Assembly: GCA_965603825.1 (NCBI GenBank)
Contig: CBFDEM010000020.1
Span: 496,001-560,000, forward strand
DNA: 64,000 nt
Reading direction: 5' to 3'
DNA from: Blepharisma stoltei ATCC 30299
Taxonomy: Eukaryota; Protista; Ciliophora
The translations under genes were made by a program, and so were the position numbers. The notes under the pieces are model-generated. The model did no database searches. It was not told where the DNA came from and saw nothing but the letters and a program-made list of their open reading frames with translations. Position 1 is the first letter of the stretch. Every line of letters begins with the position of its first letter. Positions 1 to 64,000 of this stretch are shown here, piece after piece.

Positions 1-491
1 ATCAGCAAAGAACTGCAAGGCCTTGGATAGTGATATTAATGCATCGTCCTCTTTATTGTGCATCTAACTTGTCACTGACACGACACACAATTTGTGGAAG
101 CGAAGCCACAGTTCTTAAAGAATCTTTGGAAGAAATTATTTATGACAATTCAGTGGATTTGGTAATTTCAGCACACTTGAATGGCTATGAAAGAAGTGCT
201 GCAATATATAAAGGAGAGGTCTTAAAAGGAGCAAATAGTACCGCAAATTATTATACAGACCCAGCTGCCCCTGTTTATATAGTTAGTGGAGCTGCTGGCA
301 ATTCAGAAGGCTTGGATCCGCTATATCAAAGTGTTTCAGTCCCTGAAACGACTGAATTCGTTGGCTCAACGTATGGCTATGGAAGAATTTATGCATATAA
401 CACTACTCACTTGTACTGGGAACAATACAATGCTGCAAACTTAACCCAGGTAGATTATCTCTGGATAAGCAAGTCTCAAGCAAGATATTAA
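1..491 (+). CDS. Purple acid phosphatase (ACP7/iron-zinc PAP-like), C-terminal part; 5' end lies outside the window
   Basis: Frame open from base 3: RPWIVILMHRPLYC...DLVISAHLNGYERS...PVYIVSGAAGN...YGYG; metallophosphoesterase/PAP C-terminal motifs; TAA stop. Confidence 0.85.
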   Translation, partial: QQRTARPWIVILMHRPLYCASNLSLTRHTICGSEATVLKESLEEIIYDNSVDLVISAHLNGYERSAAIYKGEVLKGANSTANYYTDPAAPVYIVSGAAGNSEGLDPLYQSVSVPETTEFVGSTYGYGRIYAYNTTHLYWEQYNAANLTQVDYLWISKSQARY

Positions 492-521
492 ATGCTAAAG
501 CGTTAAATTGACTTAAAATAG

Positions 522-1067
522 CTAGTTAAACACATCGCTAATCAGTGATGATTTTTGTTTTTTCATTAATAAAGGTCGGTTAGGCTTCGTGACTGAAACT
601 TTTTTGGTTCCAGCCAACCGATCAATGAAATTTTTATCCACAGCCGACTTGGTTCTTGTAACTGTTTTATTTTTAGAGCAAATAGTTTTTGTTGCATAGG
701 TAGGTGTCTTCTTGTTAAAAGGGGAGATGCTCTTTTTGTTGGATTCTTGAGTGCCTAGATGGGACTTTGACTTAGTGTTACTTAACGATCTCCTCTTTTT
801 TGTGGGTTTACAATTTTCTGTAAAATTTGTTCTTTCTGTCAAAATTTCATTTGGGGCGTCTCCGTCAGCTTCCAAAACGTTTTTGAGATTGGAGATCTTT
901 GAAGATGATTTTTTTCTATGGGATGGCTTGTTTTCTCGCTCTAGTTTGACTTCCATAAGCCTAGAACAGAGGTCATGGTACTCGAAATGAACTCCGTATT
1001 TGTCCTCAACTGTAGGCTGAGGGTGCTCTCCGAGAATTTGTTTATATAGACCATTATCACCTAACAT
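522..1067 (-). CDS. Hypothetical basic protein, 181 aa
   Basis: ATG in TTAAAATG context to TAG; EDKYGVHFEYHDLCSRL segment followed by a K/S/T-rich tail. Confidence 0.65.
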   Translation of the reverse strand: MLGDNGLYKQILGEHPQPTVEDKYGVHFEYHDLCSRLMEVKLERENKPSHRKKSSSKISNLKNVLEADGDAPNEILTERTNFTENCKPTKKRRSLSNTKSKSHLGTQESNKKSISPFNKKTPTYATKTICSKNKTVTRTKSAVDKNFIDRLAGTKKVSVTKPNRPLLMKKQKSSLISDVFN

Positions 1068-1103
1068 TTTAAATTATAACGTCATTAAATTGCAAAAATT
1101 AAA

Positions 1104-3608
1104 TTACAGTTGCTTATTTGAGGATCTTTTCATTATTACGGGGCGGACTGGCATTTTGACAGATTTAACACAAAAATTTGGAAGGACTTGATTTGTTGTT
1201 TCCTTAGCAAAATGAAGGGTTCGGTTTGCTTTAGGCCTTGACAAGTGCTTTACAACGGTCCTAATATTTCGGTCAGGAAGGCTCTGCAACTTTGCTACAG
1301 CAGATTTATTGCAATCGACAATAAAATTTGGTCCTAAATTTCCATTTCTACTTGTAGAAATGCTTCTTTTTCTGGTTTCTATTTCGTTTTTTCTCTCAAT
1401 GTGCGTCCTGGATCTTGAAGCACTCATAAAAGGCTTAAAAAACCTCGATCTATACGTTTTATTATTAAAATTTTCAAAGGAGGTCGAATTGATAATTTTT
1501 GGCGAGATTGAAGTTTGAAAATATGTAAAAGTTGTGAAGCAAGCTCCTATATCAGAAGCTGACACAAAACTTTTAAGCTGACTGGGCTCATCTTGAAGGT
1601 ATATTGGATTTTGAGGGATAGGAATTTTGAATTTAAATGGTTCGTCTTCTATTAAGCAAATCGATGAATTTCTGCTATAAATTGAGGCACTTTCTGATTC
1701 ACTATCGCCGCTGTCACTTCCTGAAGTGTCATTTGAGCCTTCATCTTCTAAGCCTTCATTTTTCTGAGCTCTTTCTATTTCCTCTAAACTGAAATATTTT
1801 GATAATGAAGTATCAATAGGAAATTCATCGAAAACTTGATTCCATTCATTCTCGCTTATTTCTCTTTCATGCTTAGGCTTTATAGAGTTTTTCCTTTTAT
1901 TTAGCTTCTGCTGTCCTTCTTTTGTGCTCGGTCTTCTTGAATTTATTGCGAATTTGGCTTTTTCTTTCATTTCTTGCATTTTTACCTCTCTTTTTTCTTC
2001 TTCAAGTTTTTTTTGTAGCAGCTCTTGAGCAGGAGTTCCTGAAATTTCTTTCATTTTGGACGGTTTAAGCCATCCATGAGTATGGAGAAGCTCAATTTCG
2101 AGATTTCTTAACAAATATGTATATTCAAGCAAGCCTTGCCCAAAACTTACACCAAGCTTAAATAGCTCGCATTCATCATAGGGCTTGATTTCTTCTCCAT
2201 GCTCGTAGCCATAAAAGCTTGTTTCTAGCGTAAAACTGTTTGTAATTCTCAATTCTTTCCATACAACGACTCGCCCGGTCCCCATTTTATCTGCACTGAC
2301 ACTAAATCTGCAATCTTTATATGAAAACAAAGGCGTAACTTTGGCTAAAACCCTTGGAAATAGCCTTACTTTAGTCCAAGAAGCAAATCCACCATCAGCA
2401 GCTGTATTACAACCATAAATAAATGAATTTTTTTTCTTTGCGTGTGCATGCAAATCACAAAAAATCGTCACTTCTCGTTTTGCTGCTAACTTTTTCATCA
2501 TCATTTTTGTATGATAAATGCAAGGGTGAAGTTCCATGTTTGGATTTATTCATTGTCTATTTAAATCATCTCCACTCAAAGATGTTCTATAATTGCCACA
2601 TACAACTCCGTCTGGATTTAGCATAGGGATAATTTTGAAGATATATACATTTCTAAGTGCAATGGCCTGCTTGCTATTATCTAAGAGAAAACTGATAATA
2701 CTTTCCATTACAAAAGAGCCTGTAGTTTCTCCTGCATGGACTCTAGCAGTTATGACTGCTCCTTTTCTTTTATAGAAAGGGATTCCAGAGTGCTTATCAG
2801 CTGTGATAGTAAGCGCATATAATGGAAGTCCGCCAAGAGAATTACACAAAAGCTCTCTTCTATAATGAAGCTTATTTTTGTCTATTCTTATTGGGACATC
2901 TTCTACGATGCCTAATTTTTGTTCAGTTTGAGCAATAAAATTTTGCAGCCTTGAGAAAGTATAAGGCCTTGAAAAAGCGAAAGTAACTTTATCATTATAA
3001 TGCTCAAACTGAAAGGTAAAGCTCAGCATATAATATTTTTTCCCCGACTCCGATTCATATCTATGATATTGCGCATTTTTAATCTCCCTCCATTCATTTT
3101 CATAAGTGGAAAATGACAATGGCTTCATTCCTCTTTGAAATAAGCTGCTTCCTTTACTAAAATTCAAAATATTGATTTTTATGCATCCAATTATATCATT
3201 TTTCACCTCAAAATAAAACCACTGGGAGTGTCCTTTCGAATTAGTATCAGTTTTCATAAGTAAATCAAATTCGGCTGAGGATTTTTGGAAAACACTTTCC
3301 AGGTTCCCACACTCTATATAGGAATTGAAATGGAAAAGTGACGATGGGTTCTTTTTAGGAGTTTCTATAGATGAGGATATAAGTGATTGCAAAAATGATG
3401 GCATCTCACTAGTGGAGTCAGGCTGTGGAAATGAATATATCAAGGTTGAAGGATTCACTGGGAAATGAGCTCCATAACTGACTTTAAACGACAGTGGAGG
3501 CGGAGTTTTTAACTTCCATCTAAATAAAGGTTACTGTGGCTTTGGGAGTTCGGAATATTTGCCAGATTCTGGAAGAGGAATGGGGGCAGGAATATTATAG
3601 TCATACAT
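1104..3608 (-). CDS. Cytosolic carboxypeptidase (CCP/AGBL, M14D tubulin deglutamylase family), ~829 aa; 1 intron, 1 TGA-Trp
   Basis: ECGNL, QWFYF, ARVHAGE, PMLNPDGV..GNYR, DLNRQ[TGA=W at 2550-2552], FCDLHAH, SFTLE motifs; ATG 3608; intron 3520-3534. Confidence 0.9.
3520..3534 (-). other. 15-nt spliceosomal intron GTAACCTTTATTTAG
   Basis: Removes an in-frame TAA and joins the ATG at 3608 to the CCP frame. Confidence 0.8.
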
Positions 3609-3950
3609 CTTTATACGTTGTTATGAAGACAAAAAAATTATTTATAAATTAGATTGTTAGCCTTTTTGGAAATAGCTTTTACTAAATGACTAAAAGGTTA
3701 GCTAGAGCTGTGGGATGAAGAAACTTGGCTTTAGTCTAATATATTTAAATTGGGCCTTTGTTGGCCTTTAAATATAATTCTGTTATGCTTTTGCAAAGAA
3801 TATACTTGAAGATAGAAAAATAATCCTGGAGATATTTTAAGTTAAATGAAAACGGCTTGCTTTTATTTAATAGTCATTTTATTAATTAAAATATAATTAA
3901 GAAAGCCATTTAATAGAAAAATAGAATTTCTGGGTGTTTTAAGTATTAGA

Positions 3951-5138
3951 TTATTCTGCTTTAGCTTCTTCTTTATGCTGCTTGCGAGCAAGTGGTCCGA
4001 AGAATGCATATTTTTCTTCTGATGTTTGCCATCGGCCATGTCCAAACTTGCTGCTTGTATCAATAAATTTAAGGGAGATTTGTTCTGCAGCAGCTCTTGA
4101 AACGTTAGTAATCAGAGATTTTCTAAGAGTGATGACTCTCTTTCTTGTTCCGATAATGGCTCCTTTTACCATTAAAAAGTCGTTCTTGACAACTCCGTAG
4201 TGAGCGAATCCTCCCATTGGAGTGATTTTCTTTTCTGTAATGTCTTGATCAGTGCTGCCATTCTTTGGGTCTTCTGCTTTTCCAATTCTGTAAATCTTTT
4301 TATTGATTTCAGTTCTATGGTGATATCCTCTTTGACCAGCTCTTGGGACAGCGAAGTTGACTCTTGATGGATGCCAAGGCCCAATACAAGCAATTTTTCG
4401 CCTACCTCTGTGAGTTTTTCTTTGTAGAAGTTTGACTCCCCATCTTCTTACGACTCCACTGAAGCCTTTGCCTTTGCAAACTCCAATAGTGTCAATCATT
4501 TCGTTTGGCTGGAAAACTTCACTGACAGCTACCTTTTGTTCGAATTTAGCATAAGCCCAGTCTACTTTCTCAGCAATATTGCTACCACCGTTTACTTGAA
4601 TTTCCATGATGTGAGCTTTCTTTTGTGAGAATCCGACAAGCTGAGTTTGTGTGTGAGCGATGACTCTAACAACAGAGCAATACTTCTTTATTCTGTCTAA
4701 GGCTCTTTTGATTTCTGTGCCAGACTCATACTTTGCTGCATATTTTACAAAAGCGCGTTTCTTTGATTTGACCCAGTTTCTGTAAAATCTTCTCTTGCAT
4801 TCTTCGCTAAGGTGCTGAGCCCAGACAGTGGTAAGAGCTTTGAGACCTCTAGGTGTTTCAATGTAGCCAACAAGCCCTACAATTACCATAGGAGGGGTTT
4901 CTACAATGGTGACAGCTTCAATGACTTCTTTTTGGTGAAGTTTGGAGCCTGGCTTATTGACCTCACGAAGTATGTGTGTCATTCCTGCTTTGTAGCCAAT
5001 AAAAGCTGTGAGGTGAGGAGCCTTGCTAGGGTCATCCTTAGGGAAGCTACGCACTCTACCTCTATGATGCTTCGCTCTTTTTCTTGGAAGGAAGCCTAGA
5101 GACCCATGTCTTGGACGCTCAAATTTGCGGTGTGACAT
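3951..5138 (-). CDS. RPL3: 60S ribosomal protein L3 (uL3)
   Basis: [22 protein letters not shown]...[13 protein letters not shown]; unmistakable eukaryotic uL3. Confidence 0.99.
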
Positions 5139-5433
5139 TTATTTTTAACCATAAGGAGATATGTCTGAAATATGAAGCATAAAGTTATTAATAAAATCTC
5201 GAAAACTTAATCAAATCCTAGCAGAAAAATTGAGCGTAAAGCTTTATATGAGAGTGCTTTATTATTTTTTTCTCCAATTGAAGTTTTTGGCGCTTAGGAA
5301 TAAAAAACCAATAAATTTTCCCAATAAGAATTCGCTTTTTCGATTTTGTAACTTTTTATAAATCAATATTAAGTAGATGTAGTAGGCTGAATCACAGATA
5401 AATAATAATTCTTAATTGCCATATTAAGCAGTT

Positions 5434-6009
5434 ATGTTCAAGAATACTTTCCAGTCTGGCTTTCTCTCAATTCTCTACAGCATAGGCAGTAAACCGCTCC
5501 AAATCTGGGACAAAAGTGTAAGAAATGGTCACATTAAAAGAATCACTGACCAAGATATTCAAAGTTCAGTACTCGAAATAATGGGCACAAACGTAAGCAC
5601 CACATTCATAACTTGTCCAGCAGACCCAAACCAAACTCTCGGAATAAAGCTCCCGTTTCTCGTCATGATTATTAAAAATCTCAAAAAATATTTCACATTC
5701 GAAGTGCAAGTTCTGGACGATAAAAACATTAGAAGACGATTTCGAGCTTCAAACTATCAGAGTACAACCAGAGTGAAGCCTTTTATTTGTACGATGCCTA
5801 TGAGACTGGATGAAGGGTGGAACCAAATCCAATTCAACCTGTCTGATTTCACGAGAAGAGCGTACGGTACAAACTATATTGAAACTTTGAGAGTACAGAT
5901 TCATGCTAATTGCAGAATGAGAAGAATTTACTTCTCTGACAGATTGTACTCTGAAGAAGAACTGCCACCTGAGTTCAAGCTATTTTTGCCTCTTCAAAAG
6001 CAGGCTTAA
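5434..6009 (+). CDS. CFAP20: Cilia- and flagella-associated protein 20 (BUG22)
   Basis: [27 protein letters not shown]...[21 protein letters not shown]. Confidence 0.98.
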
Positions 6010-6081
6010 TTTAATGAAGCTTCGATATCATTCTCAGTCTAGGATTTAAACTAAGAATATTCTAACAAAACTAAATTCAAA

Positions 6082-7941
6082 ATGGCCGAGCGCCTTCAGG
6101 AGTCTATACACCTCGCTTCTGGGAATGCTATTACCAATAATGCAAACATTGAAGAAATTTTTAAGTGCTTTATATGTCTTGGCAAAGTGGTCGATGCAAA
6201 ATTATGTCCATCATGCTCGAAGCCTTGCTGCAACCATTGCATTACAAGATGGCTGACAGAACAAAGACCGCAGTGCCCTCATTGCCGAGCTCCTTTAAGA
6301 CTTCAAAACCTAGTTAATGGCCGCATAGTTTCAGAATTATCACAAGCTTTAGAATCTCTCCAAATATCAAAGCCAGAACCAATTGAAAAATGCTCAACAC
6401 ACTCCTTATCACTTAATTATTACTGCATGACCTGCTTTAAAGCCATTTGCTCAGACTGTGCGATGTTCGGAGCTGAGCATAAAGGCCATGAATTTCAGCA
6501 TTTATCCACGATCCATGAAAAACACGTCAAAAGTATAAAGCACAAATCATCAGCCCTCAGAAAAAGAATTGCTGAGTTGGGCTCAATACTGCGTGAAATT
6601 GATATAAATATCGAGAAGGTTAAGAAAAGCAAAGAAGAAAAAAGCAAAGAATTAATTTCAACTGCTGAAAAAATGCAGGAAAGACTAGAAGCGCAGGTTA
6701 AAAACAAATTGCAAATCCTGCATGAGCAAAAAGAAGCTATAAGTGAAGAAATTGATAATTTAGAAAATATGCATATTGACATTAATAAGCAGCTGAGCCA
6801 GGATGGGAAAAGCAAGCTGATAGCGAAAACTCCTGAGTTGATTAAGATGCTGAAAGAATTAAATCAGAAGCCTTTATCTAGATACAACAAAGTTGCTGTT
6901 TCTACTGATATACAGTCAGAAATAACCCCGAGCTATGATTCAGGGACTTTTGAAATTAAAAATTATTCAACGCTGCGGGCAACTACTGAAGTGATTTATT
7001 CTGATACTTTGCAGACTGGTGGGATCACTTGGAGACTTAAAGTTTACCCGAATGGGAATGGGGTAGCGAGAGACAGCTATCTCTCTGTATTTTTAGAAAT
7101 GATGAAAGGACTTCAAAACTCTTCGAAGTATGAGTACCGAGTCGAAATGGTCAACCATTTAAGCTCAAACCTATGTGTTGTTAGAGAATTTACTTCAGAA
7201 TTTGAATCTGGAGAATGCTGGGGCTATAACCGCTTCTTTAAAATTGAATTGCTCAAAGAAGAAGGTTATTTAAGTGAAGAAGATACTATATCACTGAGAT
7301 ATTACATAAGGCCGCCTACTTATTTTCAGAAATGCAGAGACCAAAAGCAATATATAAAATATTTAGAAGCAAGCCGAAATCAATTATTACTCCAGCTTAA
7401 AGAGTACCAAGAAAAATCAGAAAAAAAAGAAAGCGAAGATGTCTCAGTCTTCGACTCAAATGAAAATCCGCTTGAAAAAATTGAAGAAGAGACCAAAGAA
7501 AGACCAGCCATTGAAGAAGCCTCAAAAGAAGAATCCTACAAAGAAGAGTCAGATGACAGTTTCGATAAGGTTTTGCAAAAGCAAATAGAAATCCAAACGA
7601 AAATAAAAGAGGATCTTAAAAGCAGAGAAGAAGAGATTTCAAAAGAGCAGTCAGCAAATTCTGCCCATGAATTAAGCACCGTTTTGCAAAGATACATGAT
7701 GACGCCTGAAGAAGTCAGCTCCTCAGGGTCAGACTCCCCTAGAGAACAAAAATGATCAGAAGGCGAATTAGAAACCCACAGCTGCTCTGATATTCTTTCT
7801 CACGATCCTTTGGACTCAGAGGAAAGAGACTGGGGCAGATTTGATAGCCAAAACAATCCTGAATTGCTAGGGTAACTGATATTTAGTGACAGCTTATTGA
7901 GAGCTTATGAAGCCTTGAAAAACCATAAGTGAGCCCAATAA
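6082..7941 (+). CDS. TRIM37: TRIM37-like E3 ligase (RING, B-box, coiled coil, MATH), ~614 aa; 2 TGA-Trp, 1 intron
   Basis: FKCFICLGKVVDAKLCPSCSK..CPHCRAPL RING; WRLKVYPNGNG..ECWGYNRFF MATH; TGA 7753 read through; intron 7872-7886; TAA 7939-7941 (3' end less certain, alternative TAA 7873-7875). Confidence 0.88.
7872..7886 (+). other. 15-nt intron GTAACTGATATTTAG (probable)
   Basis: Matches the GTA-N6-A-N3-AG consensus; removal extends TRIM37 by 17 codons. Confidence 0.65.
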
Positions 7942-7970
7942 TTATTAAACTAAATTATTCTGCATCTAAT

Positions 7971-9464
7971 TTATTTACCTTTATATGGAGATGGACCAAG
8001 CATTTGTTCAGGCTTTACCCAGTCATTGAACTGCTGCTCGGTTAAGTATCCAAGTTTTAGTGCTGATTCTTTAAGGGTTGTTCCCTCCTTGTGAGCGGTT
8101 TTGGCTATTTTCGCAGCTTTATCATAGCCAATATAAGGATTTAGAGCAGTGACAAGCATTAAGCTTTCATTCATAATTTTGTTAATTTTGTCTCTGTTAG
8201 CTTGGATCCCTGAAACACAATGATCAGTAAAGCTTCTCGAAGCATCCCCTATAAGTCTTATTGAATGAAGGACATTCTTAATGATGACTGGCTTGAAGAC
8301 ATTTAGCTCAAAATGTCCATTGCAGCCTCCTATGGTGACAGCTGTATGATTTCCAATGACTTGAGCGCAAACCATTGTCAAAGCTTCACATTGGGTTGGG
8401 TTCACTTTTCCAGGCATAATTGAAGATCCAGGCTCGTTTTCAGGCAGTAATAGCTCACCTAGCCCGCATCTTGGTCCTGATCCTAAAAATCTAATATCAT
8501 TAGCAATCTTCATTAAAGAAGTAGCTACAGTGTTCAAAGCTCCGCTGAAATAAACCAAAGCATCATGTGTAGCTAGAGCCTCAAACTTATTAGGAGCTGT
8601 TTTGAAAGGTAGTCCTGTCTCTTTCGCTACATCTGCAGCAAATTTTTCAGGGAACCCTACATAAGTGTTAATCCCAGTGCCTACAGCTGTGCCTCCTTGA
8701 GCCAGATAATAAACATCCTCTAAGCTTCTCTCAACTCTTCTTATTCCATTTTCCACCTGTGCAGCATACCCACTGAATTCTTGTCCAAGGGTAATCGGAG
8801 TTGCATCTTGGGTATGAGTCCTCCCAATCTTTATGATGTCAGCAAATTCTTTGGATTTGTCCACAAGCGCTTGATGCAATTTTCTTAGTCCAGGAATGAG
8901 GACATTGTGAGTTTCTACGGCTGCGGCAATATGCATAGCAGTAGGAAAAGAGTCATTTGAGCTTTGGCTTCTATTCACATGGTCATTTGGATGGACGCTT
9001 TTATCACCTATTTTTCCACCCAAGATTTCAATTGCTCTGTTTGCAATGACTTCATTGCAGTTCATATTGGATTGAGTGCCTGAGCCAGTTTGCCATACGA
9101 CAAGTGGGAAATGGGCCATAAGTTTCCCTTCTATGATTTCATCGCATGCCTTTTGTATTGCAGATGCGTGCTCAGCTGAGAGTCCAAATTCTTTATTTAC
9201 TCTTGCGGCACATTTTTTCAAAATTCCAAAAGCTTTGATTAGAGGGGCTGGCATCCTCTCTGTTTCGCCACCAATGTCAAAGTTTTCAAGGGATCTTTGA
9301 GTTTGAGCACCCCAATATTTATCACCTGAGACTTTGATGTCTCCAAAAGTGTCTTTTTCTATTCTAAATGTGGAGAAGCTTGCAAATGGTTGGGTGTAGA
9401 TATTCTTACCACTTGAGGAGAGTATCTTGGAAAGGAGTAATCGGTTGGCTCTTGATAAAAGCAT
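7971..9464 (-). CDS. FH: Fumarate hydratase class II, mitochondrial precursor
   Basis: [40 protein letters not shown] signature; N-terminal transit-like peptide. Confidence 0.98.
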
Positions 9465-9767
9465 AATATGAATTTATATCCATTATTCAATCTTTTAGAA
9501 ATAAAGATACAAATTAAATGTGATCAAAATCTAAGGATTTATAGCTTATTTTTTGTCAAGGAAGGATATAATGTTGATCAATTTTATATTGGGAATCTTG
9601 ATGCTTATAAATTTAATTATGTTTTTTTAAATGCAATGTCTGTGAAATTCACAAATTTTATTATCAAAAATTTGCCCAACCAACAGATACTGCTTCACAG
9701 ATATTAGTATAGATAGTACGAATGGATTCGTGATGACATTAATTAAGTTCCATGATTTAAATAAAAG

Positions 9768-10880
9768 ATGCGCACAATTTTTGCAATCAGTGCTATAACT
9801 TTATGTCTTTCTATTATTGAATTAATAAGCCATGAAGAACTTGAAAGCACTGGTGCATATCTAATAGAAAGAATCCAAAGTTCCCGAAGTGAAGAAAGTG
9901 ACGATTTCTTTCTGATGATTGGAGCTGTCACAAGTATTTGTTTCTTTCTTGTAAGCGGCATCTGCTACTTAGTTGGATACAAAGATTTCGGCTTATTAGG
10001 GATTTTTGGAAGCCAATTAGGTGCCGCTTTTTCTGGGATTCTGAAAGTTGCATTTGCGCATCCCCGTCCTTTTTGGAAATATTTCAATATCGATGCCTTG
10101 CTCTGCTCAAAAGATTTTGGGGCTCCATCAGGCCATGCAATGTCAGCAGGGGCTAGTTTATTTGTGCTTGGATATCTGTGAATGAAATCTGGAGGCTGGC
10201 GATATTTGAAACTCGTCATTATAGCTATTATTGTTATCATCACTGGATATGATCGGATGTACTTAGGAGTTCATTTTTACTTTCAGATAATTTTGGGCTA
10301 TTCTTTTGCTTTATTAATTGCTGCTATTATTGTTTATCCTCAGACGACAAAGCTAGTCCAAAGAATCGGAAATGAGAAATTGGCATTTATAAAAAGCCAG
10401 GTACTGTGGCTTGTATTATTAGTATTATCTACTATTATTTGCTTATTTAGGAACTCAGAGTGGGATCCAATGTGGTCTCAGAATTATGAAAAATCATGTG
10501 GAAAACAATTTGTGATTGAGGATGTTCTTGTAAAAAATGCTGCGGATTCATATGTGTTTAGCTTGTTGGCAGGCTTAACAGCAGGCCATTATTTGCAAAG
10601 AAATAATAGTGCTACTGAGCCTACAGTATTAGTTGTAGTATTTGCAGCATTTTTGCACTTGGGATTTATTAATATATTTTTGAAATATTTAGAAGGATTT
10701 ATCACGCTAAGCTCAACGGATCTATCTGGCTGGGTCTTTTTAGCTATAATAAGATACAGCTGTGGTCTAATTTATGCCTATTTCCTGCCCCTTGTGGTTT
10801 CAAAGCTTTTCAGGAAAAATAAATCTTTAGCAAGAGAAAATCCATCCTTTTCTGTATTGACTTTTAAAATCAAAATCTAG
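9768..10880 (+). CDS. PAP2-superfamily membrane phosphatase (glucose-6-phosphatase-like), 370 aa; 1 TGA-Trp
   Basis: KxxxxxxRP (LKVAFAHPRP), PSGH and RxxxxxH (DRMYLGVHF) motifs split across TGA 10179-10181; multiple TM segments. Confidence 0.88.
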
Positions 10881-10906
10881 TAATTTTAACAAAAAGATTT
10901 TAATAA

Positions 10907-12328
10907 ATGGATATTGAAGATCTGTGCTGTGGCATTTGCCAACAGAACTTTGATTCAACCCAAAGAGAGCCACGCATGCTCCAATGTGGGCATAGCTTTT
11001 GCTCACTTTGTCTTCAAGAGTTATTCGGAAGAGGTATAAAATCTTGTCCTGAAGATAGCACTGCCTTTAATGTGTCATCAGTAGAAGAGCTACCTAAAAA
11101 TTTTGCGTTGCTTAAATTTTTAACCAAAACAGTCCCAAAAGTTGACAATAAGCTTTGCATCAATCATAAAAAAATACTTGAGTATATATGCATACAAGAC
11201 AAAGTCAAGGTTTGCGCTAGTTGTGCTTTGTTTGGCCAGCATAGAGGACATGAAATCAAGCCACTTGATGATATGGTTCAAGAAATCACTATGCGAGCAG
11301 AATTATTGCTTGATATGCTCCAAATTATAGAAAAAAGCCAAAGCAGCGTTATGGATAAAGATGTGAAAATAAGGCTAGAGCAAGTGTTTGATCTTTATAA
11401 AAATAAAAAAATCTTCATAGAAAAAGAGATCAAAGATGGGTTTGCAAGGCTAAGAAGCAATATAAACGAGTTAGAAAAAGCAGCAGTCAGCACAATGCAG
11501 AAGAATTTTGAGTATATTGAAAGTAATATAGTCAATATTCGAGATATTCCAAAACTAATAGACTCTCAAACTATTGCTTGGAAAGATAGAGTCAAAGAAA
11601 AACTTGGCAAATTTACCCGACAAACAGAAGATCCCACATATGTGGCTCTAGATATATTAGACAACAGCGGTGAAGACCTATTTCAGCAAGGCGAAAAATT
11701 AATTGTTGACTTAGAAGGACTAAAAGATATCCAAATTGAGCCTCTTGAAGAAACAGTCAATGAACTCAGTGTCCAATTTTCGGACTCACAGCTTGTTAAT
11801 ATATGCAAAGTCAAACCATCAGGACGCAGTCCTTCGACCCCCAGATCTGAAAAGAAGCATCCATCTAAGCCTGAAGAATTCAAGTCAATTGATGAAGAAG
11901 ACTTAGATGGCGACTTAATCCCACAATTCAATGAAGAAATGTTCAACCAAGCTCTTGATGTCCTAAAATATAACACAAGTGAAATCGCTGATTTCTCCAA
12001 TGCAGGCGATTTAGGAGACAAAGCAGCAATCATAGCCACTTATCTGGTCAATAACACAAACCTTAAGTCCTTAAAGCTTGTCAAAAATAGCATCTCAGAT
12101 TCTGCTGCCATTGAAATTTTCAGGGCACTTCAGGAAAACTTTTCATTGCAGTCTCTTCATTTGTCGCAAAATCCTCTTGGGACTGAAGCTCTTGATGAGT
12201 TGATTGAAATGCTTAATGTCAATACAACTCTAAGAGATATTTACCTTATTGGAAACCAAAAAATGAGCCCAGAATACAAGAGTAATTTTGCTCAGATGTC
12301 AAGTAGATTTAGAAAAATTTATACTTAA
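10907..12328 (+). CDS. RING / B-box / coiled-coil protein with C-terminal RNI-like leucine-rich repeats
   Basis: CGIC..CGHSFCSLC..CPED RING; CINH..C..D..CASC..H..H B-box; LKSLKLVKNSI, LQSLHLSQNPLG LRRs. Confidence 0.85.
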   Translation: MDIEDLCCGICQQNFDSTQREPRMLQCGHSFCSLCLQELFGRGIKSCPEDSTAFNVSSVEELPKNFALLKFLTKTVPKVDNKLCINHKKILEYICIQDKVKVCASCALFGQHRGHEIKPLDDMVQEITMRAELLLDMLQIIEKSQSSVMDKDVKIRLEQVFDLYKNKKIFIEKEIKDGFARLRSNINELEKAAVSTMQKNFEYIESNIVNIRDIPKLIDSQTIAWKDRVKEKLGKFTRQTEDPTYVALDILDNSGEDLFQQGEKLIVDLEGLKDIQIEPLEETVNELSVQFSDSQLVNICKVKPSGRSPSTPRSEKKHPSKPEEFKSIDEEDLDGDLIPQFNEEMFNQALDVLKYNTSEIADFSNAGDLGDKAAIIATYLVNNTNLKSLKLVKNSISDSAAIEIFRALQENFSLQSLHLSQNPLGTEALDELIEMLNVNTTLRDIYLIGNQKMSPEYKSNFAQMSSRFRKIYT

Positions 12329-12429
12329 TTTGGAATAATAAATAGGATTAAGCACTTGGGCTTTGATAAAAATTTACGATCCATTTTGGTTTTATTATAA
12401 TAATAAATTTAAGGGCTGTACTCCACACG

Positions 12430-12488
12430 TTGTATGATGATTTTTCTCGTTCGTCTTATCTATATGATGAGAAAAAATACTGATGCAT
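12430..12488 (+). ncRNA. Box C/D snoRNA, predicted guide for SSU rRNA 2'-O-methylation in ACGAACGAGA
   Basis: C box ATGATGA 12434-12440, guide TCTCGTTCGT 12445-12454, D' CTTA 12455-12458, C' ATGATGA 12464-12470, D CTGA 12480-12483, terminal stem TGTA/TGCA; intergenic. Confidence 0.75.
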
Positions 12489-12635
12489 TTTCAATTTCAT
12501 AAAGGAAAGCTCTTCATTCTGGAGGTTTATCAATAAAATTTTAGCTTTATTATGAGCATAAGAATTTTAATTGTTTTATGTATCAATACAATTTTATGTG
12601 ATTTACAAATTAAAATTGCATTAGATTCAATTTAG

Positions 12636-15600
12636 TTAGGTAAATAAAATATCTTTTATAATTCCATCTTCTATGCTTTCCACATCTGTATCTCCTAACT
12701 CTGATCTATAAAACATACAAAACTGCAGCAAAGCCTTGGCGCACCTGTCTAGATCTTCAAAACTTCCTGGGGCTTCTTGGCCAAGCTGCATTTTTCTTTT
12801 CACTCTTTTCCCTACATTTATTTCTGCCCTTTTCCTTTTCCTAAGTTTTGCATTGAAGCCATTTAAAAATGTTTTTGTGATAATCGGCATATAATTTTCT
12901 ACTGGGTTATAGTCGAATTCTACTTCAGGGATATCAATCATGTAAATCCACAGAACATAATTTATCTCTTCAAAATCCAACACTATCATGGTATCTAATA
13001 GTTTTAATGCTGAAAGTGTGTAAGATATGTTGGTTGTGTTCGACATATTGTACAAAAGCCTTATGTGAATATCAGGAAATAGATATGATCAAATATCCTT
13101 GAAAGTTGGCAAATTAAAGCGAATTGACATAACACGGGTAAGCAGCATGCAATGAGGGAATAAATCAGAAATTTTAATGCAATCAAGAAGTTTTGCTCTT
13201 AATGCTTTTGCTGCAGGGAGATAATCATCAACTTTTCCACTCAAAATGACTAAAGATGCTATAATCAAATACTTTTTTGACATTTCAATTGTGTCTTGCG
13301 AGCTCGTCCAGAAACTTGGCAGAAACTTATAAAGAGCATCATTTAAAAATTGCGTTTTTTCCTGATAGCAAAGCTTGCTTATTTCATAGCAAATATTTTT
13401 CCAATATTTTAAAGACCCATTTGAATTTTTGCAGCTCAAAATAAACTCGTCAGACCCTAAGAAATCAATGATATCTTTCTTCAGTTCCTTGGCTACAGTA
13501 TCTCCTCCTTTAGTAATAAAAGCTAAAATTAAAATCCCACATTCCTTCGCTCCAATTTTTGATTTCGATAAGGTTGCTCTTGCATTAATGGAAGCCAGCA
13601 CAAGTTTTGAGCTAACTCTTTCATTATCATCAGGCCATGCAAATGACGCTACTTCATGTCCTTTCAGTGATAGAGTAATCTGATTAAGCTGGTAAAGCTT
13701 GAGCTCTCTTTCAGTTTCAAAGCCCGGATATTCAATAGGAAAAACATCTCTTTCCCATTTCTGAGTAGACACAGTAATTTGGTCAAATAAATTCCCAACG
13801 AGCTCCTGAAGATCTTTTTTGATTTTTTTGTCTGAGAATAAATTAAATGAATACACACAATTTCTGAGCCCATAAACCGTATCTAAAATAATTAGAGGCA
13901 TTTCTTCTCATGTTGATATCATTAAGCATTTAAAGAGTGTTAAGAGCTTGCTTCAAAATAGCTGTTGAGGAATCACTGGAATGTTTAACTTTGTTATATT
14001 TGCAGTTAAGTGATATAAAAAGTGTGCAATGCAAAGTTCTTTCCCATCCGTTTTTTGAGCCTTTTTTTGAATAGTCACCAAATCTTTTTCCAATTGAGTA
14101 TAAAAATACTCAAATATAGTATCTAAGTTCAGCTTAAAAGTTGGAATCATACTTATTAGAACTTGCATGTGATGCCTTGAATTGAGGCTATCAAGACTAT
14201 ATTTTGACCACAATGTTGTGAAAGAGAACAAAAAATCATTGCAATAATTTTTAGTCAGAGGAGAAAATAAAATTTCTAGCTTTGAATTTAGTATTGAATG
14301 GTTTATTTTCATTTCATTCAAGGTGACTCCTAAAGCAATTACACCCTCAAGCTGTCGTAAGACATGTTGATGCCATTCCATTTTACTGTTTTCTTTATTG
14401 TCATTTTCATCTTGTGCTCTTAGTACGTGGTGAATTAAAAATGTCAAACCGTCCAGCATATTCAAGTCATAAGAATTCGCAATTATACTGATATATGCAT
14501 CAAGAAGTAGCTTTATATAGTTGGATATAACAACATCAGGAAGATACATTGTCATGAAAAGGATATAATTTGTTATAAAATCCATTCAATGAGCCCTTAA
14601 AAATAATTCTTCAGTTAGCATCCCTTTTGTGATTGATTCTACTACATAGCTTTCAAGGAAAAAAGTTTCACATTTCTTTCTGTCAGCCTGTATTTTACAG
14701 TTGTAAATCAATGGTGGAATTATTCTTAGCAACTGGAATTGAATGGTGGTGTTTTTATTTTCAATAGCTCTATGCATGCAGATAAAAGAGCTTTCTAACG
14801 CAATAAATGCTAAATCTGATGACAAGCTTTGGAAGATTATTTCTAATATATCGCAGGCCAAGCTCTGAATGATGCTGTTTTCATGACTCATTTCACTGCA
14901 CTCTGTATTCAAATACATCAGCAAACCATATTGCAAAACTTCTAAATAAGTCCCACTATGTATTTTATGCAGCGCTATATACTCTTCAGCTAGCGGGCTC
15001 AAATAACAAGAATCCATTGCAAATTTCAAATTTTCTTCTCCTATCCTCAAAATATTTCTCACTTTTTTAAAAGCGTCCATAACTCTTCTCGCATCAAAAG
15101 GCTTATTATATACATAGCTGCATTCGCTTTGCTCTTCTCTAACTGTAAAAGGATGGAAAATAACAAAAAATAAAGAATCAAGTAAGCACGGAACGTTAGT
15201 TCTTGAAGTAATTAGCCACTCTTTTGAACTGTGACGAATAATAGGATTTTCATCGATCAGGTGGTCGAGCATGATATAAATGCTCTGGCCTTCATCAATT
15301 GTTTTTTTCAGTTCTTCATTTTCTGTGAGTGTCCAGAAAAGGCTGAAAAGGTGAATTGATTTGATTTTAGACATCAGCGAGCTTGATGTTAGCATGTAGC
15401 ATAAAGACTCCTGCCATTTATTGGGGATGATCTGGTGGCTTCTTAGTAAAAGATCTAAGGCTGTTTTCTGATGAGACGTGTCTAGGAGGTGCCATAATCG
15501 CTCCAAGCTCTCATGGCTTATAGAGTCTGGCTGAATGAATAAAAGCATATTGACAGAAATTAGTAGCAGGTCTGGGCTTTCTTCAAGTATAAGCTCTTTT

Positions 15601-17078
15601 GCTCTATAGGCAGCATCGGAACAGTCAAGGCCTAAATTTGACAACAATCCTATTATGTTGCCTAGCTGAGAAAGTATTTTGTAATTCATAGCTTTTTCAT
15701 GACTTAAACTCAAAAATACACCAATTGCTGTCTCCCCTCCTTCAAAAGGTGTTGCTTTAACGAGTTTGCATAATTTCAAGCATACGTCAAGTGTTTGCTC
15801 TTCAATAGATATGCATGGGAGATTAAGCAAAATATCATCAAGCACTGGAAACAGTAATTCTTTATCATTTTCAAAATGTGCTAACGCAAAGTCCAGCATA
15901 GACATCCATATCGTTATTTCATTGTTTTTAAGAGCTTTCGGCAAGTATTTATGAAAACTTTTCCAAAATAAGTTCGATCGGTCTTCTCTGAACATAATTA
16001 TTACTCTATCATTGAATTTTTCGTTAATAAAGTATAACTTATCAATCATTGTATGCTTCATTAAAGGAATGGAAATTTGTTCTAATATTCGGTCTCCTAT
16101 CCCTTCACTTTCTACAAGAACATCAATAATCCTTAGTAAATTTACTTTGATTTCTGATCCATCACCTTTATGAGTTTCTAACTTTTTGTGAGTTGTCTCC
16201 AATATAGTTATTATTGCAGGTTTCAAAGTTTTTAAAACAAGACTAATTTGGGATTCATCAAACTCGCCTGGAAAAGCCCATTCCCATAGTCTCCTTATAA
16301 GAGTGCTATCTTTATTTGCTAGAAGCTTTATTGACCCTTCCATTAAGGCTATTTTTTGTTTTGTTTTAAACTCTTTGCTCGTAATTGGAAAATGTATTTT
16401 AATAAGATCAAGCACATGCCTTTTTATAATTGTGTTAGGATCAGACAAAGCAGCAAGTATAGCATTTACAGCTAATTTTGTATTCGAAAATGAAATTGAT
16501 TTTTTTTGAAGATAAATCAAAGGAGATGCCCTATGCCTAGATGTTCTGAGAATAAACCTAAAGACTGCTTCATAAGTTTCCTCCTTTAATCTTTCAGCGC
16601 ACATATCTAAAATATCTGAAACTTTCAAAAAAACGTCTTGTCTTCCTTCAGCCCCACTTAATAAACAGCTTACTAATCCACTTAATATATTTTTTAGCTC
16701 AGTAATTCTGATTACATATCTTTCCTCAATAAGTAATAGAAATTCCATCTTATTCTGAGCAGAGCAATACTCGAAATAAGGAAAAAGTCCAGCAGAAAAC
16801 ATATGAAATGATTCAATTGGGGCAGATTGCAATATAAGTTTGTAAATTTCAAGAGTTTTGCTATGCAATCCGGATGGAAGATTTGGATTGAGACACTGAG
16901 ATAGCCTTTTGGCTAAAGCATAGTTCTGCTCAGGAATAAGAGTGCTGTCTTGATATTTCTCTAGAAGAGATTTAATTTCCTGAAGCCATGTAATTAAATC
17001 GCTTCATTCTCACTCCTTAGATCATTTTTCAAAATTATTCAGACTTGCTTGAATTTTCTTTCTAAACTTATTTTCCAT
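12636..17078 (-). CDS. DOP1: Dopey/DOP1 (Pad-1) Golgi-endosome trafficking protein, 1480 aa; 7 TGA-Trp
   Basis: Dopey_N motif E[W]SDLITWL...LAKRLSQCLNPNLPSGLHSKTLEIY; TGAs at 17022, 17010, 17004, 14586, 13953, 13908 and 13089 join four track ORFs in one frame; TAA 12636. Confidence 0.88.
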
Positions 17079-17432
17079 TATATTATCTTTAGATGCTCCA
17101 ATTAAATAGAATAAGTAAGAATTTCAATGTTATTATAGAAGATGTCTTTTTGAAACGAAAATTTAAACTATTTGTAATAATTAATAAATCTAATACAAAA
17201 TATGAGATTTTTACATAGAAAATTATAATTAAATAATTTTTTTATCAAATTGATTGATAATATAAAAATTCTTTTTGAAATTTGAACAATTTAAAATTTT
17301 ATTTTTTATAAAATAATTTTATCAAAAATGTATTATAAATAGATGAGTAGATATTTTACACCAATTTAAAATTTAATTTATTAATCTATTAAATTGCTTT
17401 TACGAATTAGTCGGTAATCATCTTCATAAAAA

Positions 17433-18371
17433 ATGGGATGTAGTTCATCACACGTAGAGACTATCAAAACAAATTCAAATAAAGAAGAGGAAATTATTTG
17501 CAGCTGAGAAAAATATTTGAATTACTATACTTTGCAAGATATTGGGTTTCTTAAAGTGATTGATTCGCAGCAAGACGAAGATGGTTTTATTCCTATTAAA
17601 TCATTATGGGATATATTTTATTTCTGCAACTTTCCCCCTCATTCCTATCCTGTAAACACAGGCCCGGTAAGTATTTTTTATAAAACCATTAGAAAAGATG
17701 ACAAGATCAATGCACAGAAATTGATGGCTTTGATTATCTTGACTTCATCATTTGAACACAAAACAAAAGCTCAACTTATCTACAAAATCTATAGGGACAC
17801 CAAAGATTTCATAAAAGAAAAATCTCTAGAAAGGCTTTTTATTGATATTTCAAATATTTCGATTAACCTTATTTGGGTAGCTTTGGGAAAACAGCCAAAT
17901 CAAATTTGCAAAGACGTTCTGATGAAATATGAAAGCAAGCTTGAGCAAGGGCAGCATAATTTTGTTGAGAAACAAAAGAATTTGATTATTAACACTGATG
18001 GATTTACGACAGAAAAAACTTTTATTAATAGAATTGAAAAATTTCCAAAACTTTTATCAGCTCCAGGTATTAGAGAATGCATTTTAAGGGAAAATAAAGA
18101 ATCATCTTTATTAGGCCGGTCAAAGCCATATATAAGGCTAATGTCGATTAAAACAAGTGACACACTTGGAGAAGCAGCTGAAGATGAAAGAGGCAGAAAG
18201 AAGCTGAATTTTGATTTTGGTATTAGAACCATATCAAAAACTCCATCGAAAAATTCTCAATTTTCAAGTAAAATTGATGAATCATACTTGAAAAATTCAA
18301 TGATGATGAAGAAAATAGTAGAGTCTTATTTGAGCAACCTTAGAGCAGCTGTAAATATGTGGAGAGGATAA
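17433..18371 (+). CDS. Hypothetical protein with MGCSSS N-myristoylation/palmitoylation-type start, 312 aa; 1 TGA-Trp
   Basis: ATG 17433 in frame with ORF 17517 through TGA 17505-17507. Confidence 0.7.
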
Positions 18372-18605
18372 ATTAAGAAATGAATAAATTAAATAGCATT
18401 AAAATTATATGCTATTTAAATTTCAATTGTTTAAATTATTTATAAATAGTTCTATTCTATATAACTTAGTAAGATATCTCGCTATTAGAAATTTACTGAA
18501 TCCAATAGAGCTATAAATTGTCTATAATACATATTATGAACTATTTGTATACCTTTATATTACTAGCATTAAAATAGTTAAAAACAACAATATAAATTAA
18601 AATAA

Positions 18606-19070
18606 TTATAAGAAATTTCCTTCAGTAGTTATTTGAAGTCTTGGTATTTGCAGTTTTGCATTGGGAGTTGATAAACGATTTGGAAAAGGTTCGCACTTTT
18701 CAGAAAGCTCTCCAATCTCTTTTTTTGACTCAAATGAGCTTGATCTGCAGAATTCTTGAGAAATAGCCTTACGATGTTTAACAATTTGATTCTTAGGAGA
18801 GCTGGATTTATGCCTTTTTAAAATATGTTTATGATCGCTGGGGTCAAATGATTTCGGAGATTTATTTCTTTTAAAAACTTTTTTCGTAATTATAAAGCCC
18901 TTTGGTGATATTAGCTTATTTTGAATTAGTATCTTTTTTCTTGGAAGATGTGAAAAGAATACTGCTAAGTTGGAATCAACTAGGCCATTATACTCTTTCA
19001 GCTTGCTATCAGGTGTTATACAGTCCAAAACGAACATAGGCTTCTTTGCTTTTTTACTCCTTTTATGCAT
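18606..19070 (-). CDS. Hypothetical basic protein, 154 aa
   Basis: ATG to TAA, flanked by AT-rich intergenic DNA. Confidence 0.6.
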   Translation of the reverse strand: MHKRSKKAKKPMFVLDCITPDSKLKEYNGLVDSNLAVFFSHLPRKKILIQNKLISPKGFIITKKVFKRNKSPKSFDPSDHKHILKRHKSSSPKNQIVKHRKAISQEFCRSSSFESKKEIGELSEKCEPFPNRLSTPNAKLQIPRLQITTEGNFL

Positions 19071-19227
19071 TATTTATTATTTCGCTACAAAACTTTATTT
19101 ATTTTGCTTAATACTTGCAAAGTTTTTCACTTTATATCACACACAGTTCTTAAGCAAGGCACCCTTAAATTTTTTCTATTTGAATTGAATAGACTAAAAG
19201 ATTGTAAGCATAATTAATTTAATTAAA

Positions 19228-20766
19228 ATGAACAAATCAGAGCTCAGGCAATACTTTAAAGAAAAATATTCAGAAATAGATATCAAAGAAGGTATTATAA
19301 AAATATCATCAAACGCTATTAAATCTTCAGCAACCTCCATCTTCAGCAAAATTGTATCGCGACATCTAAAAATATCAGACAACCAAAAGGACATGAGTGC
19401 TTTAATTGCGAAAATGACATCGAAAACTGACCCAATTGAATCAACCATACTTGAACACAGATTGAAAGAAGCCTTAAGACTTAAAAATGAACTCGCCAGC
19501 AAATTAGAGCAAGTAGACGAATCAATTAACGCCCTTTCAACGATTGTCCCTACCAAAGTTGAAAAGTCAGAAAAAAAGCATATAGGAAAAGCCATAAAAG
19601 AAGAGGAGAAATGACAGGAAGAAGAAAAATTAGAGCAAGCTCAAGAGCTCGCCAAGACTTTAAGGAAGCAACAAAAACTAAGACAGAAACGGCTTGAAGA
19701 AAGGCAAAGGCTGCTTGAGGAGAAAATTAGAAATGAAGAAGAAGTTGAGAACTATGAAAAAGAGCTGGAGCAGGAGAAAAGGGCTGAAGAGCGAAGACGA
19801 AAGCTCGAAGAAGTTCAAGAAAAAGCTCAAGAAAGACGAGCTTATCTAGAAAATTTAAAATGAGATCTTCATGGAGCTCCAGTCCAAAAAAGATTATATC
19901 AAAAAATGCAAGAAGAGTTCGAAGTGAAAGTGCTAATGCCAGAACTCGAAAAAAGAAAAGAAGAATTAGCCAAAAAGAGGATGCTCCCAATAACAAAAGA
20001 AGAAATCATGCATCATGCTAAAGAATACCAAAGCAGAGTCCAAAACGAAAAAGAAATAAGAGAAAGGTTTCGAAAAGAAAATACAAGTTCTATTAAAACA
20101 TCGCCAAGGACCAAGGCAATGCAAACAATATTGGAAGCCGATGAACAAGAAAAATTGAAGAAAACTAAAGAAGAAATTGAAAGAAAAGAGCTGTTAAATA
20201 AAAAGAAAAGATATGCAGAGCTAATCAAGCAGTTATACCCGCCTGAAATAGACCAGTTGAAAAAGAAGGAAATGGAAATGATTAAAGAAAGGCTCGCCAT
20301 GCCTGGAAGAATTAGGCATTCGCAAACGCCAAGTATGAAATCTACTATTTTTACAGCAAAAGACACCAGTCGTGACGGAGAAAAGTCAAGTTGTTCAGAG
20401 TCGACTTCAACTCCTAAACGAATGAAATCAATTTCGCCATTGAAGCCACCACCAGCAGAAAAAAAAGAAAAAAACAGCAAATCCCCAGACTATTTATCAA
20501 CGAGGAGGGAAATTAATAAAAAACTTGAAAAAGAGCTAATGGAATCGAAGCTTGAAGATATTAAAATTTCAGCTGATTTAACTCCTTCAGATGCAAAGAA
20601 GCAAGCACACAACTTGGAGACTCTTTCAAAAAGGCATGAAATTATGTTAAAGCACAATGTTAATAAGTTTGATTTGTCTGCAATTGATGCGGAAGAAAAA
20701 GTCAATAATATGATTTTGGAAAGTGTAAAAGCCAAGCTGTCATTGGTATCGGCAAATACTCAATAA
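19228..20766 (+). CDS. E/K-rich coiled-coil protein, 512 aa; 2 TGA-Trp
   Basis: Continuous frame through TGA 19612 and 19861 joins the track ORFs at 19228 and 19906. Confidence 0.8.
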
Positions 20767-20792
20767 ATTGTAACTCATTTTTTTAATTATAA

Positions 20793-22376
20793 TTAATTGA
20801 AAAATGGATGGCTTAATGCTAATTCAGGTGTAATTCTATCGGCAGGATCTAGTGTTAAGCATTGTTCTAATAAGTTTTCAAAAGATTTAAGTCTTTTGAG
20901 TTCTTCAGATTCATTAAGTTGATTCTGGCTTTGTAATATTTGGGAATTTGGCTCTAAAATAACTCCTAAGCTTTTTTCTTTTTTAATTTCAGAGATAGGG
21001 ACTAAGTGAATTTGCTGACTATCATCAGATGTAAAGAAAAAGTTAAATTGATCAAAATATTGAGAGGAATATTCACCTACTGATCTCATTCGCTTGGGCA
21101 TAACTCCTTTAACTTCCATTATTAATTTCAGCATATGAGAATTAGTAGCCCCTGGGAATAATACTCGGCTTGTATATAACTCAAATAGCGTGCAACCTAA
21201 GCTTCAAACATCAACAGCATAATCACACGAATACCCCAAAATAATTTCTGGAGGTCTATAAAACCTAGCAACGATATTTTCGCTAATAGCATTTTCTCCT
21301 TCAACAACAGCATTTCCAAAATCTGAAAGCTTAATTTTCCTCAAATCTTCGGTTATTAAGATATTATCAGGTTTTACTATATAAATCTTACTGTCAAAAT
21401 GCATCATTTTTTGTGTTTTCATAAATGCGAGAGCTATAAAGGCTTGCTTTCCATATGATCTTACAGCAACCAGAGAAATTCCAACTCCTGCTCCATGCTT
21501 ATTTAGAACTTCTCTGAGATTCATTCCAAGTTCTTCAAAACAAATGCATAAATGAGTTTGATGAGTGAAATTCCCTTTTAGCCTGAGTATATGTCTCCTA
21601 TCCTTTGGGTCCGCCTCATTCAATTGTGCTAGAAATCTAATTTCTTTTTGTCCTGATTTTATCATGACCTCGATATTTCGCAGTATTTTTATTGCATAAC
21701 TTTGGTTTGATTCCATATCTTTAGCTTGGACAACGCAAGAATAGACCCCTCTTCCTTTCAAAGCTTGAATTTTGTATCTTCTCCTGGCAGCTAAATCTAA
21801 AAGTACTTCTCCAACTTGAGGGACAAAGTATCCATGCGTGTCGTCCATTTCTTCTCCTTTTCCTCTTATAATGTCTTCGTCTCCGCTTTCATCAGAAGGG
21901 GTTTTTGCAAACATATCATCTTCGCTATCTGAAGTGGTCTTTTTAGCTTTTTTTGGCTTTGGTGATAGAGGTTTAGGCTGAATTGTGCTTGGAAGTTGCT
22001 TATTTTCTTCAAAAATTGGGCTTTCTTGTCTTGGAGTGGGCGGTGACCGACTTCGAGATCTTGGACATTCTATGCCTTTATATTCAAATACTGGACTTGG
22101 TAAAAATTCTTTTAGCTCACTTACATTTGGGATTGAAATTTGAGAAGTGGAGTATGGAACTGGAAATGAGGGATTCTCATATGTGATATGCTCAGGGGAT
22201 CTGACTGGAGAAGGAGAACTTAAGTCCATATCTTCTGATTGCTTATCCTCATTTCCATGATTTATAATTTTTTGTTCTGATTTAGCCTCTTGTGGTACTA
22301 CTCACACTTTAGGTTCAATTACGATATCAAGCTTTTTTGCAGGCTGTCTTCCAGGAAATTTAGGTCTAAAGATCAT
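20793..22376 (-). CDS. PRPF4B: PRP4-like serine/threonine kinase (PRPF4B, CMGC), ~522 aa; 1 intron, 2 TGA-Trp
   Basis: GRGVYSCV, AIKILRN, LGMNLREVLNKHG, HFD^IKPDN (after splicing), DFG, ARFYRPPEIILG, DV[TGA=W]SLGCTLFELYT, LEQCLTLDPADRIT. Confidence 0.88.
21377..21391 (-). other. 15-nt intron GTAAGATTTATATAG inside the kinase catalytic loop (stop-free)
   Basis: Removal converts HFDSKIYIVKPDN into canonical HFDIKPDN. Confidence 0.92.
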
Positions 22377-22661
22377 ATTTAAAAAATTAAAGATTGATGC
22401 AAACAAATTAAGTGATATGGTATTAAGGTTTTCATTATATTTTAATAATTTTTATATTGCCTAACATTATTCATTACAAAGTAATTTTTATCTAATCTTT
22501 CAGTATGCTGAAATCTATAGATATAATAGAAGTATCTATAATCATAAATATTTGCTTCCTAGCCAAATTTCTTAGAGTTGGAGGCATGCTTTAAGAAATA
22601 AGATTCGCTTTAAATACGTCTCTAAAGGATATAAAAATTTATTGATTAAATAGTACATACT

Positions 22662-24086
22662 CTAAAATAACTTATATGGCGAAAAACTACTATTGCTAAA
22701 AGTCTCTGCTGAGGTTCTTTTGCGGACTGATGTCCTTCTTCTTGGTATTGCTAGTGTTTCCATATCATCTGCTGTTCTCATCGATTTCAGCCTAAAAGTT
22801 TGGTGCTCCTTGATTCATTTAATTAGCTGTTTCACTTTTTCATTTGTTGGTCCTTTTTTAATTGTCATAATTCCATTCAAGGCTTCAAAAGAAGGCCTTG
22901 GAGTCAAGCTTTCATAGCCTTCAGCAGCTCTGACAGAAAGATTAATATTTTTTTCTTCAGCAATTCTAAGCCTCTCTTCTAATTCATCTTTTTCTTTATT
23001 GAAAAAGCTCAATCTTCCTAAATAGACTTCAGCCATTTCTTTCATTTTATTATTTTCTTCTGAAAGCTGATTGATATGATTTTCTTGCATAATAATAGTT
23101 GCATTTAGGCTTTTTATTGTTGACAAAAATTTTTCTTCTTTTTCTCGTAATTTTTTAATTGTTTTTTTACTTTTGTACATTTGATCTTTAAAATCACTCA
23201 TCTTGCTTATGAGTTCATCTAAAGTTCCTTTATTTCGAATATTTTCATTAAGCAATCGAGATTTCTAAGTAGGCGTTACCTCTTCTTCGAGTTTACTGAT
23301 TATATGTTCATTATTGCTTTTTGCATTAAGCTTATAATTTTCAAATTCTTCTTTCAGATCTTTTAAATCTTGGTCTTTTTTCATAATATCAGCAAAAAAC
23401 TCTACATGGTTTATACCTTTTGCTTTTGCTGTCGCAAGATTTTCTAAGTAAAGATTTTTATTAGCTGCATTCATATACAACTCATTGAGAGACTCAACAA
23501 CATAGAAAAGCGGCAAATCTTTATTATCAATTAAGCAATCTTTTTAGATAATACCTGTATGATTTTCATATATGTGATTGATAGCATCTTTACTTATTTT
23601 TTCTTTTTCAATAAAAAGCGCTTTATATATTTCAGCAGAAATCGCTTTCATTTCTTTTTGATATAAAGTATCCTCTGAAGCACATAATTCTAATGCTCTA
23701 TACGCCGCCCGAATTCGCTTTAAGCTTGGCTTAAATTCATCTTCGTTTAAAGATTTAAGAATAGTTATAAGCTCATGCTTGGTCTTCATTGATTCTGATT
23801 GGAATCTTTGGGTAGAAATGCCTGATTCTTTGGCTGAGCTTGGAGAATTTAAATTAGAGAGGTTTAAAGCACTTCTGGAAGAAATAATTCTATCTGTGCA
23901 GATTGACCTAAACCATCCAGATGATGTATTTGTAATTGAATCGTCTTCGTTTTTCTCGAAAAGAGTTTTTAGATGGGTTTTTCTTCTTTGGGTCAACGAT
24001 AAATTAGTAGTTGACTTAGAGGAAGATAGAGAAATCAATTTTGGGTTCTTCAATTTATCAAGCCTGATGGAAAACTTTGACGCCAT
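22662..24086 (-). CDS. Coiled-coil hypothetical protein, ~464 aa; 2 introns, 1 TGA-Trp
   Basis: Three track ORFs in one frame joined by introns 23540-23554 and 23265-23279 and TGA 22815; TAG 22662. Confidence 0.72.
23265..23279 (-). other. 15-nt intron GTAACGCCTACTTAG
   Basis: Consensus match; removes in-frame TAG. Confidence 0.8.
23540..23554 (-). other. 15-nt intron GTATTATCTAAAAAG
   Basis: Consensus match; removes in-frame TAA. Confidence 0.75.
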
Positions 24087-24403
24087 AGATTTTTAATGCC
24101 TGAGATTAAAAATAATTCAATTTAAGGAATTTAATAAACTTAAAATTAATTAGGTTGTTGGAATTAAAATTTATGTAAATTTATCCGAATATTATAAAAT
24201 ATCAATACATACATATCTATTAAGAGATTATCAATTTTAAAGCCACCATATTTTGAGCACTTCCCAAAGAATCATTAGCCATGCATATTAGAGAATCCTA
24301 TTTATTTAAAATATTTTTTAATAATCTGCATTTATCCGTTTATCAATAAGTTTAATTTTTCTGTATATCTAGCATAGCCACTCTGTTTAAATATGATATA
24401 AAT

Positions 24404-24845
24404 ATGGGCAATCTGTCAACAAAAAGGTCAAAGGAAGTGAAAAGGATAGCAGATGTGATCACAGCCCTTCAAGAAGGCACCGATATAAACTTCAACGAAA
24501 ATGACAAATCATTAAGAGTTGAAGCAGTAATTTCTATTAAAGTATAATTGAACTTTTCTTCATTTAGCAGTTTGGTATGGAAATATACCAATTGTAAAAG
24601 AACTATTGAGACAAGGATGGGACCCGGATGCACAAGATGTGGTAATTTCTAATCAGCATGGAGAAAGTCCTCTGCATCTTGCTGAGTATACAAGCAATTA
24701 TGAAATCAGAAATTTGTTGGTTTCAAGCCATGCAAATGAGTTAATATTAAATAAAGTAAAAATCATATAGAAGCAACAAGTTCCAAGAGATCTTTTTACG
24801 CTATATGAAACAAGAAATACTGAGAGCAGTTTGGAAGTTGATTAA
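24404..24845 (+). CDS. Small ankyrin-repeat protein (MGN start, likely myristoylated), 131 aa; exons 24404-24526, 24543-24641, 24657-24755, 24771-24845; absent from the ORF track
   Basis: YN[W]TFLHLAVWYGNIPIVKELLRQGWDPDAQDV / HGESPLHLAEYTSNYEIRNLLVSSHANELILNK / KQQVPRDL; three tiny introns, 1 TGA-Trp (24549). Confidence 0.88.
24527..24542 (+). other. 16-nt intron GTAATTTCTATTAAAG
   Basis: Only 16-nt intron seen; needed to bring the ATG at 24404 in frame with the ankyrin repeat. Confidence 0.82.
24642..24656 (+). other. 15-nt intron GTAATTTCTAATCAG (stop-free)
   Basis: Removal restores exact 33-aa ankyrin spacing. Confidence 0.85.
24756..24770 (+). other. 15-nt intron GTAAAAATCATATAG
   Basis: Removes in-frame TAG; same repeat position as the other two introns. 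Confidence 0.85.
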
Positions 24846-24930
24846 ATTAATACCAGCAATTTTTTTAATCGAATCTCAGTTCAACAGAATAAATATTAAA
24901 CAAATGATTAATTTTAAAAATAATTGCAGT

Positions 24931-27900
24931 TTATGTCTTGAATATCATTTTATTGTTTGCTGATATTTCCATGTTAGCTATCACAGACTCCAGGTCTGCG
25001 CTTTTCTCAATGATTGCTTTGTCAACTGCTTCATACATAGGGATATTGGGCTGATCCACGAGATGGAGCTCCATTTCTTTTCCAGATCTTGCTTCATATA
25101 CACAGACTAAATAATATTTATTGTTCCTCTTTATGCCTTTTTTCATCAATACTTTTCTGTGCTCTTTTGGCTTAATATCTTCGGTGGTCATACTTGGGGT
25201 TGCTTGTTGAGGCTCTTTTTGCTTAGATTTATAAGGAGACCACATGAATTTTACTTCTAATTTTGCGTTGCCGATATTTACTGTTGTTGGAGGAGTTCAT
25301 GATTCAGGAACTGTGGCTGCATGGCTTCAGTCTACAGAGCCTGAAGCGATTTCAGTTCTTGTTTCCAAAGCATAAATTTTTATAGTTAAAGGAAGGATTT
25401 GGCTATTTATTTCAACATCAGATAAAGCTATCTTTTTGGTTCAAGGCGGACCTGCAGTCGAATGAACAAAAGCTTCTCCATATTCAACTCTGCAATAAGA
25501 ACTTTTTACGTTCACGCTACTTAAGATTTCAATCATAACTCCTCCTTTAACAGCTTGACTTGTAGCTGTAGTTTTCTTAGAGGGGAATTTTTCTTCCTCA
25601 GCTTGCTTTTTGGCTGGAAACTTAACTTCTTCGTCCTTAGTCTCTTTTTTTGATGGGAATTTAATTTCTTCTTGCTCCTTGGCTGTTGGCTTCTGTAATA
25701 TTTTAGTTTCTTCTGCTTTTTTTGTGGGAAACTTAGGCTCTTCATTTTTGCTAGGCTGCGCGGCTTCTTTAGAGTAAGAAAGTTTTTGGTTAGCCAGAAC
25801 AGACAAGTTCTTAAAAATATCTTCAATCGGTTGTTTCGGTACATTTAGAGAATGCAGTTCTGTATACATAGGAAGACTGGGATCATCTGCTGGATTCAAT
25901 TCAACTTTATAATTTGTATCTTGTTCATATATTGTCACCATATAATATCTTCCGTTTTCTTTCCACACTTTTCTTGCCAAAATTTTCCTCTTACTCTTCA
26001 TCATCGGCTTTACCTCTTCTCTTGCTTTGTTTCCTCTAAAAATCGCTTGGATTTTTGTGGCAGCTTTTTCTTTAGCTTCATCTTCTTCACTTATCGGTGT
26101 CCATTTCATTCGAATTGCAAGCTCACAGTCTCCATCTAAAGGAACTTTTAATGAAGGAGTCCAATTGGGAGAACTAGAAATTGCCACTTCCATTGATAAA
26201 TTTTTCCACAAAATCATTTGGAGAGTCTCTGAAGACAAAGCTGTAAACTTTAAACTAGGTATCAGTTCATCAGCTTTTAACGCAATATCTTTTATTATTA
26301 GTTCTTCAGATTCTTTTAAGTTTCCCATCACATTTTGTGTTCCAACAGCAAGCTGTACACGAGCTGACCCAAATCCAGAGCAAGATAAAATTTGGAGAGA
26401 TAAACTTCCACTGCCTTCCATTCTAAGAGCATCTTTGGGCATTCACATCAAATGGATCATCACTGAGCCATGCTTTCTATTATTTGGTTCTAGGAGAGGG
26501 AAATCTGATTTTATCGCCCATGAGTTTGGGAAATCTAAAACTGAAAGCCAATTTATCCTGCAAGAAGCGATCATGCCTCGATCTCCTAGAAGTTCAAGGT
26601 AAAGCTCAGAATCTATCTGAGCTGTAGATGTGTCGAAGAGTTTAAGTGTGCTTTTTAGCTTCCAATCAGGATCAGGACCTTGAAGAAATGGGGTTTTAAG
26701 AGTTTTTTCGGTGCCTTTTAGAGTTACCTGAATAGCAAAAGTCCCCTGGCCAAGCCCTTTTCCTTTAACGACACCTACAACAAGGCTTCCATTCAACTTT
26801 CGTGACTGTTTTCTTTCCACCTGCGGTTTTTCTGGCACTTTTTGGTTTTCTTCAGCATTTTCTTGCTTAGGCTGCTCTGGAAATTTAACTAAGCTTCCTA
26901 AAGCCATAGGGTTCGCTTTAATTTTTTCATTAAACTCTGATTTAAACCGATTTTGTGTTGGCTCTTCCTTTTTCGGAACTTCTTTGGCTTTCGGAGGTAG
27001 AATTACAGCCTTATCAATTTTTTCCTTAAATTCGGCAAGTGATATTGATCCTCCATGATCACTATCAAGCACCGCAAATAGCGAATGCCTATCTTCTCGA
27101 CTCAACGGCATATTAATAGTGTCTAGCGCATCTGAAAGCTCTTGGAAATTAATATTCCCATCCCCATTTACATCCAAAAACTGAAAAGCTTGGTCAATAT
27201 CTAGAGAGCTCTTATCGAAATGTTGCTTCAACTTACTAAACAGTTGAGTCTCAAGCTCAGTCATCCTTTGTTCTCTTCCATTCAGTATATCAGCAATATC
27301 ACTCACAGCAATTAATGTCACTCCTGGTCGAAATCCAGCGATTCTTAAAATTGAGACAATGTCTTGCGGGACTAATGCGAGCTGAGCAAGCACTTTTGTT
27401 AATTCAACTTTTGTTATTTTGCCATCTTTGTTTGAGTCTGCGTCTATAAGCCTTTGCTTGAAGCTTGGATGGTTGCCTTTTAATGAAGCTTCTAGCCTTT
27501 GCAAAACTTCATTGTCTTGCAGATGAGCTTTTCCTTGAGCGAATTCAGTTCCTTCATCTTTAAAGTCAAGGCCTTTCAGCAGAATTTGCCCTGCCCTAAA
27601 TCTTAAAGCTCTGTCGTCAGATTTAAGCTTTTCAATGCTACTTTTAAGCTCTTCCACCTCACTTTTGTTTGGCATTGAATCAAGCTCTTTTTTAAGCTCT
27701 TCATTTTTTGCCTTTAAGTCTTCGCACTCCTCCTTGCTTTCTTGAAGTTTTATAGTGATTGAGTTTAACTGCTTTATTGCTACATCTTTTTCTCCTTTGA
27801 GCTGCTTAATTTCATCTTGGCTTGGGATTAATTTTAGGGCTTCTTGATTTTTTTCACGAGTTTCTTGGATTATTTTTTGAGCAGTTGCAATTTCTTGTGT

Positions 27901-29385
27901 TTTATTTTGCATCAGTAACTGAAGCTCTTGGATTCTTTGATCCTTGGATAGTAAAGCTTGCTGCAAATCAAACACTTTTGAGTCAGAAACTTGAAGGAGC
28001 TGCTGGAGTTTCAATATTTTTGAGTCATCTTGCACTATCATTGTAGGATCAGATCTTGGAATTGCAAAATCAGCTCCTAAATTTGAATTTTCAGATAGTC
28101 CAAAGAAACCCATATATTCAGAAGGATCCTCTTGTGGAGGAGGCAGAGCTTTGGGGTATGGAAATAAAACATTGAAAACTTGTAAGACAGCTTCTGAAGG
28201 AGTTAGTTTTGCAAATTCGCGATGCAGAGCTCCAGCTGATTGAACTGAATTTAGTCATGCTGATGAGTATATTTGAGGCTTCAGTGCATGCTGATTTGTG
28301 TTAATCCCAGCTTCTTGGATTTTTTTCAAAAATGCTATCAATTTTTCTCGGTTCTCTGAAGATTGCACTGATGGAGGTTCAAAGATTGGCTTATCAGGCT
28401 TTGTTTTCTTTATGCTTGGCAGCTTATCTTCTGTAAGTTTTTGGTCATGGCTTAAATTTTGTATTGGCTCTGGCTCATTTCCATATAGTAAAACAAGCTG
28501 CTTTATATTTTGATTTGCTGCCAAATCTACTGGAGATTTCATCATTGAGTCTTTCGATTCAATATTTGCCCCCCACTTAAGTAAGATCCTAATGCTTCTA
28601 GGCTTTCCAGCTTCACATGCATGATGCAAAGGAGTTTTATTGTCTGAATCAGGAATGTCAACAGGAATTCCTGACTCAAGCAATTTCCTTATAATTTCAA
28701 CTTGTTTAGGATGAGGATTAAAAATTGCATAATGCAGAGCACTTCTTCCTGTGTAATCTTTCCCATCAAGCGCTCTTGTATCTTTATTTAATAATACAGT
28801 AATAGCTTGTGAATTTGTTGAGCAAGCTGCAAAAAGCAAAGCAGTCCGACCCAAACTATCTCTTGCATGAATATCAGCTCCTTTTGATAGCAAAAAAGCG
28901 ATAATATTTGCATGACCATTTGTGCAGGCTAAATGCAGAGGGGTTGAGAGCAGTTTATCTCTGGCATCGATTGACCAGCCCTTTGCAACTAAACTTTTTA
29001 CTATATCGAAGTGCCCTTCTCGAGAGGCAAGATGCAGACAGCTTTTTTTGGTTTCATCAACTGCATCCTTGCAGGCATTTAAATCACTAATTTTCAGAAA
29101 TTCGTCGAGTTTTTTGAGATCTCCTCGAAGTGTTGCTGCAAATAAAGGAGAAAACATGTTATCGTTTTGCCGAGTTAATCATTTAATGTTAAATTTGGCA
29201 CGCCGCAAGCGCTCATCTGCTTTTTCTTGGAAGTTGTGTCAATCTTCTCCCGTAGCGGTTTTAAATTCTTCGGGGAAATTTGGAGAGGTTTGAGTTATCG
29301 CAATTTCTTCTAGTGTGAGATGGTTGAAACCTTTTCTTTTGAATTTGTCTATTACATGCCTTATAGATGGGTCAACTGCTTTCAT
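24931..29385 (-). CDS. Multidomain protein: ankyrin repeats, coiled coil, EF-hands, three C2-like domains, IQ motif; 1484 aa; 7 TGA-Trp
   Basis: TPLHLAC/SALHYA/TPLHHAC ankyrins; DSNKDGKIT, DVNGDGNINFQE, DSDHGGSISLAE EF-hands; KAATKIQAIFRGNKAR IQ; TGAs 29239, 29179, 28255, 26443, 25441, 25327, 25297 all in one frame. Confidence 0.87.
25572..25746 (-). repeat. Four copies of coding motif EE(x)KFP(S/T/A)KK in a low-complexity linker
   Basis: EEPKFPTKK, EEIKFPSKK, EEVKFPAKK, EEEKFPSKK. Confidence 0.75.
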
Positions 29386-29659
29386 ATTTAGAAAAATTAT
29401 TTAAATTAATAAATTTGCTGTAAATCGAAATTATGATGCTCATCTAGGCAAGATATAATAACTTTAAATTGATCTTATACATAATGATTATTACTAAGAT
29501 GTTTATGTATAACGATTATCGCACTAAGATATATCTATGATGATAAAGAGGCCCCAATCTTGACTTTAGCTAACAAAATTTTTCTTAATAGTTTTTAAAT
29601 TCAATAGGAATGAGTAATATGTCTTTTTTCAGTCATATATAAAAGATTAATCAACAAAA

Positions 29660-30472
29660 ATGGCTCTTGATTGTCATTCAAAATTTAGAAAATTTCAGGA
29701 CTTAGAAAGCACTAAATTTCATCCAGGACAGTCAATGTCAGGAACTTACAGTACGTCATCTTCTAATCAGAGTCCAAAGCAACAAATTTCACCTCAAAAC
29801 AAAAATACAAGGTTCATCAGGCGATATAATATGCTGATGAATAGATTCGCATCTAAAGCACTTTATAAGCCTATAGAAAACGCTAGTTCTGCTCAAAAAC
29901 TTAATGACAAAATAGAAAAAGTTAGCATAGATTTTCCAAGCTATATTATTGATACCGTTGATAATACTGTTTTACCACATTTTGGCGATATAAGTTCAAT
30001 TAAAATAGAAGAATCTCGAGTGGACTCTATAAATGACGGATTATTTTTCAATGAAAATGAAATCGACTCATGCTTACAGCCATGACACTTAGCTGAGCAA
30101 GCTGGCAATGTCCTTCAGAAGAGAGATATTGACGAGTTTGTTAAAAGCTCAATGAAGTACGGAGAAAAAGTAGCCAAAATATTAGTAAGCACTGGAGTCG
30201 TTCCTCTTAGTAAACTTAAGCATAATCCCCAAAGTCCTACAATTAAAACTGAAAGAACTTCAAAATTCAGGCCAATATCTGAAGGACAAATTGACTTTTT
30301 GAAATACAGATCTCAGACAGCAAGAACCACTGTCAAGCATAAGAGCGAAGTACCATTTAGCAATGTAAAGCATATTACGGTCCGCCTATCACCAGCAACA
30401 TCTTCAGTTGAGTTACTTCAACAGATAAAAAGCAAGTCATATAAAGATTTGTTGGTAAATAAAAGGCGATAA
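29660..30472 (+). CDS. Hypothetical protein, 270 aa; 1 TGA-Trp
   Basis: Track ORFs 29660 and 30152 are in one frame through TGA 30083-30085. Confidence 0.7.
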
Positions 30473-30812
30473 AATGTATTTAATTAGTAATTCTATAAAT
30501 TTTATAAGAAATAGAGCTAAAATTATTGGTTGTCCATTTCGAATAAGCCATCTACATCAAAATAAAATGTGTAATCAAAGAATATGGGAAATGGTGGTCC
30601 CAAGTTCAAATTTGAAAAAATAAATTTTAAGATAATTGATTAAAAATATATAAGCTAGATTTTTGTCAAATACTTTAATAATTAACTTAGCAAATCAAAA
30701 GCATAACAACTAAAAGTTATATTAGCTTCACCCTCCTGCTAAAATAGTCTTTAATCTACTGAGATTTGTTACAGATCTATCAAGGAAATATATTATTTAA
30801 ATTATCAATTTT

Positions 30813-31415
30813 CTATTTTGCAAATTTTTTCTTTAGCTTTTGTCTAAGCTCTTCTTCGAATAGCAGACCTCTTGGGACTGGAGGAGCTTCAGACTCAGAA
30901 TCTTGAGAAAAAGAAGAGCTAAAACGGTCTTGCCTCTCACTTGCCTGCTCTGATTGCTCATCTTTAACTGAGTTTGGTTGAGCTGCAGGCACTGGGTCAG
31001 GAATTTTAAAAACTTGGGGGGCTGGTGTTGGTTCTGACGATTGCATATTCTGATTTCTTTCTTGTCGCTCTTTTACTCGTAGTGCAATTTCATCTTTCAT
31101 GCTTAGCTTGGCTGCTTGAGGCTTTGAGGAGCCATAAAGAAGATTTTCAATTGGCTTTGGTAGACTTGCAGAGCTAGTAAGTTTGTGCTTTGTGTCTGCA
31201 GAAGGCTCTAAGTAACTCAATGCAGATCTTCCCCTTAACTGAATTACATTCAATAACTCTCAATTATCAATTTCTTCATGTCAGCAATATGTCTCTCTGG
31301 TGATGATACCTTGGATGAATTTTTCTTTGAACTCATTTATAGTGAAAGGTCCAACCTGTTCATCGTTTTTAGCTTCATCTATATAATATCAATGTATTTC
31401 TTCTAATTTAAACAT
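30813..31415 (-). CDS. GYF_2 (DUF4339) domain protein, 200 aa; 3 TGA-Trp
   Basis: H[W]YYIDEAKNDEQVGPFTINEFKEKFIQGIITRETYC[W]HEEIDN[W]ELL fits the GYF_2 consensus W-Y-Y..GP(F/Y)..G-I....T..W.E....W; TGAs 31389, 31281, 31260. Confidence 0.85.
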
Positions 31416-31749
31416 TAATTTATGCTTGATTTGCCTGAGTAAATTACTTGATTATAAACATTGGCTTATTGATAAAAGTACTTATTATAATAATACAATT
31501 TGAGATGATATTATCAATATTTAAGACTTTATTTTCTCTCTAATCAACATTTGACTATCTTACTGTCAAGAAATAGCATTATAGCAACTTTCCTTCCTTT
31601 TAAAATTATTAAAATCATGGCATTCATTCATTTCATAAAAATGAAATCTAGTAAATTACATAATAACTCAAAACTAAAGCAAACTGCCAATAGCTTCTGC
31701 AGATAATTCAAAAATTGAATGTGTTATTTAATAATTATTGTTAACAAAT

Positions 31750-32586
31750 ATGAAAGGATCGAAATCCCACTTCTCACATCCACTTACTCTCCCAAGAAGT
31801 CCATCAACCAAGCTCAAATGCAGCAGTTTAACCAGAACAAAATCTCCTAATATAATTTCTACTATAAACCCGTCATTAACTCTCACATCGTATAAATACA
31901 AGCTCCGAGCCTTAAAAAGAGCGAAAAGCCCAGGCTTAAATATTTCCAAAACTTCTATAAATCCCCAGAAATCAGTTTTCTATTCTCCAAAATCTGCCTG
32001 CCAAACAAGTGAAGCATTAATAACTTCTCCTTATTTATCGAGATTATACGAAAATGATTCTGAAAATAGTTTTGAGTCAACCAATACTTGCCTGCGTACA
32101 AACTTAGACAATTATCCAAAGTCACCTGACATGATCACATCGGGGATCTTTTCAAGATTGGAAGACCAAATCCCCTATAATTCTCGATCAGTCCAAAGTT
32201 TTGAAAGCAAATTCACATCAAGTCCTCAAGCCTTCACATCTCTTAAAGAGGAAATTTTAAGCGCGAAAGAAATATTTCAGACTGAAATCCAAGCAATTAG
32301 AAATGATATGAAAAATATAAAAATTGGGGTTATTAATAAATATAGGGAAAGAGAAGAGCAAAGCACAAGTGGAAGTGAAAGGCTGGAAATGGAAAATTTG
32401 TATATACAAAAAATAAAAAATAACCAGAAAAAGATTGATATGCTGAAGAAAGAAAATGAGGTGCTTAAAGCAAAGCTAAACCAGCAAGAATTATTTTCGG
32501 AAGAAGAGAGTAAAAGTAAAAAAAGTAGGAGACTACAAAAAAAATTAGAAGTGATACAAAACTCTATTGATAAAGAATATGTATAA
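31750..32586 (+). CDS. Hypothetical S/T-rich plus coiled-coil protein, 278 aa
   Basis: Long ATG-TAA ORF with typical coding composition. Confidence 0.7.
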   Translation: MKGSKSHFSHPLTLPRSPSTKLKCSSLTRTKSPNIISTINPSLTLTSYKYKLRALKRAKSPGLNISKTSINPQKSVFYSPKSACQTSEALITSPYLSRLYENDSENSFESTNTCLRTNLDNYPKSPDMITSGIFSRLEDQIPYNSRSVQSFESKFTSSPQAFTSLKEEILSAKEIFQTEIQAIRNDMKNIKIGVINKYREREEQSTSGSERLEMENLYIQKIKNNQKKIDMLKKENEVLKAKLNQQELFSEEESKSKKSRRLQKKLEVIQNSIDKEYV

Positions 32587-32601
32587 TATTAAATAGATGA
32601 G

Positions 32602-34929
32602 TTAACTCAGCTTTCCAATAATTGTTCTTTCAGATCTTCCTGATGATTTGCTGTTTAATACATTGTTTGCTGCTTATAAATTACTGAGTTCGTCAATCTG
32701 ATCCATCATGATACCATCAATTAACGCTTTCTTTCTATTATGCTCTACAATTTTCTTTTTCTATATAATTCTTACTTGTGAGTCGAAATATTTTTTTTCT
32801 TTTTTCAATTTTTTCAACTTTTCTTCTTCCTCACTCTTTCTTTTCATAGAAATCTCTATCTGCTCTTTTTCCTTCAAAACTCTGAGCTCTTCAAGCTTCT
32901 TTTTTTGCTGCTCTAAATACTTTCTTCGCTTTAATTCCTGCAGTTGCTGCTTTATTTCATCTTCTTCTTCCTTTTTTCTTTCTTCTTCAAGTTTTTCAAG
33001 CTCTCTTTTGATTTTTTCTTCTCTATAAGCCTCAATTTTTGCCAATTTTATCATATTATTTTCTGCAGCCTTCATGAATTTCTTCCTTTTTTCAGTTTCT
33101 ACGTACTCAGAATATCCAGCGGTTTCTTCAACCTTTGCGCTGCTGTTTCTATATCGGATTGTCATATGTTTGGGCAATCCATTGAAAGAGAGATTGGACC
33201 GAGGAGTTTCAGTATTTTCTGATCTGACTGTGGAAGAACGAGTTTGTCTTGGATAAGTAGGCAATGGCAGGACTTCTTTTGGAGGGGTCTGTGGCTTCGG
33301 AATTTCATCTGATGATAAATAGTGTTTGCAAGGTGGTTTTAGGGTGCAGATTGGACATCTTCCTTCTTTTCCAATTTTGAACTTCAAGTTCTCAACAGCA
33401 TTTTCTAAATCTTTTTTCCGTCACTCTTCCAATGTTGACTGTATACCAGCTCCAGATTCTAGAGCAGGCAGAATATCCTTTATTTGAGGGGGTGGAGGAA
33501 AATCGCGAACTTGATTGGATGATGAAGAAGATTTGGATTGAGATGCTGTCACAAAAAATGAATTTTCTGTTGAATCCATTTGCTTAAAAGTTTGGAGTTC
33601 CAGCCTTAGGTTTTTGTTTTCTTGTTTAAGTTTTTCCACTTCTTCAACTGTTATGTCTCGAGTAATTTTCTTAAGTCGCTCATTTTCTTCCTTTAAGCTT
33701 CATATTTGCTGATTGATTTCTTGAAACCCTCCTTTTTTCCTTAAATTTAACATATCTTTTAAATGTTGTATTTCTCTCTGGAGCTTTGAAACCAATTGAT
33801 CATTGGTGGCTGAAATCTCATTTTTCTTTATTTTAACCATCACTTGTTTAGCCCTGTCTGCAAATTTTAAAGTATTTATTGTCTCTTCTATATATTCTAA
33901 TGAAGGAGAAACAGTTGCAATTAAAATTGTTCTTGTATTGACTGCTAATGAGTCTTGCAAAATCCTTGTCAACTTAGACTCTCTAAAAGGAATGTGAGCA
34001 GAATTTTGAGACCCAAGAGCGCTTATAACTTTCCCTAATATTGATAAAGACTTATTAATAAGTGTCATTTCTTGGATATGCTCTTTAACCATATTGGAGT
34101 CTTTATCATATTTTTCTGATCCTGCAAGATCACAAAGATTTAGCTTAGCTTTCTTCAAAACTCCTCGCTTATTAGCTTTATCACTTTCTAACAGAATTTG
34201 AAAAATCGTATGTGACCTGCTTGAATGATGGTTATATCGAGTTTGCCTGACTATTCTATTCTTATCTCCTTGCTCAAGCAAGTAAAAACAATCAGCTGCA
34301 TTTTGCACGACATATTCTGCAAGGTTCTCCACAAAAATCCCATTCACTTTGTCTTCTCTTATATTCAAAGGCTTATCTCTTGTTGCATTTTGGAGTAAAT
34401 CATATATTTTTTCATTATAAATCTGTAGAAAGGAACAATAAAATGTAAAAGATTTACCTTCAGCATATTCCATTAAATGATGAATCGAGTTCAATATGAT
34501 CCCGTATTTAGATGGATCATTGAACATATGGCTGGGGCTTGCTGATTTATACTTTCGAATACTTCTGTTTTGTGGCTGCTTATAATACACTTGGGGAGCA
34601 GGATTATTTTGCTCCCAATCAGATCCAAACATTGTATAGGTTTTGCCTGATCCTGTTTGCCCATATGCAAAAATTGTGCAGTTGAAGCCTTTTACAGTGC
34701 CTTCGACTGATGACTTTACATATCCGAAAACTTCGTTTTGTGAAGAATCAGATGGAAAAATTCGATCATAAGAAGCAGCGATGAAATGGTCGCCATCACT
34801 TACTCTAATATTGTTATTCTAATTATAAAGTACTTCTTCTAAATAGACAACAGAATCCTGGAATTTATCGATAGGCAGGATTGGCCGAACTCTAATTGCA
34901 ACTTTTAAATTCTCTGAGTTTTCTTCCAT
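32602..34929 (-). CDS. N-terminal motor kinesin, ~760 aa; 3 introns, 2 TGA-Trp
   Basis: LKVAIRVRP, FAYGQTGSGKTYTM, SSRSHTIF, CDLAGSE, HIPFRESKLTRIL, ETINTLKFA; tail contains CPICTLKPPCKH and coiled coil; last intron and stop less certain (alternative TAA 32674-32676). Confidence 0.9.
32670..32684 (-). other. 15-nt intron GTAATTTATAAGCAG (probable)
   Basis: Consensus match; removes in-frame TAA. Confidence 0.6.
32761..32775 (-). other. 15-nt intron GTAAGAATTATATAG
   Basis: Consensus match; removes in-frame TAG; coiled coil continues. Confidence 0.8.
34819..34833 (-). other. 15-nt intron GTACTTTATAATTAG
   Basis: Joins the VAIRVRP exon to the P-loop exon of the kinesin motor. Confidence 0.92.
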
Positions 34930-35097
34930 TTTAACTTATTAAAATTCAATTAATGTTATTGCGATGAATTTCTTTTCTTTCTTTATTTTGGCAGTTGAAT
35001 AAACTCAAATAATTAGTAGCCTACTAAACATGCTTTATTTTGCTGGAGCCTTTTGATTTAATTGTAAAATAAATAATTATATTAGTTTACTGATTAA

Positions 35098-35349
35098 TTA
35101 AAATAAACTGTCAGATGAGAAATCACTTTCACTGTTACTAATATCTCCATAGTATAATAAAACATCATCTTCAAGTGAGCTCATCAGATAATCAATCCTG
35201 GCAATCTCAAACTTAGCTTTTTCCAATTGAGCCAAATGATGCTGCTTTACAGCAAAATTAGATTCTTTATCAATTAGAAACTCCAATATCTTCTTCTCTC
35301 TTTCTCTACTGATTTGTTGTAATCTAAAGCGGGCTTGAATTCTATCCAT
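35098..35349 (-). CDS. Small hypothetical protein, 83 aa
   Basis: AAAATG start context, TAA stop, helical/acidic composition. Confidence 0.55.
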   Translation of the reverse strand: MDRIQARFRLQQISREREKKILEFLIDKESNFAVKQHHLAQLEKAKFEIARIDYLMSSLEDDVLLYYGDISNSESDFSSDSLF

Positions 35350-35412
35350 TTTATATTTAAATCGAGTTATCTTATAAAATGGCTCATAAACTAAAATACT
35401 CGCATAAATAAA

Positions 35413-35868
35413 ATGCTCAAAAGTAAACCAAACTCCTCACTACCTCTCCAAGTTCTCATATTTTTAGATGAATATTATACCTGGTTCTGGTTTTTGATTT
35501 CTTTATCTATGTTTGTTATCAAAGGATATTCACTTGAATACCCTAAATATACAGTTGGAGGCGAAGTGGCCGGGATTTTCTTAGTCACTGCTGTGCAACA
35601 ATATAGACTATTTCTAGGTAACTAAGAGTCAGGATCTGTTGGAAACAAAACTGAAGGTGTTATTTATCTTGTTTGGTTTATTATATTCAGCATTCCACCA
35701 ATTATTGGAGCGATTTACTATATAGTTATTCAAACTTATGTGTAAATTTTATTCAGACTTATTTTAGATGTGATAATTAATGCGGCATTTTTGGTATTGG
35801 TAGGATTAGAGTGTCTTATGAGCATCATGACAATAATAAATTTCAAAAGTGCAGAGAAATATAGCTAA
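35413..35868 (+). CDS. TMEM216: Ciliary transition-zone protein of the TMEM216/TMEM80/TMEM17 family, 141 aa; 2 introns
   Basis: SSLPLQVLIFLDEYY..IKGYSLEYP..RLFLGSVGNKTE..YYIVIQTYVLILDVIIN; introns 35618-35632 and 35742-35756. Confidence 0.85.
35618..35632 (+). other. 15-nt intron GTAACTAAGAGTCAG
   Basis: Restores the RLFLG.xGN motif. Confidence 0.9.
35742..35756 (+). other. 15-nt intron GTAAATTTTATTCAG
   Basis: Restores the QTYVL motif. Confidence 0.9.
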
Positions 35869-36070
35869 TAAATATTGATTTTTTTTTCATACTAAAAATT
35901 AATTTATCTCAAAACGATTTGATAATAATTTTTAGCTCTTATGCAATTTAAAGAATTTTATTGTGACTATGTTTATATTAAAATACTTTTAACTGAATGT
36001 GTAAATTATAAATTATTTTATATAATTATGCATTTAGTACCGATTTATTACATAATATTGCAATGATATA

Positions 36071-37159
36071 ATGTCTGAGTTCAAAACAAATTGTTATGAA
36101 TGCAAGCATCCAATCTCTATTCAAGGTTGTGACGGCCCTCTAATAGATTCTAATGATATACAGAACTTAGATGCTTCACTATACGAAGATGTTATGAAAA
36201 CAGATCGCATATTGGAGCTTGCTTCTTCAGACACTCAAGATACTCAAGTCCTTTGCATGAACTGTTTGAACCAGCTGATTTCTTCCCTTCAAAAGCGGAT
36301 CCAAGAAGAAAACGATACGAAACTTCTCTTAGAAAACCAACTCGAAATCTTTTCTCAACAGCTCGAAGAAGACTCTAGCGAAGATTCAACAGAAGAACAA
36401 ATTGAAGAGCTGAAGTCGAAAATCATGGAATATAAATTAGAAATCAAGGCACAAAACAACGAATTCAAAAGCGTCCAAAAAGATTTAAACGAGCTTGTAC
36501 AAAAAGAGCAAGAGTTTTGAAAGGAAGCGAGTGCATTAGAAATCAAGCTGCTTGATTTCGAAGAGTCAAATGCTGAAGTGGCTCAAAGAATGAAAATTGC
36601 TGAAGAAGAACTTTCACTTCTAAACAGAATCAATGTGCTTAATGAAATATTTTATATTAGCTCAGAAAATCAGTTCGGTACAATAAGCGGATTAAGGCTA
36701 GGACGACTTGACTCTGAAATCGTGTCATGGGAAGAAATTAATGCAGCTTGGGGGCAATGCGTACTTTTATTATCAACTCTTTCAAGAATTAAAGGATTCA
36801 AAAGTGCACAGTGCAATCTTTATCCGCTAGGGAGCTTTTCAAGAATTGCTCCAGTGCATGATGATTCAAATCGATTTGAACTGTAAAGATAATATAGGTT
36901 TTGCTCTGACACAGCTTTTGCAAAAATGATAGGAAGATTTAATACAGCTCAACAATATTACTTAGATTGCTTACTGGAACTTTCTTTATTGATGGAAACA
37001 GAAGACCAAGGGCTATCCTTGCCATACAAAATAGAGAATCATAAGATTGGGCAAATTCCAATAAAGCTAGATATAGGAAATAAGGAAAACTGGACAAGAG
37101 CTTTGCGATTTATGCTTCAAAATTTGAAATATTTGTTGCTAAGATGCATAAGAGACTAA
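36071..37159 (+). CDS. ATG6: Beclin-1 / ATG6 / Vps30, 357 aa; 1 intron, 1 TGA-Trp
   Basis: NVLNEIFYIS..FGTISGLRLGRL..VSWEEINAAWGQ..PLGSFSRI..LPYKI..WTRALRFMLQNLK; TGA 36518. Confidence 0.93.
36883..36897 (+). other. 15-nt intron GTAAAGATAATATAG
   Basis: Removes in-frame TAA inside the BARA domain. Confidence 0.9.
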
Positions 37160-37253
37160 TAATTGCTAAAATTTCTCTTTTAAACTTAGCTTTAGTGATA
37201 CTTATTTAAATATATGCTACAAATATATCAAAGTATTAAAAAGCCACTTTAAA

Positions 37254-38585
37254 ATGGGATGCCAATGCACAAGAGATTACCCTCCTGATGAGCTTGATAA
37301 TATACGCTATGAAAGATATGCAAGATTACATGTAAAAGAAATTCGCGGTGCTAGAGAAATCATCTCGAACTTGTATATTGAACTACTTCCGCCAATGAGC
37401 GAATTATTTTTTTCAGACACAGATGGTGGTATGCGCTATAAAATATCTGGCTGTTGCATATCAGGGCAAGATCCTCACAATTTTTTCATCCAAAAATGTA
37501 AAGATAGCTTCTTTGTGGCTCAGACTCCAGAATCTTTAACTTTAATTTTCGGGATATTTGATGGTCATGGAACTGAAGGAAGCAAGGTAGTTGAGTTTTG
37601 CAAAGCTTATATGGAAAGATTTATTATAGAAAATGAAAATATGTTTAGGAATCGCAGAAAAGAGGCTCTTGAAACGATGTTTATTTCTTGCGACGAAAAA
37701 TTAGCTGATACTGACATTGATTGCACCATGTCTGGAACAACAGCATTAATGCTTATTATTGATCCTAAAGAAATTTCTGTAGCGACGATTGGCAAAAATA
37801 AAGCTATATTAGCGACTATTCCAGAAATAAGAAAAGAAGTGAGCTCTCTTGTTTTGTCTGCAGAAAATCGCCCAATGCAAAAAATTCTTACTCCAGTCAC
37901 TCTATCGGCCGACCATAAACCAAGCAACCCCGAGGAGTTTAAGAGAATCTCAAAGGCTGGAGGAATTGTAAAAAAACTTGTAGACTCTGATGGGAAATCT
38001 ATTGGACCTTCAAGAGTGTTTCTTAAAGGGGCAAATATTCCAGGGCTTGCAGTTTCAAGATCGATTGGAGATATATTAGGTCACAGAGTTGGGGTGATCC
38101 CAGACCCAATTTACTCTAATTTTTACTATAATAAAGCCACTGATAAATTTATAGTTGCAGCTTCAGATGGAATTTGGCAAGTGATGGACGATATAGAAGT
38201 CATTAATTTTGTGGATAGATACAAAAAATATTGCAAAAAGCATAAGGGTAATGGGGAATATCCTGCTAGACCAAGCAACTCAACAATAGCTCGCTTATTA
38301 TGTGAAGAAGCCAGAAGAAAATGGCTTCTTGAAGTAGAAAAGAATGATGTCATTATTGATGATATTTCATGTGTAATTGTAGAATATGCTGGTCTTAAAA
38401 CAAACTATATGACCAGTAATGATGAAAAAATAGAAGAGCATACAGAAAGCTTCAATGAAACTGAGGTAGAGCCAATAAGTATCAATCCTGACGTTAACTT
38501 CATCACCAGTAGTATGATTTATATTGAAGAAGGTCTTGAATTGTCTGATATATATAATACAATTGCTAGCTATAATAGTAAATAA
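37254..38585 (+). CDS. Protein phosphatase 2C (PPM family) with MGC acylation-type start
   Basis: FGIFDGHG, SGTTA, DHKP, GLAVSRSIGD, ASDGIW, DDISC. Confidence 0.93.
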   Translation: MGCQCTRDYPPDELDNIRYERYARLHVKEIRGAREIISNLYIELLPPMSELFFSDTDGGMRYKISGCCISGQDPHNFFIQKCKDSFFVAQTPESLTLIFGIFDGHGTEGSKVVEFCKAYMERFIIENENMFRNRRKEALETMFISCDEKLADTDIDCTMSGTTALMLIIDPKEISVATIGKNKAILATIPEIRKEVSSLVLSAENRPMQKILTPVTLSADHKPSNPEEFKRISKAGGIVKKLVDSDGKSIGPSRVFLKGANIPGLAVSRSIGDILGHRVGVIPDPIYSNFYYNKATDKFIVAASDGIWQVMDDIEVINFVDRYKKYCKKHKGNGEYPARPSNSTIARLLCEEARRKWLLEVEKNDVIIDDISCVIVEYAGLKTNYMTSNDEKIEEHTESFNETEVEPISINPDVNFITSSMIYIEEGLELSDIYNTIASYNSK

Positions 38586-38687
38586 TCCATTTTTATTTTT
38601 ACATGTAACAAAAGAACGTAAATGGTTATCTAAATCAAAAAGCATAAATTAAAATTTATGCTAAAAATAATTTAAATTCACCGGTTT

Positions 38688-39512
<825 letters not shown>

Positions 39513-39723
39513 TTAAAAAAAAAACTGGGCTCTAGATACTTTATTGGAACATTAATGGAGACAAATTAAATGGCAAATTTTTAATATTAGATATCGAGCC
39601 ATTATAATTCTATCTTCTAGCTTATTATTTAAAAAATGGCTCTGATTTTAATTATATATAAGATATTTACAATTAGTTATAAGCTAAAGCTTTCTTATAT
39701 TGGCAGTTTATTTAAGAAGCGTC

Positions 39724-40851
39724 TTATGTGATTTCATCTAAATAAATTCCGCCAACAACGCTGTCATTATTGTCCAATGGAGGAAAGTCGCTAGTTGAGC
39801 AATTATCTTTATCTTCGTAAATAATTTTTAAATCGCGATCATTTCTATTAGCTGCTTCTTTGATTCTTTCAATAGTTTCGATACTGAAATCATATCCTGA
39901 AATATCAATAATCTAAATATCTATTACTTCTAGTGCTTTGTGCTTTAATATTAAAGCAATTACTTCTTCTCCAATATCATTTTGATCTACATCATTATAT
40001 TCTATATGCAATTCAAGCAAGTGATCCGAGGATCCCAGGGAGCTTAAAATTCCTTTTATTCCTGAGTTCCCCAAGCATGCATCTCCGCAGGCCAAAATGC
40101 TTAAATATTTTAGACCTCGAGAAACTTTTGCCAATGCTGAATAAGCACAGGATTCATTGATGTAGTTTCCTTCCAATTTCAAAATCTGGATTTTTTCATT
40201 AAAAGCTAACCCTCTGCATAAAGAAACAATTCCTTGCTTCTTAATATCATTTCACGAAAAGTTTATTTCTCTTAGGCTCCTCATGTCTTCAAATGCATTG
40301 CTAATAGCTACTGCTCCTTTATCACCTATACTACATTTTTCCATTGATAAAGCATGCAATTTGAGTTCTTTTGCGTTTTTTAATGCTTCAGATAATGCCA
40401 AGGATCCTTCAGTACCCAGAGGGTTGAAATCCAATTTCAAAGTTTTAAGTGTTGGTGTGTTTTCTAGTAAAAATCCAATTGTGTCCATGGACTGCTGAAC
40501 CAAAAAATTATTCGACAAGTCAAGTTCTCTTAATTCTCTGAAGCCTAAAAGGGTCTTGGCTAAAATATCCAAAATCCTTGGAGAGCTCATTTCATCTCAT
40601 TCAGCAAAGATATGGCTTAAGTTGGCTGTGTTTATATTTGGGCATTCTTGAATTGTCTCTGCCAAGCTTTCCATAGCTTCTTCTGTATATGTGTTGTGAC
40701 TGAGTCCGAATTCAGTAACATCTAATTTATACGCATCTAGTTGAGAGCAGTATTTATAGGTGTCTTCTGAGGTCTCAAAATGCTTCTCTAAGGGTGGGAT
40801 TTCAAATACAGAGAACTCTTCTTGTGGTTGTTCTGAAAAAAGAATGCCCAT
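39724..40851 (-). CDS. RanGAP-like leucine-rich-repeat protein, 370 aa; 1 intron, 2 TGA-Trp
   Basis: LSHNTY..A...LA, LDLSNNF, LKLDFNPLGTEG, INFS[W]NDIKKQG, LHIEYND: RNI-like LRRs in RanGAP order; TGAs 40597, 40252. Confidence 0.75.
39913..39927 (-). other. 15-nt intron GTAATAGATATTTAG
   Basis: Removes TAG; restores LEIIDISG LRR. Confidence 0.85.
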
Positions 40852-41002
40852 TAACGTTTGCAAATTCAATGCTTTTTTTTGGGCGCAATAATAACTCTAA
40901 AGTTTATACTAGATTTTTAAAATCATTAGTTATTTTAATTTAATTTTATAGAAAACAATGAAATCAAGTCCCCAAGGGCAGCATAGTATTAGAAATGGAA
41001 AA

Positions 41003-41755
41003 TTAATGCTTTTTTAGATCACTAGTTGTTCTTGCAAACTGAGTGCTCCTTGAGCTTAATTCTGTGCGCTCCAGATAAGGCCTCAGCGTGGATTTTGCTC
41101 TGACCATTTTGAATGTAGATTTTGATGTCTTATTCATGGGTTTTGAGGAATCCTCGAATAATGAAAGTTTCTTTCCACGATCTCCAGTAAATACTGAAGC
41201 CGATCTTCTTTCTGGCACGCATTTTGCTTCACTCAATATCCTTTTAAGAGTGCCTTGAGGCTTGTGGCTAATTGAATCTCTGACTTAAAATTACATTCTT
41301 TTGATGACGTAAGTTCTCAAATTATCAATCTTGGAACGCAGCATTTTATTACTATTGTCAAGTGTCTATGTGGTAGATACATTTAAATCGTTGGCTGCTT
41401 CTTGTATTGTTTTGAATCTGATACGGTTAGTGTACATAATTTTGTCTAGGGATTTTTCGTTATATTTAGATTTGATTTTTCCAGTTACAAGGTCAAAATT
41501 TTCATCATATGTACCTATTCCACATTCAGCTACTTTTACAGGTTTTGGAGGTGTTTCGTATATTGGACTATACATATTCACATGGGCAGATATTTGGCAG
41601 TCTTCTCTGGGTGGATGGCGAATAGGACTTCGCTCAAGTAAAGTATCAGCAGACTTTATAGGTGAAGAACTGATTGTTTGTACTGCTCTGCTACTTCTGC
41701 TTGGGAGTCTATGAATATGCTCATATATGCAAGAGCGTAATTGGGCTTCTGCCAT
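41003..41755 (-). CDS. Hypothetical protein, ~240 aa; 2 introns
   Basis: Track ORFs 41366 and 41003 joined in frame by introns 41366-41380 and 41280-41294. Confidence 0.68.
41280..41294 (-). other. 15-nt intron GTAATTTTAAGTCAG
   Basis: Consensus match; removes in-frame TAA. Confidence 0.75.
41366..41380 (-). other. 15-nt intron GTATCTACCACATAG
   Basis: Consensus match; removes in-frame TAG. Confidence 0.72.
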
Positions 41756-41802
41756 TTTATTTTAAAAATGATATATTTATTATCATATTAACTTTGATCC
41801 TC

Positions 41803-43671
41803 TTAGCTTCTAAATACGCATCTAAAGCAGCAACTATAAGAGCATTCTTGGCAATAAAAGGACCCAATTCGTTTAATTTCCCCTCGGCAAACACCACAAC
41901 TGTAGGCATTTCCTCCATATCTTTTAGATGTTTGATAATCCCAGCTAAGCTCGTGGCCATTTCTGCATTTTTTTATTGGGCGTTTAGTAGCAGCATCATA
42001 GAGCTGAGATGAACATAAAGAGCACAAATCAAAATTGCACTCGATGCATCTAAATCTCTCTTCCAGCTTTCGTTGGCAGCATCCATCACAAATAAAGTTT
42101 CCCTTAATAAACCACCTCAACAAATGTTTGTCTGGGCATCGAATGATAGGATGGCCTGGAGCTGGCAACTGTAGGAATAAATAGCAAACTTGGCAAAGAA
42201 AGTATTTGCAAGGATTACATGTGTAGGTCTCTCCTTTGAAAAACTGTTTGCACATATCACAAGAAACTGGAAGACCAAGAAGCAGAACCGCAAGGTTCAA
42301 TTCCAATTGATGCTTGTTTTTGCATTTTGCGCTAGTTGCAACACTGGTATACCCTGCTCTTTCTGCACAATTATTGCAAATATCATACAAGCATGCTCTG
42401 CAATGCCAATGAGCCACCTCTACATTTCCTTTGCATCTGGCACATGAAGGATCTGCTTTGCCTAAGTTTGTGTAGTGCATTTTCACGTCAGATTTTCATT
42501 CTAACTCATGCCCAGAGCTGCAACTCAAAATCGGAAGAGGCACGCCCATTGATAAACTGCACTCTCTGCAGACATCATAATGGCATTCCCTGCAATTCCA
42601 TGAGGCATACGAATAAGTTTTTCCGCATTGATCACACGATATATAAAAAGATCCTGAATTGGCAAAATAATTAAAAGGAGTATTGTTGTTTCATGAAAGG
42701 TTGTGGCCTTTTGCACATTTAAGGACTTTATTGTTTTCATTCGGAGTTATTATAGTCTTGCTTCTTTGAGGAATATTTTGCGTTTCTGCTGGCTTTGGAG
42801 ATTGCTCTACTAAAGAGGCAGCTCTTTGGATTCCTTTAGCTTCTTCTCTAAAATTTTCTTTAGTCGATACTCTAGGATAGTTGCCATCAGCGCACTTCTT
42901 TGCAGGCGAGGTCTTGCTTTCTTCTCTAAAGCTTTCTTTCGCTGAAACATTCGGATAGCTACTATCGAAAACTTGCTTCTGAGGCGAAGCTTTACTCTGA
43001 GTCTCTTTTATTTCTTCTCTGAAGTTTTCCTTTATCGAAACACTAGGATAGTTGCTATCAACGCATTTCTTTTGAGGGGAAATTTTAAAAAACTCAATTT
43101 CTGGTCCAAAAGTGTTGCTTTCTTTGTCAGCCAATAGCAATACATCGAGCAGTCTGACACTATCTTCAATAGAAAATAATTCTTGGAGTCCTAATTTTAT
43201 AGGATTATTGTTTATATTTAATTTCCCTAGAATTCAAGAGCTGCATTCTTCTATGGCCTCTTGTTCTCTTCTTGTAAGAATTGATAGAATCCTTCCTGGA
43301 ATAATGGCTTTAGAAGAGCTATTTGCTGCAGAAACTTGCTGCAACAACAAATCAGATTTCCCGATGATGTCATTTAGATATCTGATATGGCTGACGCAGC
43401 ACCTTTCAATGATATTGATTAGAGAAGCAGTCTCTTGCATGATCCTTGTAATATGCTCATTTGCTTGATTTTTAATATCCTTGAAAGTTTTTATTAAAAT
43501 TTTTTTGCTGTTTTCATTAATGACAATTGCATTCCTAACAATCGGGTGGGAAGGGACAGATTGGTCAGTTAGGTGATCTCGGATGTGGCTATCGCACAGA
43601 TTGATACGAGGAGCTTTGCAGCTGCAAGTCCAGACACTCATTTCAGGACATAAATCACACCTGCCAGACAT
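41803..43671 (-). CDS. Cys/His-rich protein: N-terminal B-box-like finger, internal triple repeat, five C-terminal zinc-finger-like (ZZ/DC1-like) modules; 622 aa; 3 TGA-Trp
   Basis: Five copies of C-x3-H-x-L-x-W...CxxC...CxxC-x-(Y/F)-x2-CxxC; TGAs 43234, 42691, 42496. Confidence 0.82.
42841..43080 (-). repeat. Three degenerate tandem coding repeats of SP(Q/A)Kxxx(D)xxYPxVSxKExFREE
   Basis: SPQKKCVDSNYPSVSIKENFREE / SPQKQVFDSSYPNVSAKESFREE / SPAKKCADGNYPRVSTKENFREE; also visible at DNA level. Confidence 0.88.
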
Positions 43672-43912
43672 TTTTATTGGTGCTTATTTATTTCCTTTCT
43701 ATAAAAATTATAGGGCTTCTAGACTGATCTATTAAAGCTTTAACAAAAATTTAAATCACATTAAAAAAGAACCATGGAAGAAGTTTAAAAATATTAAGCT
43801 GAGCAATCATCAACATATTCAATTATCCAAGGAATACATACTGAGAGATAATTTAACTATAAACTTGGATAAATTACTCCTCAGCGCCATTTTTTAAAAT
43901 TTGACAAACTAG

Positions 43913-45796
43913 ATGAACGATTCTGAGGCCTTTATCGAAATCCAAAACTTTATTGAGCAAGAATATAAAGACCAGCTAGAATTGATTTGCAGCTCAGAAA
44001 ATTCTGATCAAAGATTTGATCTTGAAATCGAGTAAAATTTATGCAGTGTATCATTATTACTTGATTACACAACTGTAGCAATTCCTCTTATATACAACGC
44101 GCCTTCTGAATTCATTGAAGTCCTCAAAAACCAAGCCCAAGAGCTGCTTCTATACAGAGGCATCGAAAGAAATATTGATATCCGTCTCATATCCCCGCCT
44201 ACTTCATTTTTTAAAGCTGATATTGGTAACATAGGGGTTGAAGATGACCAAAAACTTATCACTCTTTCCGGCACAATAACTAGATGTGGAAACGTCCGAT
44301 CACTTGCTCACAAAAAAGACTTCAAATGTGTCCAGTGTGGGACTATATTTCGTTTGGAGTCGCTTATAGAGCTTTATAATGGGTTTGACTTACCTCCAAA
44401 ATGCCCTTCAAAAAAATGCAGAGGAAAGAATTTCGAAGGGGTCGAAAAAAGCGAGGAATGGAAAGACTATCGAGAAGTCAAAGTTCAAGATTTGTTCAGT
44501 AATCAGCATAGAGGGAAGCTACCTCCAAATTTGTGGGTTGTGCTTTCAGGGAATCTTGTAAATTCATGCAATCCAGGAGATGATGTGACTATTACAGGAG
44601 TTCTTATAACTAGATGAATGCCATTACTCAGGACTCAGCAATGCGACTTAGATTTCTGCTTAGTTGCAAGCTCTTTGAGAGTCCACTCATCAAAATTAGA
44701 ACATAATATAGCTGAAGTCGAAACAAAAGAAAAACTTGAAGACTTTGAGTTTAGGGCAAAACTTATTGATAGCTTTGCACCAAAAATATTCGGAAATAAT
44801 CATATAAAGCTCGGGATGCTATTGTGCGCTATTGGAGGAATGAGAGAAGAAATAAGTGGGCTACGGCTGAGGGGGCATTGCCATTGCCTAATTGTGGGAG
44901 AGCCTGGGACGGGAAAATCACAGCTGCTGAGAGAAGCATGCTTACTTCATTTAAGAGGAGTTTCTACAAGTGCGGTTGGAGCAAGCATAGCAGGCTTAAC
45001 TGTTTCTGCAGTAAAAGAAGGCTCTGAATGGATGCTTGAAGCTGGAGCTTTAGTTCTTGCTGATTGCGGGATTTGCTGTATAGATGATATAGCGATGCTT
45101 GCAAAAGAAGATTTAAGAGATATTTATGAATCCATGGAGTCTCAAACGATTAGTGTTGCGAAAGCAGGCATGGTATGCACTGTAAATGCAAGAACAACTA
45201 TCATTGGAGCATGCAGGCCGAAGAAAAATAGATTTGATTTTGGGGTTGGCATTGATGAAAACTCAGGCTTGCCTTCACCTCTTCTATCAAGATTTGATCT
45301 AGTTTTCATCTTAATAGATCAGCCTGATCCTGAAGCAGATGCCATTAAATCAAATTTTATACTATGTGGCGGCCACCAGTCTAAAAAATCTTTGTTTTCT
45401 CCTGGCCAACTCCAATATTTTTTAAAAAAATCAAGAGAAATTCTTCCTCCGATTACAGAAGAGGCATCTGAAATACTTGGTAGATATTTTGACTTAATAA
45501 AAAACCATGAAGAAATAGTTGTTACAATCCGGCACCTTGAGAGTTTGCTAAGACTTTCCCAAGCACATGCAAGGCTTTGCCAAAGAGATGAAGTAAATAG
45601 TTTTGACACAACTTCTGTTATTTTGCTTATGGAATCTACTTGTAGAGGAGCTGGATTGCTGTCTATTCCTCCAGAAGACTGCTTTAAAGATCAAAATCTT
45701 TTTAATCAGACTCAGAACGAAATACTGGTAAAACTTGGGTACATGCCAATAATTCCTAAAGGATTCGCAATTGACGATTCTATTTTAGAAGACTAA
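43913..45796 (+). CDS. MCM9: MCM9-like DNA helicase subunit, 622 aa; 1 intron, 1 TGA-Trp
   Basis: CxxC/CPxxxC zinc finger, DYREVKVQD, WVVLSGNLVNSCNPGDDV..TR[W]MP, GEPGTGKSQ, AGLTVSAVKEGSEWMLEAGALVLAD, QTISVAKAG, PLLSRFDL. Confidence 0.87.
44032..44046 (+). other. 15-nt intron GTAAAATTTATGCAG
   Basis: Removes TAA and links the ATG at 43913 to the MCM N-domain. Confidence 0.87.
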
Positions 45797-45819
45797 TTAA
45801 TTTATTTTAATTAAAAATT

Positions 45820-45827
45820 AAAAAAAA
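45820..45827 (-). terminator. RNA polymerase III oligo-T terminator of tRNA-Phe
   Basis: T8 on the minus strand immediately after the discriminator base. Confidence 0.7.
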
Positions 45828-45828
45828 G

Positions 45829-45902
45829 TGCCGTGACCCGGGATTGAACCGGGGACCTTAAGATCTTCAGTCTTACGCTACTCCCAGCTGAGCTACCACG
45901 GC
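45829..45902 (-). tRNA. tRNA-Phe (anticodon GAA)
   Basis: GCCGTGG/TCACGGC acceptor stem, TAAGA-CTGAAGA-TCTTA anticodon arm, GGTTCAATCC T-arm, downstream T-run. Confidence 0.95.
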
Positions 45903-45995
45903 GCAATATTATTTCATTGTTCTCCTATTCATAGATATTTTATTTGTAACGAATTAAAAGCTTAAATAAACCATTCAAATATATTTCTACTTGCC

Positions 45996-46733
45996 AAGAA
46001 AATTGTCGAAGCCATAAAAGAGCTGGCAACAGAAGTGAATTTGGAAATTACAAGTGATGGAATGACTATTCAAGCAATGGATGCATCTCATGTTGCACTA
46101 GTTGTGCTCTCTCTAAGATCTGAAAAATTTGAAGAATATCGGTGCGACCGTCCTCAAACTCTAGGAATCTCTATTGGGAATCTTTCAAAACTCGTCAAGG
46201 TTGCAGGCAATGATGATTCTATTTCACTGAGAGCAGATGACGAAGCGAGGGTTTTGATCTTAACATTTAGAGGCAAAAATAGTGAAAGAACTAGTGAATT
46301 TCAATTAAACTTGCTCACATTGGAATCTGAACATTTAGGAGTTATAGATCAAGAGTATGTAGCTGAAATTACAATGCCAAGCTTAGAGTTTGGAAGAATA
46401 TGTCGAGAATTAGCTCAAATAACCGACACAATTACCATCGCAGCTGATAAAGAGATAGTCAATTTTGCTGTTTCTGGAGATATAGGATCTGGATCAGTTG
46501 CTATTAAGCCTAATGACTCAGATAAGCCTGATGAAAAATGCATTATCAAGGTATCAGAACTTGTAAGTATGAATTTTGCATTGAGATATCTAAACTTGTT
46601 CAACAAAGCGTCGATGCTTTCCAATGAAGTCTCAATAAGTTTGTCTCCTGAAGTTCCTATCTCCCTTCAATATGAATTCGAGCTTGGAGAGTTGAGATAC
46701 TATTTGGCTCCTAAAATTGCTGAGGATGCATAA
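45996..46733 (+). CDS. PCNA: Proliferating cell nuclear antigen lacking its first ~12 codons (no ATG upstream of homology)
   Basis: KKIVEAIKELATEVNLEITSDGMTIQAMDASHVALV..FEEYRCDR..FALRYLNLFNKA..YYLAPKI; in-frame TAA at 45963; first in-frame ATG only at 46062. Confidence 0.85.
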   Translation, partial: KKIVEAIKELATEVNLEITSDGMTIQAMDASHVALVVLSLRSEKFEEYRCDRPQTLGISIGNLSKLVKVAGNDDSISLRADDEARVLILTFRGKNSERTSEFQLNLLTLESEHLGVIDQEYVAEITMPSLEFGRICRELAQITDTITIAADKEIVNFAVSGDIGSGSVAIKPNDSDKPDEKCIIKVSELVSMNFALRYLNLFNKASMLSNEVSISLSPEVPISLQYEFELGELRYYLAPKIAEDA

Positions 46734-46764
46734 ATTTAAATAAAAGTTTATTGTAAAACGCATA

Positions 46765-47586
46765 ATGAAAATTAATTTTTTATGAAGTCAATTGCTTGTT
46801 TTTAGCATACAGCTTTATTTTGCTTCTGCGTTATCACTTAAAGATCAAGAAACTATCAACTCAGATGATTATCTCGATGATTATTCAGCAGCTTTAGAAG
46901 ATGCGAAAAACCCGACATCAGATAAAATAGTTAATTCTTTAATTCCTCTCAGGAAGGATAATTCTGATCTTACTTTTGACAGTGATGGAAAGGTTTTAAT
47001 GGTTTTTCTTGGCAAACTTAATGATTTCCAATATGACCAAGGTGAAGAAATAAGAATTATTAAAGACACTTTTATTACAGCTTATCCTGAGCTGAAAGAT
47101 ATATGCTCAACATTTGAGTCTGATGATATAAAATTAGAAGTATTTCAGATGCTAGGAATGTCTCCTTATGATAGCTCAGATGGAGTAATAGAAATCTATA
47201 TAGATCTTTCTGATATATTTAGGCCTTGTCCAGATCCAGATATTGCTGATATGGAGTGCCAAGCGGAAATTCCATTAAGCGGAAATGAAATTCCATATGG
47301 CCAAGATATTCCTTGGTATTGTCCAGAAGATGGGGAAAGCGTTTCTCAGGTTTCAGGGGACTGGGTTCAAGTCAGTGAAGATCACTTTTCTTGAATGTGT
47401 GATGAATGGGAATCTTCATATAATAATGAAGATATATATGAAAATAGGCCTTGGACTGGACTCGGATACACATATAACTGGGGATCTTATAATCATGTAG
47501 GCTGTAGTGAGTTTGCAATATTGGCATATACTTATGCTGTTTTTAATCAAAAAATGTCAATTGAGGATTACTGCAATAATATTTAA
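46765..47586 (+). CDS. Secreted acidic protein with FRPCPDP and PWTxLGYTYxWG motifs, 273 aa; 2 TGA-Trp
   Basis: Signal-peptide-like MKINFL[W]SQLLVFSIQLYFASA; QMLGMSP, IFRPCPDPDIAD, RPWTGLGYTYNWG, GCSEF; TGAs 46783, 47392. Confidence 0.8.
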
Positions 47587-47606
47587 CAAAAATTCGTAAC
47601 AAATTA

Positions 47607-48617
47607 TTAGTTTACTCGACTTTTGAGTTTGGAAACTTGTGAAGATGATAAGAGTTTCGGAGATTTTTCTACTGAGGTACCTTTTATACCGTTTTGACTC
47701 TTGGAGAGGTATGGACTTGCTGATCGCAGATTGCTTGTAGACTTTTCTTCTTTGATAGGTGACTTGCTTAGCAGTTCTTTTTGAGTATAACTATTTCTTC
47801 TTCTTCTTTCAATGTAGCTAAAATTGTGATCGCTAGCTCTTGTTCTTAGCATTCTTATTTGTTTCTCCAATTGAGCGACTTGCTCACATTTTTCTTCAAA
47901 TTTCTTTTTGTAAAAATCAGTTACACAATTGGCACTGTCAGATCTATTTTCCTTAGATCTCTCTGGCTTTTTAACTTCAGGCTGCGCTTTCTGCATTGAG
48001 ACTTGCATTTCAAGCCTCTTTTTGTCTTTCATTAACTCAGCAATTTTTGCAGAATCTTTTTTCAAGTTCATCTTCAATGTTGAGATTTCTTGAGTTAATT
48101 TTCTTTCATGCTTCACTTCTGAATTGCTGCTTCTGGATGTCAAAGGAGAACTTTCTTCTCTTCGATGGGTCGGTCTATCAGTTTGTCCTTCTTTTCTTAG
48201 TTTATCAATAATAGATTTGCTGGTTGATGCAAGTTCCAGTCGAGCATTTTCTGATTCAATCAGTTTTTGCTGTGTATTTTCAATATGCAGCTTCATTTGC
48301 TGTTCAATTTTAATGTGAGTCCTAACTTCGTCTTCAAGTTTCTGAAGGGCTTTGTGGTATTGGTCACAGTTTTGATAATTTTCAAACTCCTCCATGAACA
48401 TAAAATCACGCTTGATTTTCAATAAGTCTTTGAGCTCTAAGTTTATTAAAGCTAGTGCTTGCATTGCATCCATTTTGACAATTTCGTTAATTGAAGTGTA
48501 AATTCGGTCAGGTTCTTCTTTCTAATTATGTTGTACCATTGAGGATAATTCTGTATATAAATACACGCAGGTTTCGATTACTGCTTTCTCAATTTTTGAA
48601 ATCTTGTTTTGCTGCAT
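47607..48617 (-). CDS. Coiled-coil hypothetical protein, 331 aa; 1 intron
   Basis: LQKLEDEVRTHIKIEQQMKLHIE coiled coil; ATG 48617 joined by intron 48522-48536. Confidence 0.75.
48522..48536 (-). other. 15-nt intron GTACAACATAATTAG
   Basis: Consensus match; removes in-frame TAG. Confidence 0.75.
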
Positions 48618-49212
48618 ATTTATTAACGATTTAATTGAATGAGTATTTCACATTTTCAAAAGAAGACTGCATATGCATTATTTCTATTTTGCTTAAAAAA
48701 TAAAGGTTAATAAATAATGATATTGTGCAATGCTGCTTTATTTTAGATAATGGGATTAATGAATAAAAAATTAAATGCTAAGAAAAGCTATCACTTTTTT
48801 CAATTATTTTAGCAAGTCATTATAAATAAGATTTTACCGAATAAACTTACATTAAATTTTTATTAATTATATACTCAAGTAAATTAATCAACAATGCGAT
48901 TATCAAATTTAATGTTTTAAATTAATAATTTGTATTAACAAAATAATTATATTAACCCACCCAAAATTATCCTATTATTATTAAAATTTCAATCAAAGCG
49001 TCTATGCAGAAAAATTCCCCTCTAGATAGCATGTGGTAAGAGCTTTTCATTCTGACAAAAAGAGAAGATTGCGATGCTGCATTCATATTTAATAATTTAA
49101 ATTTATTGGAAAGCTTTAATTCTACAATCAGAAGACAAATTGTAATTTATTAATAGCAGCAACCTATTTATTGGCAATATATATTTCAAATAATTTGTTT
49201 CAGAGCATAACA

Positions 49213-49285
49213 GGCTCCGTGGCGCAACGGATAGCGCACCAGACTTCTAATCTGGGGGTTGTGGGTTCAAATCCCACCGGAGTCG
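49213..49285 (+). tRNA. tRNA-Arg (anticodon TCT), intronless
   Basis: GGCTCCG/CGGAGTC acceptor, CCAGA-CTTCTAA-TCTGG anticodon arm, GTGGG-TTCAAAT-CCCAC T-arm, TTTTT terminator 49286-49290. Confidence 0.97.
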
Positions 49286-49488
49286 TTTTTACTAATTTTT
49301 CAAAATTTTGTAAGAACTTTTGCATGACTAAAAATTAATTGACTCATTTAAATTGGATATTTTATCATTTTAATTTATGCCTATTGATAAAAACTACGGC
49401 CAAAAATTAAGAATTTTCTACTTAGTAAATTCACTTAATATGATATGAAACTTGCAATGCTTATGTAATAATTTCCAGATTGAATAAA

Positions 49489-50253
49489 ATGACAGATCCT
49501 TCATTACTAAGCAGCCATTCAACAAGCCCAAGCTCATCTGATGATGATGAACACAAAAATTTTAAATTTCCAAGTGACTTAGTAGAAGGCAAACTTTTCA
49601 GAACTAGAAGCTATTCCTCTAGCGGATCATTCTTGGATAATATTCCAGAAGAGAATGAGGAAGAAATAGAGGAGTACAAAGGGCGAAGGGGTTCACTGCC
49701 AGGAGACTCCCTCAGCCTCCGTGGATCCCCTAGAAGAAAAGATGTTTTTCATAGCTTAATTTCTGGTGAAAAATTCTTAGACGACATCAGTTTAATTGAT
49801 AAGCCGAAAAAGAGGTTTTCTTTTGGAACCACTGAAGAGCAAGTTATTCCAGAAGAGGACTTGCAAGTTAGCGATAAAGATTTTGGGACAAGAGTATCCC
49901 TTCCTGTTGACAAAAAGGATGAGCCCTATAGTGTCAAAAGAAGGAATCCATTTGAGGTCCAAGAAAGCATTGTTGAGGAAAGGGTTGAAGAAGACAGACA
50001 AATCGTTAAGCATGACGAATTTTTAAAAGTGTTGGAAAGATATGAGCCAGAAGAATCTCCACATGCAAGCTTCGTTTCGATTTCTGCAGAGCCTATTAAT
50101 GAAGTTGAAGAGGAAGAAGAAGTGCTGTTAAAGCATGATGAATTTCTTAAAAAAATTACAAAGCAGGATGAGAATTTTGTAAATCAGGATGGAATGAGAA
50201 GCAGCCTGCAAGAAACTGTGGAAGAGGAGGATGAAGATATAAAGGATAATTAA
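49489..50253 (+). CDS. Acidic low-complexity hypothetical protein, 254 aa
   Basis: AAAATG start; repeated IPEE/VEEE and two KHDEFLK motifs. Confidence 0.72.
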   Translation: MTDPSLLSSHSTSPSSSDDDEHKNFKFPSDLVEGKLFRTRSYSSSGSFLDNIPEENEEEIEEYKGRRGSLPGDSLSLRGSPRRKDVFHSLISGEKFLDDISLIDKPKKRFSFGTTEEQVIPEEDLQVSDKDFGTRVSLPVDKKDEPYSVKRRNPFEVQESIVEERVEEDRQIVKHDEFLKVLERYEPEESPHASFVSISAEPINEVEEEEEVLLKHDEFLKKITKQDENFVNQDGMRSSLQETVEEEDEDIKDN

Positions 50254-50354
50254 AGTAATTCATTTCTTTTCGCTGTACTTTAAATATACCGACTAAAATA
50301 ATCTAATCAATAAAACATTGTTTCGCCATGATTGATTATTTAAAAATAAATTAA

Positions 50355-51194
50355 TTAGATGCTCATTTGAAGAATGCATGGTAAATGGTCGCTTCCATAA
50401 ATGTCAGTTCTGATGTATGCTTTTTCGATGTGTTGTTTAAAAATTTCAGAAACTAAAATATAGTCAACTCTCCACCCATATCCTTTTTCGACTGCATTAA
50501 CTTTCCTTCTGCTATAGTGACTATATACTCTTAGTCCTGGATTCAAGTATCTAAAAGTATCAACCAGCTTGCACTCCTCTAATGTTGTATGGAAATTTCT
50601 TCTTTCTTCATCAGTGATGCAGTCCATTTTTTCTTTTCCTTTTATGTCATAAATATCAATATCCTCATTGATCACATTGAAGTCTCCACATCATATTACA
50701 GGCTTCTTTCTTTGAAGCTCTGCTATATAATCTCTTATCGCAAAGTCCCATTGTTGTGTTCTATAAGCATAGTCTCTACCTGCGCAAGGAAAATAAGTAT
50801 TGACTAAAAAGAATTCTTTATACTCCGCAGTGAGAGCTCGCCCTTCAATATCATGCCTCTCTGTGCCTATACCATAAATGACTTGTTCAGGTTTTACTTC
50901 TGTGAGAATTGCAACTCCAGAGTAACCTTTTTTACCATGAGAGCAGTTTCAATACTTGCTAAATGAACTAGGAAGGAGCTTTTCAGCAGCCTCTATATGC
51001 TTATCCTGCAGTCTTGTTTCATTAAAACAAATTATATTAGGAGCCTCTGAGTCAATGAGATTCTGAATCCCATCTTTCATAAGCATTGATCGAAGCCCAC
51101 ATACGTTTCATGATGCTATCTTTATTTGTGTCTTTTCTTCTTTCTTCAGGCGTTTTACCGGCTTTTTCTTTTGTTCAGTTCTTCTTCGTTTCAT
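50355..51194 (-). CDS. AP endonuclease / exodeoxyribonuclease III (EEP family), 279 aa; 3 TGA-Trp
   Basis: KIAS[W]NVCGLRS, ICFNET, KGYSGVAI, EGR, PVI[W]CGDFNV, DTFRYLNP, GWRVDYIL, GSDHLP; TGAs 51108, 50949, 50691. Confidence 0.92.
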
Positions 51195-51484
51195 ATTTTT
51201 TATAAGGTCATTAAAATTATTGCCTTCTTTCCTTTTATGTTCAATATTTTCTCGATTTTCCACAAAATATCCTCCTTCTAACCTAAAATCCGATTTGGAA
51301 TCCAAATTATTGAGATTCCATATTTTTCTGTTATTAAATATTGCATAGAAATTGTTTATAATATAATCGATTTTCTTTAAGTGGCTGCAAAGACTCCAAA
51401 ATTTCTTGTCGCTAATTAGTGACATATTGCACTGAATATATATAAGACTTTTAAGCCCTTTAAATTTTAAAATTGTACAAAGAA

Positions 51485-52033
51485 ATGAACTGGCTCGAGA
51501 AAATATTCCCAAATTGCTGCCAAAGCCGAGATACAAAGAAAAAGAATCCTAATAGCATGCTTGAGCAATCAGAGCTAGACATCAGCATTGTAAATTTGAA
51601 GAAAAGCCAAACTCAAGCAGAATGCCCAAGTCCGAACATGTCTGAAGAGACAAGTGGCAGCTCATTTGATTACAGGACAATCATGAAAGAAGAATATAAA
51701 TTCTTCGAATCAGGCACAGAAAACTCACTGGATCAGATTTCACTCGATTCCCAAGGTAGTGTTGTTGTTCGTGAAACGAAAAATTCTATGATAAGGCTAA
51801 AACCTTGCTTTGAATGCAAAGATGTAGAAAAAAATAAAATAGAAAAGGTACAAAATGACGCACAAAACTTATTTTCTAAATTCCAGTGTGTAGTATGTGG
51901 AGGCAATGCGACTGGCTTTTGCATTGGCTGCCTTGATAAAAGGTATTGTAAATCGTGCCATATTAAAACTCATTCATCAAAATCAGTCATTCATCAGTTT
52001 TGCTCCTATAGCAGGAAGACAAAAGGCCCTTAA
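51485..52033 (+). CDS. Hypothetical protein with C-terminal B-box-like zinc finger, 182 aa
   Basis: CVVC..ATGFCIGC...YCKSCH..TH....H. Confidence 0.68.
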   Translation: MNWLEKIFPNCCQSRDTKKKNPNSMLEQSELDISIVNLKKSQTQAECPSPNMSEETSGSSFDYRTIMKEEYKFFESGTENSLDQISLDSQGSVVVRETKNSMIRLKPCFECKDVEKNKIEKVQNDAQNLFSKFQCVVCGGNATGFCIGCLDKRYCKSCHIKTHSSKSVIHQFCSYSRKTKGP

Positions 52034-52129
52034 TTTCTTTTAATTATATCTAATCACTAAGTACATATTTATTATGATTTTATTGTATTAAAAATGATTA
52101 TACAGAATTTATTTCAAAAGATATAATGA

Positions 52130-52828
52130 TTAAAATGTTTGAAAAAACTCAAGTGGCAGTAGATAAGCTTCTTCCATAAAATTTTGAAAATGCTCAATAG
52201 AACTAAGGTTATCTATATGATGGCCGACCACTGATAAGTCGTCTATAGGCATTAATTCATCATATTCTGAACTGTCAGGAATTTCCAACTGATTCTCTTC
52301 ATTCAGGATTTTTTTAGAATTTTTATGTTTTAGTCGTTTTAATATTGATGATATAATATTTGATGTCAATAAGTGATCATATTTTTTTAGTTGATCTCTA
52401 TTGCCTTCAGACCCATATAGCTTCCGATACTGACGCTTCATTGAAGAGTAAAAGTGATTTTTTATTGAATTATCAGTCCGGCCAGGAAGTAATTTTGAAA
52501 TTTCAGCTCATTTATTTACAAGTTCGAGATGTGATTCAAATAGGACTTTTTCTTCTTCTAGAGTTCAAGGAGTTTTATTTATTGAGGGAGCTAAGTGATT
52601 ATGCCATCGTTCTCTGCATTGTTTTCCACTCCTCCCGTGAATGTTGTATTCTAAACTTAATCTTGCTGCGATATTTGCCCACTGTTGCTTGTCATTTTCT
52701 TGAACTAGCTGCTTGATTGCTTCATCCTCGTAAGGGGTTCATGGTCTTCTTTTTACAGATGTAGGGGGGATAATTTTTGCTTTTTTGGGTGGCCTTCCTC
52801 TTGGCTTGCGAAGTTTATGTTTTGTCAT
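52130..52828 (-). CDS. R2R3-Myb transcription factor with N-terminal AT-hook, 232 aa; 3 TGA-Trp
   Basis: KPRGRPPK; RRP[W]TPYED..QQWANIA..RSGKQCRERWHNHL.P..KTP[W]TLEEE..NK[W]AEISKLLPGRTDNSIKNHF; TGAs 52739, 52565, 52508. Confidence 0.93.
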
Positions 52829-53205
52829 AACGTTAAAAAATGGTAGTAGTCTTATAACTGGAATCAATATTTAAATATTTAAATTTCGCATTATTATTAG
52901 TTAAAATAAACAAAAATGAGTGAAGATAAAAAATTTCTATGACTATTTGCCTTGATAATTGATTAATTATATCATGGATAATTTATTTTTGAAAGCCATT
53001 TAATTTTATGATTCAGCAATCAATTCTTTGAAATCAATTTTTTCGAGAATGAAATCACAAATAGATATGTATAAAAAAGGATTCGGCTGCAAATCTAATC
53101 ATTTTGTGAGTTAATAAGCATTCCTGAATAAAGTTTTAAAATCTTATTTTAGGATATTTTGAGTACCTAAAGTGATGACTTATTTTTCATTTCAAAAAGA
53201 GAATG

Positions 53206-53231
53206 ATATAATCTGCAATTGCAGATTATAT
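53206..53231. repeat. Perfect 26-bp spacerless palindrome ATATAATCTGCAATTGCAGATTATAT
   Basis: 13 consecutive self-complementary pairs; intergenic. Confidence 0.85.
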
Positions 53232-53358
53232 ATGGTTTATAAATTTATATGTAAATCAAGCGGCTCTAGCGTACTCAATTGTTGAAATGATATAAAATAT
53301 TTCTTTATATGTCACATGTAAAACACATATTAGAACACGTAAGCTCATTAGAATTATT

Positions 53359-53628
53359 TTAAGATTTCTTCGGCTTGCTCGACCAGGTCAAAGGGTTTTT
53401 CTTATACCAAGGCCATGGTGGGACTACCAAGATAAGAGATACAATTGTGGAAATCATTGCTGCATATCCTGTGTACATAAATTGCTTTGTTATGCAAGAA
53501 ATAGCAAACCCAATCAAGCAGCTCACAAGAATAATAACTTTGTATAGGTACTCTGCCTTCTTCTGGCCAACATAGTCCTATGTTAATTTTACGATTTCTC
53601 CCATGATATTCCAAAATCCTCTTGCCAT
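53359..53628 (-). CDS. SPCS1: Signal peptidase complex subunit 1 (SPC12), 84 aa; 1 intron; different frame from the track ORF
   Basis: GEI^DYVGQKKAEYLYKVIILVSCLIGF..QFMYT..LVVPPWPWYKKNPLTW. Confidence 0.92.
53578..53592 (-). other. 15-nt intron GTAAAATTAACATAG
   Basis: Removes TAG just before DYVGQ. Confidence 0.9.
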
Positions 53629-53652
53629 TTTAAAATAATTATTAAATTGTCT

Positions 53653-56600
53653 ATGAGACGTAGAAGTTTAGAAAGCTCCGTAGAAAGGAGATTCGCACCT
53701 CAAATGGCAGAACCTATGCCAAACGACGCTAATATGGAGTCTATCATTTCAAACCTTCAGTATAAGTTAACAGGACTTGAGCAAAAATACAATCAGTTTG
53801 TAGGCCAATGTGCCAAGATATTCAAAGAAAATCAATTAAGATCTTATAATGACAGCGGCTCGGAAGACGCAAGTGCTTTGCAGCTTATGCAGGAACTGTC
53901 TTCAGAAAGAACGAAATTTGATAAAGAGCTTTACTCTCTTATAGGCTCTCAAAACAGTCGAGTTGAAACAGACATTCAAGAGATGTTTAAAAGGATTACT
54001 CAGAAAATCAGCGAAGCAAAAGATATAGCAATCCAACAATTGCCTCAGCGTGGAGACTATAGAGAGCGGGTTTCTGAAGTCTTTATTGGTCTGACTGAAA
54101 GTATATGAGCCATTATGTCTAATAAAGAAAGACAAAGGGAAACGAATAGCTGAATTCGGAATATTATGGATCTAGAAGATAATAAGCGGCAAATAGAAAG
54201 GGGCAATAAGGATTACTCAGAAGCAAAGAAATATAAAAATCTATATATTAAGATATTTGAAGAAAAGCACGATCTTGAAGTTAAGCTAAAAGAAATGCAA
54301 GAAATTCTTAACAGAAAAGGGGCTGAAGTGTCAAAATCTGAGCAAAAACTGCACCATATTCAAGGCAAGTTGGATACTCTAATGGATGAAAACGACAAAC
54401 TGAGAGAAACGCTCAGTGACGCAACTAAAAAATATGCGAGACTTGAGCGGTCTTCGAGTAAAAATCGACCGAACCATTTAAGCCCTGCTCGAGATGAATT
54501 AGGAGGGTCCCATCGTTTGAGGAAAACATCTCCTAATAGCTTTAAGTTTTTCCAAGCAACTGATGGATTTAATTTAAGTTTAAAGCTTGAGCTAGAGCGA
54601 GCACATGATGAAATCAAAAGAATTCGCGAAGAAAGAGACTCCTTAAGAGCTTGAAAAGAGCAGAAATCTCAAAGCCTTACGCAAGATTATGAAAATGAAA
54701 AAGCGACTTTCCAAAAGAAGCTTAACAGTCTACAAGATCGTCTATTGAGCTTCTCAAATGTAGCAAAAAATTTAATTGAAAACAGTCTTCAAGCAGATAA
54801 AGCACAAACAGATAGAGATCCAGCAACTTTAAGGAAAACTAGCCAGATTAGAAAAGAGCTAAGAAAAAAAATCCAGCAAATCAAAACTGAAAATCCTGGA
54901 AAGCAAAACATCGAGAGCCCGATGTTGAGTCCACTGGGATCTCCAAAATCTTCAAGTCGAGGAAATAGTCCAATGGTTGATGTGTCATTCTTGATCAAAA
55001 CAAATAAATCTCTAGAAAAAGAAAGAACTCGCTTGGAAAACGCTGTTAGCTATGAGAGAAATCAAGCAGACAAGTATTGTGAAGCTCTTGAGCTTAAAAA
55101 TCAAGAATTAATTGAAAAGGAAAAATTGATTGATGACCTCAACGAAAAAGAAAAATCTCTCCAAAATGAGCTAGAGTTGATGGAAAAAGAAAAAGGAGTA
55201 ATTATTGCAGACTTGGAAACGAGAGAGCTAAAGGCAAAAACTGCATTGAAAGAATTGCAAGAAGACATGAATGAGCAAATTTTTGAATTGACTCAAGAGT
55301 TAGATAGCCTCAAAGAAATTCATTCAAAATGCAAATTGATCGAAAAGCTCGAAAACGAACAAAACACATTTAAAAAGACTTTCCCATTTATGCTGAAAAA
55401 CATTGAGGATATCATTAATGGAATTCATAAGCAAATTGGTGAGAAACTAAATGAAAAAAGCAGCAATCTAGAAAATCTGATCAATGAATTTTATCCCAAA
55501 TTAAAATCTATCAAGTCTTCTCAAGCTGAAAGCAAAGAATACATCACCCTTTTAGAAGAAAAAGTAGAGCATCTTGAGTTTATGCTACAACAGTCTCAAG
55601 AATTAAATCTTGGGCAGATAAATGAGTTTGACGAAGATGTTCAGCAACTAGAAACTCAGAAGCTCAAGGATCAGAAGCAGTATGATCTTATATTGCAAGA
55701 GAACAGAGAATTAAGGGACATAAAAGAAAAATATATTATTGTAGAAGAGCGGCTAAAATGTATGCAGGATCTACAGAAAGACGTTGATTTCATGGAAAAA
55801 GGATATAAGAGCATGTCGAAAGAAAACACTCAAAAATCACTAGAAATTGAGCAGCTGAGATATGAAAATAATGCACTGAGGGAAGAAAAACTAGAGCTAC
55901 TAAAAGAAGGTGATCAGAAAGAAAAAGATATGATGGAACTGCATTCAAAATTCCAAAATGATATAAGAGCTGCTAATTTAAGCATAGAAAGACTTGTGTA
56001 TGAAAATAGCTTGCTAAAGCAAAGCAAAGAAGAGCTTGATAGTATTAAAGAAACTTTGGAAAATGCCAATAAACTAATTGCAGAGTATGAGTCAAAAGAA
56101 AAAAACAATAAGTCTGCTTTGGCCGAAGAAATAAACGACCTAAAGAGATCTCTAAAAGAAATCACTGGAAAAAATAATGAACTGAAGGCTTACTCAGAGA
56201 AATTAAATGGTCAACTTAAAGATTGTAATGAAAAGCTTTCTGGAGCGCTAAACGAAAATAGTATTTACCAAGAAATAATTGATGAACTGAAAAAAGGAAC
56301 AATTCAAGAATTACAGGAAAATCTAAAATCAAGTAGTAAGAAGCTCCAAGATTGCAAATCCAAAAAAAAAGTGTACAAGACCCGCAATAATGATTTGCAG
56401 AAGGAAATTGCCAGTCTGCTTTCGAGTTCAGAAAGTATAGAATCGATACTCAAAGAATCACAGTTAAATGAGAGTCAGTTGAATTCTCAGATTAAAAACT
56501 TGGAAATGACAATCGCAGGAAAAGAAAAAGAAATTGAGAATTTGAAAGTTCATATAATTGCGAAAGAGGCTCAAATTGAAAGCCTCACTAGTATTGAGAG

Positions 56601-59600
56601 CCAAGCAACTGATGAAACTAAAAAACAATTAGCTGTATTGCTAGAACTAAAGCAGAAATTAGAGAATGAAATTAAAATTGCTAATTTAAAAAGCAACGAA
56701 CAGCTAGAAGAAATTGAAAAATTGCGAGAAGAGATCAAAACTAAAAAAGATGAAAATAACAATCTCGGTACTATAACTAGCTTGAAGCTTGCTGAAATTT
56801 TACAACTCAAGTCAGTAGCTGGCTCTAAAGACGAAGAAATTGCAGAGCTAAAGCACAGCTTAAATAATGCTGAATCTGACTTAATTATTAGAGAGAAAGA
56901 AATAGAAAAATTGCATAAAAACATTCAATCTCAAGAAGAGCATATTACTGAAATTAAATCTTTGTATGAAGATAAAATTAAGCATCTCGAAAATGAGCTT
57001 GAGATAAAAATTCAAGACAGCAAAAATTCATTAGCATATTTACAGCAAACCAATAAACAACTAGAAGAAAAAAATACTGCCCTTGGAAAATCAATACAAA
57101 AATTAACTGATGAAAAAGACCAGCTTTTATCATCTCTCTCATCAGCTTCAGAAAACATTTTCCATTTGAATGGAAAATTAAAAACATCTTCTGAAGAGTC
57201 TGCTAGTTTATTATCTCTTAGACAAAATATAGAAGAACTAAAATCGCAACTTAGTGATTCAGAAAGCTCAATAAAAGCTCTATTAGATACTAAGAAAGCT
57301 CTGAAAAGTAGAAATGATGAGCTAGAAAAGCTAGAAATAGAGAAAACAATTTTGATTGAAAAACAAAAACTCTCTATTCAAAATCTGCAAGGCCAGATTC
57401 AAGAAGCTGTGAGTCAGAACAGCAATGGAGAAGGAAAGCTGAGAGAAGAATTAAATTTAAGGAATGATGAAATTTTAGAGATAAATGCCAGAATAAGAGA
57501 ACTTGAGGAAAAGGTAAAAGAGTTATCACAAATCAGAGACAATTTGAAGAAAGAACTTGACGCAAAAGCGAATGAGAATCTAGAAAAAGATAAAATTATA
57601 GAAAATAAGCAGACTTTGCTTGATAATGTGTATCATTCCTTAACAGAATCGAATCAACTTGAAAAGGATGAGTTGAAAAAGGCAATAGATACGCTAAAAG
57701 GGCAGGTTTCAAAGCTTGCAAATGAAAAAAAATTAATAGGAGAAGAATTGTCAGAAAAGAATGCATTAATTCAAAAATTAACTCTTAAAAATCAAGAACT
57801 CACAAAAGAGTGTGAAGAGAGCATAATTAATGTCAATAATCTATCAAAAACAGCTAAAGAAACTCAAGAAAGGCTACTTGATGAATTAAAGACAATTGAA
57901 AAGAGAGCAAAAGAACTCGAAAGCAATTTAAAGTTAAAAGATCAAGAGATCAAGGAGCTTTCTCAAGTAATTGCCCATGAAAAAGGATTAAATGAAATTA
58001 AAACAAAAGAAATAGACGATCATGAACAAAAGGAAAATCAGCTAATAAAAGAGAATAACGAATTAAAGTTGAGCATTTCTCAGTTAGAGTCAACAGTTAT
58101 TGACAAGACCGAGACAATTGAAAGCTTTCAACTAGAAATTTCAAGCTTAAAATCGTTTAAAGAAAGCCTTGAAGAAAAAAATTCTAAAAAAGAAAAAGAA
58201 TTAAACGAAGTCAAACTAAAAATTAAAGAATCGCAAGAAAACAATGAAATTAAAATAAATATTTTAAAGGCTAGTTTAGAGAAAGCCAATTCAGAACTGC
58301 AAACTGCTGAACAAAAAAACAGGGAGCTTCATAATAAACTCAACTCAGATCAAAGTCCCCAAAAATCAAGCCAGAGGGACGCTGATGAAGCTGAAGATCA
58401 AGTAAGAGAAGCTTTGAAACACACCATTAACAAAATCGAAAATGAAAAAAATGAAATGCAGACTGAGTATGAAGACAGGATCGCAAAACTAGAAAAAGAA
58501 TGCAGCAACTTAAAGCTTCAAAAGAATTTCATAGAGATTGGCTTAGAAGAAACAGGCAAACAATTTCAAACAATAAAAGAAAAATATGAGCAATTGTTGA
58601 ACGAAAATAAAAAGAGAGCTGAAAATGTAATTGAAGAGAAAAAGGAAAGGCACTCGGATATTGTAAAAAATGATAATGAGTTTAAGCTTGACTCAAATCA
58701 GCCTCAAAGAGCTTCAATTGACAGCAAAAAGGAGGACATGAATTTAGAAACTGAAATTTCAAATATTGCTGTTGATATTCTTGAGAACCCTCCCTTTACT
58801 ATTGAAGTCCAGGATGATCTAACAATTATAAAGCAGGCAATTGAAGTTCTTATTCAAATTAAAGAGATTGTGAAAAATGAAATTCTTGAAGGGGACGTAG
58901 TTTTGCCTGAAGTTCTGGTTATAGTCCTTAACGACTATAAAAATAGAATTAAAGATTTAGAAAGCCAAAGCATTGAACCCCAGAAATTGCAACAGCAGCT
59001 AATGCCAGGGATTTCAAATAAGGACCAGCTTCCTTTAGAATCTATTCCCGAGGATAATGATAGTGCTGTTTTTGAGTCTTGCTCAAGAGTTCTGGTAAAA
59101 TCAATAAGAATTGATTCAATAATATGGAAACTATTTAGAACGGTCGATGGAAATTTCGATTGGGAGCCTGAAGAAGCATCATCTCTCACTCCAGAAGAGG
59201 CAATCGATGAAGATCTTGATAAGATTAAAGCTGAGCTTGGTGATTACTTTAAAGAGGGAAGCATCATAAAATCCATTCGAGAGCTAAAAGTTTCATTAGA
59301 AAAATTAAAAGAAAACAAAAACAGCCGTTCAAGCTTTTCATTCAATGAAGACCTTGAAATCATGCCAGAAGCTGAAGGCGAACACCTCTCTTTTGACTCA
59401 TTGTCATTCCGCAATGAATTTGGGCCAGGTCTTGGCCTAGCCCCAGTTAAAGAAGAAACTGAGCATGAGACCTCAGAAGATAAAATCAAGCTAAAAGAAG
59501 AGCTTGAAAATTGTCTGCAGGAATTAGAAAATGTAAAAAATGAACTTGCCAAAAAAATATTAAAAATTCAAGAAAAGAAAAGAGATATTGAAAGGCATGA

Positions 59601-59856
59601 AGAACAAATTTTAACCCTCAAAGTGCAGCTTCGAGAAACAGATGAGAAGCTGCAGCATGCAAATACAGTGGATACCGCTTATCTCAAAAGGCTTTTCCAA
59701 GAGCTTATAAAGGGAATCCCACCACTTTCACAGGAAACTGAAAAAATTGTGAAGATATTTTGTGGGATTCTTGGTTTTACCCCGAGCGAAGAAAATAGCA
59801 TAAGCATGGAGAGGAAAGGCAAGAGAGGCAAAAGTGTTTTAAGTTTATTTAGATAA
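53653..59856 (+). CDS. Giant coiled-coil protein with C-terminal GRIP-like domain (golgin), ~2067 aa; 3 TGA-Trp
   Basis: One frame through TGAs 54106, 54151, 54652; C-terminus VDTAYLKRLF..IVKIFCGILGFTPSEE resembles GRIP; alternative start 53704. Confidence 0.78.
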
Positions 59857-60044
59857 AATTATGTGAATTTATAATAAATGTCCAAGGATGCTTTAGTAGT
59901 CAAGCTTCTAATAAATTTCATAAGCAGATTTCAAAGATTTTGCTTCCTGCATAATTATTGCGATTAATTGCCTATTAATGACCCCTTGAAATTTTGGTTT
60001 TATAGCTAAACTAATCAACATATGGCTATTCTTAATATTTAGCA

Positions 60045-60446
60045 ATGGCTACTCCACTCGTTAGACAGCACAAAATCAAGAAGCACAGAAGACAATTCTG
60101 GAGATTCCAAAGTGACAAGTTTAAGAGAGTAGGCCGAAGCTGGAGACAACCTCACGGTATCGATAACAGAGTCCGCCGAAAGTACAGAGGAAATCAGGAT
60201 ATGCCTGGAGTTGGCTTTGGAACTGACAAGACAACAAGATTCGTCCTTCCAAATGGCTTCAAAAAATTCCTTATCCATAATGAGAAAGAACTTGAGGTCC
60301 TCCTCATGCACAACAGATCTTTCTGTGCTGAATTAGCTCATTCACTAAGCACAAGAACCAGAAAAAGACTCATTGAGAGAGCTGCAGAATTGGACATCAG
60401 AGTGACAAATGCAAGTGCTCGCTTAAGAACTGAAGAAAAGAAATAA
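60045..60446 (+). CDS. RPL32: 60S ribosomal protein L32 (eL32)
   Basis: RFQSD..SWRQPHGIDNRVRRKYRG..MPGVGFG..ELEVLLMHNR..AELAH. Confidence 0.98.
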   Translation: MATPLVRQHKIKKHRRQFWRFQSDKFKRVGRSWRQPHGIDNRVRRKYRGNQDMPGVGFGTDKTTRFVLPNGFKKFLIHNEKELEVLLMHNRSFCAELAHSLSTRTRKRLIERAAELDIRVTNASARLRTEEKK

Positions 60447-60496
60447 GTTATCTTTACTTCCAAATAAGTTTATTTCCAAAATAAAGCATTTTATTA

Positions 60497-61945
60497 TTAC
60501 TGTCCTCCTATAGGGAAATTTGACTTCTTGATGGCGTCTTCATACTTTACAGCAATTTTCAGCTTTGTTATCAGTTGCTTGGCAGGCTCTAGAGAAGGCA
60601 CCTTGACGTCTTCTGGTTTCATTTGAGTAGCTGGCTTGCAGAGCTTTTCCACGATCCCCATGCCTTCAAATCTTTCCTTTTTGTCTTTTAATTCGTTTAG
60701 TGTTTGCCTAATCCCGCTGATTTGGTCAGATATCTCTGTTTGAAGCTTTTGTATTTCTTGGCCCTTAATAAGGTTTGTAACTTGCTCAATGCAAGCTTTG
60801 GTGCCATCTTTAATACCTTTAATCAACAATTTTTCAGCTTTTTTTAGTCCTTCAATATGTCTTTCCCCACACTGGTTTATTTCTAACAAGTTTGTATTTA
60901 AATCTTGCATCACAGCCAGTCATTTGTTTTGAATAGCTTGGAGCTCTTTTTCCTGCTCATTAATCAAAGCTTTTTTGCTATCAGCCACTTCAGAGGCTTT
61001 TGGATCCGTAAGCATAAAAGCATTATGGTCTTTATGCTCAAAAACGCATGCCCCACACAGCAGCATTTCATGGTCTTTACAATATCCTACAATTTCATGC
61101 TTATGTTTAGGGCAAGTTTCTTTCTGAACCATTTTATGAGCTTCAGCAATTTCTAGGATCGCATAATTTACAGGCAAACTTTCTATTTCATTAAAACTCA
61201 TAGTTCTGCATACTGGACACTTTAATATTGATGAATCTTCATACATATTTTGCAGGCAGATGATGCAAATTGTATGTCCACAGCTTGGCAATAGCAGCGG
61301 AGAATAGGGAGCTTGGTTAAAAATTTCAAAACAGACCGGGCAGGTTCCAATGTTTCTGCCTTGTTTTGAAGAAGGCCGAAGTGGGTAGACTTTTGGAGCT
61401 TCCTTTGGGCCTTTGGCAGCTTGAAAGCTGAAGACAGTTGCGTTGAGCTCTCTGCTTGGAAAGTGAATGTTTCGGTGGTTAGTTTGAAGGATCCTTAAAG
61501 CTTCGTTTCGAAAATAGTGCCTTTGAGGAAGGGCGGGCTGATTATGCCTCGGCATTGCTGCATAGTTAGTCCTGTTGAACTCTAGAAGATTGGCTGCAGG
61601 AGATGTATCTCTTGATTCTGATGGAATTGGTGGCAATTCAATATTATCACCTAGAGATGACAATGAACTGGAATTTGAATGGTTTGCCATGTAATGCATT
61701 GAAAATGGCAATTCTTCATCTGAGTTGGATAAATCGTGTGGCAGATTGTTAGCGATTGATTCGATCAAAGTAGATCTTCGTGAGTTTGTTTGGGATCGAT
61801 TGATTAAAGATTCATAAACTTCACAGCAATCCAAATGATGGTGCAATTCAGATCCCGTTAAGTCTTGTTCACAATAAGGGCAGTAGTCTCTATCACCTTG
61901 ATTTACTTTTAATTCTTCGAATGAAAATGTAATTGGCCGTTCCAT
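60497..61945 (-). CDS. RING / B-box / coiled-coil protein with N-terminal UBZ-like finger, 482 aa; 1 TGA-Trp
   Basis: CPYC..L..HLDCC; CPVC..CGHTICIIC..CPVC; CPKH..YCKDH..LCGAC..H..H; TGA 60920. Confidence 0.85.
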
Positions 61946-62506
61946 CTTTCTTAATATTAGTCAACTTGATGAGATTTTTTAATAAATAAAATGCATTGAT
62001 AGTCTCTTAATCAAAGACATAAATTAAATTTTATTTTTGCTTAAAATTATTCATTTTGGTAAAATCATTTCAATTAGTCTATTTTTGAAATTAAATAAGA
62101 ATGTTTATATCATTATAAGTTTAATAATTTGAGATCATTTTGATTTATTTTTTATATTTATTTGATAAGATATTGCATTCTATTCTAAATTATATGACTT
62201 GAGTATTTCATATAATCTACAAATATTAAATGGAAGCATAAATAAACTAAAGCCCTTCTATAATTATCAAAAAAAATATTGTAATTATTTGAATATCTTA
62301 GAACTATTTTAAATTATTTTCTTTTTAAAATTTTATTTATTTTTGAGGGGTTTTTAATTTTATTTTTTTGCTCTAAATAATTGATAAATTTTCATAAATT
62401 TTAATTTTCTTCAAATGTAACACAATTCAAACTGCATTTGGCGGTAAATGATAAACCAGAGTATATAAATAATATATGTCAGTGTGCCATTATAAAGAAA
62501 TATATA

Positions 62507-63544
62507 ATGGATATGATCGAAAGCCCTATAAAAAGAAGCTCAACACTGCCTGATCTCTATCCTGCAAAATTGAAGCATTCTCCAGCCTTAAAAGCTGTTT
62601 CAAAGCACATAAAGCTGCCCACAGAAAGGCCACTCAAACTGAAGCCTTTGAATAGCCTTATTATTAGTAAGCCAACAAAACCAGTATTATCAGTTTCAAA
62701 CAAGGCCACTTGGGACCTTCGCGCATCATATTCAATGGGAGACCTAAAGCTTGGAAAATGCTTGGGGAGAGGAACCCAAGGAAGAGTAGTCTTAGCTACT
62801 ATAAAAGACAAGGAGTGCGCTGTAAAAATAATGCACAAGGCCGAAAAGAAGGCAGGCGAGCTCGAATGAAATATCCTTAGCTCAAGCAAATCCCCATTTC
62901 TTATAAGCAGCTATGGAAAAATAAATGATAAAGATCACATGTATCTTATTTTGGAATTAATGGAAGGTGGTGATTTGTTCCATCTTATCAGAAAAAGAAA
63001 ATTAAATCCCACAGAAATTTCGTTTATTTGTGCAGAAATAGTTTTGGCCCTTGAGCATCTCCATAGCTTAGGGGTAGTTTATAGAGACTTAAAACCCGAA
63101 AATGTAATGATTGACTCATCTGGACACATTAAGTTAGTAGATTTTGGCTTGTCAAAAGTTATTGGAGATGAGCGAGCATGTACAACTTGTGGATCTCCAG
63201 AATACATGGCTCCTGAGGTTATAAGGAAGCAAGCTTATTCCTATAGTGCGGATTGGTGAAGTTTCGGAATCCTCGTGTATGAGCTATTTCATGGATATAC
63301 ACCATTTAAAGGAGAAACGAGTGCTGAAACTTATGAAAACATTTTGGAAGGTGAAATCAGCTTTTCCAGAGTTGATATTGTAGCTGAAAATTTCATTAGG
63401 AGTTTATTAAACCCGGATCCTAAATTAAGACTTGGTCACTCGGAAAGTGATATTTTTAGAATAAAGCGTCACAGTTTTTTCAGAAAAATTGACTGGGCTG
63501 CTACACAAGAGAAATCGCAGTCTTTATTGAATAAGAATCATTAA
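62507..63544 (+). CDS. AGC-group (PKA/PKG-like) serine/threonine kinase, 345 aa; 2 TGA-Trp
   Basis: GRGTQGRV, AVKIM, YRDLKPEN, DFG, TTCGSPEYMAPE, ADW[W]SFG, RLG, HSFF..IDW; TGAs 62867, 63257. Confidence 0.92.
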
Positions 63545-63715
63545 ATGATTCAATAAGTACACTAAAATAAACAATAAAATATATTAATTTCATTTTCAGC
63601 TAATGACAATAATCTAGTTTTTAACATAAAATTTCTACTTTCAGCCTTTTTTTAAGCACAATCTTAATTCTGCAATAGGTTAAATTAGATGTGTCATTAA
63701 ATTTAGAGTCTCCTA

Positions 63716-64000
63716 CTATAATACACTAAAAAGAGGCGATTTATCTTCTGTCATGTCCTGCCTAAAAGCTTCTAACTCTTCTTCTATTTCATCGACACTC
63801 AAAATTTCGCTTTCAGATTCTGATGCTGCAACTTGTCTTTTCCCGGGTAACTCCAGCAGTGAGTCAACCATTTCATCATAATCCTTTATGCTTTTTCTCT
63901 TTTTGGTACTGCAGATAAGACTATTGTATTTAGCGTTTGCTTCCTTAATGCTAGCAGTTGCCGAGCAGTCTGTGATCAAAAGCCAATTATTGAAGCTGAG
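63716..64000 (-). CDS. 3' end of a hypothetical protein; 5' part lies beyond the window
   Basis: Frame open to the window edge; acidic tail ending in TAG TAG. Confidence 0.55.
   Translation of the reverse strand, partial: LSFNNWLLITDCSATASIKEANAKYNSLICSTKKRKSIKDYDEMVDSLLELPGKRQVAASESESEILSVDEIEEELEAFRQDMTEDKSPLFSVL

Follow-up and report, generated by a model that had tools for sequence, protein, structure and literature searches.

Sequence evidence for UGA as a tryptophan codon in a 64,000-nucleotide macronuclear window of Blepharisma stoltei

Translation of Blepharisma stoltei ATCC 30299 DNA with the standard code interrupts many open reading frames (ORFs) at TGA, which raises the question of what this codon specifies and which codons terminate translation. 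We addressed this question for a window of 64,000 nucleotides (contig C20, positions 496001 to 560000) of the macronuclear genome, which comprises 41.46 Mb (41,464,486 bp) in 64 contigs. Judged from the sequence, UGA is almost certainly a sense codon for Trp throughout the coding sequences of this macronuclear DNA, with UAA and UAG as terminators and, following published work, a tRNA-Trp(CCA) as the likely decoding tRNA. The same assignment, with TAA and TAG as the only stops, had been proposed in a preliminary description of the window, and it is supported by homologue columns, Pfam coordinates, internal repeats, a genome-wide tally of kinase domains, transcript contigs, and tRNA genes. The reassignment has been known in Blepharisma for many years, and its genome-wide validity was confirmed for the same assembly by Singh et al. 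2023 (PMC9942806), who reported 64 telomere-to-telomere sequences, 41 Mbp, 66% AT, introns of 15/16 bp, and UGA=Trp. Both the code and a likely mechanism based on the tRNA have already been described, and the window adds only local examples.

In-frame TGAs were counted in frames bounded by TAA and TAG alone. The coding sequence of the window contained 51 in-frame TGAs spread over 23 genes, close to the earlier estimate of about 52 in about 23 genes, and three further TGAs (17126, 49441, and 61963) were located upstream of the first ATG. With 82 TGG codons in the same coding sequences, TGA accounted for 38% of the Trp codons, the published genome-wide share being 36% (44,087 TGA and 78,535 TGG) (Singh et al. 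2023, PMC9942806; Swart et al. 2023, bioRxiv 10.1101/2023.10.09.561518). The standard code breaks 23 of the 31 long ORFs, and the preliminary description, which put the fragmented fraction at about half of the genes, was too low in this respect; any translation of this genome has to read TGA as Trp, since approximately three quarters of the window genes are otherwise cut up. The 31 long ORFs ended with TAA (n = 24) or TAG (n = 7), the Myb ORF being counted as not printed, and in all of them the stop codon was located downstream of the conserved domains.

Homologue columns, Pfam coordinates, or internal repeats made it possible to test 21 TGA sites of the window, of which 19 were located at Trp positions. 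In the MCM9 gene, the TGA of an RW motif between the OB and P-loop domains (positions 44615 to 44617, plus strand) occupies a column that contains Trp in 107 of 108 aligned homologues and Ile in the remaining one; the MCM9 of the window is 100% identical to P0001, named 'MCM9_2 [Blepharisma stoltei]'. In the cytosolic carboxypeptidase (CCP), the TGA following DLNRQ (2550 to 2552, minus strand) is aligned with Trp in 67, Tyr in 20, and Phe in 1 of 88 homologues. The CCP pieces on either side of this codon stop at CCP5 residue 314 and restart at residue 316/317, leaving one residue for the TGA. The second piece did not match any Pfam family, and searches against the PDB and homologues revealed that the M14 domain runs on across the TGA. 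The claim that TGAs fall on invariant tryptophans was borne out as to Trp positions, at 19 of the 21 tested sites, but not as to invariance in the CCP column (Trp 67/88, Tyr 20).

Two protein kinases carry a TGA in the same Trp column of the kinase alignment, namely, a PRP4-like kinase, in the invariant Trp column of its DxW(S/T)xG motif (21204 to 21206, minus strand), and an AGC-type kinase, in its DxW motif (63257 to 63259, plus strand). In both, the match to the Pkinase profile stops at position 180 and restarts at 182, the TGA being position 181. In the AP endonuclease, two TGAs correspond to Trp67 (51108 to 51110, minus strand) and Trp119 (50949 to 50951, minus strand) of human APE1, both of which are conserved (PMC8033172). 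The piece following the first TGA begins at APE1 residue 68 (full-length chain 1e9n_A), and the pieces flanking the second extend up to residue 118 and from residue 120. The Myb gene (minus strand) contains TGA at the first Trp of repeat R2 (52739 to 52741), at the first Trp of repeat R3 (52565 to 52567), and, 19 codons further on, at the second Trp of R3 (52508 to 52510). The two Myb profile matches each begin at position 5, right after the first of these codons in R2 and R3, and the third TGA is inside the match, at profile position ~23.

A GYF_2 domain (31260 to 31391, minus strand) contains three TGAs (31391, 31283, and 31262) and is translated x-YY ... YCxHEE ... DNxELL, where x stands for TGA. 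It matches profile positions 4 to 39, with one TGA inside the match and one two codons beyond its end; we take the three TGAs to be the three Trp positions of the domain. The N terminus of the Dopey protein contains three TGAs within seven codons (17024, 17012, and 17006; 17004 to 17024, minus strand), the last one forming E-W-SD, and the Dopey_N profile resumes at position 25 right after 17006, a placement made by the Pfam coordinate only. A search for a 15/16-nt GT..AG intron in this triple-TGA stretch did not detect any.

The two tested sites located off Trp columns were 50693 and 62867. The former (50691 to 50693, minus strand) is a third TGA in the AP endonuclease, just before CGDLN, where the flanking pieces map to APE1 residues 206 and 208; it corresponds to Exo_endo_phos profile position 150 and to hAPE1 position 207, at which the human enzyme does not have Trp. 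The latter (62867 to 62869, plus strand) is a second TGA in the AGC-type kinase, at a variable position (an uninformative I/V/L column). These two TGAs are as expected of a sense codon, yet lend the Trp assignment no positive support. No TGA column aligned with a protein end. Every motif quoted in the preliminary description was found in place, namely, DLNRQ-x (2552), E-x-SD (17006), DV-x-S (21206), and S-x-N (51110) on the minus strand and DW-x-S (63257) and MCM9 R-x (44615) on the plus strand.

Internal repeats provided a comparison of TGA with TGG. In the C-terminal repeats of an ankyrin/EF-hand/IQ protein (25297 to 26445, minus strand), the TGAs at 26445, 25329, and 25299 stand opposite TGG codons of the sister repeats; alignment of the three repeats by MAFFT L-INS-i gave W/M/x, W/W/x, and x/W/W for the three Trp columns. 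This alignment replaced a local pairwise alignment of the same repeats, which had produced a spurious match with a score of 23. In the Cys-rich C-x2-G-H-x-L-x-W repeats (42496 to 42693, minus strand), TGG codons at 42126 and 41955 occupy the aligned position of the TGAs at 42693 and 42498. The alignment of TGA with TGG reported earlier holds in both repeat sets, and the quoted pairs (INWLSV/NSWA versus VDxSHA/ESxT, HLMxMP versus KFMWSP, and HNLSx/HELEx versus HLLRW/HELSW) were all present.

Genome-wide, TGA was present in 75 of 134 kinase-domain matches. Among 90 kinase domains that were fetched, 72 of the 91 in-frame TGAs were located in three Trp columns (43, 17, and 12, respectively), and the remaining 19 occupied variable columns. 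The clustering of TGA on Trp columns is far beyond chance. We considered that UGA might specify another residue, i.e., Cys as in Euplotes, selenocysteine, or Gly. No support was found for this explanation, which is exceedingly improbable: the TGA columns contain Trp or another aromatic residue, as in kinase column 232 (W 45, Y 1, and F 1), and Cys, predicted by the Euplotes assignment, did not appear in the TGA columns of the kinase, MCM9, or CCP alignments. Selenocysteine is also opposed by the abundance of TGA, since 0.32% of the codons and 23 of the 31 genes of the window are far too many.

In-frame TAA and TAG were confined to 15-nt introns or gene ends. In the 90 kinase domains, 12 of 12 in-frame TAA or TAG triplets were located inside 15-nt GTA..AG introns, and the 40 genome-wide Exo_endo_phos matches contained 59 TGAs and no TAA or TAG. 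Thus, neither UAA nor UAG serves as a sense codon, and their use as Gln codons was not seen in the 90 kinase domains. UAG=Gln, as predicted by NCBI translation table 15, was rejected because all eight in-frame TAGs of these domains were intronic, none being at a Gln position.

As introns of 15 nt keep the frame, and do hold the in-frame TAA and TAG triplets of the kinase domains, the TGAs might likewise be located in such introns, or else in pseudogenes or assembly errors. There is hardly any likelihood of this, since TGAs fill aligned Trp columns rather than insertions and occur in the majority of all kinase domains. Transcripts bear on the same point. The RNA evidence consisted of transcript contigs, not raw reads, from four runs of one study, which are recorded only as 'RNA?' and possibly not independent of the source strain. 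Six TGAs, three in the AP endonuclease gene (51110, 50951, and 50693) and three in the Myb gene (52741, 52567, and 52510), were unchanged and ungapped in the contigs of this study, which carry poly(A) tails and are spliced, and differences between contigs and genome were listed only at 50481, 50490, 50517, and 50865. The six TGAs are kept in polyadenylated spliced contigs and are therefore neither RNA-edited nor intronic. Correction of TGA to TGG by A-to-G mRNA editing, which would leave the code standard, found no support and has a negligible probability, since none of the contigs of the four runs had an altered letter at the six sites; the editing envisaged in the preliminary description as a counter-case did not appear in the RNA contigs.

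A further explanation is a context-dependent code, as in Condylostoma and the karyorelicts, in which UGA is read as Trp inside genes and as a stop near transcript ends, UAA and UAG being possibly sense codons. UGA has been reported to be depleted 25 to 30 codons before B. stoltei stops, eRF1 from Blepharisma japonicum has been reported to recognize UGA weakly in vitro, and, of the 51 TGAs of the window, a single one was located within 30 codons of a stop versus approximately 3 expected. This depletion is not significant in the window (Poisson P, ~0.2), and the sole stop-proximal TGA (38688 to 38690, minus strand) belongs to a C2H2 zinc-finger gene and precedes its TAG by eight codons. Against a context-dependent code, none of the 31 long ORFs required TGA as a stop, the 12 TAA or TAG triplets of the kinase domains were all intronic, and the authors of the published work observed translated UGA only. 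We consider a code of this type very unlikely. A weaker variant, in which UGA near the 3' end of an mRNA would at times still act as a stop through a weakly UGA-competent eRF1, is somewhat less improbable but remains unlikely. If true, sites such as 38690 would give two protein ends, and closely spaced UGAs, for example the three within seven codons at the Dopey N terminus, could slow or attenuate translation. Competition between eRF1 and the tRNA has already been raised by the authors of the B. stoltei genome, and the residual-stop reading is only partly new.

The assignment of UGA to Trp leads to the question of the decoding tRNA. The genome contains six identical tRNA-Trp(CCA) genes with the anticodon arm ACGGA-CUCCAAA-UCCGC, a sequence taken from the strings that a pattern search matched, with the reverse complement made by hand. 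Pair 27-43 is A·C, leaving an anticodon stem of 4 bp. A pattern search of the genome did not reveal any copy of the tRNA-Trp(CCA) body with a UCA anticodon. One narrow pattern for a tRNA(UCA) gave 66 matches versus 140 in the control and did not reveal a multicopy family. Following published work, UGA would be decoded by the ordinary tRNA-Trp(CCA), the A27·C43 mismatch leading to a 4-bp anticodon stem that may enable a C34-A wobble pair with the third base of the codon, and weak recognition of UGA by eRF1 would leave the codon to the tRNA. Four eRF1_1 matches were detected in the genome, at C33:205799-206182, C11:18227-18598, C37:364393-364764, and C28:311540-311911. They fit three eRF1 paralogues plus Pelota, in line with the published set. 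The published candidate mechanism, re-derived here from the genome, was confirmed in its sequence part.

The window did not differ in substance from the published B. stoltei genome, which has the same UAA and UAG stops (TAA dominant), CCCTAACA telomeres, 66% AT, and a tRNA-Trp(CCA) with a 4-bp stem. The telomere unit CCCTAACA gave 28,517 matches in the genome, from base 2 of contig 1, versus 0 in the control. Condylostoma magnum and the karyorelicts, which are heterotrich or postciliodesmatophoran relatives, read UAR as Gln/stop and UGA as Trp/stop. B. stoltei resembles them in decoding UGA as Trp via a tRNA-Trp(CCA) with a 4-bp anticodon stem and, as far as one narrow search pattern shows, in lacking a tRNA-Trp(UCA), and differs in that UAA and UAG are never sense codons and no gene of the window needs UGA as a stop. 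Stentor coeruleus is a heterotrich that likewise has 15/16-nt introns but uses the standard code and has only tRNA-Trp genes with a 5-bp anticodon stem (bioRxiv 10.1101/2023.10.09.561518). The preliminary description was correct both in assigning the standard code to Stentor, as stated in that work, and in citing UGA=Trp with 15/16-nt introns as known for Blepharisma (PMC9942806). As discussed in the same work, Blastocrithidia nonstop (Kachale et al. 2023) also reads UGA as Trp by means of a tRNA-Trp(CCA) whose anticodon stem is shortened, but this trypanosomatid has reassigned all three stops. In ciliates, the eRF1 Ser67 substitution put forward for Blastocrithidia is neither necessary nor sufficient (bioRxiv 10.1101/2023.10.09.561518). 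NCBI translation table 4 (Mycoplasma/mitochondrial), which was used for the annotation of B. stoltei (PMC9942806), has the right meanings (TGA=Trp, with TAA and TAG as stops), although it permits alternative start codons that are unused here. Table 15, the 'Blepharisma Nuclear Code' (UAG=Gln), does not apply to this genome, and its name is a misnomer that does not describe Blepharisma (PMC11687900).

The window also provided examples of introns and transcript ends. A 15-nt intron, GTACAACATAATTAG, located right after a start ATG (48522 to 48536, minus strand), was absent from the transcript contigs of three of the four runs. The sequence suggests a candidate 15-nt intron, GTAAAGATAATATAG, that would link two open frames within the Beclin/APG6 gene (36883 to 36897, plus strand), and similar candidate 15-nt introns at 23265 to 23279 and 23540 to 23554 (minus strand). 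According to contig ends, the TAA stop of the gene at 49429 to 50250 is followed by poly(A) addition after 18 to 24 nt (50251 to 50277, plus strand), with loose poly(A) ends at 50271 (A25) and 50277 (A8).

Counting only TAA and TAG as stops increased the total length of the frames of at least 100 codons in the window (34% G+C) from 20,318 to 32,544 residues. Thirty-one long coding ORFs were chosen by Pfam matches on TGA-free pieces; among them are those for RPL3, fumarase, PCNA, kinesin, PP2C, Beclin/APG6, MCM9, Dopey, a cytosolic carboxypeptidase, an AP endonuclease (APE), two kinases, a Myb protein, and RING/B-box proteins. In the 31 ORFs together, 51 TGAs stand in frame, distributed across 23 genes, alongside 82 TGGs. 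The preliminary description had estimated about 52 TGAs in about 23 genes, and every motif that it quoted was found in its place in our translation of the window. Three further TGAs, at 17126, 49441, and 61963, precede the first ATG and are not included in the 51. The share of TGA among tryptophan codons (38%) agrees with the published counts (44,087 TGA and 78,535 TGG), as does the use of TAA and TAG as stops (24 and 6, respectively, for 30 ORFs) with the published ratio of 21,002:4,707. TGA is absent from the housekeeping genes for RPL3 (3954-5138, minus strand; 6 TGG), fumarase (7974-9473, minus strand; 3 TGG), and PCNA (45966-46730, plus strand), which suggests that highly expressed genes favor TGG. 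The +4 base is A after 30 of 53 coding TGAs in the window versus 28 of 73 TGGs; an analysis of the +4 adenosine appears in the extended data of a published critique.

In order to locate each TGA relative to protein families, the pieces on either side were searched separately and the position of the codon was deduced from the match coordinates. Tryptophan positions hold 19 of the 21 testable TGAs of the window. In both kinases (TGA at 21206, minus strand, and 63257, plus strand), the Pkinase match ends at profile position 180 just before the TGA and restarts at 182 just after it, and alignment with 90 kinase domains of the same genome placed both codons on the DxW column. For MCM9, the piece downstream of the TGA (44615, plus strand) retrieved full-length homologues in a word search, and the TGA occupies a column that is Trp in 107 of 108 of them. 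The carboxypeptidase pieces flanking TGA 2552 reach residue 314 of CCP5 and resume at 316/317; the column following DLNR-x, previously called an invariant tryptophan, is mostly but not always Trp (W 67, Y 20, F 1). The Dopey_N profile resumes at position 25 straight after TGA 17006. At this N terminus (17004-17024, minus strand), three UGAs occur within seven codons (K-W-S-K-E-W-E-W-S-D), a run that is unusually dense for a codon decoded by a near-cognate tRNA. The three GYF_2 TGAs (31391, 31283, and 31262) lie where the profile expects tryptophans, at positions that we take to be Trp. In the Myb protein (52741, 52567, and 52510), the matches to both repeats start at profile position 5, immediately past a TGA, a further TGA follows about 19 codons on, and the translation has the classical R2R3 spacing, in line with the proposal of three Myb tryptophans. 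The APE TGAs (51110, 50951, and 50693) map to residues 67, 119, and 207 of full-length human APE1. Trp67, which corresponds to the S-W-N site singled out earlier, and Trp119 are conserved tryptophans in APE1-like enzymes (PMC8033172), and residue 207 is not Trp. TGA 50693 and TGA 62867, the latter in the AGC-type kinase, fall on non-Trp columns and are uninformative. Two sets of repeats also have TGA in one copy opposite TGG in another, as had been noted from the sequence: the C-terminal repeats of an ankyrin/EF-hand protein of 1,489 codons, and the Cys-rich C-x2-G-H-x-L-x-W repeats.

The window corresponds to 496001-560000 of contig C20 in a genome of 41,464,486 bases in 64 contigs. A six-frame search of this whole genome yielded 134 Pkinase domain matches, 75 of which contain TGA (104 TGAs in total) and only 10 TAA or TAG. 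In the alignment of 90 of these domains, the DxW column takes 43 of 91 TGAs, the remaining sequences having W (45), Y (1), or F (1), and two more Trp columns take 17 and 12. All 12 in-frame TAA or TAG codons of the 90 domains lie within 15-nt GTA..AG segments that are insertions relative to the other kinases, which marks them as tiny in-frame introns. Among 40 Exo_endo_phos matches there are 59 TGAs and neither TAA nor TAG.

Four RNA runs of a single study, labeled only "RNA?" in their records, contain about 60% of the sequence words from 47601-53500. The assembled contigs of these runs span genes and skip spacers, carry poly(A) 18 to 24 nt past the TAA of the gene at 49429-50250, and, in all runs but one, omit a 15-nt intron (48522-48536, minus strand), indicating that they are transcripts. 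This intron is directly preceded by a start ATG (48519-48536, minus strand; ATG|GTACAACATAATTAG|AAAG); in the remaining run, the contig stops at the junction. Editing of TGA to TGG, raised in the preliminary description, and location of the TGAs in introns are both excluded at the three APE and three Myb sites, since the contigs show neither a base change nor a gap there. The APE contigs differ from the genome in one run each at 50481, 50490, and 50517 (run X4) and at 50865 (run X2), none at a TGA; these differences probably represent alleles or come from the second strain present in the published time series of mating.

The best match of the MCM9 piece, with 100% identity, is "MCM9_2 [Blepharisma stoltei]." A four-unit array of the published B. 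stoltei telomere unit, CCCTAACA, gave 28,517 matches in the genome versus 0 for the reversed control, and one such array begins at base 2 of contig 1. The published B. stoltei genome consists of 64 sequences that run from telomere to telomere, 41 Mbp, with 66% AT, 15/16-bp introns, and UGA encoding Trp (PMC9942806), and the attribution to Blepharisma made from the sequence thus holds. The window belongs to this published genome and uses the already known Blepharisma code. Unlike in the Condylostoma and karyorelict codes, UAA and UAG are not sense codons in this genome. In Stentor, the tiny introns are likewise present, but the code is the standard one. NCBI table 15 does not fit, its name "Blepharisma" being a recognized misnomer.

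Published work on Blepharisma found no nuclear tRNA-Trp(UCA); it described a 4-bp anticodon stem for the tRNA-Trp(CCA) genes, an anticodon without C-to-U editing, three eRF1 paralogues, and depletion of UGA before stops. An anticodon loop and T-loop pattern detected six identical tRNA-Trp(CCA) genes in the genome; the same single pattern with a UCA anticodon revealed neither a copy of this tRNA body nor any excess over the control. Three of the six genes are in tandem on one contig (C4:914591-916648), spaced by about 0.8 and 1.2 kb. The extended match reads ACGGA at positions 27 to 31, CUCCAAA in the loop, and UCCGC at 39 to 43. Because the 27-43 pair is A·C, the anticodon stem is left with four pairs. 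The other stems (acceptor, D, and T) are regular. Based on published experiments in other organisms, the shortened stem would enable tRNA-Trp(CCA) to decode UGA. The number of eRF1_1 matches in the genome, four, agrees with a set of three eRF1 paralogues and Pelota.

The one reading that retains some novelty is that UGA may keep residual stop activity near the ends of messages. One TGA was found fewer than 30 codons from a stop in the window versus about 3 expected; this difference is not significant, and the window speaks neither for nor against such activity. This sole TGA near a gene end (38688-38690, minus strand) belongs to a C2H2 zinc-finger gene, eight codons ahead of its TAG, and may be either read through or used for termination.

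The ORF at 53587-59853 (plus strand; 2,089 codons) resembles a coiled coil, E, K, and L making up 40% of its residues, and no Pfam family matched a 1,733-residue piece of it. The ORF explains why AT skew is strong at 56 to 60 kb. Genes for tRNA-Phe(GAA) (45828-45902, minus strand) and tRNA-Arg(UCU) (49213-49285, plus strand) are located in short spacers between protein genes.
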